Source: Mobula birostris
Taxonomy: Eukaryota
Direction of reading: 5' to 3'
Assembly (NCBI RefSeq): GCF_030028105.1
Contig: NC_092374.1
Location: 57,669,016 to 57,733,015, forward strand
DNA: 64,000 nucleotides
Part shown: positions 1 to 64,000 of the stretch, piece after piece
How the letters are laid out: the number at the start of each line of letters is the position of its first letter
Position numbering within the stretch: the first letter of the stretch is position 1
Program-made: the position numbers and the translations under genes
Notes under the pieces: generated by a model
Told to the model about the DNA's origin: nothing
The model's input: only the letters and a program-made list of their open reading frames with translations
Databases searched by the model: none

Positions 1-1250
1 AGTTCCTCGAGCAGTTTGGTGTTTTTGCCCCAGATTCCAGTATCTACAGCGTTGTGCCTCCCACAGTCATTTGGTTAGACAATTCCAGAAATTTGATATA
101 GTAATCATGAAGGAATGTTGATGAACTTCCAAGTCATTGTGCTATGCAGAAACTCAAAAAAAAAACTGCAAATGCTGGAAATCTGAAATTGAAACAAAAA
201 ATGTTGGAAAATCTGAGCAGGTCAGGCAGCAACTGTGGAAAGAGAAACTTAACATTTCAGATGAGAGCCCCTTCATCAGAATAGGGGAAGAGAGGAACGA
301 ATTAGTCTAGTAGAGGGCAATGGGTACAACAAGGCAAATTTCCACCATTAAGTTTCTTTGTCCCTATAATATGTTGCTCTTGTATAGTTCAGCCTTTTAG
401 GTCATACCCAACATACCAGAAGATATAATGAAAAACCAAGGAGTAGCAGACAAAATTGACTGCGAATAGAATGAAAGAATGAATTATCTAAGGGGGGAGG
501 GAATTTGATATTGAGCCCTGCAGGCTGCATTTCTGTCTAGACAGAAGATGGGAAGTTTTCTCTCAAGCTTGTTTTGGGTCTTAGTGTAACAGTGCAGGAG
601 GTCCGCCAGCAAAGTCAGAGTGGGAGTGTGCTCGTGAATTAAATCGGCAGGCAGCTGAAAACTCAAGACACACTTCTGTTGGCTGTGCAGGTGCTTCTCC
701 TTCTCCAAGTTTAATATGAGTTGGATGAAGAAATGGAAGTGGTGATGCTCCCATGTATCTGCTGCCCTTGTCCTAGACAGTAGAAGTTGCTGGTTTCAAA
801 GGTGCATTTGAAACTGTGCCCCATTGACTAAATTCCAATTTATTAAAATAGTTCCAACAAATCTAAAGTTGCTTTTTTAAAGGAGTAAGCTGCCTACTGA
901 ATTTATTTTGCGTTATTATATTCTTAATGCTGAGTAAAAACTGTCATAGAATCAAACTGCTTTTATTCTAATCTAAACTACCTTGGTTGAAGATGTTGAG
1001 GTAGTTTTGAATCAGATATTTACTTGTCAAGTTCTTAAAGTGATGAATCTTCTGGGAACAGTTCTTTACTCCATCTGTAACACTAGCTCATTGAGATGTG
1101 GGGCTGAATGTTTCCTTACTCTTTCTAATGCCATTAAAACCATATTATGTGTCATTATCAACTTGCTTGTGAAGGTTGCACACTGGGAGGGACCTTAGAC
1201 TTTCAGATGGGAGGCTCACAGAATAGTGCTGCCAGGATTTCCTATTTAAT

Positions 1251-1450
1251 AAACACAAAAGATTCTGCAGATGCTGGAAATCCAGAGCAACACACATGAA
1301 ATGCTGGAGGAATTCAGCAGGTCAGGCAGGATCTATAGAGGAGAATAAACAAAGGTCCTGACAAAGAATCTTGGCTCAAAATGTCTACTGTTTATTCCCT
1401 TCCATAGATGCTGCCTGACCTGCTGAGTTCCTCCAACATTTGTGTGTGCT
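1251..1450. mobile_element. Penelope-derived fold-back element (older)
   Basis: Inverted arms atgctggaggaattcagcaggtcaggcag / ctgcctgacctgctgagttcctccaacat, with a decayed hammerhead at the centre. Confidence 0.8.
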
Positions 1451-2215
1451 TCCCTGATTAATGCTGTTTTTGAGCTAACTGTTAATGCCCAAACAACAAA
1501 GAAAATTTCTTTTGTTTAAACAACTTTACCTTCAATGTTTCAGTTCAATACCTGAGGGCTGCGTCCTTTTTTCCCCACCACCACCCCACTGCCGACACAC
1601 ACGCGCATAACAGCACAAGTGCACATGCCTTCTAAGTACTTACTTAGTTCAAATGAACAGAACTCAACATTAACTGTCTCAGTATGCTGTTCCCTATCAA
1701 TATATTATAAGTTCATGCTGCTTTCAGCACTCAGGCTTGCTGCTGCAAAGTTACCTCTTGGGAAAATGTAGTACAGTTTGATCAGCACTCAACTAGCCGC
1801 AGGGAAACATTAGTAAAAAAAAAGGGTTGGGAGATTACCTCTGGGAAATCGTGTCGATATGGATAGGTGGTGAAGAACAGTCCAGTAAAAACATGTCCCT
1901 TGTGCAAGGGGTCCACTGCTATAGCCATATGTTCCTGGCACAAGTCTGAGGAATAGAGTGAATCCTGTACTTTGGGGAAACCTGCAATACAAGTAAAAGC
2001 TCATGCCTGCTTCTATGGATAGAAGGAAAGACAAATAGGTGGTCTGTCTAACTGATCAGTGAGCAGCAATCTGATGGACACAGTAGATTAGCAGTAGCAG
2101 CCTTGAAATAGTCTGGAGGCTGGGAAGCTAAGACAGAAGATGACCTCGTCTTCTACAGATAAAGCAGACAAAATACATGTGATGGGTTGTACTAGTGGTG
2201 ACAGGAATTTACAGA

Positions 2216-2414
2216 AACACAAAATACTCTGCAGATGCTGGGGTCAAAGCAACATGCACAACACGCTGAAGGAACTCAGCAGGCCGGGCAGCATCCGTGG
2301 AAACAAACAGTCAATGTTTCAGGCCAAGGTCCAAGGGTCTCGGCCTGAAACGTTGACTGTTCATTTCCACGAATGCTGCCCGACCTGCTGAGTTCCTCCA
2401 GCGTGTTGTGCATG
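2216..2414. mobile_element. Penelope-derived fold-back element
   Basis: Inverted arms; 13-bp TSD AGGAATTTACAGA at 2203-2215 and 2415-2427. Confidence 0.85.
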
Positions 2415-2519
2415 AGGAATTTACAGATATCCATGATGATAGAATGTAATTTCAGTGTTTGAATAACATGGTTACAAAGGAAATGAGATGAGTAAATCTT
2501 GGCTGTTTTGAGGATGAGA

Positions 2520-4030
2520 GTTGGGACTGTAAGAACGATGGGCGATGAACCATGCCACCATGGTTCAGGGAGCCATCGAAGAGCCGGGAGAGAAGAGAAA
2601 TTGTGTTGTAATTGGGGATAGTATACTCAAGGGAATAGACAATTCTCTGTCACAAGGATTGAGTGCTGTTTTGACTGCCTGATGTCCAAGTTCAGGAAAT
2701 CTTATCCGACTTGCAGAGTAATTTGGAGAGGGAAGGTAAAGATCCAGTTGTCATGGATCATATGAAAACCAATGACATAAGAAGTATGAGGAAAGAGGTT
2801 CTGTTGAGGGAACTTGAGCAGCTGGGGACTAAATTAAACACAGTTGCAAAAAGGCAATAATCTCTGGATTGCGACTTGAGCTACTGTACATACAAAATTC
2901 GCACAAGGTTAACCAGATCAGAAGCTTAAATGTGTGATTCAGATTGGTGTGGAAGAAGTGAGTTTGAATCGGTGGGACATTGGCACCAGTATTGGCAAAG
3001 TATCTCCTGCTACCTGCCTTTTCCCATAACCCTTAATTACCCTACAATCTATCCAATCTTGTCTTAAATATTTTTACTGAGGTAGCCTCCACTGCTTCAT
3101 TGGGCAGAGAATTCCACAGATTCACTACCCTCTGGGAAAAGCAGTTTCTCCTCATTTCCATCTTAACCTACTCCCCTAAATCTTGAAGCTATATACCCGA
3201 GTTCTACTCTTACATGTCTCTATATTATCTATCCCTTTCATAATTTCATATGCTGTATAAGATCTCCTCTCATTCTTCTGAATTTCAGCATGTACAGTCC
3301 CACGCAACACAATTTCTCCTCAGTCTAAGCTCCCTCATCTCTGGAATCAACCTAGTGAGCCTCCTCTGCACCACCTCCAAAGCCAGTACATCCTTCCTCA
3401 ACTAAGGAAATCAGAAATGCACACAGTACTCCAGGTGCGGCCTCAACAGTACCCTGCACAGTTGCAGCATAACCTCCCTGCTCTTAAATTCAATCCTTCT
3501 AGTAATGAAGGCCAACATAGTATTTGCTTTCTTGATAGTCTGCTGCACCTGCAAACCAACCTCCCAAGTCCCTCTGCACAGCAGCACAGTGCAATTCTTC
3601 ACCATTTAAATAATCTGCTCTTTCATTTTTCATTCGAAACTGGATGACCTCACATTTGCCAACATTGTACTCCATCTACCAGACTCTTGCTCACTCACTT
3701 ACCTATATCTCTCTGCAGATTCTTGGTATCTTCTGCACAATTTGCTTTTCCACTCAATTTAGTGTCATCAGCAAACTTAGATGCACTACACTTGGTCCCT
3801 TCTTCCAGATTGTTAATGCATATCGTGAACATATACATGGGTTAAACACCAACCCCTGCGCCACACCACTCACCACTGATTACCAACCAGAGTAACACCC
3901 ATGCATCCCAACTCTCTGCTTTCTGTTAGTTACCCAATCCTATATCCATGCTAATACAACACCCCAATTCTACACATCTTTATGGGCAACTCCTCTGGAA
4001 ATCCAAGTAAATAATGTCCATCTGTTCTTT
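2520..4030. mobile_element. CR1 fragments: ORF1 esterase remnant (+, to about 2995) abutting a CR1 3' end (-)
   Basis: VIGDSILKG remnant near 2610; RPHLEYCV and KKAN.MLAFI on the minus strand. Confidence 0.75.
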
Positions 4031-5909
4031 TCCTTATCAATTCTTGACCATCCTTTGTTGAGGTCTCAAATTCATGTTTGTACAGTTGCAAGAAAAAGCA
4101 GCAAGCATTTTCATAGATTTAATACTACATTTTATTTTCCTGTAACCCACAGCTGGAACACTTACTGTTATGCTACTTGCAACATGATACAATTCTTCTA
4201 GTTTCTAGTCTGTTTACTTTCAACATCTGTATAAATTCACAACAAAATTTGCATTTTTAGCATTAAAACAATAAGGAACTGTGGCTTTGGCATATGACCT
4301 AGCCAACTGACAACTTGCCAAAAGAAACCATGTGATTAACTTGATAATTTTAAAAGATTAAAAGCAGCCACATGCCATAAGGAACCACCCTTATATCAGC
4401 ACCTCTGGGCATTCCAGAGCAGGTCACAGCCAGTGAAATATTTTTGAACTGAGGTTTTGAATTACAGGAAACAAGAGTAGTCAATTTGCCCAACAAATTA
4501 GTAAGATGATAATGACTCGATCACCAAATATTAGCCCAAGATATAAGTGAAAGGACATACTAGGGAACTATTGACAGATGGGCCATTTGCTATCTTTCTG
4601 ATGAGATGCTGGCATAAGCATTTCTTATGTGAAGAAATGCTGTTATGTTCTAATGCATTACAACCAGATTATAAAATACAGAGAGTTGGGAAATACTACC
4701 AGATTCTTAATGGCCATTATATTCACCAATGAAATGTCCATTAAACTTCTAGCTCATTTATATTTGTGATTTTCTATGTGCATGCTGACTACCATGTTTT
4801 CTTTAATGGGTAAGTGCCAATCCAAAATTCAGTAATGGCTGTAAACTATAGCTGTTAGAGGTGCAATGCAAGTACTTTTTTTCTGCAATCCACTTAAGGA
4901 AAAATAGAAAAAACACCAGGTTTTAAGAAATACACATCTTCTGAGTAAAAAGTAATCTTATCTAGTTTTTCTTATAATAATTTTGAAAAATTTCTGAACA
5001 GCAAACATGTCTGAGACTTCAAAAAAAAAAAAACCTGAAGCTGTGGTTGTTTTCAGAACATGATTCGGGAATCAGGTTTGTAATTGGGGTCCACAGCATG
5101 TGGTCAGAGCCAGGATCTGGAACATCAGGAACACAGATAGGTTTACATACAGATTAAAACTGAAGTCTAGTGCTGAAACTTACACAGAAGTTATATCCAA
5201 AGACTGGTTGACCACCGTCTGTCATTATAGCCTCTGTGTCACTTTCAGTGGCCTTAATGGCATCTGCAATTTTGTAATCTGTGTCCTTTTCCCTCACAAA
5301 TAAGGACTTAATGTATACCATGTTGCTTCAATCCTGTTTGATATTAGAAATTCCAATTGCTGAGCAAAAGAAGTCAAAAAATCACAGCTCTGAGAGAACT
5401 GGTAGCAATCATCCCTGACAGAAAATAAATGATACAATTCTGAGGAACTGAGTGAAATTTGTTACCACAACCTAAATGACATAGCAACATTATGGATAAA
5501 ACTTACAAAGAAATGTTACCAAATTAATTTTATATAATTTAGTTCTGCAGAAGAAATAAGTATATTACTGAAATTAAAGTTACTGATAGAAACCAATACT
5601 TTTTCCTGAAAAGTGGTGCAAACCTAATGATGAATAAATATTAAAATCACAATACTGTGGTTCATGAGTATTTCCTTCAGATGAAGGATTAGAGAACAGG
5701 TTACAGAAAACTGTTTCCAGTCTAAAGCTAATTATACATTCTTATCTTCACAAGGAAGTTTGCAACATCACTGAAGCCCCATAACTTCGTAACTGTAAAA
5801 TGAGGGTCATTCAATGAAATAAGAATGGAAATGCACTTCGTAAAATCTATGTGTTTGCTCGAGCAGTATTGCAACTGATTACAGAAAATTGTTAGTAAAG
5901 GTTTGGTAT

Positions 5910-5915
5910 TTTATT
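5910..5915 (-). terminator. Candidate proximal polyadenylation signal AATAAA of TRMO
   Basis: AATAAA on the minus strand about 30 nt after the stop; a distal AATAAA also occurs at 4131-4136. Confidence 0.4.
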
Positions 5916-5944
5916 GAAAGTGCAATGTTTTCAGCTAGAAGAAT

Positions 5945-6183
5945 TTAAACTTTGACAGTTCCAATGTCAGGTGGCTCTTTCAGAGGTTTTATCCTGAGGA
6001 TTTCAGTAAAACCATCTCCAAACCAAGTGGTGATGTGGGCAGTGTCCAGAGTGAAATAAAAGAGCATGTCCTGGCACTGTGTCCTCCGATATATGGATCT
6101 TGGATCAGCTGATAACACAGACATCATGGCAGATTTTATTTCCTCTACGGACTGGAAATACTTCAATGTCATTTTCTCTGGAT
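5945..6183 (-). CDS. TRMO: TRMO last coding exon (DPEKMTLKYFQS...VLSADPRSIYRR..CQD.LFYF...WFGDGF.E.LRIKP...stop)
   Basis: Matches the TRMO C-terminal domain; ttacag| acceptor; TAA at 5947-5945. Confidence 0.96.
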
Positions 6184-7362
6184 CTGTAAATGGACAGAAG
6201 GTGAAAGATTTAGATTGGAAGTCAGATATGATAATAAAATCTAAGAAACACGAAAGAGCCATAAAACTAAAATTCTACAGACGGTGGTGGCAGTGGCAGT
6301 GGCGAGAGGTGGGGGCTTTAAAAAAAGATACCATAAATATTGAACAAATGTAAAAGCATATGAGAAACAGAACTAACATTTCAGGTCTATGACAGAAATT
6401 TCATGAGAACACTGGCTTGACACATCAATGCTGGGCCAACATTAATCAGGTAATAAGGACTGATGAGGCAGGCATGTAAAGCAACTTTCACATTCCTTTC
6501 AGGTCTTCCTAAGCATTTAATATTCAATTAAATGCTTCCAAAGTGTGCTTACTGTTGCAGTGTAGGAGCTGCAAGATTATCAGGAAATTCTGTTCTATTT
6601 TGATCAGGAATGAGAAATAAATAATGGGCATTACATCAAGGATGAGAACTCCCTGGGTAGGCCTTTTCCATTTTTATGTCTTCCTGACAACACAGCCTTA
6701 CTTTAGCAATTCATCCAAAAGACAGCGCCCTTAGCAGCAGAGCAAATCTGACTTTATTCTCAATTTTCAACAATCCGTAATGTTCCGACTCAAAAATGAA
6801 AATATTTTTCACTGAATGAATCACACCCAAAAAGTATAACTAAACACTCAACACATAAATCAAGACTGTCAGATTAAGGCATCCTATACTTTTCAAAAGT
6901 AACTTCTTTTCATAGCCAACTGCACAAACTTAATTCATTTTTATCAACTTCAAAGAAATCTAAATTAATGCATACAAAATGTAACATCTTACCTGCATGA
7001 ACACCCTAATGGCTCACTGTAAGCAGTGGTGCAGAATGTGTGTTTGGGTGATAACTACACTATTTGGAAAAGTACATGTCCCCCTTTCCCCACATTTCAT
7101 TCTAGGATCACTTTAAACAGAAAATCCATACATGAGCAGATGGGTGGATGCAATTGTACTCATCACACAGGATCTGTAGACTTACTACTATAATGTATAA
7201 GGCAGCTTTTAGACCTCAGATGGAGTGCTGAGTTCTAGTCTGCACAAGACACCTTGGGAAAAGGATGCCAGACATACAACAGAAAAGCCTCTGACATCGA
7301 TTACTTAGAAAAAGTAAAGGAATTAATGCTGTCCCTGGGTTACAAACCCTGACTTATGGACA

Positions 7363-8917
7363 TAGTGGTGATAGAAAGTTTGTGAACCCTTTAGAATTTT
7401 CTCTATTTCTGCATAAATATGACCTAAAATGTGATCAGATCTTCATGGAGATCCTAAAACTAGATAAGGAGAACCTAACTGAACAAGTAACACAAAAAAT
7501 ATACTCTTTCATTTATTCATTGAGAATAAATATCCAATATTACATGTATTTGTTGGAAAAGGTATGTAAACCTTGCTTACAGTAACTGGTGTGACCCCCT
7601 TGTATAGCAATAACTTCATCCAAAGGTTTCCAGCAACTGTTGATCAGTCCTGCACATTGGCCTGGAGGAATTTTAGGCCATTTCTCCTTACAAAACTGCT
7701 TCAACTTTGGGATGTTGGTAGGCTTCCTTGCGTGAACTACTTATTTCATGACCTTCCACAACATTTCTATAGGATTAAGGCCAGGACTTTGATTCTGCCA
7801 TAACAAAACATGAAGTTTCTTCTGCTTTAAACATTCTTTGGTAGGCTGACTTGTGTGTTTAGGGTCATTATCTTGCTGCACGACCCACTTTCTCTTGAGT
7901 TTCAGTTCACAGACAGATCCGCTGACATTTTCCTGTAGAGTTTACTGGTACAATTCAGAATTCATAGTTCCTTAAATAACGGCAAGCATGCTGGTCCTGA
8001 AGCAGCAAGCAGGCCCAAGCCATGACACTGCTGCTGCCGTGTTTCGCGGATGGGATGAGGTTCTTATGCTGGAATGCAGTGTTTGCTTTTCACCAACTAT
8101 AATGCTTCTCATTAAGTCAAAAAGTTCTATTTTGGACTCATCCATTCACAGAACATTATTCCAATAGCCTTTGAGCTTATCCATGTGATCTTTAGCAAAA
8201 ATTAGATGGGCACCAATGTTCTTTTTGGAGAGTAGTGGCTTTCACACCGCTGTTGTTCAGTGTTTGCCTGATGGTAGACCAATGAACACTAACATTAGCC
8301 AAAACAAGAGAGGCCCGTAGCTCCTTAGATGTTACCCTGGGGTTCGTTGTGCCTTGCTCTCGGAGTGATTTTTGTTGGCCGACCACTCCTGGGGAGAGTA
8401 ACAATGGTGTTGAATTTCTTCCATTTGTACACCATCTGCCCAACCATGGATTGGTAGAGCCGAAACTCTTTAAAAATGGTTTTCTATCCTTTTCTAGCTT
8501 GGTGAGCATCAACAACCTTTTTCAGAGGTTCTCAGAAATCTCCTTTGATCAAGGCATGGCTCACTTCCAAAAACCAGTGTGGTGAAGATCAGACTTTGAC
8601 AGTGAAGACCCAGGTTTACATTCATTAAATAGGGCAAAACCTCCCACACTCACACCTGATAGACATCTCATCGATTGAAACACCCGACTCTAATTTCCCC
8701 CTTAAGTGAACTAGATGTTCACATACTTTTTCTAACAAATACATGTAATATTGCATTATTTTTCTCAATAAATGAACCATAATGTTTTTTCGTGTTATTT
8801 ATTTAATTAGGTTCTCTATCTAGTTTTAGGACTTGCATGAAGATCTGATCACATTTTATGTCATTCTGATGCAGAGATAGAGAAAATTCTAAACAGGTCA
8901 CAAACTTTCTGGTACCA
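7363..8917 (-). mobile_element. Tc1-family DNA transposon with long IR/DR-type terminal inverted repeats; decayed transposase
   Basis: TIRs of about 200 bp (7363-7572 and 8717-8917); NPRVTSKELRASL...STIRQTL HTH and WNNVL.MDESKIEL motif on the minus strand. Confidence 0.88.
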
Positions 8918-9094
8918 TACAAATGGGCTCCTGTAATACTATTAAATTCAAAAGACCAATATTTGTACAAAAGCTGGTTCCAATGTAAAGTAGAAATAGT
9001 ATTTTTCTCTCTCCACTTTTAGTGATTATCCTTTCTTATCAATCTTTTGAAGCCATTCCTTACAGTATTGTGAAGGTTACCATATAGAGATCAA

Positions 9095-10830
9095 AGTAAA
9101 CTTTTTATCAAACTATATACATGTCACCATATACAACCCTGCGATTCAATTTCTTGCAGGCATACTCAGGAAGTTCAATAACCATAATAGAATCAACGAA
9201 AAACTGCAGCAACTGGGCAGATAACAGTGTGCAAAAGTCACACAAACAGTTCAAATGTGGGGGGGGGGGGGGAAGAGAGAGGAGATTAATAAATAAATAA
9301 TAAATAAGCAAGCAAGCAAGCAATAAATATCAAGAACAAGAGATGAAGAGTCCTTGAAAGTGTGTCCACAAGTTGTGGGAACAGTTCAGTGATGGGGCAA
9401 GTGAAACTGGGTGAAGTGATCCCTCTGGTTCAAGAGCCCGATGGATGAGCAGTAACAACTGTTCCTGGACCTGGTGGAGAGCCCAGAGACTCCTGCACCT
9501 TTATTCTCATAGCAAAAGTGAGAAGAGTTCATGGGCTGGGTGGTGGACGTTCCTGATGAAGGACGCAGCTTTCCCAAGACAATGCTCCATGTAGATGTGC
9601 TCAGTGGTGGAGAGGGCTTTACCTGTGATGGACCAGGCCAAATCCATTACTTTTTGTAGGATTTTCCATTCAAGGGCATTGGTGTTTCCACACCAGGCAG
9701 TCATGCAGCCAGTCAATATACTCTCCACCCCAAATCTATAGAAGATTGTCAAAGTGTTAGATGTCATGCCAAGTCTTCATAATCTTCAAAGGAAATAGAG
9801 GCATTGCCGTGCTTTCTTTATAATTGCTCTTGCGTGCTGAGCCCAGGACAGGACCTCTTATAAAATAACACCAAGAAATGTAAGAGTTGCTGACCCTCTC
9901 CACCTCTGATTCCCCCCCCCCCCGATGAGAACTGGCTCTCATGGACTTCTGCTTTCCTCTCCTGAAGTAAATCATCAGCTCCTTGGTCTTGCTGACATTG
10001 AGTAAGTGGTTGTTGTTGTGGTACCGTTCAGTCAGATTGAAGATCTACCTCCTATATGCTGATTTATCACTGCTTTTGATTTTGCCTATGGCAGTGGCGT
10101 CATCAGCAATCTTAAACATGGCACTCAAACTATGGCTAGCCACACAATCCTAAGTATAAAGTAAGTAGAGCAGGGAGCTAAGCACACAGCCTTGTGGTGC
10201 ACCTGTGCTGATGGAGATTGTGGAGAAGACATTGTTGCCAATACAAAATGACTAGGTCTGCAAGTGAGGAAATCGAGGATCCAATTGCATAAGGAAGTAC
10301 TGAGGCCAAAGTCTTGAAGTTCATTGATCAGCTCTGAGAGGATGATAATATTGAATGCCGAGCTGTAGTCGATAAACAGCATCCTGACGTATACATCTTT
10401 GCTGTTCAGGTATTCCAGAGTTCAGTCAATGAAATGGCATCTGCTGTAGTCCTGTTGTGCAGGTAGGCAAATTGGAGCATATCCAAGTCACTTCTCAGGT
10501 ATGAGGTACTGTGTATCATCAGTCTCTCAGAACAATTCATCGTTGTGGATGTAAATGCTACTGGACAATAATCACTGAGGCAGGTTACCACATTCTTAAG
10601 GCACCAGTATAACTAAAGCCTGTCTGAAGCAGGTAGGTACCTCAGACTGCCAAAGCAGGATCTCAGTGAACACTCCAGTCAGTTGATCTACACAGGTCTT
10701 TAGTACTCGGCCAGGTAACCCACCTGGGGGTATGCTTTCCGTGGGTTCACCCTCCTCACGTGGGCCTCAGAGACCGAAATCACAGGGTGATCATGGCTGT
10801 GGAAGTTCGTGATGGATCCTCCAAGTTTTA
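9095..10830 (-). mobile_element. Rex1/Babar-like LINE fragment
   Basis: [21 protein letters not shown] and FYR..VESILTGC.TAW.GN motifs. Confidence 0.75.
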
Positions 10831-10844
10831 ACAAAGCGATCAAT

Positions 10845-13240
10845 ACAGCACAGACACAGGCCCTTTGGTGCATCTATCCCATGAAGAACTGTTATTCTAT
10901 CTAGTCCCATTGACCTGCATCTAGGCCATAGCCCTCAATAACCCTCCTTATACAAAAACTGATCTTATATTACAATCATCTTGCTCCACCACTTTGTTTC
11001 ATACTCACAGCACTCTGAGTGAAGAGGATCCCCTCAGGTTCCTTTTAAATATTTCACCTTTCACATTTTGCCCATGACCTCTTATACTAGTCTCATCCAA
11101 CCTCAATGGAAAAACCCTGCTTGCATATCCCATCTATACCTCTAAGTTTTGTATAACTCTATTAAATCTCCCCTCTTTCTCCTATGCTCCATGAAATAAA
11201 GTCCTAACCTATTCAACCACTCTCTAAAACTCAGATTCTAAAGTCCCAGCAACATACTTGTAGATTTTCCCAGTCCTCTTTAAATCTTATTGATATGTTT
11301 CCTATTAGTCATCATCACCATCAGGTGCTGTGCCCAGTTTGAGCTCTGACTGCTATGGCCCACACACTCCTGTTTCAGGTCAAGTGGATCAATTCATTGG
11401 TATTCATTTCCAGTTCCCTAGCTGCTCTCTCCATCATTTGTCTTTGTCTTCCTCATGCTTTCTTCCCTTCAATCTTTCCCATAATTACCGTGCATTCTAA
11501 CTCCTTTTTCCGAATCACATATCCAATGAATTCCTGGTAGGAGGCTAGAACTGCACATCTTTCCAGTTAAGCCTCACCGACACCTCATACAATTTCAACA
11601 TAACAGCTCAACTCCTGTACTCAGTGCTTTGATTTATGAAGGCCAATGTGCTAAAAGCTCCCTTTACAACCTTATCAACCTGTGACACCCTTTTCAAGGA
11701 ATTACAGATCTGTATCCCCAGGTCCCTCTGTTCTTCTGCACTCCTCAGTGCCCCAATATTCATTGTGCACGTCCTACCTAACGTTTGTCAACCCAAAATA
11801 CAACACCTCACAATTATTTACATTAAATTCTATCAGCCATTTTAGCTGATCCACATCCTCCTGCAAGCTTTGCTTCCTTGCTGTCTACTACACCCCCCAA
11901 TCTTGGTGTCATCCACAAATTTGCCAATCCAGTTTAACAGATTATCATCCAGATCAGTGAGATAGATGACAAACAAAGAACCCAACACCAGTACCTGCGG
12001 CACATCAATAGTCACAGGCCTCCAGTCAGAGGGACAACTACCTACTATTACTCTCTGGCTTCTCCCACGAAGCAAACGTTGAACCCAGTTTACATCATCC
12101 TAAATACCAAGTGACTGCACCTTCTTGACCAACCTCCCATGCAGGACCTTATCAAAGGTCTTGCTGAAGTCCATGTAGGCAGTAGCCATTTCTTCATCAA
12201 CTTTCCTAGTAAAAATCTTTGAAAAACTCTGTAAGATTGGTTAGACACAACGTACTACAAAGCCACATTAACTATTCATAATCAGGCTGTCTATCCGAAT
12301 ACTTATATATTCTTTCCCTTAGAATACCTTCCAATGATTTACCCACTACTGACATCAGAATCCCTAGCTTATTATATTATTGTTTATTTTTAGAGCCTTT
12401 CTTGAACAACAGAACAACATTGGCTATCCTCCAGTCATCTGGTATCTCACCTATGGCTAAGGACATTTTAAATAGCTCTGCTAGGGACCCTGCAATTTCT
12501 GCACTAGCCTCCTGCAAGGTCCAAGGAGATACTTTGTCATTCCCTGGGGACTTACCCACCCTAATCTACCTAAATGACAGCTAGCACCTCCTCCTCTGTA
12601 ATCCTGATACAGTACATGACCTCACCACCATTTTGCATCAGTTATAAAGATTTCTGCATCCATCTCCTTCATAAATACAGATTCAAAAAATCCATTTAAG
12701 ATCTCCCCCATCTCTTTTGGCTCCATTTGTATGTAGATGACCATCCTGATCTTCAAGCAGACCAATTTTGTCCCTTGCTATCCTTTTGCTCTCAGTCTAT
12801 CTGTAGAGATCTTTAGGATTCTCCTTCACCTTGTCTGCCAGAGCAACCTCATGCCTTCCTTTAGGCCTCCTGATTTCCCTCTTTAATGTTCCAATGCATT
12901 TCTTATACTCAAGCACCTCGTTTGTCTCTTCCTGCCTATTCTTGCTATGCACCTCCTTTTCTTTCTTAACCAGGGCCTCAATATCCCTGGAAAACCAAGG
13001 TCCCCTAAACCTGTTATCCTTACCTTTTATTCTAACAGGAACATAAAAACACTGTGCTCTTAATATTTCACTTTTGAAGGCCTTCCACTTACCGTGCATC
13101 CCTTAGCCTGAAAACAATCCATCCTAATCTACACCTGCCAGATCTTTTACTGATACCATTAAAATTGGCCTTTCTTATCCTTCTCCATTATTACCTTGAA
13201 ACTAACAGAATTTTGATCACTAGATCCAAGTGTTTCCTAT
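10845..13240 (-). mobile_element. CR1 LINE 3' portion, decayed
   Basis: KSPG.D, DWRIANVV.LFKKG, VPQ..VLG and KFVDDTK remnants; CR1 3' tail. Confidence 0.8.
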
Positions 13241-13691
13241 ACACATTCTTCTGACTTATGGACAAAATCAACTGATGGATGTATGTAAAAACAGAACCCG
13301 CTGATTATCTGGTGACCGGACAAATATTTAATACAGGTGTTCAAGATAATAGGCAAAAGAACTAGAGGGAAAATTAATTATTTTGTGCAGCTATTTGTGA
13401 TTATCTGGAGTGGTCCTCTGAAAGAAAACTGGAAGCAGAATAGTAATTTTCAAATTGCAGCTGTTGGAAGCAACTAAAAAAAAAACAAAAATCACAGGAC
13501 CAAATGTGAGACAGTGGATAAAGAGCAATGCAGCCAAAAACTTTATCCAATAACTCTCAAGAGGCTAGTAACCTTATGAGTCATTACTATTATGATAGTT
13601 CCATTATTCAGTTGATGATACATCTGAAAGCAGAGATCTGGATTCTACATTCCAATTTCACTATTAATTGCTACTGCACCATCATTCATAC

Positions 13692-14432
13692 CTGACCCTC
13701 CTGGAGCCTGAAACTGCTGCAAATCCATTTCTGCATGAGGAGTGAATCGAACCTTTAAGGAAGTCACAGGTGACTGTTTTATCCAAGTTGCAATATTGCC
13801 ATTGGACAATTTATTCCAAGATATGTTAATAGCAACATTATTTGTTTTCTTCCTCTTGCCGACTGTCAGAGATTTCTCAGGTTTAAGGCAACTTACTTCA
13901 TCTTCTTCAGTTATGCAGTTTATAGTATCACTGTGAACTAACTGGCTTTTGATTTTCTCCACGGTTAAATGTATGCTTTCATAAGAAGCAATCCCTTTTC
14001 CAGCAAGCTGATCAACTTTCTCATTTAGTTGATGTTCACAATACTTCTCTTTTTTGGGGTTATTGTTGGTAGTTGGTAGTGACATTTTTCTGACCTTGCC
14101 TTTTTCATCCATTATCTCGCCATCTGTCCTTCTAAATGGGCATGTGGTATCTTTGGGAGAATGTCCTACCTGATCAATAGCACGGTCGGCTACTACCTTT
14201 GAAGCCACTTTGACATGGATTGATTGCTTATCCTCACTCTCCTCAGTTACCTTCCCAGAGATCGGATTGGGTATTCCTTGGCATTGCTCTTCTGGCACAA
14301 AAACCTCTTGAGTCTCATTTGCATTATCCATTGGGTCAACCCTAGGTGTGTCATAATCTGGAATATATGGTTTAATGTCCAGTACTGGTGTTCCTTGTAT
14401 CATGTCAATTCCCGAAAGATAAAGAGTGTCAC
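13692..14432 (-). CDS. TRMO: TRMO coding exon 5 (DTLYLSGIDMIQGTPVLDIKPY...VRFTPHAEMDL...)
   Basis: GIDM..GTPVLDIKPY motif, long variable linker, then VRFTPHAEMDL; ttttcag| acceptor and |gtatga donor; 741 nt. Confidence 0.96.
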
Positions 14433-15219
14433 CTGAAAAAGGTTTGGAAATTACACAGTATCAAACACAAATAAAAATCAGTATTCATTGTTAAGCATGA
14501 GTATCCACAATATTAAAAATCGGACTGAATCAATTTGATCTATTTTTGATGGAATACAATTTAAAACATTAACATAGAGTCAAAGTTGATGTGAACTGGG
14601 ATCTCCAAATCCAGGAGAAATTGATCCAAAGATAACTTTCAAAGTTGCTTCAATTAAGAAACAATTTCACCTGAATAATGTAATCCCAACCTTCCCACGT
14701 CAGAACATGTGTAACACACTTAAATCTCCAAGTTTCCCAACAAATCCTATATTAACTTGATTTTGAATTCGATCACTGTTAATCATTACTGGCTCAGAAT
14801 TTTGGAATGATCCATGGAGAAACCTCACTACACATGCTGCAGCTGTTTCAAGCGGTGGTTATTCAGCACTTTTAAAGGCAAGTAGGGACAAGAGATGAGT
14901 CCCAGGAGTATCAAAGTCATCTATATGGCATGTGAACTACAAAATTTCCACTGCTTCCCTCCAGCTCTCACAACCTCCATTATGGGCACTGGCAATTTTT
15001 CAAAGGTTAATAGCATTGTTATTAAGATTCCTTTCACTGATCGTTTAAGCAGTTTGACACTCTTAGTGATTTAATGACTATTCATCTTTTTTAGTATGGA
15101 AACTGCAATTGCTCATAAAGCAAACATTCTGTCATTAAGAAAAGTTCCATCCTCAGACTTAAAATTTATTACTGCCTCCTTAATCTGGAATTCATGCAGA
15201 CAGCACTAAGATCTTCACT

Positions 15220-15644
15220 CACAAACAACAGGAATTCTGCAGATGCTGGAAATTCAAGCAACACACATCAAAGTTGCTGGTGAACGCAGCAGGCCAGGCA
15301 GCATCTCTAGGAAGAGGTACAGTTGACGTTTCAGGCCGAGACCCTTTGTCAGGACTAACTGAAGGAAGAGTCAGGGACAAGAGGTGAGTCCCAGGAGTAT
15401 CAAAGTCCTCTATATGGCATGTGAACTACAAAATTTCCACTGCTTCCCTCCAGCTCTCACAACCTCCATTATGGGCACCGGCAATTTTTCAAAGGTTAAT
15501 AGCATTGTTATTCAGATTCCTTTCACTGATCGTTCTTCCTTCAGTCAGTCCTGACGAAGGGTCTCAGCCTGAAATGTCGACTGTACCTCTTCCTAGAGAT
15601 GCTGCTTGGCCTGCTGCGTTCACCAGCAACTTTGACGTGTGTTG
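15220..15644. mobile_element. Penelope-derived fold-back insertion containing captured host DNA
   Basis: Two inverted pseudo-LTR arms; 14-bp TSD CTAAGATCTTCACT at 15206-15219 and 15645-15658. Confidence 0.9.
15546..15583 (+). ncRNA. Minimal hammerhead ribozyme motif
   Basis: cagtc-CTGACGA-agg gtctcag cct-GAAAT-GTC-gactg; 5-bp stem I. Confidence 0.65.
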
Positions 15645-15742
15645 CTAAGATCTTCACTTCTGCTTTTCTGCTTTGAACGAAGTCTTACTGTATGCAGCAA
15701 TGCAGTCTAGCGCCAACACTGAATATATTTGAAGCAGCTTAC

Positions 15743-15900
15743 CTTCAATCTTATCAAGCTTCCCCAATGTTAAACCTACTGCATTGGGACGGTGTGGACT
15801 TCTTGTAGAAAACACTCCAGTTTTTAGTCCATTCAGTCGAGGTGGTTTGACTTTAGCTTTATAGCTTTGATGCCCATTCTTGTGAAAAATAAAGATAATC
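15743..15900 (-). CDS. TRMO: TRMO coding exon 4 (IIFIFHKNG...GVFSTRSPHRPNAVGLTL...KIEG)
   Basis: Hallmark TsaA motif PPRL...GVFSTRSPHRPN; tacag| acceptor and |gtaagc donor. Confidence 0.97.
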
Positions 15901-16689
15901 CTGTATAAATCAATTGTTCCACATTTAAAATTTAGATATTTAATCACATATTCAAGCAAAGAATAAGATTATTCATTGGTACAGAAATTTTTAAAGAGTA
16001 TAGAACTTGTGTTGCAATATACCTATTGATTATTGATGGGATAATATAAAATGACTCCCGCACAGTGATTGCAGTATTCTGTAAATTAAGATATAGCCTT
16101 TAGTAATATACAACCACCACCATCTAAAAGACGAGAACTGCAGATACCTGGGAACACCACCATTTGGAAATCCCCCCTCCAAGTCACTCACCATTCTGAT
16201 TTGGAAACATATCACCATTCCTTCATTGTCGCCTGGTCAAAATCATGGAACTCCCCCCACTAACAGCACTGTGGGTACCTAAACCTTAGGGACAGCAGTG
16301 GTTCAAGAAGGCAGCTCGTCATCACCTTCTCAAGGGCAACTAGGGATGGGCAATAAACACTAGCTTAGCTGGTGACGCCCATTATCTCATAAACGAATAA
16401 ATAAAACACAAACATAACAGAAACAGCCACTCATACTTATTATATCATTCAATGAATTTTAAGGCTAATCTTTTATCTTAGCAGCACTTTACTGCACTAA
16501 CCACATATCCCTTAAGTTCCCTGAATCTGAATACCTCACAGCTGTTGTTATATCAGTGCCTCTGAACTGTACAGCATAGAAACAGGACCTTCAGCCCAAT
16601 TCGTCCCCGATACCCATGTACATTAATCCCATTTGCACACGTTAAGCTCATACCCCTCTTCTTTCCTATCCAGGGATCTATCCAAGTAT

Positions 16690-17480
16690 TCCCTTGCCCA
16701 TTCGTCCCTCCCCACTAATTTCCCTTTTGGCATATATACCTGCAAGTGACAGAAATGCTACACCTGCTCATTCGCCTACTCCCTTACTTTTATTCAGAGT
16801 CCCAAGCAGTCTTCCCAGGTGAGGCAACACTTCACCGATGCATCTGTTGTTGTTGTTTATTGTACCCGGTGCTTCCGATGAGGCCTCTTCTACCCAATGT
16901 GAATCTGTGGAACTGCTTTTTCAAGCAATTCCGCTCCTTGTGCCAAAAGTGGAATTTCCTTGTGGCCTATCCTCATTCCAATTCCGATATTTAAAATCCT
17001 ATCCCCATCGCTATTCCGACATGATAATCCATGGACTCCTCTTTTGCCATGATGAGACCATTCTCTGGGTACAGGAGCAACATCTCATACTCTGTGTAGC
17101 TGGCCTCCAACCTGATGGCATGACCATTGATGTCTCCTCCTAGTAACTGATCCCCTCTCCCTTCCCTCTTATATTCCCCACTCTGGCTTTTCCTCACCTG
17201 CCTATGACCACCCCCTAGTGCCTCTCCTTACCCTTTCTGCTATGGTCCACTCTCCTCACCCATCAGATTCCTTTTTCTTCAGCACTTTCCCTATCCCTCC
17301 CACCTGGATTCACCTATCACTTTCCTGCATGTCTTCTTTTTCCTCCACCCCACCATTTCATTCTGGCGTCTTCCCCTTTCTTTCCAGTCCTGTTGAAGGG
17401 TCTCAGCCTGAAACTTCGAATGTTTATTCATTTTCATAGATGCTGCCTGACCTACTGAGTCTCTCAAACATTTTGTGCAT
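16690..17480 (+). mobile_element. Decayed Penelope 3' end (GIY-YIG remnant plus pLTR)
   Basis: Similar to the 19901-20227 ORF (IHGLLFCHDE...EQHLI...LQPDGM); pLTR with hammerhead remnant near 17390. Confidence 0.75.
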
Positions 17481-19468
17481 TGCTCTGTCCACTCAATGCC
17501 TTTTAAACATTGTAACACATACCAAAGATGTACCAGTTGGCAGGTTAATTGCTCATTGCAAATTGTCCCGTCATTAGGCAAGGGTTGCCGGGTGGTGCGG
17601 CTCAAAGGGCCAGAAGGGCCAATTCCGCATGGCATCACAATAAATAAATAAACAAATGTATCTAGCTCTACAATTTCCTCTGGCAACTTGTTCTATATAT
17701 TCAGTACCTTCCATATGGAAAACATGGCCCTCATATCCCCTACTTCAAATAAGAAGTACTCAGTCTATCGAATCTCTCCTTAGTAGAGCTAATAGGACTT
17801 GATGTTTCAATCCCTCTGATAAGTTGGCACTCTCGATGTTGGCAGTGGGCTTGGAGTGATGACAAGGAGGGTAGGTACCTCATCAGGGTCATCAGATGGG
17901 TACCCTCCTTCTTTGATGTTTCATGATAAGCCCACGGCATCTCCAGAGGGTTCAATGATGCTACCTGGCATCCCAGATACACCCCCCTCAGTTCCATACC
18001 CTCCTGTCTTCATTTTGCAGCCCAGTTGCTGTCTTTCCTTTTAATCCAAATCCAATTGCTGCTTTCTTCTGCTGCATTTGACAAAGACTTGATTGCTTGT
18101 TGGAGTGAATAACCCTCACCCCCATCTTCTTCAATAGACTGGTCATAGATGTAGCCACGAATCCCGTGCATCCCACTTCTACAGGGAAAATCTTGGTCTT
18201 CCAGCCGTTCTGGGCAGCTTCAGTCGCCAGTTCAGAGTACTTGGTCTTTTTTCCTCTCATAAGCTTCTTCAACACCATCTTCCCCTGGTACTTGGCAATT
18301 CCACAACATATGCCAACATGGCTGTTATGGACCACAGGACCATGTCTGGCCCGAGTGTTGTAGCCACAATGTCTGGAGAGAACATAAGCTTTTTTCCCTC
18401 CCAAGTCCACGTCCATTTTCCAATCCCGAGCAACCTGCAGAATGCTTACCTCTTTTGATGTTATATGGTGCTCTGGAGGTTGGCCTGCTGGTACAAATCG
18501 TGTGATGTGAACATTTCTTGCCGATGTTTGTGGGAGAGCATTTGTGATGATTCGCCTCTGTTCCAAGATTGATGCCAGCTGTCTGAGAACTTGGTTATGC
18601 TGCCAAGTATACCGCTTCTGCCTGAGGCTCATGATGCATCCTGTTAAAATGTGCCTTAGTAATGCAGGTGCTTGACAAAGAGAGCAAGCGCGGTCTTCTC
18701 CCCACCACTGGTTCAGGTTCTGGGGTGTGGGTAAGAGGTCATAAGTGGCTCTGATGACAAAGCTTAGCCGAGATCCCTCCATCTCCCAGATGTCACGCCA
18801 GCTGAGTTTCCTCTTTTCCAGGCTCTCCCAATTAGTCCATTGACCCTGCTTGGCCATTGAGATGGCTCTGCCTCCTCCTGTCTTCCCACTTCCTCCACCA
18901 TGAGCCGTCTCTTCTGCACTGATGTTGCCTTGTGCCACTGAGGAGATGTTGGGACGAGCCCAAGCCCGGCTCTCCCAATTTGGACTTGGCCAACCACATC
19001 CCTGAAGCAAAGAGCAAACTTAGCACTCTGAACGGCTTCAGATGGGGTTCACTTCCTCCCCATTGCCACACGGGGGGCTGCTGTTCGAATAACAGTATCT
19101 TCAGATTCAGCGAGGGTCATGACCAATCTTGCTTTGGTGCATTTGAATTCTTCCACAAAACTTGTAACTGGTAATTCTAATTTGCCGTTCCCATACAGTC
19201 CAACAGGACTTAAGCATCGTGGAAGTTTCACATGTGTGCTGATCACTCTTTTGAACTTTTCCAACTTGTTGAAAGGGATTTCATACACTGTTAAAGTCCA
19301 CGAGTCTTGGGAGTATGCCGAACTGGAAGCACCACAGCTTGAGTTTTCCTGGCAGCCAGGTCATGTTGATGAAAGCTATGTACATGATGGTGTCCTTTTT
19401 TAGTTGTTTAAACTGCTCAGTGTCTTTGAGCTTAGCATCATACCATCAGCCGAAGCCCTTCACTGGCA

Positions 19469-20817
19469 AACAACAGGAATTCTGCAGATGCTGGAAATTC
19501 AAGCAACACACATAAAAGTTGCTGGTGAACGCAGCAGGCCAGGCAGCATCTCTAGGAAGAGGTGCAGTTGACGTTTCAGGCCGAGACCCTTCGTCAGGAC
19601 TAACTGAAGGAAGAGTGAGTAAGGGATTTGAAAGTTGGGGGAGGGGGGGTGATCCAAAATGATAGGAGAAGACAGGAGGGGGAGGGATGGAGCCAAGAGC
19701 TGGACAGGTGATAGGCAAAGGGGATACGAGAGGATCATGGGACAGGAGGTCTGGGAAGAAAGACAAGGAGGTGGGGGGGGGGGACCCAGAGGATGGGCAA
19801 GGGGTATATTCAGAGGGACAGAGGGAGAAAAAGGAGAGTGAGAGAAAGAACGTGTGTATAAAAATAAGTAGCAGATGGGGTACAAGGGGGAGGTGGGGCA
19901 TTAGCGGAAGTTAGAGAAGTCGATGTCCATGCCATCAGGTTGGAGGCTACCCAGACGGAATATAAGGTGTTGTTCCTCCAACCTGAGTGTGGCTTCATCT
20001 TTACAGTAGAGGAGGCCGTGGATAGACATGTCAGAATGGGAATGGGATGTGGAATTAAAATGTGTGGCCACTGGGAGATCCTGCTTTCTCTGGCGGATAG
20101 AGTGTAGGTGTTCAGCAAAGCGGTCTCCCAGTCTGTGTCGGGTCTCGCCAATATATAAAAGGCCATACCGGGAGCACCGGACGCAGTATATCACCCCAGC
20201 CGACTCACAGGTGAAGTGTTGCCTCACCTGGAAGGACTGTTTGGGGCCCTGAATGGTGGTAAGGGAGGAAGTGTAAGGGCATGTGTAGCACTTGTTCCGC
20301 TTACACGGATAAGTACCAGGAGGGAGATCAGTGGGGAGGGATGGGGGGACGAATGGACAAGGGAGTTGCGTAGGGAGCTATCCCTGCGGAATGCAGAGGG
20401 GGGGGGAGGGAAAGATGTGCTTAGTGGTGGAATCCCGTTGGAGGTGGCGGAAGTTACGGAGAATAATATGTTGGACCCGGAGGCTGGTGGGGTGGTAGGT
20501 GAGGACCAGGGGAACCCTATTCCTAGTGGGGTGGCGGGAGGATGGAGTGAGAGCAGATGTACGTGAAATGGGGGGAGATGCATTTAAGAGCAGAGTTGAT
20601 AGTGGAGGAAGGGAAACCCCTTTCTTTAAAAAAGGAAGACATCTCCCTCGTCCTAGAATGAAAAGCCTCATCCTGAGAGCAGATGCGGCGGAGACAGAGG
20701 AATTGCCAGAAGGGGATAGCGTTTTTGCAACAGACAGGGTGAGAAGAGTAGTCCAGATAGCTGTGAGAGTCAGTAGGCTTATAGTAGACATCAATGGATA
20801 AGTAGACATAGTAGACA
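19469..20817 (-). mobile_element. 5'-truncated Penelope-like element (Neptune type) inserted in the HERO element
   Basis: GIY-YIG ORF 19901-20227 (VIYCVRC...LYIGET..RL..RF.EH), YPCKRNKCYTCP Cys linker, RT thumb remnant, 3' pseudo-LTR; TCACTGGCA duplicated at 19460-19468 and 20818-20826. Confidence 0.9.
19565..19602 (-). ncRNA. Minimal hammerhead ribozyme motif in Penelope pseudo-LTR
   Basis: Minus strand: agtc-CTGACGA-agg gtctcgg cct-GAAAC-GTC-aact; core intact, one stem I mismatch. Confidence 0.7.
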
Positions 20818-23800
20818 TCACTGGCATTTCTGAAACAGTTAGCACAGGTGTTCCGTCAATATGAAATCTTTGATCCGTGACTTGACCTTTGACAATGGAT
20901 TTGCTTCTGCACTAGCTGGCTTGATCTTCATCCTCGCCCATATGATGTTTTGATGAAGCTTTTCCAGAAGTCTCTTGGTGCAGGGGACAGTTGTTGTCAG
21001 TATTGTTATATCATCCATACAGGCTCATATCGGTAGTTACCGTTGACCAAACTGTAGCCGTTTTCCTCCCGCAACCCATTTTGAAGCTCTGATAATAAGC
21101 TCCATTGCCATAGTGAAGGGCAATGGGAAGATGGTGTACCCTGCCACGATGCCAATTTCCGGTGGTTACCAAACTGTGGTGAAGTCTGTGTTGTGAGACA
21201 AACTTGCAGATCCTGGAAGTAGTGTTTTAGCAGATTTGTCATTGTTGCAGGCACCTGAAAAAATTCAAAACAGTCCACAGTAGAGAATGAGGAATTGATC
21301 CATAGGCATTGGCCTGTTCAAGGAACAAGACATGCAGATCCTTTCCTTCTTTCTTAGCCATCTGGATTTGATGCCATATGACACTGGTATGTTCAAGGCA
21401 TCCCGAGAAGCCTGCTATGCCAGCCTTTTGGATTGACGTATCAATTAAATGGTTTTGTTTCAGATACTTTGTAAGTCTTTGCGCCAACACGCAGAAGGAG
21501 ATCTTACCTTCTATGTTCAGGAGGTTTATTTGGTGAAACTGTTCGATGGTGGACAAATTCTTTTCTTTCGGGATCAGAACTGCCCCCTGCTCTTCTCCAG
21601 GCTTTGGGGATCACTTGCTTTTCCCACGTAATCCTCGTGTTTCTCCAGAGAAATTTCAGAATATCCGGGGTGTTCTTGTAGAGACAATACGGAATACCAT
21701 TAGGGCCTGGCACTGATGCCGATCTTGCCTTCTTCACTGCCTCTTTCACCTCACTCAGCTTGGGAGGGCTGATATTAATTGATGTTGTGAGGGTGAGATT
21801 GGTGGAATGTCATCTCTTAGCTCATCAGTGTGGATGTTTCCGAGATATCTTTCAACCTCTTCTTTTGATACTTTCAAGGATCTGCTTTTCTCTTTTGTGA
21901 AAATGCCTTTCACATACTTAAAGGGATCTTTAAGAAGTCTGTTGTTTTCTCCTTTTTGTGTCGTTTCCTTAAATTCTCTGCTCTACACAGCTTCGAGTGC
22001 ATCTGTTTCAGGTCCTCTTGAAGGAGGTTGATGCCCTCTCTTTCTTCTGCTGTTGCTTTTTTCCACGACTTCCTCAGGCCTCTTCTTTCTTTGAAAGTTG
22101 TTGGACTTCCTGGAGATGACAGAATTTGGGGGGAGGAGGCATATCATTCCTGTTGACTTGTTCCTTCACTCCAAGCTTCTCCTTTCCATAGTTATAAATC
22201 AGGTCGCCCATTTTCTCCAACTTCTTTTCTGCTGATCCCTTGATGCCACTTAAGATCAGGTTCACATCTGCATTGATGGTTTCCCACTCCTCACTGTTAG
22301 ACTTTGACCATTTCACCAACGGCTTACGTCCTTACATGCTTTCCACTTTACAATGTGCTTGGCTATGACTTGAACTACAGCTTGTGCCTGAAACTTCTTC
22401 CACATCTCGTAGGGTGCTGATACTCTAAGGACTGTGGGTTTCTTCCCGCCACTGAGTTTCAACCGACTGATTTGACCTTCCTCTTAACAGAATCTGGTCA
22501 ATGCAGGGCCCTGGGTTGGAGATTTTCAAGCATTTCTTCTGTCCTTGATGAATTTTAAGACCACGAGTTGATATTACTTTAGTCCAGCCACACCTACAGG
22601 TCCGAAGAACATCCCCAGCTGCTGGTTTCTCAAGAGTATTGCCACTTTTTTGATTCACTGTCATGTCCATGCCAAGGTTCGTTACCGGGAGGTCAGTCAG
22701 TGAGTCTTCTTGCGCACCCGCTCTCGCAGACTCTGGGGGTATACTTCTCTTTAAACTTCCTGTAGCCAAGTGAGGGAGGCTCTTGTGCCCTGACAAGGTG
22801 ACGGAGCCTGCTGTTATGGGTAGCTAGCCTGGAACAGCCCTGTTGGGGTCTATTTCCTCCTCAGCTGTCTCTCCAGCTGTCACACCGTCATATAAATAAA
22901 GCCCTCGAATTCAGGCGCATTATGATGGATACCATCTGCACTCTTTGAATGCAACCACATCCTTCCTGTAGTGTAACAACCAGAACTGCACACAATACTC
23001 CAAGTGCAGCCTGACCAATACTCTGAACAAATCATGAAGCAGACCCATCCAGCAAATTTTGTACTTAAATGCCAGACTGATGGTGGAGAAAATCTTTCTA
23101 ACTTTCAAGGAAAGTCATCATCATATTAAAATAATCCACTCTACATATTAGATAAACCTAACATATTTGCATATATTTTGTTTTCAAACTGTGGTCTTGT
23201 ATCAGTACTCGAGTCCGCATCAGCACTGGACTTCGAGGTGGATGGTCCTGCGCTGGAATCTGGCCAGGTCCCAACTGGATAGCAGCAGTATCTGCGCGGA
23301 AGAAAGGCCTGGCAATTTGCTTCCGTATCTTGCCACAAAAACCCGATGGACAACTACACTATCCATAGGGTTGCCATAAGTCAACAATGACTTAATTATA
23401 TTATCATTCTCAACATCCCCAGTAGAAAATTTTATGACAAGGAACTAGAAAAATATATTACAAGGCTCTATTGTTCTCATGGAGTCTTTCAGAATGAGGC
23501 TACAAGTCAGAGCCTCTCTTATTTTTTTTTCCCACTTTGCTCTTTAGTCCAAGCTGGGAACTGTATCAAAAAGGAATGCTGATCCGAGATTTTAAAAAAA
23601 TACACTGTAATGCTGGTGCTCCAATTTCTTACAGCATTGTCTTCCTCTGAGAGTGTACAGTTCCTAAGTTTGAACATATTGCTACAGTTTTATTTTCTTT
23701 CTGAAAATTAATACCCAAGTTACAGAAAGTGATCACTGTAAAGCATTAAAGCAGGAGCTATATTTCATGATAGAGTAGCCCAGCCGTTTGTATCGGAATC

Positions 23801-24644
23801 CAGACATTCCTGAGACAATGCAAATATAAGCCAAAAAAAGAAAATGAACTGGTTTGTTATCTGCAGCATTCCTGATTGGAATCTAAGGGCTCAGATATAC
23901 AAATGGCCAGAAACAAATGAAAGCTCCAAATTAATTTATAGACATGTACACTGGAATAGCAGAGAAGCTTTGTTAAGCAACACTCCACATAAATTTCTCA
24001 TCTCCATTAAAAACATCAGAGAAAAGATAGAATCTGATAATTTATGTTCAAGTTTAAATTGGTTACAGTTATTTTCTCTAAAAAAAAAATAGGAGGGTGA
24101 TGTGTCAACCTGAGGTTTATAATGTAACAAAAGGCCTTAACAGGGAAAATACTTGCAAACTGAGAACCCAAAACTAGGAAGTCAAAAATAAGATATAGTC
24201 ACTAAATAATACAATGGGGTTTTCAGGGGAAGAACTTCTTAGAATGTGGCGTTCTGAGAGGCAGGACTGTGCAGGCGTGTGACGTCGGGCAGTGCAGCGC
24301 GGCAGATTTAAAAGGGCAGACATCCTGCTTCGGGTTTGATTCAAAGAAGGAGTCTGAGAGTCTGAGTGGGAGTGCCGAGAAAGACATTTTTGAAATTTTC
24401 GTTATTTTTTTTCTCCAACGGCGTTTTGAGAGGCGGGACTGCGCAGGTGTGTGACATCGGGCAGTGCAGCGCGGCAGATTTAAAAGGAACAGAGCCTCAT
24501 AGAGCGGGCAGCGTAGTTTGCGGGCTGCAGAGTGAGCCGGGAGCAGAGTGAAGACTTAAGGACTTCAGCTCAACGGGCTTAGGCGGAAACAGGCGAGGAA
24601 GGTTTGGCATTCATTTTCTGTTGTTATTTGAGGAGAGGGGCAGT

Positions 24645-25580
24645 ATGAGTGTGAGGGCAGTTTGTTGTTCTCGGTGTCGGATGTGGGAGGCCCTGGAGTC
24701 TCCAAGCCTCCCGGACGTCTACATCTGCGCCAAGTGCATCGAGATGCAGCTCCTAAGGGACTGCATTACGGAACTGGAGCTGCAGCTCGATGACCTTCGT
24801 CTGGTCAGGGAGAGTGAGGAGGTGATAGAGAGGAGTTGCAGGCAGGTGGTCACGCCTGCGCCACGGGAGGCAGACAAGTGGGTCACGGTTAGGAGGGGGA
24901 AGGGGAAAAGTCAGGTAAAAGGGAGTACCCCGGTGGCTGTGCCCCTTAACAACAGGTACTCCTGTTTCAGTACTGTTGGGGGGGACAGCTTACCCGGGGG
25001 AAGCGACAGTGGCCGTGCCTCCGGCACAGAGTCTGGCCCTGTAGCTCAGAAGGGTAGGGCAAGGAAGAGGAGGGCAGTTGTGATAGGGGACTCGATAGTA
25101 AGAGGGTCAGATAGGCGATTCTGTGGACGCAGTCCAGAGACCCGGATGGTAGTTTGCCTCCCTGGTGCCAGGGTCCAGGATATTTCTGATCGTGTCCAAG
25201 ATATCCTGAAGTGGGAGGGTGAGGAGCCAGAGGTCGTGGTACATATAGGTACCAATGACATAGGTAGGAAAAGGGATGAGGTCCTGAAAGGAGAATATAA
25301 GGAGCTAGGAAGGGAGTTGAGAAAAAGGACCGCAAAGGTAGTAATCTCAGGATTACTGCCTGTGCCACGCGACAGGGAGAGTAGGAATGCGATGAGGTGG
25401 AGGATAAATGTGTGGCTGAGGGATTGGAGCAGGGGGCAGGGATTCAAGTTTTTGGATCATTGGGACCTCTTTTGGCGCAGGCGTGACCTGTACAAAAAGG
25501 ACGGGTTACACTTAAATCCTAGGGGGACCAATATCCTGGCAGGGAGATTAGCGGGGGCTACTGAGGTGACTTTAAACTAG
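24645..25580 (+). CDS. CR1 ORF1p: Cys-rich zinc finger/leucine zipper plus SGNH esterase domain (intact ORF)
   Basis: C..C..W...C.KC, heptad LELQLDDLR, VIGDS, HIGTND and DGLHLN motifs. Confidence 0.9.
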   Translation: MSVRAVCCSRCRMWEALESPSLPDVYICAKCIEMQLLRDCITELELQLDDLRLVRESEEVIERSCRQVVTPAPREADKWVTVRRGKGKSQVKGSTPVAVPLNNRYSCFSTVGGDSLPGGSDSGRASGTESGPVAQKGRARKRRAVVIGDSIVRGSDRRFCGRSPETRMVVCLPGARVQDISDRVQDILKWEGEEPEVVVHIGTNDIGRKRDEVLKGEYKELGRELRKRTAKVVISGLLPVPRDRESRNAMRWRINVWLRDWSRGQGFKFLDHWDLFWRRRDLYKKDGLHLNPRGTNILAGRLAGATEVTLN

Positions 25581-25585
25581 AATGG

Positions 25586-28500
25586 TTGGGGGGTGGGAAT
25601 CAAATTAAAGAGGCTAGGCGAGAGGAGGTTAGTTCACAACAGGGGGATGGGAACCAGTGCAGAGAGACAGAGGGGTGTAAAGTGAGGGTAGAAGCAAAAA
25701 GTACTAGGGAGAAAAGTAAAAGTGGCAGGCCGACAAATCCAGGGCAAGCATTAAAAAGGGCCACTTTTCAGCATAATTGTATAAGGGCTAAGAGAGTTGT
25801 AAAAGAGCGCCTGAAGGCTTTGTGTGTCAATGCAAGGAGCATTCGTAATAAGGTGGATGAATTGAAAGTGCAGATTGTTATTAATGATTATGATATAGTT
25901 GGGATCACAGAGACATGGCTTCAGGGTGACCAGGGATGGGAGCTCAACGTTCAGGGATATTCAATATTCAGGAGGGATAGGCATGAAGGAAGGGGAGGTG
26001 GGGTGGCGTTGCTGGTTAAAGAAGAGATTAACGCAATAGAAAGGAAGGACATAAGCCGGGAAGATGTGGAATCGATATGGGTAGAGCTGCGTAACACTAA
26101 GGGGCAGAAGACGCTGGTGGGAGTTGTGTACAGGCCACCTAACAGTAGTAGTGAGGTCGGAGATGGTATTAAACAGGAAATTAGAAATGTGTGCAATAAA
26201 GGAACAGCAGTTATAATGGGTGACTTCAATCTACATGTAGATTGGGTGAACCAAATTGGTAAAGGTGCTGAGGAAGAGGATTTCTTGGAATGTATGCGGG
26301 ATGGTTTTTTGAACCAACATGTCGAGGAACCAACTAGGGAGCAGGCTATTCTGGACTGGGTTCTGAGCAATGAGGAAGGGTTAATTAGCAATCTTGTCGT
26401 GAGAGGCCCCTTGGGTAAGAGTGACCATAATAGGGTGGAATTCTTCATTAAGATGGAGAGTGACATAGTTAATTCAGAAACAAAGGTTCTGAATTTAAAG
26501 AGGGGTAACTTTGAAGGTATGAGACGTGAATTAGCTGAGATAGACTGGCAAATGACACTTAAAGGATTGACGGTGGATATGCAATGGCAAGCATTTAAAG
26601 GTTGCATGGATGCTACAACGATTGTTCATCCCAGTTTGGCAAAAGAATAAATCAAGGAAGGTAGTGCACCCGTGGCTGACAAGAGAAATTAGGGATAGTA
26701 TCAATTCCAAAGAAGAAGCATACAAATTAGCCAGAGAAAGTTGCTCACCTGAGGACTGGGAGAAATTCAGAGTTCGGCAGAGGAGGACAAAGGGCTTAAT
26801 TAGAAAGGGGAAAAAAGATTATGAGAGAAAACTGGCAGGGAACATAAAAACGGACTGTAAAAGCTTTTATAGATATGTAAAAAGGGAAAGACTGGTAAAG
26901 ACAAATGTAGGTCCCCTGCAGACAGAAACAGGTGAATTGATTATGGGGAGCAAGGACATGGCAGACCAATTGAATAATTACTTTGGTTCTGTCTTCACTA
27001 AGGAGGACATAAATAATATTCCAGAAATAGTAGGGGACAGAGGGTCCAGTGAGATGGAGGAACTGAGCGAAATACATGTTAGTAGGGAAGTGCTGTTAGT
27101 TAAATTGAAGGGATTGAAGGCAGATAAATCCCCAGGGCCAGATGGTCTGCATCCTAGAGTGCTTAAGGAAGTAGCCCAAGAAATAGTGGATGCATTAGTG
27201 ATAATTTTTCAAAACTCGTTAGATTCTGGACTAGTTCCTGAGGATTGGAGGGTGGCTAATGTAACCCCACTTTTTAGAAAAGGAGGGAGAGAGAAACCGG
27301 GGAATTATAGACCAGTTAGCCTAACGTCAGTGGTGGGGAAACTGCTGGAGTCAGTTATCAAGGATGTGATAACAGCACATTTGGAAAGTGGTGAAATGAT
27401 CGGACAAAGTCAGCATGGATTTGTGAAAGGAAAATCATGTCTGATGAATCTCATAGAATTTTTTGAGGATGTAACTAGTAGAGTGGATAGGGGAGAACCA
27501 GTGGATGTGGTATATTTGGATTTTCAAAAGGCTTTTGACAAGGTCCCACACAGGAGATTAGTGTGCAAACTTAAAGCACACGGTATTGGAGGTAAGGTAT
27601 TGATGTGGATGGAGAATTGGTTAGCAGACAGGAAGCAAAGAGTGGGAATAAAGGGGACCCTTTCAGAATGGCAGGCAGTGACTAGTGGGGTACCGCAAGG
27701 CTCAGTGCTGGGACCCCAGTTGTTTACAATATATATTAATGACTTGGATGAGGGAATTAAATGCAGCATCTCCAAGTTTGTGGATGACACGAAGCTGGGT
27801 GGCAGTGTTAGCTGTGAGGAGGATGCTAAGAGGATGCAGAGTGACTTGGATGGGTTGGGTGAGTGGGCAAATTCATGGCAGATGCAATTTAATGTGGATA
27901 AATGTGAAGTTATCCACTTTGGTGGCAAAAATAGGAAAACAGATTATTATCTGAATGGTGGCCGATTAGGAAAAGGGGAGGTGCAACGAGATCTGGGTGT
28001 CATTATACACCAGTCATTGAAAGTGGGCATGCAGGTACAGCAGGCAGTGAAAAAGGCGAATGGTATGCTGGCATTTATAGCGAGAGGATTCGAGTACAAG
28101 AGCAGGGAGGTACTACTGCAGTTGTACAAGGCCTTGGTGAGACCACACCTGGAGTATTGTGTGCAGTTTTGGAAAAACATCCTTGCCATAGAGGGAGTAC
28201 AAAGAAGGTTCACCAGATTGATTCCTGGGATGGCAGGACTTTCATATGAAGAAAGACTGGATGAACTGGGCTTGTACTCGTTGGAATTTAGAAGATTGAG
28301 GGGGGATCTGATTGAAACGTATAAAATCCTAAAGGGATTGGACAGGCTAGATGCAGGAAGATTGTTCCCGATGTTGGGGAAGTCCAGAACGAGGGGTCAC
28401 AGTTTGAGGATAAAGGGGAAGCCTTTTAGGACCGAGATTAGGAAAAACTTCTTCACACAGAGAGTGGTGAATCTGTGGAATTCTCTGCCACAGGAAACAG

Positions 28501-28601
28501 TTGAGGCCGGTTCATTGGCTATATTTAAGAGGGAGTTAGATATGGGCCTTGTGGCTACGGCGATCAGGGGGTATGGAGGGAAGGCTGGGGCGGGGTTCTG
28601 A
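25586..28601 (+). pseudogene. CR1 ORF2 (APE endonuclease plus reverse transcriptase), frameshifted near 26610
   Basis: NARSI, GITETW, GDFN and SDH APE motifs; NYRPVSLTS, YLDFQKAFD, GVPQGSVLGP and FVDD RT motifs; split into two overlapping ORFs. Confidence 0.9.
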
Positions 28602-29334
28602 GTTGGATGATCAGCCATGATCATAATAAATCGCGGTGCAGGCTCGAAGGGCCGAATGGCCTACTCCTGCACCTATTTTCTATGTTTCTTCCAGAATATG
28701 CTTAAAACAAACTGGGCAGATCCATTACAGTGAAGCTTGGTAGCAAAAAGGAGAAAGGAATTAAAAAGGCCAATGTGAAGGGGCTTGAAGCAGTTGATTT
28801 GATACACAAATAGTAGGATAATTAAGTTGAACTGAATAGCTTGTTTTTGCAATGTAGGTTCAACGTATAAAGAATTGTTTTAAAATACATCATAGTTATG
28901 TCATAATGTACAACCTTATTTACATCCCAAAATCTTATCATTCATTGTATTTATAAAATCAAATGTACTGATTACCCACCTACTCCAGAAAGAGAAATAA
29001 TTAAATATATTACACTCAGTTGATCCACTAGAATAAACTAAAGCTTCAACAATCTAATAAATAATTCACCCAAATCCTTAGCTGGATATGTGCATTCACC
29101 CATTCCAGTGTATAACTAAGTAAAGTTGACCAGCTATCAAACCACAATATATTTCCAATTATTTATTTCTGAGATTATGATGCAAGCTTGGAAACTGAGT
29201 ATTTTAAAATCCCATCAATGTAAGTTGTGAAATTGAATTTGCTAATATTGGTGACATTCTCAACAAGAAGGTGACATGGATATTGGATTTTCATGAAAAT
29301 GATTTATTTATTTTGTTTATTGAGATACAGTGCA

Positions 29335-29555
29335 CGCAGAGTAGGCTCTTCCAACCCTTCGGGCCAAGCTGCCCAGCAATCCCCAATTTAATCCTAGCCT
29401 AATCACAGAACTTTTTAAGCTACCAACCGGAGCACCCAGAGGAAACCCACCTGGTCACGGGGCGAACGTATAAACTCCTTATAAGCAGCAGCAGAAATGA
29501 ACCCAGGTCGCTGGTATCATGAAGTGCAGTGCTAACCACTATGCACCATGCCACC
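29335..29555 (-). mobile_element. HE1/V-SINE-like tRNA-derived SINE
   Basis: Minus strand: ggcatggtgcatagtggttagcact...ggttcatt head and gtgggtttcctctgggtgctccggt V-domain-like core. Confidence 0.7.
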
Positions 29556-30544
29556 CAAATAATACTGGTTCATCCAAGTCAGGTAAGGGAACCTATGATA
29601 CCAGAGGTGGCATAAAAAACTACTGTACTTTATCAGATTTACTCAAAGTGTGATTGAGTAACATAGTTGCACTAACAATCACAATGAAGCACAATAGAAC
29701 ATAGCCCAATAACACCAATACAGAGTAAAAACATGCACTAAATATGCCCTGCCAATTTTATACAAATGGATCAGTACAGCAGCTAACATGATCAAAGATC
29801 CCCACCAACCTTGGCCATTGTCTCTTCTCTCCTTTCCCATCAGGTGGTAGATAGAAAAGCTTGAAAGCAAGTACCAACAGGTTCAAGGACAGCTTCTATC
29901 ACGCTGTAATCAGACATTTGAACATAGCTCTTGTATGACAAGATGGATTCTAGCCTCACAATCTACTATACTATGATCTTGCACTTTATAATCTACACTG
30001 CACTTTTTCTATAGCTTTGACATTTTATTTTTAATTGTTATTGTTTTACCTTGTTCTACCTCAATACGCTCCTGTGATGATTTGATCTATATCAACAGAA
30101 TGCAATTTAAGCTTTTCACTGTATTTCCGTAAAAGTGACAATAATAAACTAGTAATAACGAAAGTAAAGATCACAATACAATAAAAAATTACAGGAAAAT
30201 GCCAGGAGTAAGATTTTTTTAGCTGAAATTTCAGTACTTAAAGTGTATTGACCAATCAGGTTGCCAAAAAGTGCTACTGTTGGATCGAATGAGCTTGCTG
30301 ACAGACAACATTTCCAGTCAATTAACCAATTTCACAAAACATTTAATCCTTTTGTTATAATCAAGTGGTTTTCCTAAAGAATAAAATGACTTCATATCAA
30401 TTCAAAAGGGAAATTGGAAGTTGTTTTTCATTGAAATTTACATTATATTAAAACTGTATAACAAAACTTGAGAGACACTGCAGTCAACGTACCCTCGAAT
30501 TTTCTTTACAGCTATGTGGACCAATCATTGAGTTATAGAGTCAG

Positions 30545-32520
30545 TCGTAGAAAACTACAGCACAGAAACAGGCCCTTTGGCCCATTTAGTCCATGCCAAA
30601 CAGTTTAAACTGCCTAGTCCCATGACCTGCATACAGACCAAAATTCTCCCACCCATGCATCTATCCCAAACTTCTCTTAAACATTGAAAATGAATCCATC
30701 ATTCACCCTGGCCGCCTGCTCCGCACTCTCACCACGCTCTGAGTGAAAAAAGTTTCCCCTCATGTTCTTCTTAATCATTTCACCTTTTAACTTGAACCCT
30801 GCCTCTATCAAATCTCCCCTCAATCTTCAACATTCTGGGGAATAAAGTTCTAACTTATTCAACCTTTCCTTATAACTCAGGTCCTCAAGTCCCAGCAACA
30901 TTCTTGTAATTTTTCTCTGCACTCTTATTTACATTTTTCCTATAGATAAGTAACCAAAACTGCACACAATACTCCATATTAGACTTTATCAACGTCTTAT
31001 ACAACTTCAACATAATATCCCTATGTTTCTACTCAATACTTTGATCCAATGTGCCAAAAGCTTTCTTTACGACACTATCAATGAATTATGGGCCTGTATT
31101 CCGAGATACCTTTGTTTTACTGCTCATGTGTAAGACCTACCCTGGTATGTCCTCCCAAAGTGCAAAACTTCACACTTGTCTGCATTAAGTTCTATCTGCC
31201 ATTTTTCAGCCCATTTTTCCAGCTGGTTCAGATCCCACTTCAAGCTTTAATAGTCTTGCTTGCTATCTACTATACCCCCAATCTTGGTGTCATTCACAAA
31301 TTTGCTGATCCAGTTAAGAATATTATCATCCAGATCGTTAATATAAATGACAAAGAACAGATCCAGCAACACTTCACTAGTCACAGGTATTCAGTAAGAG
31401 AAGCAACCATCTACTACCACCCTCTGGCTTCTCCCGCAGCCTCAGCTTGAATGCCAAGTAACTAAATCTTCTTGACCAACCTCCCATGCGGGAACTTATC
31501 AACTGCCTTGTTGAAGTCCACTTAGATAACACCCACTGCCTTGCCTTCATCAATTTTCCTGGCAACTTCCTCGAAAAACTCTATAAGATTGGTTAGTAAT
31601 GACATATCACACACAAAGCCATGATGACAATCCCTCATCAGTCCCTGTCTATCCAAATTCTCACATATCCAGTCCCTTAGAATACCTTCCAATAACTTTC
31701 CCACTACTAATGTCAGGCTCACAAACCTTCAATTTCCTGGTTTATTTTTACTGCCTTTCTTAAATAGCAGAATGATATTAGCTGTCCTGCAATCCTCTGG
31801 TACCTCACCTGTCACTAAAGATAATTTAAATATCTCTGCTAGGGTCCCTGAAATTTCTGCACTGCCTCCCACAGACTCAGAGCGAACACCTTCTCAGCCC
31901 CCGGGGATTTATCCATCCTAATTTGCCTCAAGAGAACATACACCCCTTCCTTTATAATCTGTATAGAGCCCATGACCTCACTGCTTCTTTGCCTTACTTC
32001 TATAGACTGTGCATCCTTCTCCAGAGTAAATACAGATTATCCATTTAAAACCTCCACCATCTCTTTTGGCTCCATGCATAGATTACCACTCTGATCATCC
32101 AGAGGATCAATTTTGTCCTTTGCAATCCTTTTGTTCTTAACATATCTGTGGATGGCCTTACAATTCTCCTTCACCTTGTCTGCTAGAGCAACCTCATGCC
32201 TGCTTTTAGTCCTTCTAATTTCCTTTTTAAGTGTTCTTCTGCATTTCTTATACTCAAGTACTTCATTTATTCCGATCTGCATGCACCTGCTACCTCCTTT
32301 TTTCCTTAACCAGGACCTCAAAATTGCTTGAAAACCAAGATTCCCTACACCCATTATCCTTGCTTTTTATTCTGACATGTACAAGCTTTGTACTCTCAAA
32401 ATTTCTCTTTTCAAGGCCTCCCACTTACCAACTACACCTTTATCAGAAAAGAGCCAATCCATACTTGCCGGATTCTTTCTGAAACTATCAAAATTGTCCT
32501 TTCTGCAATTTAGAATCATT
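30545..32520 (-). mobile_element. CR1 LINE 3' portion, decayed
   Basis: SLT.VVGKLLE, HGFV and TNLIEFFEEV motifs; same subfamily as 10845-13240. Confidence 0.8.
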
Positions 32521-32871
32521 AAACACTGACAATGTAATTACGTTGGAGCACTAAAATGCTTCAAAGTAAAGTTGCGATCAATTTATTGTTCACAAAATTT
32601 ATGGATTATATTCATTAACACAATAAATTACAAGGTATTTCCTAATTATACGAACATAGATTTTCAAAATTATATTAGCATAATTACAAAATTATATTAA
32701 AATTATGTAAAAAATGTCAGCTGCTCGGCAGGAAAGGCTACATGTGTGGGAACATTTCAGTTACTAAGCAGTCCCACACCTGCACAGCTTAGAGGGAACA
32801 GTGATTATTACACACAAAGATTAAATGATGCAGTTCAGACAAATGTGTTTTTACAATTAAAGTCAACTTAC

Positions 32872-33046
32872 CAAACATGTGAAAATTGTTCTAAGCCCAT
32901 GAGTGAATGCTCCGCATTAGTAAAAACAGTCTTGCTAATTTTAAGTCGTGCACGAGACAAACCACAAACTGTTGGTTGCCGAGGTGTGCCATTTTTGGCA
33001 AAGAAGCAGGATTCAATGTATCCTATGGGTGTAGTTTGAATGTTTC
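32872..33046 (-). CDS. TRMO: TRMO coding exon 3 (GNIQTTPIGYIESCFFAKNGTPRQP...LEQFSHVW)
   Basis: Translation matches the TsaA/TRMO N-terminal motifs GY.ESCF..KNGTPRQP and HSLMGLEQFSHVW; gaag| acceptor and |gtaagt donor. Confidence 0.96.
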
Positions 33047-33112
33047 CTTCAAAATGACCAAAACATACTTGTTGGTTTCATGACATGAGTAAGAAACTAC
33101 AATGAAATTATA

Positions 33113-33383
33113 CTATACTTAATTCTGCTATAACACTTTTCCATGATGCAAATTGGATATAAAGCAAATGATGAATTGGGGAACACCATATGTATTTTGC
33201 AGACCTAATTGGTTATAATACTATTTCATTCGGGAACTAAACCCCAGTAATCAGTCTGTTAGGAACATAGTATGCCAGTTTCACCATGGGAGACCTTTTG
33301 ACAGTTACTTTGGAAATTGACAGGCAATTGCTTTTATTGGTACTTAGAAATACAATTATAGTGTAATAGCAGAACCACCTGTA
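33113..33383. mobile_element. Probable TA-flanked MITE
   Basis: ttctgctataacac / gtgtaatagcagaa inverted termini. Confidence 0.45.
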
Positions 33384-35384
33384 CTTCCATTTCTAATCAG
33401 CAGGTCTGGGGAAAAATGCTTATTATATGTTGACTTGAAGTATAAGCAGACTTTTATGCAATAAAGCTACTTACCAATGCTATCAGTAACCAAAGAGATA
33501 TAACTTGGCAATTTATTTATCACTTACATCATGGGTAAAGCCCTCCAAACCATTGAGATATCTACATGAAATGCTGTCATAGGAAGGCAGCATCCATCAT
33601 CAGAGATCCCCCACCACCCAAGTCACACTCTCTTCTTGCTGCTGTCATCGGGTAGAAGTACAAGAGCCTCAGGACTCTCCGACTCTCCCCACCAGGTTCA
33701 CAAACAGTTACTGGAATAAAAGGGAATAACTACACTCATTTGTTCCATCATTGAAATGTTCCTACATGAGATAATGAGATAAAGGATTCAATCTCGTTAT
33801 CTCACGTTCTCCTTATTTATTGCTATTTATTCATATTTGCATTTGCACAGCTTATTGTCTTCTGCACTCTGACTCTGGTTGACCTTTCAATGATTCTGTT
33901 GCAGTTATTATTCTATAGATTTGCTGAGTATGCCCACGGGAAAATGAATCTCAGGGTTATATAGGGTGACATACTTGTACTTTGATAATAAAAATGACTT
34001 TACTTTTAACTTTATATATGAAAGTAAATTATCATTGACCAACAGGTATGGAATTTTATAACTGCAGCTGCATACAAAGTTTCTCCAAATTGAAAACTTT
34101 ACATTTTTACATCTCTGTAAGGCCATGTCAAATTTGTTACAATTTGTTCAGTAAATGTGATTCAAGAATGTATTTTCATTAGAACCACAAAAACACACCC
34201 TCATTTCAATCTTCTATTTTCACCTGGCTTTCTAATTCAGTTCATTTTATAGATTTAATAACTGTCACTCATTGCTGTATTTTGAAATCACGTTCACACA
34301 AAGTAAAAGCTTCCACCAATGTTTATACAATAGGTTCCCAGGTTTGGACAGGTTCTATTCCTGAGAACTGTTCGTACATTGGAAATAAGCAAAATTTGTG
34401 TGTGGGATAGGACCTGCTGTGGTTCAGGAAGAGTGACAGCTGGCCAGCCTCAACAACTCAGTGAGTGAGTCTGCTCAATGCTCAACTTAGCTTAGTTCGA
34501 CAGCTGAGTTGTTGCTGCTCAGGAAGGGTTGCTGAGAGAAGCCATGCAAAAAATGACCTGTTCCCACTCAGCAGAAGTTACCCACAGCCAGAAAAATGTA
34601 GGCCCATCCATCCCGCCAGTCCCACAAATGCTGATATGTATGGGAAATCCACTAAATTGAGTATTCATAACTCAGTGAGGACCCATATCCTAAAGTTATA
34701 ATCTAGGACCACTAAATCAATAAACTTAACCAAACACTACATGTGCCCTCAGACAATTATTATTTTGATACCCAAAAATCACTATCAGAGTCCTGGTTCA
34801 CCCAAGGCATGTGATACGTGACTACGCCACCCAGGATTTAAGAGCCACCACTAACATCCAAAGTACTTTCAAATGTATAACATCATTTATTAAATAAGAG
34901 CTTACCCAGCCTAATGCAACCCAACCCATACTCAAGGACATCATTTTCTTCAAAATCAACCCAACCTAAATCTTATACATGCAGTTTCCTCTCGCTAGAT
35001 CCTAATTCCTTATTTAGTCGTTCTTTGAACAGAGGCAGAATGGCATAGGACAAAGGACACCATGATAACCCTGCTGTATAGAATTTTATTCTGGTACTTG
35101 AAAAAGAACCAGTAGTTCTCAATTCAAGTACAAAGACGTATTACTTCAGCAATCAAACCCACTTCAGCAACATAGACAAATACCATCTGAAATGAAACAA
35201 AAAATGCTGTGAAACTCAGCAAGTCAGAGAGTGTTTACATAAAGAAAATTTGTCAATGTTTCATGTCTTGGCCATTCATCAAAATTTTAAAAAAGGGGTG
35301 CCAGTTAAATTATAATTTGGAGAGAAAGCATGGGAGGGATAGGTAGAACAAGTCAAGAGTTAAAAGGACATAATGGCAATAGTT

Positions 35385-35580
35385 AGCCGGCCAGTGGTGA
35401 AGTGGCATCAGCACTGGACTTCAAGGCGAATAGTCCCAGGTTTGAATATGGTCAACTCTTTGCATGCTCTCCATCCATGCTGGATTGAACATTCAGCTAG
35501 CAACTAGGGCTCATAAAAAAAGTCAAATGCTACAGGAATGGCTGCCCATGTGTCAGAAGGCACGAAAAACAAACAACAAT
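35385..35580 (+). mobile_element. tRNA-derived SINE
   Basis: A-box-like TGGTGAAGTGG and B-box-like GGTTTGAAT; (AAC/AAT) tail; related decayed copy at about 23215-23400. Confidence 0.6.
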
Positions 35581-36542
35581 AATAGCAATAGTTACTATGC
35601 ATAAAGCTTCTTGTACTGTGCAATGAGTTGTTAAATGTAAGGCACTGAGACCACCTAGTAGGTTTAACTATTACAGAAGGTTAAGAAAAACCAAGCCCAT
35701 TGCCTGTTTATTATTTCAGTAATATTGTAAAGACAGACGCATTCGACTGCACAACAGGTAACTGGGTGATGCATACTGAACAAATTGATCAGTATTTTAA
35801 AGAAAATCGAATAGCCGATGAGAAATGAGTGCCAGTTTTGCTAAGTGCAATTACCTAGGCGTTTGACTGCTCCAACCAAACCAGACAAAGTGAGTTTTGC
35901 TGATATCGTGAACATAACAGAGGAACGTTTAGAACTGAAACCATTGTTGATTGCACAATGCTTTAGGCTTCATAAACAGAATCAAAAGGCAGGAGAGTCC
36001 ATTTCAGTTTACATGAATTGAAGAAGTTTTCTGAGCACTGTCAGTTCAATAATGGGCTTAATGATGCACTCAGAGATCACTTGTCGAATCTTACAAGAAA
36101 GCAATCAAAAACTGCTCTGAACTGAAACATTTAAAAGAGCAGTTGAAATCACTGTATCAATAGAAACAACAGCCAGAGATGCAATTGAGTTGCAGTCAAG
36201 AATGAAAGTAAGCATGAACAAAATTGCAATGGCTAAACAGAAACTGTCCTGGCTGAACTAAATGTGTTGTTGTTGTGGCAGGGGCTCACAAACACCAGCC
36301 CAATACAGGTTACATACTAAAAGCAGGTCGGACAGACAAAAATAAATGGACTGCACAGAGGAGAGAAAAAGATAAAATAAAAATCAAGTTGCAGTTTCAA
36401 AAAGAGCACTAAATCTGCATGCCATTGATGAAAAGTCTGATAATGATGAAAGTGACACAGGACTGACAGCCTAGAGACTTACAATGTGAAATCGGACAGG
36501 AGACAAGCAATGTGGCCAGAAGTGAACGGCATATTCATCAAA

Positions 36543-36747
36543 CGCAAACACGAGGAAATCTGCAGATGCTGGAGATTCAAGCAACACACACAAAAAATAC
36601 TGGTGAACGCAGCAGGCCAAGCAGCATCTATAGGAAGAGGTACAGTCAATGTTTCGGGCCGAGACCACTTTTCCCGAAATGTCAACTATACCTCTTCCTA
36701 TAGATGCTGCCTGGCCTGTTGTGTTCACCAGTATTTTTTGTGTGTGT
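36543..36747. mobile_element. Penelope-derived fold-back element inserted in Gypsy remnant
   Basis: Inverted arms of about 90 bp; 15-bp TSD GGCATATTCATCAAA at 36528-36542 and 36748-36762. Confidence 0.88.
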
Positions 36748-36879
36748 GGCATATTCATCAAAATGGAATTGGACACTGGCTCAACTAAGAATTTATACTG
36801 GAGACAAGATAACTCCTGAGGGAATGACAGCTCTAACTGTGAAATAAAACAACCCACAACTGTGTTGCCACCCACAGCT

Positions 36880-37705
36880 CTAAGCTGCTAATTAAATTTG
36901 GGAATGACACTACATTGATTGGCCTAATTGCAAACAACAACGAGGTGGCCTACAGGGAAGAAGTCATCACTCTGACACAGTGATGTCATGAAAACAATCT
37001 CTCCCTGAATGTCACAAAAACAAAGGAGCTAGTTGTGGATTACAGGAGGAATCCCTATTAACCCCAATTAACATCAATGGCTCTGGTGTTGAGAGGGTAA
37101 ACAGCTTCAAGTTCCTCGGCATCCACATCACCAAGGATCTCACATGGTCTATACACACCAGATGTGTTGTGAAAAAGGCACAACAGCGCCTCATGTTGAG
37201 GAAGTTTGGTATGGGCCCCCAAATCCTAAGAACTTTCTACAGGGGCACAATTGAGAGCATTCTGACTGGCTGCATCACGGCCTGGTATGGGAACTGTACC
37301 TCCCTTAATCGCAGGATTCTGCAGAGTGTGGTGCGGACAGCCCAACGCATCTGTAGTTGTGAACTTCCCCTGATTCAGGACATTTAAAAATATAGGTGTG
37401 AAAAAAGGGCCTGAAGGATCATAGGGGACCTGAGTCACCCCAACCATAATCTATTCCAGCAGCTACCATCCGGGAAACGGTACCGCAGCATAAAAGCCAG
37501 GACCAACAGGCTCTGGGACAGCTTCTTCCACCAGGCCATCAGACTGATTAACTCACACTGATTTGAGTGTATTTCTATGTCACACTGACTGTTCTATTTA
37601 TTATAAATTACTATGTTTGCACATTGCACATTTTGGCAGAGACATAAGGTAAAGTCTTAACTCCTCATGTATGTGAAGGATGTAAGAAATAAAGTCAATT
37701 CAATT
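36880..37705 (+). mobile_element. Rex1/Babar-like LINE 3' portion
   Basis: FYRGTIESILTGCITAWYG; tail aataaagtcaattcaattca shared with 51160-52625. Confidence 0.8.
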
Positions 37706-39998
37706 CATTTCAACCAATGAACCACATTGGGCTTGTATGTGGTACAAACAGGAGGGTCAGAATTGTGGGGCATTGAATGGCTGAGACAACTACAACTTGA
37801 TTGGAGATCCATCCACTATTTGCATGCCACATCCACTGCAAGAATCAGCTGAAAGGGAATTAATTAAGGTACTGGTTCCTTAGATAATCTGTGATAATGC
37901 AGCCAGTGAACTAGATAGTATGGAGGCTGGAGGAATTCTCTTCAATGTTGAGTGGAGCCCATGGGCAACGCCAGTGATTCCAGTAGCTAAGAAAAATGTA
38001 TCTGTCAAAATCTGTAACTATTTTAAGGTCACCATCAACTCATTATTGAAAGTAGATCAATACTCTCTGCCCAGGATAGAGGATATCTTTGCAAAGCTTT
38101 CTGGAGGGAAACTTTTCAACAACGTAGACTTAGCTCGGTTAGCTGAGGCTTACCTACAGATGGAGATGGAAGAAGGGTCCAACAAATTTCAAACCATAAA
38201 CACTCACAAAGGGCTATAATGGGCTTATTTTTGGAATAGCATCTGTACTCTGGCAGAAAGCTATTGACCGGATGCTGTAAGGCTTCCCAGGCAGTGTTAC
38301 CTGGATGACTTCACTATTACTGGTGAGCATGACAAGCAACATCTCCAAAATCTCAAAACAGCATTAAAAAAATTAGTAGATTGTAGGCTCAGAGCACGAT
38401 GCAGCAAGTGATTTTTAAACCAAGCATCACTTCCTGGTCACACCAATGACGCACAAAAATTACACGAGGGCACTGAGAAAATTCAAGCAGTGATTGCTGC
38501 CACAAGGACAAAGGGTGTGTCACAGTTCAAGTGCTTTCTAGGAGAGAGGCCTTCAGCCTGGTTTGGGGTGTAAAACGTTTAAACCAGTATTGTATTGATC
38601 ATTACTGATCATCAATCACAAGTGTCCATTTTCATTCCAGACAGCAGCAACATGAGTGCAGAGATGGGCTCTGTTTTTCTGAGGACACAATTGCAAGAGT
38701 GCATTCAAGAGGACAACTAATCACAGAAATACTGATGGACTGTCCCATTTACGTCTGGATAAGGAAATAGCTGAAATCTTAATCCTCTAGACATAATCTC
38801 CCTATAGTAAATTGAAAGTCTCCTTATTACAGCAGAGATGATCCAGAGGGAAACCAGAAAAGACCCCACATTGTCTCAAGTCTACACGGCAACCCAAAAT
38901 GGCTGGAATGTGCATCAGAAATTTCAGTTCCTCCATTCTTACCAGCACTGGGGTGAACTTCCCCTCGATGGGGTTTCCCTTGCATGGGGATTGAGAGTTG
39001 TTGCACCATCCACGCTGAGAGCTAAGATGATGGAGCAGCCACATGCCTGTCATCTAGACATGGTCAAAGCTCTGTTTGGTGGCCTGGGATAGATCAGCAG
39101 ATCGAGCAGCTTGTCATGCACTGTTCAAGATGTCAACACGTCCAGAAGATGCCAAGAGCACTGCATCTCCATCTCTGGGAATAGAATGATGACTGACAAA
39201 TATTATTTGGTCTGCTCTGATTTTTAAAAACGATAATCCAAAGGCCAGCAGATCAAATAAAAATAATTCACCACAGCCAAAATTAAATTCTACATTAAAG
39301 TTAATAGCTTTTTCATCCCTAGTTATCAAAGTTCGAAGTAAATTTATTATCATCGCATAAATATATACGTCACCATATACAACCGAGATTCTTATTCTTG
39401 TGGGTAGATCAATAAATCTAATAACCATAATAGAATCAATGAGAGACTGCGTCAACAGGGCGGATGTACAACCAATGTGCAAAAGACCACAAACTGTGCA
39501 AATACAAAAAGAAAGAAAAAAAGCAAAAATAATAATAATAAAGAAATGAGCAGTAAATATCAAGAACATGAAGTAATAAGTCCTTGAAAGTGACACCAAG
39601 GTTGTGGGAATAGTTCAGTTGAGTGAAGTTATTCTCTCTGTTTCAAGAGCCTGATGGTTGAGGGTTAGTAACTACTCCTGAACCTGGTAGTGTGAACCCT
39701 GAGGCTCCTGTACCTTCTTCCTGATGGCTGCAGCAAGAAGAGACCAGGCTGATGGGGATCTCTGATAATGGATGCTGCTTTCCTGTGATAACAGTGGCTC
39801 CATCTATGGCCAGCATCCTACAGATACCAAAGACTAATTTTATGACTTATTGAATATGAATCATTCTTTAAAATACTACGAACCATAATGCACCCTAATG
39901 AATGCTTGATAATATTAAATAATGTACTTTTCTACTGCTGCTAAGGAATATAGAGGTTAATTTTCAAATTAGAACTTTAGCTAATTATAATTTCTTAC

Positions 39999-40153
39999 CT
40001 TTCTCCAAAGATAGAGATTGTTGATTTCTGGTGGGAACATCATTCTGGATGGGCACATCAGCTTGGCTAGATCCTCTTTTCAAACTATACAAGAGAACTC
40101 GTAGATCTTCAATTGATTTCTTATGTACATGAACAGCTTTGTTAACTTCTTGC
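39999..40153 (-). CDS. TRMO: TRMO coding exon 2 (QEVNKAVHVHKK...SLSLEK)
   Basis: cttag|G acceptor and AAAG|gtaag donor; 155 nt open frame; ends ...LEK-G, matching human ...LETG before the catalytic domain. Confidence 0.85.
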
Positions 40154-40964
40154 CTAAGATTTTATATATTTAAAAGAGATCATTAGCAATATGGATACAT
40201 TTCAGAGTAACTCTTCCTTTGCAAAGGAATCAACAACTCTGAATTAATCTAAAAGTTACCCATGTCGGAAGACTTGGTAATTAGACAATTTTGTAACAGT
40301 ATAATACACAATACAAAAAGAAAAAGTACATTAAACAAAAGGATTACCTTACAAGAAGTGTTAAGGGAACCTTTAGAATTCCACCTGCTATGCATGATTC
40401 TTTCTACAGATCACTTTTAAGATATTTTGATTCTAGAATGCATTTAGAGCACCACTGCGTGATTTCAACAACTTGCGTACGGTATGGTCTCTTTAGAAAA
40501 AGAAAGACGGGAATTCCTGACAAATGCAGATACTGAGCCTATAAAGATATTACGAAGGGCTGGGAAACGCTCCTTTAAAAATATAATAAAGGACATGTCT
40601 AAAAGAAGAGCATGAAGGCCTTTCGGAATAGGGAATTCCAAGGCCAAAGCAACACCATGAACACCAATGAGGAGATGATGGACATGGAATGATTTGCTGG
40701 AAGAAGAGCACTGTTGAAGAGCAAACTGTTTCCATTTACAGAGCGTTGCTGAAAAATTGTGGGCTAGATTTACACGGAAGAAAGCTTTTGAGATATCTGG
40801 AGGACCAGAAGCCAACATATTTGTACAGAACCATTTTTGAAACAAATGCAGCAAAACAATTTCACATTCAACTAATTGTATTTTTTAAAAATCAGCATTA
40901 ACTCTTTATTGACCTTTAGGTTTCCTTGCTCAAGTTACTGGTCAAAAGCTACCTAATAAAATTT

Positions 40965-41152
40965 TAGCAACACACACAAATCTTACAAATCAACACCTCA
41001 GCTTTTTTTCCTCTAGTCCTGCTGAAGGGTTTTGGCCTGAAACATTGACTGTATTTTTTTCCATAGATGCTGCCTGGCCTGCTGAGTTTCTCCAACATTT
41101 TGTGTGTGCTGCTCGGTTTTCCGGCATCTGCAGACTTTCTCTTGTTGATGAG
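40965..41152 (+). mobile_element. Penelope-derived short element
   Basis: pLTR with CTGCTGA...GAAACATT hammerhead remnant; 12-bp TSD CTAATAAAATTT at 40953-40964 and 41153-41164. Confidence 0.8.
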
Positions 41153-41849
41153 CTAATAAAATTTGAAATGCATTAATCAAAGAGTGTGTTCAATATAAGT
41201 AAAAACAGAACTGACTGTATTTTCAGAAATATTTTCATTTACCGAGCACCTCCCTTATCTTTTCCTAGGTCATCCTAATCCATTTTACAACAAATGGAAG
41301 TATTAAGATGGAGTTATGACTTTAATCTAGTGAAGAATATCCAACAATTTGTACACAGCAATTGTCAAAATGCATTCCAGAATCTAAATATCTGTTCAAA
41401 GTGATCTGTTTGTCCACAAACAGTAATGAAAAAGAACACTTCAGATGCTGGTAAAGTGGAATAAAAACAATAGAAAGTTGAATATAGTCAGTAGGTCAGG
41501 CTGCTTAAATGTCTCGCAATCTAACATCTGTCCAATACAGAGTCTCAACCCTAAATGTCAACCATTCTTTATGCTCCACAGATGGTGCTTGACCTAGTGA
41601 GTTCTTCCAGCAGTTTATTAGTTAACCACTAGAAATAGATTATCTTCTTTGGGATGCTGGTTCAAGGTATAACCAAGTAATTGGAAGGAATGCCCTAATG
41701 ATCTTCAAGGTGGCAGCCAGAAAATCTTTTATATCCAGATGGGGCTCAATTTAATGTCACTTCAAAGAAAACTGCATTCCATTCAAACTAGCTGGAAACA
41801 CAGGTAGCAAAATAAGAGTGAGATTATACCAGGCAATCCAAGAATCAAA

Positions 41850-42100
41850 TAAAAACAGAAAATACTGGAAAGATTTAGCAAGTCAGGCAATATATGTACA
41901 GTGAGTGATACACACAAGATGCTGGAGGAACTCAACAGGCCAGGCAGCATCTACGGAAATGAGTACAGTCGATGTTTTGGGCCAAGCCAATTTCCAGCAT
42001 CTGGAGATTTTCTTTTGTTTGTGATCTGTACAGTGAGAACTGTTAATGTTTCAGGTTAATGGCCTGTTAAATAATTTTCAGCATCTGCAGTTTTGTGATT
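41850..42100. mobile_element. Penelope-derived element nested in an older member of the same family
   Basis: Inner copy flanked by TGTACAGTGAG at 41895-41905 and 42027-42037. Confidence 0.75.
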
Positions 42101-43149
42101 TTTAAGCAATTAATAAATCCCTCTTTTCCAATTGGAAGTATAACCAACCTATACCCAAACCAATTCCATTTGTTCCTCTACATCAGGTTTCTGTCCTACT
42201 CAGACTGAAACTCCAATGGAGTAGAAGTAGTGCTATACTGTCAACAAGATAAAAAAGGCTATCTGCCCTCACAACTGAGCAAAATTTCTAGTAAATTTTA
42301 AAAAATGAAGATGTGGATATTTAACAAAGGTCTGCTACCCCATTTCTTTCTCCACATATGGTGTCTAGCCCGAGTTTTTTAAGCATTATCTGTTTTATTA
42401 TAAAATATTCCAGGGCCACAGTATGAAAGAATGGGGCAGTTTTATCAAGAGTCCCGGAGGCAATGTTTATCTTCTAGTCAGTATCAATAAAGCATCTAGT
42501 CTTAATCGCATTACAAAAAATGGCCATAATCAAAAGCCAAGACAAAAATAGGAATACTGAAAATGCTCAATAGGTCAGGCTGCATTTGTGGGAAGAAACA
42601 AAATCAATGCTTCAGATTGAAACCCCTTCATCAGAACTGAAAAGGAAACAAAAGTTTGTAAAGCTACGGAGAGGGGGACGTGTCTGACAGGTTAATATTG
42701 GGGTAATCATGGTGTTAGAACTGGGGTAACTATGAGGATGAGCTGAATTAGTTGATCAATGAGGGAACAAGGACAAAAGAATGAGTGAGATTTGAAATGC
42801 AGAGTGCAAAGACAGGCCCAACTCAGGCTGGGGATATCCTCCACTCCCAGAGGGAAATAAGGTTTAAAAAAAAGATGAGCTGGTATGATAGGATGAACGA
42901 CTGATCCAAACTAGGAAACCTCATTACCTAAAGTTGTAGAGTTCAATATTATGCTAATAAGACTCCATCCTGCCCAGACAGAAAATGAGGTATTGTTCTG
43001 GACACATTACAACCTTTTGGGCTCATTATTGAATGCTGTAACTTCAGGTATTTTGATTCCTGTCATCCATCATGTAATATTACCTCAGCTTATAGATTTA
43101 TTTAAATTCCTTGTTTACCTCTTTGGTAGCTCTGGACTGGGCCCATTAA

Positions 43150-45070
43150 ACAGCACAAAAACAGACCCATAGGCCCAGCTGGACTGTGCCAACCACAGCA
43201 TAGCCCTTGCTGGTCCCAGTTGCCTGCATTCAACACAAACTCTCAGAGCCCTTTCCCTTCAGGAAAGGACCATTTGCCTTTCCAAATGTCTCTTAATTGT
43301 TATAATTGGAGCTGCCCTGGCCACATCCTCTGGCAACTCATTCCAGAAACCACCCATTCCTCTCTGTGTAAAGCAGTTACTTTTCAGGTGTATTTTAGAT
43401 CTCTACCCCCTATCTTTATCCACTAGTTGTAGCTCCCCAACCCTCAGAAGAGAATATGACTTATTTATACTCTTCATTTTATGAACTTTTGTGAGGTCAT
43501 CTCGCAATCTCCTATACTTCAACCTCTCTCTATAATCAGGTTCTCTAGCGCAGGCAGCATCCTTGTAAATCCCTTCTCTACCTTCTCCAGCTTGACGATG
43601 TCTTTCCAATAAGAGTGACCAGAAGTGTACACAATACACCAAGTGTGTCATTACTTGCATAACATGGACATAATGCCCCTACTCCTAAACTCAATGTCCT
43701 CACAGATGAAGGGTAATACACTAAATGTCTTCTTCACCACCCTGTCTATGTGTGGGCCACTTTCAGCACACTTGTAGCCCCAGGTCCCTATGTTCCACAA
43801 CATTTGTCTGTATCCTGCCATCCACTGCAGAGGTCCTATCCTGGTATGAATGTCCAAAATGCACCACTTCATGCTTGACCCAGTTGAAATTTATTTGTTG
43901 CATCTCACCTCATCTCCCTTACTGATCAAGATCTCCTCATAATTCATTGTAAACTGCTTCACTATCAACAAGACCTATAACTTTGCATCAGCAAACTTGC
44001 TAATCATACCATGTACAATCATATCCAAATTATTTACATAGTGAGTAAAAGGTCCCAACACTGAATCATGAAGCACCCCACTAGTCAGAAGCCACCAGGA
44101 AAAGAAATGACCTTCAGTCATCACCTGTTTCTTAACAATGAGCCAATACTGAATCTCATGTAACCTAATCTTTCAGATAAGCCTGCCAAGCAGGACCTTG
44201 TCAAAGGCCTCACTGACATCCACATTTATTTATTTATCGATACAACCTCCACTGCCCTACCTTCACCTATCTCCTTAGTTAGCTCTTCAAAAAAAAGTCG
44301 AAATGATTCATCAGACATGAACTCCTGGACATGATTACGTGATCAGAGGTGGAGGGGGTCAGTAACTTTAAATTTCTTTGCATTATCATGTCAGAGGATC
44401 TGTTCTGGGACCAGCATGCAAGTGCCATTTCAAAGAGAGCACAGCAGTATCTCTACTTTCTTAGAAATTTGCACAGATCTGGCACGTCATCGAAAAACTT
44501 AACAAACGTCTACAAATGCATTGTGGAGTATCCTGACTGCTTGCCCCATGGGCCGATACGGAAACACCAACGTCCTATAACAGCAAAGCCTACAGGCAGA
44601 AAGCCCTCCCCAACATTGACATCTACAAGGAGCACTGCCTCAAGAAAGCAGCATCCATCAACAAGGACACCTACCATTCAGGGTATACTCTCTTCTCACT
44701 GCTGCCATTGGGAAGGAGGTACAGGAGCCCTAGGTTCCACACCAGAAGGTTCAGGGGCAATTATTACCTTCCACCCATGAAGCTTCTGAGCCAGTGTGGA
44801 CAACTTCACTCACTTCAACACCGAACTGATTATTGAACACAACCTACGGACTCACTGCAGCTCATGTTCTCAGTATTGTTTATTTATTATCTGTGTTGTG
44901 TTTTTGTATTTGCAGTGGTCTTCTTTTGCACTCCAGTTACGTGTCAGTCTTTGTGTGTAGTTTTTCATCGATTCTATTGTACTCCTTTGTTCTACTATGA
45001 ATGCCTGCAAGAAAATGATTCTCAAGTATACGGTGACATACACTCACTTTGCCATTAAATTTACTTTGAA
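43150..45070. mobile_element. CR1 3' fragment (-, to about 44320) adjacent to a Rex1-like 3' fragment (+)
   Basis: HL.YCVHFWS on minus; V.NFKFL and AQQ.LYFLR on plus. Confidence 0.7.
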
Positions 45071-45559
45071 CACTTACAAAACCATGCTGACCTGATTCCT
45101 CATCAGGTATTGACCATCCAAGTGATGGATGGCTTTGCCCCTCAGAAATCGCCCCTTTTTCTCCTCCTGTACATAACTACCTCATCCTTTTGTCTAACTT
45201 GTCGCTAAATAACTGCTCCCATTCACTGAATGATAATCTACCCTTGTTTACAACTAATTCCCTTAGCCACCCAGTATTTTATCCCATCACAGACTGCAGC
45301 TCACCAAGTTTATTCAGTTCCATTCTGTTTTGACAGTCTTCAATCCAAGTTACCTAATCATTTCTCGCCCCACAAATGCAGCCCATTCTGTTTTGTTTTG
45401 CTTTATCACATTGCTGCTTGTGGATCACGCTGTGCATACTGGCACTTCCTATTTACATTCCAAAAAATCGGACAGGTGTATGGATAGGAACGGTTCGGGT
45501 GGATATGAGTCAAATGCAGGTCCAGTTCAGGAAGAAACCTTGACCAACATACACGAGTT

Positions 45560-46010
45560 AGACACAAGGGCCTATTTCCGTGCTCTGTGATTATAGACCT
45601 TCGGGAACGGCGTGAAGAGCGTCCTACAACCGGGACTATTGTCTGTGGCCGCAGACCCCACCCCCCTTCGCTTCGGTCCCGCTCCCTCACCTCAAGTTCT
45701 TCAGTTCAGCCCTCAGGGTGCGGGCCTGAGCCAGCAACAGCTGCAAGCTCACCGCCCGCGCTCCAGCACAGCTATCGGCTCCTGCTCCCACCGCAACATC
45801 CAATCCACTCACATCCATGACACCAACAAGCGCTCCACAACCACCCACGCGATCTGCCTCTGCCGCTGCCGCTGCCGCTGCCGCCGCCGAGCCCCCACCA
45901 CGTGATCTGCCGCCGCCGATTCCCACACCACGTGATCTGCCGCCGCCGAGTCTCCACCACATGACCCGGAGGGCCTCGGTTACCGTGGCAGCGGATTGGC
46001 CAGTGGGATT
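45560..46010 (-). promoter_or_regulatory. CpG-island promoter of TRMO with E-boxes, CCAAT box and RFX X-box-like motif
   Basis: Locally very GC/CpG rich in an AT-rich window; CACGTG at 45899-45904 and 45929-45934; GTTACCGTGGCAGC at about 45979-45992; ATTGG (CCAAT on minus) at about 45995. Confidence 0.8.
45691..45818 (-). CDS. TRMO: TRMO coding exon 1 (MDVSGLDVAV...RAELKNL, phase-2 end)
   Basis: ATG in good Kozak context (gtcATGG) inside a CpG island; ends at AG|gtgag donor; phase joins exon 2 to give Arg. The start codon choice is inferred (another in-frame ATG lies at 45962). Confidence 0.8.
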
Positions 46011-46043
46011 CCCTTCGCATTCAAAGTTCAAAGTGCATATAAT

Positions 46044-46280
46044 CCTGAAGAAGGGTTTCTGCATGAATTGACCTGACGAAAGGTCTCGGCCTGAAACGTC
46101 GTCTGCACCTCTTCCTAGAGATGCTGCCTGGCCTGCTGCGTTCACCAGCAACTTTGATGTGTGTTGCTTGTCAACTGTTTATTTATTTTCCGTAGATGCT
46201 GCCTGACCTGCTGAGTTCCTCTAGCATTGTGTGTGTATTGCTTTGGATTTCCAGAATTTTCAGACTTTCTCGTGTTTATA
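46044..46280 (+). mobile_element. Two nested Penelope pLTR arms
   Basis: A young arm (about 46070-46170) interrupts an older arm within its hammerhead. Confidence 0.75.
46070..46103 (+). ncRNA. Minimal hammerhead ribozyme motif just upstream of the TRMO promoter
   Basis: gac-CTGACGA-aagg tctcgg cct-GAAAC-GTC-gtc; 3-bp stem I. Confidence 0.55.
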
Positions 46281-47852
46281 TTATCAACCATGAGATTGTA
46301 TTCCTGCAAACAGCCACGAAACTAACACCATAGAACCTGTTCAGAGAAAAACCCCACAGAGAAAAAGATCAAATGCCCAACAAGCAAAAAAAGAATAAAT
46401 CATGCAAACAGCAAAAAGTGAGCAGATAACACCCAGAACATTAAACAAAAAAACCACAGTCCCCAAAATGATTCCAGAGCCACAACCCCCAAGTCAGTCA
46501 GTTCAGTGCTGTGTCAATGGCTGCAGGCCACAATGTGCATAGCTAGTTCCATGCCTCAATCAAATTGCATAAACGGTAAAAAAGAGTAAACACAAAATAC
46601 ATGGAAAGTGAACTGCAGGCTCCCCAAAAATGAGTCCACAGCCGTGGAGGGTGTTCAGCATTGAGGACATCAAACATCAAACTACAGAGTCCCCTGAAAA
46701 TGAGCCCATAGTCACGAGCCTCTGGGATGATTGAACCTTGCAGCATGGGATCTAAGACTCCTACAGCTTCAAGAGGAGACCAGTTAAATGCAAGCAGAGG
46801 GTGCTGAACACCTGTTCGTTTTCTGCTCTCATTTTTATTAATCTAGCTCGACACCTCAAATGGAGTGGTGTGATGGAGCCGACATCTGGTTCACGTTTCC
46901 CCATTAGGGATCAATGGGCACCCTTGCGTCCTCCACTATCCAACCTCGACGAATCCCCCTGGAGATTGCAGAAGTGCCCGATCCAATCCCGCTAAGAGCG
47001 GCAGCGGTTTTTACCTGCAAATGGAGCAGCGTCAATGCTGCCTGTTGTAGAGCACAGGTTTGGCTACACTAACCTCTCTCACAAGAACACAGCAACAGGC
47101 TACTCAGCCCATCCAGCCTGTCCAACATGGCTGATCTGCCCTAGGCCCCTACTCTTCTTCCTTGTCACTTTCCTACTCAATTCTCCTCTTTAAATACCCT
47201 CAATGATCAATGTGTAAAACCCTCTGTGGTAGGTAATTCCGGATGTTCACCACCCACTTCAGGAATAACTTCCCTCGCACCTTAGTTTTAACCACAGGCC
47301 TCTCCAGGTTACAAATGCTCAACTTGTGTACATACGACCAATGGAATGAAGTTGCTGGCTGCTGCAGGCTTGCAGGCCTCTTCAGCCTGTGAGAACTTGG
47401 TTTGTGGCTACATTTCCCACTTTCTGACTTTGGTTTACAGAGTTTACAGGAACAGAAGCCTGCCACAGCCTGGAAATGTTCTGCAACTGTCCCTTATTTA
47501 TAACTATAAACCCTCTCACCTAGTGCTCTGATCAGCCTGGAGGTTACATCTGTGCTCATAGACCCATGCTAGCCTCTAGTTAGTTTTTTTTAATTTTAAG
47601 ATTTTTATGCTTGTTTTTAAATTTCTGTGTTGTCTTACTGCTCTCTATCTCTGTGACCTCCTCCAATCATGCAACCTTCTAAACAAAAATATATTTTTAA
47701 AAAACTGCAGATGCTGGAGATTTGGAAAGCAACGATGCTGGAAACAGTCAACAGGTCAAACAACATCTTTGGAAAAAGAAACAGAGCTAATGTTTCAGGT
47801 AGAAACCCTTTTATCAGATCTTTACAAGTGTTGTCTTGAGCTGCTGAGCACT

Positions 47853-48640
47853 TACAGGTACATTTTGGTCCAATTAAACGGCTGCCTCCAATTAGCCAAA
47901 ATTTCACGGAAGTAATTAAAATGTATAAAAAAAGACAAACTACCATTTAACTGAGTAACAAATTATATATTTGAATGAAATACAGAACAAATTAGAACAC
48001 TAACAATACTACTACAGTATTAGTAATTGATGGCTGAATTCATCCAGGGAGTACACTGCCATGTTCTTTTGATTGACTGTAAATTAACAAAATCAGCACA
48101 GTCATCTAACTCAGATAATGGACATCCTTCATACAATGCTTTCGATGATTGCCTCTTCCAAATCTTCATTTACCTTGTAACTTCCAAGATGATTGTTGAT
48201 ACCTTCAAATTCTTCATAGTTCGGAACTTGTTGAAGTAGTGAAATTATTTCATTTTCACACTCAATCGTTTCTGGCATCTCCAAGCCTGAATGTTTGAGA
48301 CCACATCGATCAAAATACTTCCAAATTGTCCTACTGCTTATTTCTCACCAACTACAGTATCAGTAACAAAAATCACTGCTTTTTAAACACAAATACACTC
48401 AGCCAATGCTATTTAAAAACTCTCCGCTCTAAATGCAGTGTAGTGTTTAATGGCCACACAAGTGCATGCAACTGACACTAGTTAAAAACTTGGGCAACAA
48501 TCTCCTGCCCCACTAAGCAGCAAATAAACAAATGGAATCCCAGCTATTTTCTCGATTAGTTTTTTTTGTTCTTTAAAAGTTGTACTAAATAAGCAACTGT
48601 CCTAATTAACAGATGCCCAATTAACCAGAATCCATTGTAT
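47853..48640. mobile_element. Probable Tigger/pogo-like DNA transposon remnant
   Basis: TACAG...TGTA ends and repeated caattaa subterminal motifs; no clear ORF. Confidence 0.4.
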
Positions 48641-49304
48641 TTTGTTTCCTTGCAATCTTATGCCCCACTACGCATCTCATGTGGATAGCCTATTTTGATA
48701 AATCTGCCTTTGATAGCTGTGCCTTCAGCTGTTGTGGTGGTAAACCGGAATTCTCTTCAAAACTTCTGGAAAACTCCTTGAGACATATTATTGCTTAAAA
48801 GGTGTCAGATAAATTCAAATTCTGGTTCATAGATGAAGCATAGAGCACAGTAGCTGAGGAAAAAGAATAATGGGCCGTTTACGGTTTAGTAAGTTTCTCT
48901 TCTGAGTTACACAAATCAAAAGATTGTGGGATCATTCAAATGGCCTGAGGGCAGTAGGGATGCCAATTGTTTCTAAATTCTATCAGTATTGTACAAATTT
49001 CCAGTTCACCAGAGAAACCTGCAGTGCTCTCTGTGTTGATTTTGCACATTCGTCCTTTGACTGGGTTGGTTTACCCTGCAGTGCTCCAGTCTCCTCTCAC
49101 AACCCAAATGTGTGGGTTGCTAGGTTAACTAGTCATTGTAAATTGCGCTAGTGTAGATGAGCGGTAGAATCTGGTGTTGGGGAAGTTTATGATAGGATCG
49201 AGAGAATAAAATGGGTTATGGAAAGATTAGTGCAAAAATGGGTGCTTGGTGGTCAACAGCTTCGAGACATAAAGAACTTGGGATTTCCAAAGGGACCACT
49301 CTGA

Positions 49305-50035
49305 GGAGTTCAGGAAGGGTAAGATGAGGGAACATAAACCAATTCTCGTAGAGGGATCAGAAGTGGAGAGAATGAGCAATTTCAAGTTCGTGGGTGTTAA
49401 AATCTCTGAGGATCCAACCTGGTCCCAACATATCGATGCAGCTGTAAAGAAAGCAAGACAGAGGCTATATTTCATTAGGAGTTTGAGGAGATTTGGTTTG
49501 TCACCTAAAACACTCAAAAACTTCTTCAGAAGTACCATGGAGAGCATTCTGACAGGCTGCATCATGGTCTGGTCCGGGGGCTACTGCACAGGATTAAAAG
49601 AAGCTACAAAAAGTGTTAAAATTAGTCAGCTCCATCTGGGATACTAGCCTCCGTAGTATCCAAGACACCTTCAAGGAGCGGTGCCTCAGAAAGGCGGTGT
49701 CCATTATTACGGACCTCAACCACCCAGGACATGCCCTCTTCTCATTGTTACCATCAGGAAGGAGGTACAGAAGCCTGAAGGCATGCACTCAGTGATTCGG
49801 AAACAGCTTCTTCCCTCTGCCATCCGTTTCCTAAATGGACTTTGAACTCATGAAACACTACTTCACTTTTGTTCTGTTTTCCACAATTAAAATTGAACTA
49901 TTTAATATGCATATATATTTACCTGTTGTAATTGATTTACTTATTTTTTTCCATATTATCATGTATTGCATTGTACTGCTGCTGCTAAGTTAACAAATTT
50001 CACGGCATATGCTAGTGATATTAAACCTGATTCTA
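49305..50035 (+). mobile_element. Rex1/Babar-like LINE 3' fragment
   Basis: FKFVGV.ISED.TW..H, KKARQRLYFIR and LLPSGRRYRSL motifs. Confidence 0.75.
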
Positions 50036-50039
50036 CCTG

Positions 50040-50905
50040 ACTCCCTTGTCCATTAGTTCTTCTTGGCACTTATCCCTGCAAGTGTGACAAATGCTACACT
50101 TGACCCGACACCTCCACCCTCACCAGAACTTAGAACACCATACGGTTCTTCTGGGTGAGACAATGGTTCACCTGTGAGTCTGCTGGGGTCAGCTATTGTA
50201 TCTGATGCCACCCAGTGCCAGCTCCTCCACATTGCTGAGACTTGACTGCTTCATTGAGCATCTTCATTCTATCTGCCATCAAAAGCAGGATCTTCCTGTG
50301 GCCACCCATTTCACTTTGACTCCCATTTCCAAACTGGCATGTCTGTCCATGACCTTTTCTACTCCCATGATGAGGGCAAACTCAGGTTGGAGAAGCAACA
50401 CATCATATTTCATCTGGGTAGCCTCCAATGTGATTACACGAACATTGATTTCTCTAACTTCGATTAATTACTCCCTTTGCCCTCCCCTCTCTTTCCATTC
50501 CCCATTCCAGTTACCCTCTCAGCCCCTTTCTCCTCACATGCCCATCACCTCAATCGGTTCTCGTCCTTCCTTTTTTTATCATGCTCCATTATCCTCTCCT
50601 ATTAGCTTCCTTCTTCTTCAGCCCTTTACCTCTTCCACCTATTCCACCCCCCAGCTTCTTACTTCCTCTCTTTCCCTCACCCACCCACTTTCCTCCTCAT
50701 TTGATTTCACCTACCACTTGCCTACTTGTTCTCCTCCCCTCCCCCCCACCTTCTTATTCTGGCCCCTTCTTTTTCAGTCCTCATGAAGAGTGTCAGCTGA
50801 AATATTGACTGTTTCTTTCTCTCCATAGATATTGTAGCACCTGCTGAGTCTCTCCAGTATTTTCTGTGTTGCTCAAGATTTCCAGCATCTGCAGAATCCC
50901 TTGTG
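50040..50905 (+). mobile_element. Decayed Penelope 3' end
   Basis: CFIEHLHSIC...DLPVATHF motif; pyrimidine-rich 3'UTR and pLTR. Confidence 0.75.
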
Positions 50906-51159
50906 TCTATGTTGTACAACAGTTTGATAAAGTGAGATCAAGTCGAGTGGGAGGAGCCTAGTGCAGAGCAAGGACCTCATTGGACAACATCGGCTACTTC
51001 TATACAGTTAATACTTATATTTCTATAGATTATTTTCATTCAATGGGAAGCTTATCAGAGCAACACACACAAAATGCTGGAGGAACTCAGCAGGCCAGGC
51101 AGCATATATGGTAAAGAGTTAACAGTCAATGTTTCAGGCTGAGACCCTTCATCAGGGTG

Positions 51160-52625
51160 GGTACTGAGAGAATGTGCGGCACAACTGGCAAGTGTGTTTA
51201 CAGACATTTTTAATCTCTCCCTCTCCCAGTGTAGAGTGCCCTACTGCTTCAAAACATCCACCATTGTCCCATGAAGACCAAGGTAACATGTCTGAACGAC
51301 AAACGTCCTGCCGCACTCACCTCAGTAATAAGCAAATGCTTTGAGAGGCTGGTCAAGGAAGACATCTGCAGCATGCTGCCACCCACACTGGATCCCTATG
51401 AGTCGCCTACCGACACAACCAACCAATGGATGATACAATCGTCTCAGCTCTACACACCGTCCTTATGCACCTGGAGAGGAGGGATGCTGATGAGAGAATG
51501 CTGTTCATGGACTGCAGTTCAGCATTCAACACCATAATTCCCTCCAGGCTCGACAAGAAGCTCAGAGACCTCAGCCTTCACCCTGCCTTGTGCAGCTGGA
51601 TCCTGGACTTCTTGTCAGATCGCCAGCAGGTGGTAAGAGTGGACTCGCTCACCTCTGCCCCTCTGACCCTCAACACAGGAGCCGGCCAGGTGTCCTAAAC
51701 CCCCTCCTTTACTCTCTGTACATCCATGACCGTGTCACCATCCACAGCTCCAATCTGCTAATTACACTTGCAGATAATACTACATTGATTGGCCTTATCT
51801 CAAATAATAACAAGGCAGCCTACAGGGAAGATGTCATTACCCTGACACAGTGGTGCCAAGAAAACAACCTCTCCCTCAATGTCGCAAAGACAAAGGAGCT
51901 GGTTGTGGACTACAGGAGGAACAGAGACAGGCTAATCCCTATAGACATCAATGGATCTGGGGTTGAGAGGGTGAACAGCTTTAAGTTCCTCAGCATGAAC
52001 ATCACAAAGGACCTCACTTGTTCTGTACATACTGGCTGTGCGGTGAAAAAAGTACAACAGCACCTCTTTCACCTCAGACGGTTGAAGAAGTTCAGGATGA
52101 GTCCCCAAATCCTAAGGACTTTCTGCAGGGCACAATTGAGAGCATCCTGACTGGCTGTATCACTGCCTGGTATGGGAACTTTACTTCCCTCAATCACAGG
52201 GCTCTGCAGAGAGTGGTGCGGACAGCCCAGCACATCTGTGGATGTGAACTTCCCACTATTCAGGACATTTACAGTGACAGGTGTGTAAAAAGGGCCCGAA
52301 GGATCATTGGGGACCCGAGTCACCCCAACCACAAACTGTTCCAGCTGCTACCATCTGGGAAACAGTACCGCAGCATTAAAGCCATCACCAACAGGCTCCA
52401 GGACAGCTTCTTCTACCAGGCTATCAGACTGATTAATTTACGCTGACCCAATTGTATTTCTAAGCTATATGTTTTCTCTGTTGTATGTCTTACTGTACAT
52501 ATTATTTATTACAAATTACTATAATTTGCACATTGCACATTCAGACTGAGATGTAACTTAAAGATATTTACTCCTCATGTATGTGAAGGATGTAAAAAAT
52601 AAAGTCAATTCAGTTCAATTCAATT
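51160..52625 (+). mobile_element. Rex1/Babar-like LINE 3' portion
   Basis: CLND.RP.ALTS...KCFERLV, SSAFNTIIP and LNV.KTKELVVDYR motifs. Confidence 0.82.
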
Positions 52626-52885
52626 CATATACTTTGTCGTTGGTTCTGCTGCTACAATTGTCTTGATGGCCTCAAAACAAGTCTGTTCTGATAATTTATT
52701 TTACTTCGGGATACAATTTGGAGTAGACCCTCTCAGCCTTTCGAGTCACAGCGCCCAACAACCCCTGACAACCCTGATTAACCCTAACCAAATCGTGGGA
52801 CAAATTACAATGACCAATTAATTTACCTGGTACGTTTTTGGACTGTGGGAAGAAACTGAAGGACCTGCAGAAAACCCATGCGTTC

Positions 52886-54100
52886 TGTTATAATATGAAC
52901 AAAGTCAACAAAGAGATACTGAAGCTAGTGGATATTAAAATGTTTATTCAAGAAAAACAAGCAACAGGCATCATATTTTGAGACACTCTTAGAAGAAGAG
53001 GCCTGCTCGACCCAATATTGTGTGACATTCTTTTTGCCAAAGATCAAATGTAACAGCAGGACAATTCTATAGTTACGATGTATCTACAATGCTTCTTTGA
53101 ATTACAAGTAGTTTTCAAACACCCCCTTCTTCACACCCACACTCTAGACACCTGAAATGAATGTTAATCCCCTCTGCCTCCAGGCCTCATGGAGTGGAGT
53201 GTTTCTTTGTTTGCAATTGACTCCAACCTGCAGCTCTAGGAAACCCACTGTTCTGAGCTGCGTTTTAAATTCAATCTGCAATCCACATTTAAATCTGAAG
53301 AATGGCTACTGTTGAGTTTAATAATTGCTATATACCCTAACTCCAGAATACGTCCTTACACTTTCCACGGGGCCCCGTATAGAGACCCCCTCACAGAGGA
53401 CCCTGGGATTGAACTGTGAACACCAGAACAGCCCGAACAGCATCATGATAACTGCTACATTACTGTTACGTCCTAAAGAAACTCGGCAAGAAGGGAAGTG
53501 TGGATTACTTCCACAGCTTGGAACCATTTATTAGCAAAGGCAAATATCAATAGTGACTTTCCTCATCACCATTAATGCATAAGCACAGCCTTTGGACATC
53601 AGAGAAAACGGTATTTGAAAACCAAGACCTCAATGCTTGTTAAAAAAAGTTTTCCTTTTCCTCCTGACATTGTCTTTATAAAGTTTTCCAAATCCAATGG
53701 CAGGATAAGTGAATGAGCATTGGTGTCCCCTCTCAGCCCATCGTCCCCAGTAATGAGGCCATAATGTCTATATTCTTTGCATTCCTGACATCCGACTTCC
53801 AAAACAGTTTATCCGTACCCCTGTAATGGGAAGGGGTTGTCCGATGGACAAGATTTTAAAAGTTTAAGTAGGCTTTTAAAGCTTCCTTTAGCAATGAAAC
53901 ACATGACACGTAGTCCATGTCTGGTTATGACCAAAGCAGCTGTGAGGATGGCAATGAAAACCTATGAACCTGGACCATTCGGAAGTTCAATGAAAGGAGC
54001 ACACTACTCAGAAAACTACCCTGCCCATCTACAGTTGAGTCTGCAGGTCCCACATTGACCTCATCTGTCTTCCTTGAACCTACTGGAGTAGAAGCAAATC
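52886..54100 (-). mobile_element. Endogenous retrovirus-like remnant with 3' LTR (52886-53121)
   Basis: Minus strand: polypurine tract GAAGAAGGGGG immediately before TGTT...AACA LTR with AATAAA; decayed integrase C-terminal-like TW..CH..HC near 53890-53980. Confidence 0.5.
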
Positions 54101-54685
54101 ATCGTGGATCCCAGAAGACCCGCTAAAAGAATACTTTGTAAGACCGGGTGAATACATGCTGAAGTCCATCAGTGGATGTTCAAAATGAATTGACAATACA
54201 AGACTCACTCACTTTACCAAGCACACACAATTCAAGCAACAAAATTAAAATCTTCTTGCTGGATAGATATGAAATACATTTAACAAGAGAAGCCAAAGGG
54301 TAGCAGCGGATAATGTCTCTCTGATTGGAGGCCTGTGATTAGTGTGTGCTGTAGTGACTGATGCTAGCTCCATTGATGTTTATCATTTATATTGATAGTT
54401 TTCCTGATTCTCTTTACCGCATCATCATGTATATTAATAATTTAGATAATAATGTGGTAAACTGGTTCAATAAATTTGCAGATAACACCAAGACTGGAGC
54501 TATAATGGACAGTAAGGAAGGCTACCAACAGTTGCAAAGTGATCTGGACCAGCTGGGAAAATGGGCTGAAAATACCAGATGGAATTTAATGCAAACATTA
54601 AGACTGAGATGCCCATACTGTAAAAGGATTGAATGGGATAGCATTTATCAAATGTATTCAGGAAAATGTCCTGAATCAATATATA

Positions 54686-54757
54686 CAGTACTGTGCAGAA
54701 GTCTTAGGCACATATACATCTACATATAGGGTGCCTGAGACCTTTGCACCATACTGA
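54686..54757. mobile_element. Tiny Tc1-type MITE
   Basis: CAGTACTGTGCAGAAGTCTTAGGCAC ... GTGCCTGAGACCTTTGCACCATACTG imperfect inverted termini; TA on the left. Confidence 0.6.
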
Positions 54758-54779
54758 ATATTATGTCTTTCCTGTTATT

Positions 54780-55660
54780 GAGTCATATCATATGCAGAAA
54801 TTCTCTGATGACTCAGCAATAGTTGGGTCTATGGAGGGAAGATGGGAGGATGAATACAGGGCTCTGGTGGAGGACTTTGTCAAATGGTGCAAATGGAATC
54901 ATCTGCAGCTCAACATTGGTAAGACAAAGGAGATGGTGATGGACTTTAGGAAGACTAAGCCTGGATTGCTCTTTATTACAACTGATGGTGAGGATCTGGA
55001 TGTGCTGAGGACCTACAAGTCCCTAGGGGTGTACCTAGATGACAAACTTGAATGGAGCACCAACACAGAGGTTGTGTACAAGGAGGGCCAGAGTCACCCC
55101 TACTTCCTGAGCAGACTGAGGTCCTTTGGAGTATGCAGGCCTCTCCTTCACCTGTTCTACCAGTCTGTTGTTGCCAGTACATTTTTCAATGTGGTGGTGT
55201 GCTGGGGCAATGGCATCAACACGAGTGATGTCAACAGGCTCAATAAACTGATTAGAAAGATTTGCTCTGTTATAGGAGTCAAACTGGACACACTAGAGGC
55301 TGTGATGGAACAAAGGACCCTACAGAAAATCCTGCAATTCTGACAATATTTTTTACCCTTTTGCATGACACCTTGGCTGGAACAGAGGAGTACTTTTAGT
55401 AGTAGACTAGTACAACTGCACTGCTCCAAAGAGCGCTATATGAGGTCATTCTTACCCTTGGCTATTTGGCTCTACAATGAGTCAACCTATAGCCAGAGAA
55501 GTGATGACCCCCCCCCCCGTAACTATAAGTTTGTGGTAACTTATTTTTTATTCTTTCTACTTCTCTTCTAATATTTATATCTGTATACTTGGAATGCTAC
55601 TGTGACACTGTAATTTCTTTTGGAGTCAATAAAGTATCTACCTATCTACCTATCTATCTT
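54780..55660 (+). mobile_element. Rex1-like LINE 3' fragment (second family)
   Basis: QKFSDDSAIVG, LQLNI.KTKEMVMDFRK and FYQSVVAS motifs; (TATC/CTAC)-like tail. Confidence 0.78.
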
Positions 55661-55764
55661 ACCAAATAACACTTAATACTACTGAGCTAATACAAAGCTA
55701 AGTACTCTTATTTCCTTTTTCCAACTAACTTCCTATTTTAACCAATAACCTATAGGCATCCTAG

Positions 55765-55855
<91 letters not shown>
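55765..55855. repeat. Compound microsatellite (CT)n(AT)n(GT)n
   Basis: Read directly from the sequence. Confidence 0.95.
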
Positions 55856-55856
<1 letters not shown>

Positions 55857-55874
55857 CCAAAACTCTTGCACAGA

Positions 55875-56720
55875 ATTGTAGAGGCCCAACTAGAGAGAGA
55901 GTGATACTGGATCTCTTATTAGGGATCGAGACAGGGCAGGTGACAGAAGTGTATGCGAGAGAACACCTTTGGTTCTTGCAATCATAGTCGTATTAACTTC
56001 AGGATAATTATGGAGAAGTTTAGGTCTGGTCCTCGGGCTGACATTCTAAATTGAAGAAAGGGTCATTTTAATTGCATCAGAAAGAATCTGGCAAGTGTGC
56101 TTTGGGGAAGATTGTTTTCTGGCAAATCTGTGGTTGCAAAGTGAGATGCCTTCAAAAGTGAAATTTTGATAGTACAGGGTTTCTATGTTCCTTTCAGAAT
56201 AAAAGGCAAGACTAACAGGTTTAGGGTACCTTGGTTTTCAAGATATATTGAGCCCCTGCTTAAGAAAAAGGAGATGCATTGCAGGTATGGGCAGGAAAGA
56301 ACAAATGAGGGACTGGTGGATATAGGAGATCCAAGGGAAAACTTAATAATGAAATCAGGAAGGCTAAAAGAAGACACAAAGAGGTTGTTCTAGCAGACAA
56401 GGTGAAGGAGAATCCTAAGGACTTTTACAGATATATTAAGAGCAAAAGGATTGTAAGGGACAAAATGATCCCCTTGAAGATCAGAGTGATAATCTACACG
56501 TGGAGCCAAAAAAATGTGGGGGAGCTCTTAAATGAATGTTTTGCATCTGTATTTACTCAAAAGAAGGCACAGAGTTTATAGAACTGAGGCAAAACACCAG
56601 CGAGGTTATGGAACATATATGGATTACTGAGGAAGAGGTTCTCACTGTCTTGAGGCAAATTAGGATGGCTAAAACCCCAGGGCCTGACGAGGTGTTCCCC
56701 TGGACATTATTGGAGGTGTC
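55875..56720 (+). mobile_element. CR1 ORF2 internal fragment
   Basis: LDLLL, PWFSR.IE and K.PGPD remnants. Confidence 0.7.
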
Positions 56721-57049
56721 AAATCTTTCCATCGGTCCTTGTAGGATGCAACTTGTGTGAAATCACGTTCAGGGGCTCAGTGAGTGGAGACAGAAGACAA
56801 TCACTACTGGTAAATAAGTTACCCGTTTATTTACAGCACACAACAAGCATTAAATATTCAGTAAACCATTGCACTCAGTTACAAATACTTATCTAATGTG
56901 CACCCAGGCCCTCTCTTACTGCAGCACAATTTCACTGTTTCCATGTCACCATCCACAACCTGGCCTACTGTGACTCAGAGAGCAAAAGGATAGCTTTCAG
57001 CATATTAGATTTATACCCTATGTGTGCTGTTGCAGGTAGGAACAAATAA

Positions 57050-57630
57050 GGGAAAACACAAAAAATGCTGGAGGGACTCTGCAGGTCAGGCAGCGTCTAT
57101 GGAAATGAATAAACAGTCGACATTTCGGGCTGAAACCATTCATCAGGGCTGGAAAAAAAGATGAGAATGTAAAGCAAGAAGGTGGTGGAGGGGAGGAAGA
57201 AGCACAAGTTGCAGGTGATAGATGGAACCATGAGAAGGGAGTGAAGAGTTTTGGCATGAAACGTCAACTGTACTTTTCCATAGATGCTGCCTGCCCTGAT
57301 GAGTTCTTCCTGCATTTTGTGTGTGTAGCTTGGATTTCCAGCATCTGCAGATTTTCTCTTGTTTGAAGTTGATTGGTAGATGCTCAGCGAAGCAGTCTCC
57401 CAATCTACATCGGGTCTCACTGATATGTAGGAGACCCCACCGGATACAGTATACCTGACAAAGATCTGGAGACTGCTTTGCAGAGCATCTACCCTCTGTC
57501 CACTAGAAAATGCAGGATCTCCTGGTAGCCACCCATCTCAATTCCACTTCGCATTCCCATTCTGACACGTCAGTCTATGGCCTCCTCTATTGCTTCTTCC
57601 TCCCCTCCCCCCACCTTCTTGCTGTGACTT
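57050..57630. mobile_element. Scrambled Penelope fragments in both orientations
   Basis: Inverted pLTR arms plus GDCFAEHL fragments on both strands. Confidence 0.65.
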
Positions 57631-58384
57631 CTCAGAGGGCTACAATGCTTCTTAAACAGGTCAATTCTAGCTAGCACAAGGATGTGGCTCTCGATAAACA
57701 GGTAAAATAAGACATCTACTGCAAATTTCCACTCCTAGAAATCTGCAACACTGTGACATCTAGTTCACAGGCTAGTATAATCTCCTGTAGGTCCCACTGT
57801 TCTACGTACAAAATGTAACACTATGATGCCCAGAACTATTGGCTCACCAGTTGCTACCCAGTGTACAACAGTAGTTCACCAACATATCAGTGCCCCATTT
57901 TCTTAACGTTTGGCTGATGCATATGTGAATGTCTCATGGCTACCATTTCGTAAATGTGTGCTCTTAACTTCAATTTACTGCTGCTTCTTGTTTGAATTAA
58001 TTTCTGCTACATTCACTTAGCTCCAGAATACTCCTTAACATACCCTCCTCTTGGCCCCTGGACAGAAATCTGTCCCAGCAAGGCCAAACTTTAAGGCTGG
58101 TCTAATTAAGTAGGTCAGCTAAAATGCCTTTCATTTCAGGTAAGGATTATGCAGTGAATGGTAGGACACCGAGGTTGCGCGGTTGAACAAGTAAACCTGG
58201 GAATACTGTTTAAACAAGTCATTTCATTTACACAGTGTAAGGAGAACAAAATAATTGTTACTCCAGATCCAATGCAGCACAAAGTAAAACACAAAAGATA
58301 AGGAACACTTTAATAATAATAATAATAATAACACATAATAAATATAAATTCATAAGATAGCTTAAATTGATAGATTGACAAGAT

Positions 58385-58997
58385 GCAACTTGACATCTAA
58401 TACTTTGACAAGCTAATGTAGATGTTTGGTGGCGAGTACGTTGATTGGTTGCATCACAGCCAGGTACAGTAAGTACACCAATGCCCTTGAAACGAAAATC
58501 CTACAAAAAGTAGTGGATACGGCCCTGTCCATCATGGGTAAAGCCTTCCCCACGATGGAACACATCTACGTGGAGCATTGTTGCAGGAAAGCTGCATCTG
58601 TCATCAAGGACCCCCAACACCTAGGTCATGCTGTCTTCTCGTTGCTGCCATCAGGAAGAAGGCATGGGAATCTCAGGAGTCACACAGCCAGGTACAGAAA
58701 CAGTTAGTGACATTCAAATCATACTCTTGAACCAGTGGGGATAACTTCACTTGCCCCAGCACAAAAATGTTCCCACAATCTACGGACTTACTTTCAAGGA
58801 CTCTTCATCTCATGTTCTCAATACACATTGGTTACTTATTTATTATAATTTTTTTATTTTGTATTTGCACAGCTTGTTGTCTTTTCACACGGGTTGTTTG
58901 CCCGTCCTGTTTTTGCAGCCTTTCATTGATTCTATGATGGTTCTTGAATTTACTGAGTATGCCTGCAAGAAAATAAATTTCAGGGTTGCATATGGTG

Positions 58998-59028
<31 letters not shown>

Positions 59029-59550
59029 CATACGTATACTTTGATAATAATTTTAATTTGAATTTTGATATATGATGTTGGTGAGACCAGTTTCTGGTCA
59101 CCAACTTGGAGGAAAGATATTAATCAACTTGAAAATTTACATGGATGTTGCTGGGACTTAAGACCTGAGTTACAGGGATAGGTTGAATAAGTTGGTACTT
59201 TATTTCACTGATTGCAGGAGAATGAGGTGTGCGTAATTATGAGGGGTGTAGATAGGATGAATGCATGCAGGTTTTTGCCCCTCAGGTTGGATGAGACTAT
59301 CACTAGTGGATGTAGGTTTAGGGTGGAAGGTGAAATATTTAAGGGGAAAATTTTCACTCAGATGGTGGAACATGCTGTCAATGGAAAGGGTGGAGGTGGG
59401 TTCATTTAAGAGAAGTTTGGATAGGTACAAGGATGAAAGAGGTGTCGAGGACTATGATTCAGATGCAGGTAGATGGGGCTAGGCAGAAAACCGGGCTGGC
59501 ACATACTAGAGGGGCCGAATGGCCTGTTTCTATGTTGCATGATTCTATAA
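58385..59550 (+). mobile_element. Rex1-like 3' fragment followed by CR1 3' fragment
   Basis: GCITA.Y and LLPSGRR, then CR1 3' end gggccgaatggcctgtttctatg. Confidence 0.7.
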
Positions 59551-61319
59551 CATAAAAGGAAATTTTCTGGACATTGTGCATTTTCCTGCAAATACCTGTA
59601 GAGGGAGCGAAAGTGCTGTTAAAGGAAGATGTTCTCTTACCACTGTTAACTTCAATTACTGTGTGCTTCAGACCTTGAAGAGCTAAGTGACAGGAAAAAC
59701 ATCAAACAAATGGTGCCATTAAAATGTTGTAGAGAAGTAAACATCTCAGATGTGTCAGCTTTACTAATTTGATTGTTTTTAATAGTTCTGATCAGTGAAA
59801 TTATTGCTATTGCTGTTGTCTTGTATGATCTAAGGACATTCTGTGACACATTATAGTTAATGAAGTATTTCTGATGTTTGGTTACTGTTGTAATGAGAGA
59901 AAGACGGCAGCCATAAGGACCCACTAAAAAGTGACAAAGTAAATTACATGCCTGATTATTTTAGGTATTGGAGTATAAATATTGATCACAAAAACAGGAT
60001 CCTTCCATTCACTTGGTGGCATTTTCACCAGTGTAGCACTCCAAACAGTAATGGAGTGGTGCATCAGTCTGCATTTTCATGCTCACCCCAGAGTGAAACT
60101 TGAATGAAAAGCCGACTAACTCCCAGCAATAGTGTTACCAACCAAGCCATATACTGTATTCCCCTGAGAAGGTCAGCACATTTTATTTTGCCTTCTCTGA
60201 AATAATAGCACTATAGCACCAATTTTAAAAAATGTCATAGGTCTCTGCACAATTGGGTTTGGGCTAGGTTCCAGAATTTTCAAATTAATGTACCTCATTT
60301 CGTCCTATACTCAGAGTGTGACTATGCTTACAAGCAATATTGAACTTTTGGCAATTGCACTTAAAGTTGTTTCATAGCAGTAGGATCTTTTTGAATTGCA
60401 TCATATCATGCAGCAAAACAGAGCTCAATTCGTTGAGTAGGTTTATTTGTACAATCAGTCTGTTGAACACTGATGAGGAACCACCCACTCTCCTTCACAA
60501 AGTAATAGCATATTGCAGAGCTTCAAAGCGTTACCTTACAATTGAATATAATTAGGATTGTCTGGAAAGCCTTTTGCAGCTGTCTGATTTTCTTCCAAGG
60601 TTGCTCCCTCAGAGCCAGATTAAAATGAATTATGGATCGGCCATTTTTCAGCTCATTGGTTGGCTTGTTTTTAATCAAAAGATTTCTTAGATTAATACCA
60701 AAGGGGAACAATGGTTCATCAAAGAAGCACAATCAAAGTCAAGTCCACGGTATTGTGGTAGACTCAACTATATGGAAATGGGTCTCGAAAAGCTGCAGTG
60801 ATGAATGATTCAATATTTGGTGGGGTGGGGGGCATTTCACTGACCACGTACAGAATGTAATTCCAGAATGGTGTGTTGCCTTCCAGTGCTAGGGTCAAGG
60901 AATTTGCTAAATAGCTACAGAGCATTTCGATGGGAGAGGTTTCACAACTAGAGTTCATGGTCCACTTTCTGGGAGATTAGTAAGTAGGATCACAAAGGTA
61001 GTAATATCAACACCACTACCTGCACCATGTGTCAATAAATATAGAAGTATGAGATTAATATAGCTGAATGTATGGCTTAAGAGAGATGGTGCAGAACAGG
61101 GCTCTTTAGATTCATGGGATATTGAGAACTGTTCTGGGAAGATTGGACCAGTACAATCTATAAAATCATAAGACATAGGAGCAATATTAGACCATTTGAC
61201 CCATCAAATCTGCTGCATCATTTGATCATGGCTGATGTATTATTCCTCTCAACCCCATTCTCCTGTCTTCTCCCTATTACCTTTGATGCCCTTACTAAAC
61301 AAGAAACTATTGACCTCCA

Positions 61320-61754
61320 TCAAAGTTGCTGGTGAACGCAGCAGGCCAGGCAGCATCTGTAGGAAGAGGTGCAGTCGACGTTTCAGGCCGAGACCCTTCA
61401 TCAGGACTAACTGAAGGAAGAGTGAGTAAGGGATTTGAAAGTTGGAGGGGGAGGGGGAGATCCAAAATGATAGGAGAAGACAGGAGGGGGAGGGATAGTC
61501 TGAGTCAAAGTGTGGTCGAAAAGTTGAAGAGCCGAAGAAATTACAGATGGGGAGCAGTGAGAGATGGTTTCACTGAACTCCCGTCGAAGAGAGGATCTAA
61601 ACTTCTTCGGTGTAGGCATCACCGGAAGAGGCTTCGCAGTAGTGAATTTAAACGCAAACAACAGGAATTCTGCAGATGCTGGAAATTCAAGCAACCCACA
61701 TCAACTTTGATGTATGTTGCTTGAATTTCCAGCATCTGCAGAATTCCTGTTGTT
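61320..61754 (-). mobile_element. Rearranged Penelope insertion (pLTR, 5' end of ORF, inverted terminus)
   Basis: 15-bp TSD AACTATTGACCTCCA at 61305-61319 and 61755-61769; same pLTR sequence as 19469-19690. Confidence 0.85.
61372..61409 (-). ncRNA. Minimal hammerhead ribozyme motif (best-preserved copy)
   Basis: Minus strand: tagtc-CTGATGA-agg gtctcgg cct-GAAAC-GTC-gactg; stem I agtc/gact, stem II agg/cct, palindromic ACGT stem III. Confidence 0.75.
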
Positions 61755-62879
61755 AACTATTGACCTCCACTGGGTTGAGTTGCAATCCAGGCAGTTTGCA
61801 ACTCAAATGGGCTGGGAAAATTGTTACTGCAGTTGGAACTAGATTGGGAGGGGATGAGAAACTAACTGCACTATACGTTGAATGCATCTACATTTTTCAG
61901 AAACACCTGTACCATGTAGTATGACTTTTGAATCATTGATGTATTGGTGATTGTTGTCAGAGTATTGTATACCATCAGTAAAGTAAGGTCTATCTTGTTA
62001 TTTACCTTATTAAGCAGCAATATGAAGAACATTGGTGACATGGATAAGTATCTTCTGAGTAAGTGGCAAGGCAGTGATCAGGTGTTAGGTAAAAGAAGGT
62101 AATAATGACCGTTGGTGAATGTGGCGTGTATGTTACACAGCCAGAAAATATGGGAGGTCGGAGACATGAGAGACCCGCAGATTTTGAAATCTAGATCAAC
62201 ACATAATCTGCTGGAGCAACTCTGTGGGTAGACCTGCATCTGTGAGGGGAATGGAATAAGACTGGCAATTTTCACAAGTTATACTGTGTATTTGGACTAA
62301 AAGAGGTGGGTAAAGGGTGTAATTTTAAGACCGTTTTAGAACAAGCCCCATGAGATCATTTAGATGGCAATCAGAGGAATTCAAACAAAACAGTTTGACG
62401 CCCTGGACCTGAAGTTTGGGGAGTTACATTTTGCTTAGAGCATGATATTGAGGGGCAGACATTGAGCAAGCCATGCAGTAAGTAAGTACCCATTTAAGAA
62501 GGGTCCATTTTTAAAAATCTGCTGGATAGGGCATATTACGTGGTTATGCAGGCCATTCAGGAAGGCAACCTCTGCTGAGGATAGTCGTCTCTTTTTTGGC
62601 ATAAATACAAGGGAACAATGACGTAGAACAGTCTCATTGGAGAACCATCCATACATTGGAGTTAGAGAATGAAGAGACAGAAACAAAAGCAGAGAATACT
62701 TAGCAGCTCAGACAGTATCTGTGGTAAGAAAAAAACAGTTCATTTTTCAGGTTGGAGATCTTTTGTCAGAATGAAGAGGTAGAGCTGGGTACTTAAATGG
62801 AATTTATTCTACAGTTGTAGAGGGAGTTATGAACAATGCATTGGTAACTCTCTTATCAATTGAAGACATAATAATAACC

Positions 62880-63445
62880 GTGTTTATCACAAGAAGACAG
62901 TTGGAATAAAGATTATTTTTCATGCTGAAAGTACGGTATGACTGTCCTAAGGAGCAGTTGTTGCCCCTCAATTATTTATGATTTATGTGGAGGAGGGGAC
63001 AGAGAGTAAGCTATCCAAGTTTGCGACTAACTTTTACAAAATTCACTGACAGAACATGTAGTATTAAGAATACTTGGTCTCCCCCCAACAGGATATAAGT
63101 GGTTGAATGAGTGGACAAATCTTGGCAAATGCAGTCTAATGTGGGAATACATGACTTTCTGGACTGATATGAAGAATTTAATGGTAGACTCTTTTCTAAA
63201 CGGAGAAAGATTTCAGTTGAGTGAAATACAAAAGGATTTGGGAGGTCTTGTCTTTGAATCACAAGTTAAATAGTGGGGGGGGGGGCTGCAAATTATTAGG
63301 AAGGCAAATGGCGTATTCCCCTTTATTTGAAGACAATTGGAGTTTAGAAATAAGGAAATAATGCTAAAATTATACTAAGTACTGGTGAGATCACATCTGG
63401 AGTATGGTGCACACTTTGGTTTCCATATTTAAGAAAGGATATAGA
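62880..63445 (+). mobile_element. Old CR1 RT fragment
   Basis: SKFA.., LVRSHLEY....W.PYLRKD remnants. Confidence 0.65.
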
Positions 63446-63519
63446 TCAAAAGAGATACACTGACATTATTGCTGGGGGTTGGGGTGGGGCCAGTATTGTC
63501 CTACCGCAATCAGCTAAAT

Positions 63520-63825
63520 ATATATAGTCATCCGTTAGTTTCATGAAACCACGGATTTGCGCCTTGGAAGGTTTCCAGGGCGCAGGCCTGGGCAAGGTTG
63601 TATGGAAGACCGGCAGTTGCCCATACTGCCAGTCTCCCCTCTCCATGCCACCGATGTTGTCCAAGGGAAGGGCATTAGGACCCATACAGCTTGGCACCAG
63701 TGTCATCACAGAGCAATGTGTGGTTAAGTTCCTTGCTCAAGGACACAACACGCTGCCTCAGCCAAGGCTCAAACTAGCGACCTTCAGATCACTAGACGAA
63801 TGCCTTAACTTCCTGGCCACGCGCC
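63520..63825 (-). mobile_element. tRNA-derived SINE
   Basis: Minus strand: ggcgcgtggccaggaagttaagg...agtttgagcc head and gtgtccttgagcaaggaacttaacc central domain; TA-rich tail. Confidence 0.65.
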
Positions 63826-64000
63826 AGCAGATGGTATGATACTGTATGACAATAGAAGTTGCACCGTTTCCAGTGGGAATTTTGAATGAGTGGACATAGT
63901 TACAAGATTGGAGGGCTGCTATTCAAAACCGAAATGCATAAGGATTTCTCACAGATGACAGTGAATCTCTGGAATTCTCTACTTTGGAGGATTGTGGAAA

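Follow-up and report, generated by a model that had tools for sequence, protein, structure and literature searches.

What are the short, hammerhead-bearing and often palindromic repeats scattered through a 64,000-nucleotide stretch of Mobula birostris DNA (contig NC_092374.1; hereafter the window, whose positions are used throughout)? An earlier note on this DNA offered two options: a non-autonomous, retrozyme-like family, or products of two-ended priming by a Penelope-like element (PLE).

An nhmmer profile of 13 arms from the window gave 32 matches at E≤1 (29 at E<0.01) in about 21 loci of the 64-kb window and none in the same window reversed, in line with the earlier count of more than 15 copies. 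The repeat had been described as a unit of ~100-250 bp. Short copies are indeed abundant, but lengths form a continuum of 5' truncations that grades from ~100 bp up to 1.35 kb. Positions within the unit are given relative to the hammerhead nucleotide C3, which is rel +1 (19597 in the copy at 19469..20817). The single-armed, nested and coding features are:

19469..20817, minus strand: 5'-truncated, single-armed PLE with an RT-thumb remnant, CX4CxxC linker, GIY-YIG endonuclease, 3'UTR and pLTR to the long end
19901..20377, minus strand: linker Zn-finger-like motif and GIY-YIG endonuclease frame, 94% identical to Mobula hypostoma protein P0001
61497..61619, minus strand: ORF start of the element, ATG at 61619 (rel 167), matching the first 41 residues of shark proteins P0012 and P0013
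16653..17487, plus strand: old 5'-truncated copy with endonuclease remnant and short end
50061..50908, plus strand: old 5'-truncated copy with endonuclease remnant and long end
46037..46279, plus strand: young copy at 46072-46170 (rel ~1-98) that seems to sit inside the hammerhead of an older one
51055..51156, minus strand: single arm, rel ~0-99, short end
155..301, minus strand: old single arm
1-51, 35198-35286, 42566-42675, 47703-47817 and 62698-62777: old arms similar to 155..301

The repeat unit represents the 3'-terminal pLTR of an abundant PLE of Neptune/Nematis type. The copy at 19469..20817, for which this relationship had been proposed, has its own 9-bp target-site duplication (TSD; 19460-19468/20818-20826), and its 19901-20377 frame contains a GIY-YIG domain (Pfam E 4.5e-5). 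Ray proteins 75-94% identical to this frame show the order RT (YIDD), thumb, endonuclease, with the GIY-YIG endonuclease C-terminal to the RT as in EN+ PLEs. The CX4CxxC linker falls within the CX2-5CxxC pattern between RT and endonuclease that is a feature of the Neptune or Nematis clade (PMC8557442). The pLTR occurs on both sides of the ORF: the 3' copy lies at 19469-19700, and the 5' copy at 61709-61620 runs into the ATG at 61619. No full-length copy of the element was found within the 64-kb window. At the N-terminus, a word-indexed search with the 68-aa ORF start returned no match, and a full HMMER search returned three, including P0011, which was rejected as a repeat artefact. P0012 and P0013 had no Pfam match, and P0012 showed no overlap with P0004; P0013 ends in a DKG-like motif seen by eye, the sole basis on which these two proteins are considered putative PLE N-termini.

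The features that bear on how the short copies arose are the loci with two arms in opposite orientation:

1251..1449 (locus 1251): left arm (-) rel ~32-132, right arm (+) rel -2 to 91; decayed TSD 1238/1450, 10/13
2216..2414 (locus 2203): left arm (-) rel 13-131, right arm (+) rel ~7-89; TSD 2203/2415, 13 bp
15220..15644 (locus 15206), young, in a TrmO intron: left arm (-) rel ~-21 to 133, right arm (+) rel ~-16 to 94; TSD 15206/15645, 14 bp
15373..15534, plus strand: host DNA captured between the arms of locus 15206, identical to 14884-15045 at 158/162 positions
14884..15045, plus strand: nearby host sequence from which that spacer was copied; lies 160-320 bp away from the 15206 insertion site
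36543..36747 (locus 36528): left arm (-) rel ~10-133, right arm (+) rel 18-92; TSD 36528/36748, 15 bp
40965..41152 (locus 40953): left arm (-) a ~16-nt stub to rel 97, filler, right arm (+) with full hammerhead to rel 135; TSD 40953/41153, 12 bp
41906..42026 (locus 41895): two arms without overlap, the left (-) at rel ~11-92 and the right (+) at rel 99-136; TSD 41895/42027, 11 bp
61320..61754 (locus 61305), young, three pieces: first (-) from rel 85 down to -90, next the 5' region of the ORF with part of the upstream pLTR from rel 77 onward, last (+) rel ~78-129; TSD 61305/61755, 15 bp
57054..57636 (locus 57056), complex and old: (-) rel -89 to 92, (+) rel ~4-133, followed by endonuclease fragments in inverted orientation and a piece of 3'UTR
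41428..41620 (locus 41430), very old, possibly two-armed: ends at rel 126 and 88

All six TSDs reported earlier for these loci are exact direct repeats of 11-15 bp at the places given, and the same repeat search at random position pairs found at least 11 bp in 1 of 3000. Across copies TSDs span 9-15 bp; a TSD search at 57056, 41430, 50061 and 16653 found none. The label of fold-backs with exact TSDs therefore stands for the TSDs, but four loci are no plain palindromes: the arms at 41895 do not overlap, the left arm at 40953 measures only ~16 nt, 162 nt of host DNA lie in the middle of 15206, and 61305 consists of three pieces.

Each of the seven two-armed loci flanked by a TSD (six exact, one decayed) has one long and one short outer end, a regularity that the earlier note did not mention. 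In the order listed, long ends fall at rel 132, 131, 133, 133, 135, 136 and 129, and their short partners at rel 91, 89, 94, 92, 97, 92 and 85, so that the outer ends are fixed at ~132 and ~92 nt past C3 and differ by 38-44 nt in all seven. This ~40-nt difference, found together with an inverted 5'-truncated copy, is the known Penelope 'tail'. Under independent choice at each end, with odds of about 50:50, pairing in 7/7 would have p ~0.008, a count based on seven well-supported loci in one window; 57056 and 41430, without TSDs, were left out of it, and both are also long/short. The long end lies on the left in four loci and on the right in three. Both ends are in use among single-armed copies, five of which are long, three clearly short, and three old with unclear ends. 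A consensus fold of 11 long arms placed around the short site a stem-loop of only -6.0 kcal/mol, with weak covariation (1/15 pairs).

The inner junctions follow no such rule. Comparison of the seven loci revealed seven different centres, as the earlier note had claimed for every copy, and its suggestion that each palindrome forms anew at insertion agrees with these differing centres and with the local host DNA in one of them. The centre of locus 15206 is a copy of host DNA 160-320 bp away, which argues that this copy was built in place; non-CpG differences number 3 in 162 positions between spacer and donor and 2 in 111 between its arms.

We consider it probable, and the best explanation of these loci, that both ends of the cut target prime at two fixed internal sites ~40 nt apart and that the two cDNAs are then joined. 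An RT-endonuclease, probably a dimer, would make a staggered cut, and each freed 3' end would prime reverse transcription at one of the two sites. The template would be a pLTR-containing RNA, mostly uncleaved and most likely the same molecule for both ends, although one RNA and two RNAs are indistinguishable from these sequences. In favour of the model, the partner arm is the nearest neighbour of both arms at 2203 and 36528; against it, this holds in only 6/14 arm comparisons overall and not at 57056 and 41430, while the young subfamily is too uniform to tell. Both cDNAs would stop early, mostly in the hammerhead or the downstream stem-loop, and be joined head-to-head, with homology of a few bases, filler or a copy of local DNA at the junction; the inserted stubs would then be decaying dead ends. 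Of the two options first offered, two-ended priming is thus favoured, while the retrozyme-like family is opposed by the truncation continuum, the uncut cleavage site and the lack of a tandem array.

In L1 twin priming, the RNA is primed from either end of the cut target, which yields an inverted 5' piece with a short-homology junction, and the second priming site is variable. Locus 41895 has twin-priming geometry and resembles such L1 insertions; unlike them, the ray element uses two fixed sites, and its two arms generally cover some of the same sequence.

For PLEs, publications already describe minimal hammerheads and TSDs as well as the tail and inverted pLTRs, and the GIY-YIG element with its two-armed stubs has an already-described PLE architecture. 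EN+ PLE insertions (PMC3846280; PMC8557442) likewise show 5' truncation, an inverted 5'-truncated head-to-head copy, a 30-40 bp tail at one end, TSDs (8-10 bp in rotifer) and host DNA between pLTRs; the ray units differ in being mostly stub-sized (120-435 bp), in having TSDs of 11-15 bp, and in capturing DNA traceable to the flank of their own insertion. The origin of the inverted ends and one-sided tail in PLEs has been called undefined (PMC8557442). A close parallel is Poseidon from Anolis carolinensis (PAc): in PMC11167929, both target strands are cut and extended in vitro from two adjacent internal start sites that match the tail, with the hammerhead upstream and an uncleaved RNA as template, the protein is predicted to be a dimer, and hammerhead cleavage is described as not needed. 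PAc lacks the linker finger that marks the clade, and its start sites are not described, in the part of that paper drawn on here, as paired within one target molecule. Its RT start sites lie inside the ORF, which begins in the hammerhead, whereas in the ray element the ATG follows 35 nt beyond the long site, at rel 167.

A more specific form of the same reading, to which we give a little less than an even chance, is programmed twin priming, in which one RNA is gripped by a dimeric RT-endonuclease whose two active sites lie ~40 nt apart and each cut end is committed to one site. If true, a single rule would account for host-DNA capture as well as for the inverted pLTR and the tail at one end only, and the stubs would be bare footprints of that insertion rule. 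We found no description of strict short/long pairing read as twin priming in the literature searched. The repeat family as such is ordinary and its value is mechanistic: the pairing, the 41895 arms and the 15206 capture make a specific, testable prediction about PLE insertion.

How does the hammerhead itself fit? Two motifs serve as references:

19565..19602, minus strand: minimal type I hammerhead motif with C3 at 19597, a cut predicted after rel 28 and a single mismatch in stem I
61372..61409, minus strand: best-preserved motif, with intact core, 5-bp stem I and palindromic stem III

All parts of the minimal PLE hammerhead (CUGANGA, GAAA, UH, stems I and II, loopless palindromic stem III) are present both at 61372-61409 and in the 15534 arm, which supports the motif as first described. 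Its presence in every copy, also claimed, does not hold: the core pattern matched 6/29 aligned arms (stem III pairable in five of these; the core-intact arm 46072 was missed, with too little upstream sequence included), only two (15534+ and 61404-) combine the core with a perfect 5-bp stem I, and many arms are cut inside or downstream of the motif. At non-CpG sites the core is more conserved than other positions (0.94 versus 0.79, permutation p 0.0004; 0.92 versus 0.79, p 0.0008, after removal of 10/29 redundant arms), the outcome that the earlier note had expected of a hammerhead. Rfam returned no hammerhead among 16 matches at E≤10, and the motif call therefore rests on anatomy and the published description of minimal hammerheads. 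As in minimal type I hammerheads of other metazoan PLEs (PMC4209133), stem III is loopless and palindromic, stem I has 4-5 bp, a base before stem II may be unpaired, and motifs are mostly dispersed singly, with opposite-strand pairs 100-700 bp apart; here, however, stem II is a short one of 3-4 bp, and beside the core the young subfamily carries G-U or A-U rather than G-C. The dimer hammerhead fold was computed at -11.5 kcal/mol against -26.7 for the best cofold, so that the predicted minimum is a fold other than the active one. Most arms read through the uncut cleavage site. We rejected the idea that arms start at the hammerhead cut (by eye, ~1/14 5' ends near rel 29, ~9 at -21 to +18 and 4 at 77-99), and also a compensatory stem I change at 46072, where the upstream letters belong to the older copy. 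From sequence, we infer that the predicted hammerhead is conserved in source elements and that the template RNA is mostly uncut.

Among the alternatives, self-priming fold-back has one primed cDNA (or an antisense template) copying itself, with the endonuclease resolving the second end ~40 nt short to leave the tail on one side, as proposed in PMC3846280 and, for the tail, in PMC8557442. It accounts for private variants common to both arms and for the near-perfect 48-bp hairpin at 61657-61754, and loci 36528, 40953 and 61305 are compatible with it too. What makes this explanation unlikely is that at 1251, 2203 and 41895, and also at 57056 and 41430, the 5' reach of the short arm exceeds that of the long arm. 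A copy of the long arm cannot exceed it 5', and thus a simple fold-back cannot give the first three of these loci. The arms at 41895, moreover, share no sequence, and the 162-nt host spacer at 15206 would need an extra template jump.

An origin of the stubs by later internal deletion within longer insertions flanked by inverted pLTRs appears quite unlikely. Microhomology deletions of this kind have been described (PMC3846280), and locus 61305 does have an internal deletion between ORF start and 3'UTR. The spacer at 15206, however, is the same age as its arms, single-armed copies are equally short, and deletion leaves the two end types unexplained and still requires a two-ended origin.

A discrete family moving as a unit, whether as retrozyme-like circles or a MITE-like palindrome, is very improbable and for the palindromes already largely refuted: short units are numerous, summed contig depth is highest in pLTR bins (depth is not copy number), the internally deleted 61305 unit could be a mini-element and animal retrozymes derive from pLTRs (bioRxiv 10.64898/2026.07.22.740005), but the seven centres, the local DNA in one of them, truncations up to 1.35 kb, arm starts away from the cut site, a perfect motif in 2/29 arms and palindrome transcripts that fold into long hairpins (72-87% paired) all oppose it. 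Non-LTR retrozymes (same preprint), with one chondrichthyan reported, are similarly short, non-coding and pLTR-related with a type I hammerhead, but form head-to-tail tandem units with complete hammerheads, whereas the ray copies are head-to-head, truncated and TSD-flanked. None of the six tandem-repeat rows in the window is an array of the unit, and same-strand neighbours occur solely as the nested pair at 46037-46279, in which one copy is decayed. The ~200-bp palindromes resemble MITEs or microRNA hairpins and are neither: their ends differ by ~40 nt, in place of symmetric terminal inverted repeats around one centre, their TSDs are 9-15 bp, and Rfam miRNA matches were weak. We conclude that the stubs are 5'-truncated insertions of an endonuclease-bearing PLE and no separate small family.

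Raw-read runs contained 0 element reads in X21 and one in X22, too few for any test. Run X1 is possibly the window's own sample, and the RNA status of run X15 is only a guess, so that neither represents independent occurrence or expression. Among the six rows listed per run, out of more than 2100, loose contig ends with unlike flanks cluster at 19466 (rel 132), with 212 contigs in X1 and 28 in X15, and, in X15 alone, at 19504 (rel 94; 22 contigs).

Within the element, positions (rel) are counted along the sense strand, with hammerhead C3 (window 19597, minus strand) as rel +1 and a predicted cut after rel 28. A search profile made from 13 arms of the window, an arm being one whole or truncated copy of the unit, returned 32 matches at E<=1, spread over about 21 loci; the reversed window gave zero. 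This bears out the earlier note's dispersed family of more than 15 copies. Copy sizes form a gradient from ~100 bp up to 0.83, 0.85 and 1.35 kb. The six target-site duplications (TSDs) it had reported, at the two-armed loci 2203, 15206, 36528, 40953, 41895 and 61305, are all exact, 11-15 bp long and situated at element ends; among random position pairs, the same search attained 11 bp in 1 of 3000. Locus 1251-1449 is a seventh two-armed insertion, its 13-bp TSD decayed to 10 agreeing positions.

The outer ends of these seven insertions fall at two places: long ends at rel 132, 131, 133, 133, 135, 136 and 129, and short ends, in the same order, at rel 91, 89, 94, 92, 97, 92 and 85. Every insertion has one of each (7/7), which has a chance of ~0.008 if each end is an independent 50:50 choice. 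Loci 57056 and 41430, left out of this count for lack of a TSD, are likewise long/short, and single-armed copies employ both types (five long, three clearly short, three ambiguous). The long end lies left at four loci and right at three, as anti-correlated, strand-blind use of two sites would give. Among the six ends listed per run, public-run contigs stop at 19466 (rel 132) at least 212 times in run X1, which may be the window's own source sample, and at least 28 times in X15, and at 19504 (rel 94) at least 22 times in X15; beyond these stops the contigs have unlike flanks. The short site falls inside a predicted, weakly supported stem-loop.

We consider it probable that two-armed copies arise by two-ended priming, in which both target ends would prime reverse transcription at two fixed RNA sites. 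An unlikely alternative is fold-back, whereby the long arm is copied back on itself and should contain the short arm. Loci 36528, 40953 and 61305 are compatible with either process, but at 1251 the short arm starts at rel -2 and the long only at ~32, at 2203 they begin at rel ~7 and 13, respectively, and at 41895 the arms (short ~11-92, long 99-136) have zero overlap. Two primings are thus required at these three loci, which favors the second of the origins that the earlier note had offered. Two-ended priming also draws on the 4/3 distribution of long ends and on the biochemistry of an Anolis element, for which PMC11167929 describes cutting and extension of both strands, two adjacent internal start sites equal to the tail, start sites that do not differ between strands, and a predicted dimer, with hammerhead cleavage not required. 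More tentatively, both arms may be copied from one RNA held by the dimer. At 2203 and 36528 the arms have private variants in common and are each other's nearest neighbors; overall, 6 of the 14 comparisons placed the partner first, and those at 57056 and 41430 did not. Judged by eye, about nine of 14 arm 5' ends lie within rel -21 to +18, four at 77-99 and one near 32. Most cDNAs therefore passed the hammerhead cut site, so the template RNA was uncut; they would end in or just 5' of the hammerhead through stalling, or because the RNA begins there.

The literature already covers the inverted pLTRs, the tail, the TSDs, the capture of host DNA and the minimal hammerheads, opposite-strand pairs of the latter at 100-700 bp spacing included (PMC4209133). 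Our literature search, partly judged by title, found no publication on the present ray family, nor the one-sided tail explained as fixed-site twin priming, which subscription papers may contain. The value of the model is a testable rule for the making of Penelope ends.

The seven two-armed loci have seven different centers, one holding local DNA, in keeping with the proposed formation anew at each insertion and unlike a MITE. No tandem array of the unit was found, and the suggested retrozyme-like, non-autonomous family is not supported. The center holding local DNA is that of 15206, which sits in an intron between:

13645-14460 and 15654-15968, minus strand: exons of TrmO (tRNA methyltransferase O; Pfam PF01980)

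Here the 162 nt between the arms (15373-15534) match 14884-15045, 160-320 bp upstream, at 158/162 positions, so that copying duplicated intronic sequence beside a TrmO exon; the joints have 1-3 bases in common (by eye). Non-CpG differences are 3/162 between spacer and donor and 2/111 between arms, indicating that capture and insertion are similar in age. The orientation fits a resected left flank or nascent RNA of the host gene as the source.

The earlier note held that each copy carries the hammerhead or a decayed version. The motif is indeed present but often truncated or decayed: the core pattern is matched in 6/29 aligned arms (a seventh, 46072, was missed for want of upstream letters), stem I is perfect in two of the 29, and Rfam lists no hammerhead in the window. 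At non-CpG positions the core is nonetheless the better conserved part, at 94% versus 79% at 115 other positions (p 0.0004), and at 92% versus 79% in a reduced set of 19 of the 29 arms (p 0.0008), although the arms are kin and the profile that found them includes the core. Two CpGs adjoining the core are heavily decayed (C17 12/23). The letter that breaks stem I pairing in the 19469 copy is found in a minority of public-run contigs. Palindrome transcripts form long hairpins in computed folds, and the active dimeric fold, at -11.5 kcal/mol, lies above the computed optimum of -26.7 kcal/mol; the conservation therefore suggests selection in source elements rather than function of the stubs. In most arms, across several subfamilies, a pyrimidine tract plus AG at rel -14 to -2 directly precedes the core (e.g. 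19600-19612 and 61407-61419, minus strand). It looks like a splice acceptor, and its AG doubles as part of stem I; in Drosophila virilis, the intron end has been mapped to helix I (PMC4209133).

As claimed, the short unit forms the 3' end (pLTR) of the 19469-20817 element, a copy flanked by a 9-bp TSD and containing a GIY-YIG frame. Against this frame, a Mobula hypostoma protein shows 94% identity, and five Hypanus sabinus proteins that cover most of it show 75-86%, which makes a myliobatiform ray the probable host. Homologous proteins have the order RT motif, thumb, CX4CxxC linker, endonuclease. The linker is a mark of Neptune and Nematis, with Penelope/Poseidon lacking it (PMC8557442); by this motif, the element would be placed on the Neptune/Nematis side. 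In the 61305 insertion the pLTR runs on into an ATG at 61619 (rel 167). The 41 residues read from there align with the first 41 of two shark proteins (E ~4e-4; 61% identity), one ending in a DKG-like motif seen by eye. The same sequence thus flanks the ORF after and before, as a pLTR should. The unit at 61320-61709 is internally deleted, with the ORF start fused to 3'UTR at rel -90; it may represent either a single template-jump event or a mini-element. Gene models labelled mucin-2, divergent protein kinase or chitinase-domain isoforms (P0003, P0004, P0008, P0012) match the element ORF and are probably mis-annotated or exonised Penelope pieces.

The 19469-20817 copy interrupts a decayed non-LTR element (~17988-22800, minus strand; weak RVT_1 match at 21239-21610), which we take to be HERO/R2-like and whose frame continues across the TSD. 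At 46037-46279, the only same-strand hammerhead neighbors in the window, a young copy is apparently inserted within an older copy's hammerhead palindrome, with a possible, CpG-decayed 5-6 bp duplication. A mosaic at 57054-57636, in which a TSD was sought and none found, comprises two pLTR arms followed by endonuclease fragments lying head-to-head and by a 3'UTR piece lacking the hammerhead. Features near or within these loci, and a further element that is presumably CR1-like, are:

45854-45964: GC-rich tandem repeats, of CTGCCG and of a 30-bp unit, immediately upstream of the nested pair
57376-57443, minus strand, and 57453-57592, plus strand: endonuclease fragments of the mosaic
24552-28601, plus strand: a LINE that is nearly complete, with an ORF1 of esterase type (GDSL), AP endonuclease and RT

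Follow-up and report, generated by a model that had tools for sequence, protein, structure and literature searches.

A Penelope insertion in an intron of TRMO in Mobula birostris contains two inverted copies of the element's 3' end and, between them, a 162-bp direct copy of nearby intron DNA. Six of 236 other inverted Penelope pairs in this genome also carry a filler copied from their own flank, and host fillers sit almost only at equal-ended junctions, those at which the two arms stop at element positions no more than 6 nt apart. The insertion was found in a 64,000-nt stretch of DNA, referred to here as the window.

Alignment of the locus recovered the TSD, the two inverted pLTR arms and the 162-bp copy with four mismatches that the initial annotation had described. 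The 14-bp TSD, CTAAGATCTTCACT, is identical on both sides and encloses all three parts. Filler and source align over 162 nt (E 7e-76), with mismatches (source/copy) at 14895/15384 (A/G), 14919/15408 (A/C), 14990/15479 (T/C) and 15024/15513 (A/C). The inverted arms align over 113 nt (15257-15369 and 15534-15646) with 94% identity. The host gene was identified as TRMO by its TrmO_N domain and lies on the minus strand. As claimed earlier, the insertion is close to a splice donor, although we count 84 intron bases between TSD and donor rather than 85. At the left junction, the AGT of the arm is followed by an extra C and then by the copy, and in the source AGT stands immediately before the copied stretch; the AGT microhomology proposed for this junction is therefore broken by the C at 15372. 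A single T is common to the filler and the right arm at the right junction.

Features of the TRMO insertion (positions in the window) and fillers copied from the flank at other inverted pairs (filler length and distance of the source)
Feature	Position or length	Strand or orientation	Remark
Filler source, TRMO intron DNA	14884..15045	+	ends 160 bp from left TSD
Left TSD, 14 bp	15206..15219	+	single in organisms D and E
Left arm, Penelope 3' end with tail of about 35 nt (15222-15256)	15220..15371	-	ends at element position 150
Minimal hammerhead motif, G8 to A at 15347	15321..15356	-	sense in TRMO pre-mRNA
Extra C	15372..15372	+	absent from reference element copy and from source
Filler, direct copy of 14884-15045	15373..15534	+	97.5%
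Right arm, tail-less Penelope 3' end, element positions 36-148	15534..15646	+	T common with filler, CT with TSD
Minimal hammerhead motif, CUGACGA and GAAA intact, C to U at 15575	15547..15582	+	antisense to TRMO
Right TSD, 14 bp	15645..15658	+	
TRMO intron containing source and insertion	14433..15742	-	
Longer 5'-truncated copy, same family, GIY-YIG end of ORF	19467..20848	-	reference for element positions
Filler at L076	45 bp	inverted	420 bp off
Filler at L098	158 bp	inverted	584 bp off
Filler at L138	114 bp	inverted	431 bp off
Filler at L197	145 bp	direct	about 395 bp off
Filler at L202	32 bp	direct	472 bp off
Filler at L303	61 bp	direct	about 870 bp off

The left arm is 97% identical to a longer copy of the same family in the window, and element positions are numbered from its end at 19467 (position 1). 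This copy encodes a GIY-YIG domain upstream of the pLTR (PF01541, E 4.5e-5, above the cut-off; 19904-20377), which is preceded by CKRNKCYTC (CX4CxxC), a motif that fits the CX2-5CxxC linker characteristic of the Neptune and Nematis clades. The copies examined end before the RT core, and their placement is based on the GIY-YIG domain, the linker and the pLTR. The reading frame of the window copy is broken by a stop at 20378, and the copy sits among pieces of another retroelement-like frame (17988-19403 and 21239-21610, plus strand). The window contains further fold-back Penelope pairs of varied ages (36545-36750, 61655-61754, 1262-1448, 2228-2414 and 57056-57365), and no host filler was present in the alignments seen of these pairs. 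It also contains a near-intact LINE (24248-24487 and 24552-28601, plus strand) with long open frames of 342, 361 and 676 aa and a 68-bp direct repeat at its 5' end.

The insertion and its filler were confirmed to be real. A search of the 4.0-Gb assembly with the 162-bp sequence returned two matches, the source and the copy (such counts are lower bounds), so the filler is not an ordinary high-copy part of the element. Public contigs from organisms D and E join position 15213 to 15672 and 15664, and these two organisms thus provide the orthologous empty site that the initial annotation had called for. In organism B, contigs run from the flanks into both arms, covering both outer junctions, and depth is 6.3 in the bin 15418-15471, where D and E have zero; this hints that organism B carries the filler. 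A contig from run X1 spans the join between left arm and copy (15345-15438) with no differences. Over 14500-16100, contig depth in the same run is about 62 to the left of the insertion and about 35 to its right. Both B, D and E at 14919 and B and E at 15024 have C, the letter of the copy. Because the relatives have the copy's letters, these two mismatches out of four arose in the source only after it had been copied. That the structure is an assembly artefact or an ordinary part of the element is scarcely credible: contig support for the joins between arm and copy covers the left junction only, and X1 may be the assembly's own sample, but the left-junction contig, the empty sites in two organisms, the four mismatches (two of them polarised by outgroups) and the two genome matches all argue against it.

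Pack-MULEs and other Pack-type elements are DNA transposons whose ends move cargo, with host DNA between inverted ends and a TSD around the whole. The TRMO insertion has the same arrangement, but its cargo is an unmoved local copy. With two matches only, the captured DNA has not been carried to new loci, and the label 'Pack-like' was dropped since the genome holds no second cassette copy of the filler.

The initial annotation had also called the insertion ribozyme-armed. A CUGANGA...GAAA hammerhead motif can be read in the sequence of each arm; however, the left core is CUGACAA, the right one has U instead of C after GAAA, and an Rfam scan of the window gave no match at the gathering score. 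As a statement of function the term does not hold. The only motif in pre-mRNA sense is the one in which G8 has become A, and a change at this site (G8C) abolished hammerhead cleavage in the experiments described in PMC11167929. In the predicted fold of the cassette transcript, the arms form a 113-bp stem and both motifs are paired within it. Minimal Penelope hammerheads, according to the activity data in PMC4209133, do not cleave as monomers and cleave weakly as dimers. The predicted RNA hairpin, about 100 nt from the splice donor, could affect splicing or editing.

Inverted arm pairs were collected from the genome with five exact patterns, which gave 714, 136, 92, 619 and 180 matches. We analysed 236 pairs with flanks of about 1.5 kb or more, comprising 39, 50, 91, 29 and 27 pairs from the respective sets; the set of 92 was thereby taken nearly whole. 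Pairs were selected by spacer, and survey rates are higher than for all pairs because three of the patterns require a minimum of 60-110 nt past the anchors. Every count omits an early-truncation pattern (5 loci), as well as L193, L194, L198, L201, L204, L208, L209 and L203, which lie outside the completed census. Five pairs of another subfamily (L069, L072, L074, L075 and L088), duplicates (L178, L277, L286 and L299) and L161, which had no right arm call, were dropped. The arm ends of L076, L202, L303 and L165 were corrected manually.

Exactly one arm carries a tail in 223 of the 236 pairs. TSD lengths are most often 13-14 bp (75 of 189 calls), and no TSD was found in 41 pairs. Rare variants are common to both arms of a pair in 24 cases against 2.6 expected (maximum 8 in 300 shuffles), a figure to which subfamily structure could contribute. 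At L116, L162 and L269, both arms run on at the centre into the same internally deleted variant, and the arms of L295 have private substitutions in common, pointing to one template for both arms at these four loci. Among filler-less pairs, the distribution of arm ends agrees with independent stops in all bins, with a difference of 0-3 nt in nine pairs against 8.0 expected. Many plain junctions coincide with a GATC, itself self-complementary, close to element position 187. The idea that the second arm was made by fold-back copying of a single cDNA was rejected because lone copies also begin near position 36.

The scan for spacers matching nearby DNA that had been suggested in the initial annotation identified the six other captures, at which fillers of 32-158 bp were copied from sources 0.4-0.9 kb away, all within 1 kb, on either side and in either orientation. 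For L138 the local source is the only genome-wide match, and for L098 the sole full-length genome match is local. At L197, where we scored 40 of 2376 candidates, the local source was the best of the 40 (98% vs 96%), and at L076, L202 and L303 the local copy was best in comparison with the other fetched loci. The nearby flank thus matches these fillers better than the other loci compared, which is the mark of a locally templated insertion. Microhomology at capture junctions is 0-2 nt. Short reiterated copies at the junctions of L076, L098, L068, L114 and L206 resemble polymerase theta scars; the reiterated arm-end fillers of L068, L114 and L206 could be due either to polymerase theta or to a telomerase-like RT that slipped. 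The centres of L193, L136, L195, L196 and L278 are also occupied by non-element fillers, 62-254 bp long. The L193 filler is part of a dispersed repeat and has no source nearby, the L136 filler is a piece of another repeat, and no filler source was found within 1.4-3 kb of L195, L196, L136 or L278. Most of the fillers first classed as 'other' (L116, L129, L207, L269, L270 and L295) proved to be variant or internally deleted continuations of the element and were not counted as host DNA.

At all six captures and at the TRMO locus (150/148), the arms end no more than 6 nt from the same element position, and at four of these loci the ends are exactly equal. Arm ends lie within 6 nt in 6/6 captures but in only 13/165 filler-less pairs (Fisher p=9e-7). 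When all non-element fillers are considered, the figure is 12/14 (p=3e-10), the exceptions being the foreign fillers of L106 and L278 at unequal junctions. For captures found after the idea had been noted (first 95 loci), it is 3/3 vs 8/107 (p=8e-4). A null that respects spacing limits gives 0.07-0.16 per locus for the first five. Element-derived fillers that recopy an arm occur at both kinds of junction (6/15 within 6 nt). In the long-arm census, equal ends were seen in 0/64 filler-less pairs against 3.4 expected (P=0.04, which is marginal and one of four tests), and equal-ended plain pairs were not depleted in the other four samples. Whether the two cDNAs match in length would make no difference to a simple jump during integration, and the equal ends therefore mark a distinct state.

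We think there is about an even chance that the inverted insertion folded into a hairpin that was opened, trimmed equally and patched by copying nearby DNA. This route is favoured because plain pairs have no peak of equal ends. The enzymes and the order of events given here are what we infer from the structure, its recurrence and the equal-end rule. The endonuclease would first cut the two strands at sites separated by about 14 bp, and cDNA synthesis would be primed at either end, at the start of the tail in one case and about 35 nt further inside the element in the other; each cDNA would stop independently, and the two would be joined head to head. Lizard Penelope in vitro has two start sites and cuts two strands (PMC11167929), and because two start sites were seen in that system, the tail/no-tail pairing and the TSD fit two-ended priming. 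In a minority of insertions, the self-complementary arms would then pair, while the integrating DNA was still single-stranded or shortly afterwards. Cutting of the loop and trimming as far as the top of the stem would leave both arms ending at the same element position. Finally, the break would be resected, a 3' end would copy the flank a few hundred bases away with the 0-2 nt microhomology seen in the products, and the ends would be rejoined; the filler would then space the arms and stabilise them. Sources on both sides and in both orientations fit a DNA template. The product is a dead insertion, and nothing shows re-mobilisation.

Some observations weigh against the hairpin route. No individual or relative was seen with the same insertion and a different centre, and near-perfect palindromes with arms of about 100-150 bp persist at L094, L173 and L183. 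The foreign fillers at the unequal junctions of L106 and L278, the element-derived fillers at both kinds of junction and the undepleted equal-ended plain pairs of the other four samples also speak against it. Mouse transgene palindromes likewise break at the centre of the inverted repeat and are stabilised by lost symmetry or a spacer. There, however, 93% of 118 rearrangements were symmetry-breaking deletions and inclusion of a spacer was uncommon, according to the mouse data summarised in the review PMC8701086. The route is weakened because those rearrangements are mostly uneven deletions, whereas the Penelope captures combine equal ends with a locally copied spacer.

The initial annotation had instead proposed that, during integration, synthesis jumped onto nearby host DNA and then joined a second, opposite cDNA. 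One TSD-flanked insertion, opposite cDNAs and a local filler all agree with this; a plain jump leaves the equal arm ends unexplained. A one-step event that does account for them is possible but less probable than the hairpin route: two RTs would copy one RNA to its 5' end, giving equal cDNAs, the RT or a repair polymerase would copy the flank as a bridge, and equal filler-less joins would later be lost or unevenly trimmed. The tail/no-tail pairing, the rare variants and internal deletions common to both arms, a predicted dimer, and the one untemplated-looking base at the left junction of the TRMO locus and at L197 are consistent with it. Against this stand the filler-less pairs, which have no peak of equal or near-equal ends and fit independent stops, so that heavy later loss is required to hide the peak. 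We consider it rather unlikely that, more generally, Penelope RTs acting as a pair extend both cDNAs along a single RNA to a common end and afterwards change template to host DNA or nascent RNA at a distance of hundreds of bases, with equal ends as the signature; in that case Penelope would routinely duplicate local DNA and would have given this genome short host copies by the hundred.

The TRMO pre-mRNA had also been put forward as template; its strand fits at this locus, but nothing favours it. That the Penelope RT left its own RNA for a nascent TRMO transcript and reverse-transcribed 162 nt of it, starting at the 3' end, seems distinctly unlikely. With TRMO encoded on the minus strand, a transcript whose end lay at 14884 would give a direct copy on the 3' end of the left arm, but this fit has even odds. 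The extra C and the fillers of L193 and L136, pieces of other repeats without a local source, are in keeping with RNA capture, whereas none of the four mismatches is a mark of editing or splicing (two are the later source changes), and an RNA jump does not itself explain the equal ends. Less probable still is an unrelated, much later break or template switch that placed the filler in an old inverted pair. The arms of L076 and L202 show more divergence than their short fillers would seem to require, but 7/7 local captures have equal arm ends, and divergence at the TRMO locus is similar between the arms (2/95 non-CpG sites) and between filler and source (4/162). Moreover, the copy keeps ancestral letters that are still in organism B's source, and B has coverage on the copy.

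Which enzyme would copy the flank is uncertain, because polymerase theta tracts are far shorter and nearer, typically 3-30 bp from within 30 bp in the data of PMC7165422. The Penelope captures resemble the insertions described there in their direct and inverted flank copies, little microhomology and reiterated short copies, but the fillers are 32-162 bp and come from hundreds of bases away (at the TRMO locus, 162 bp from a distance of 160 bp). L1 offers another parallel: in the templated insertions and twin priming reported by Zumalave et al. (10.1101/2024.08.27.596794), both target nicks prime cDNA and a non-element genomic template of less than 250 bp is copied into the new insertion. The L1 templates described lie within 15 bp of the site, whereas Penelope captures come from 160-870 bp away and sit between two copies of the same 3' end.

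Inverted 5'-truncated Penelope insertions with a one-sided tail are known (Craig et al. 2021, PMC8557442). Those described for EN+ Penelope-like elements there and by Frangieh et al. (2024, PMC11167929) have in common with ours the inverted 5'-truncated copy, a 30-40-bp tail at one end only, the hammerhead motif and the C-terminal GIY-YIG domain; the descriptions of inverted pLTR insertions in these two papers mention neither host DNA filling the inversion junction nor an equal-end rule. A search of a literature that excludes most subscription papers returned neither an account of local capture where Penelope copies are inverted nor a statement of such a rule. How Penelope makes inverted ends is presented as an open question in PMC8557442.

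In the M. birostris genome, one exact pattern by itself finds at least 714 young inverted pairs. These pairs give rules that any integration model must reproduce: one tailed and one tail-less arm, a TSD peak at 13-14 bp, independent arm lengths, and host fillers almost only at equal ends. The Penelope captures extend the known templated insertions, and their value is as a countable constraint on Penelope integration. They also show one way in which a large vertebrate genome can acquire short duplications of host DNA from close by.
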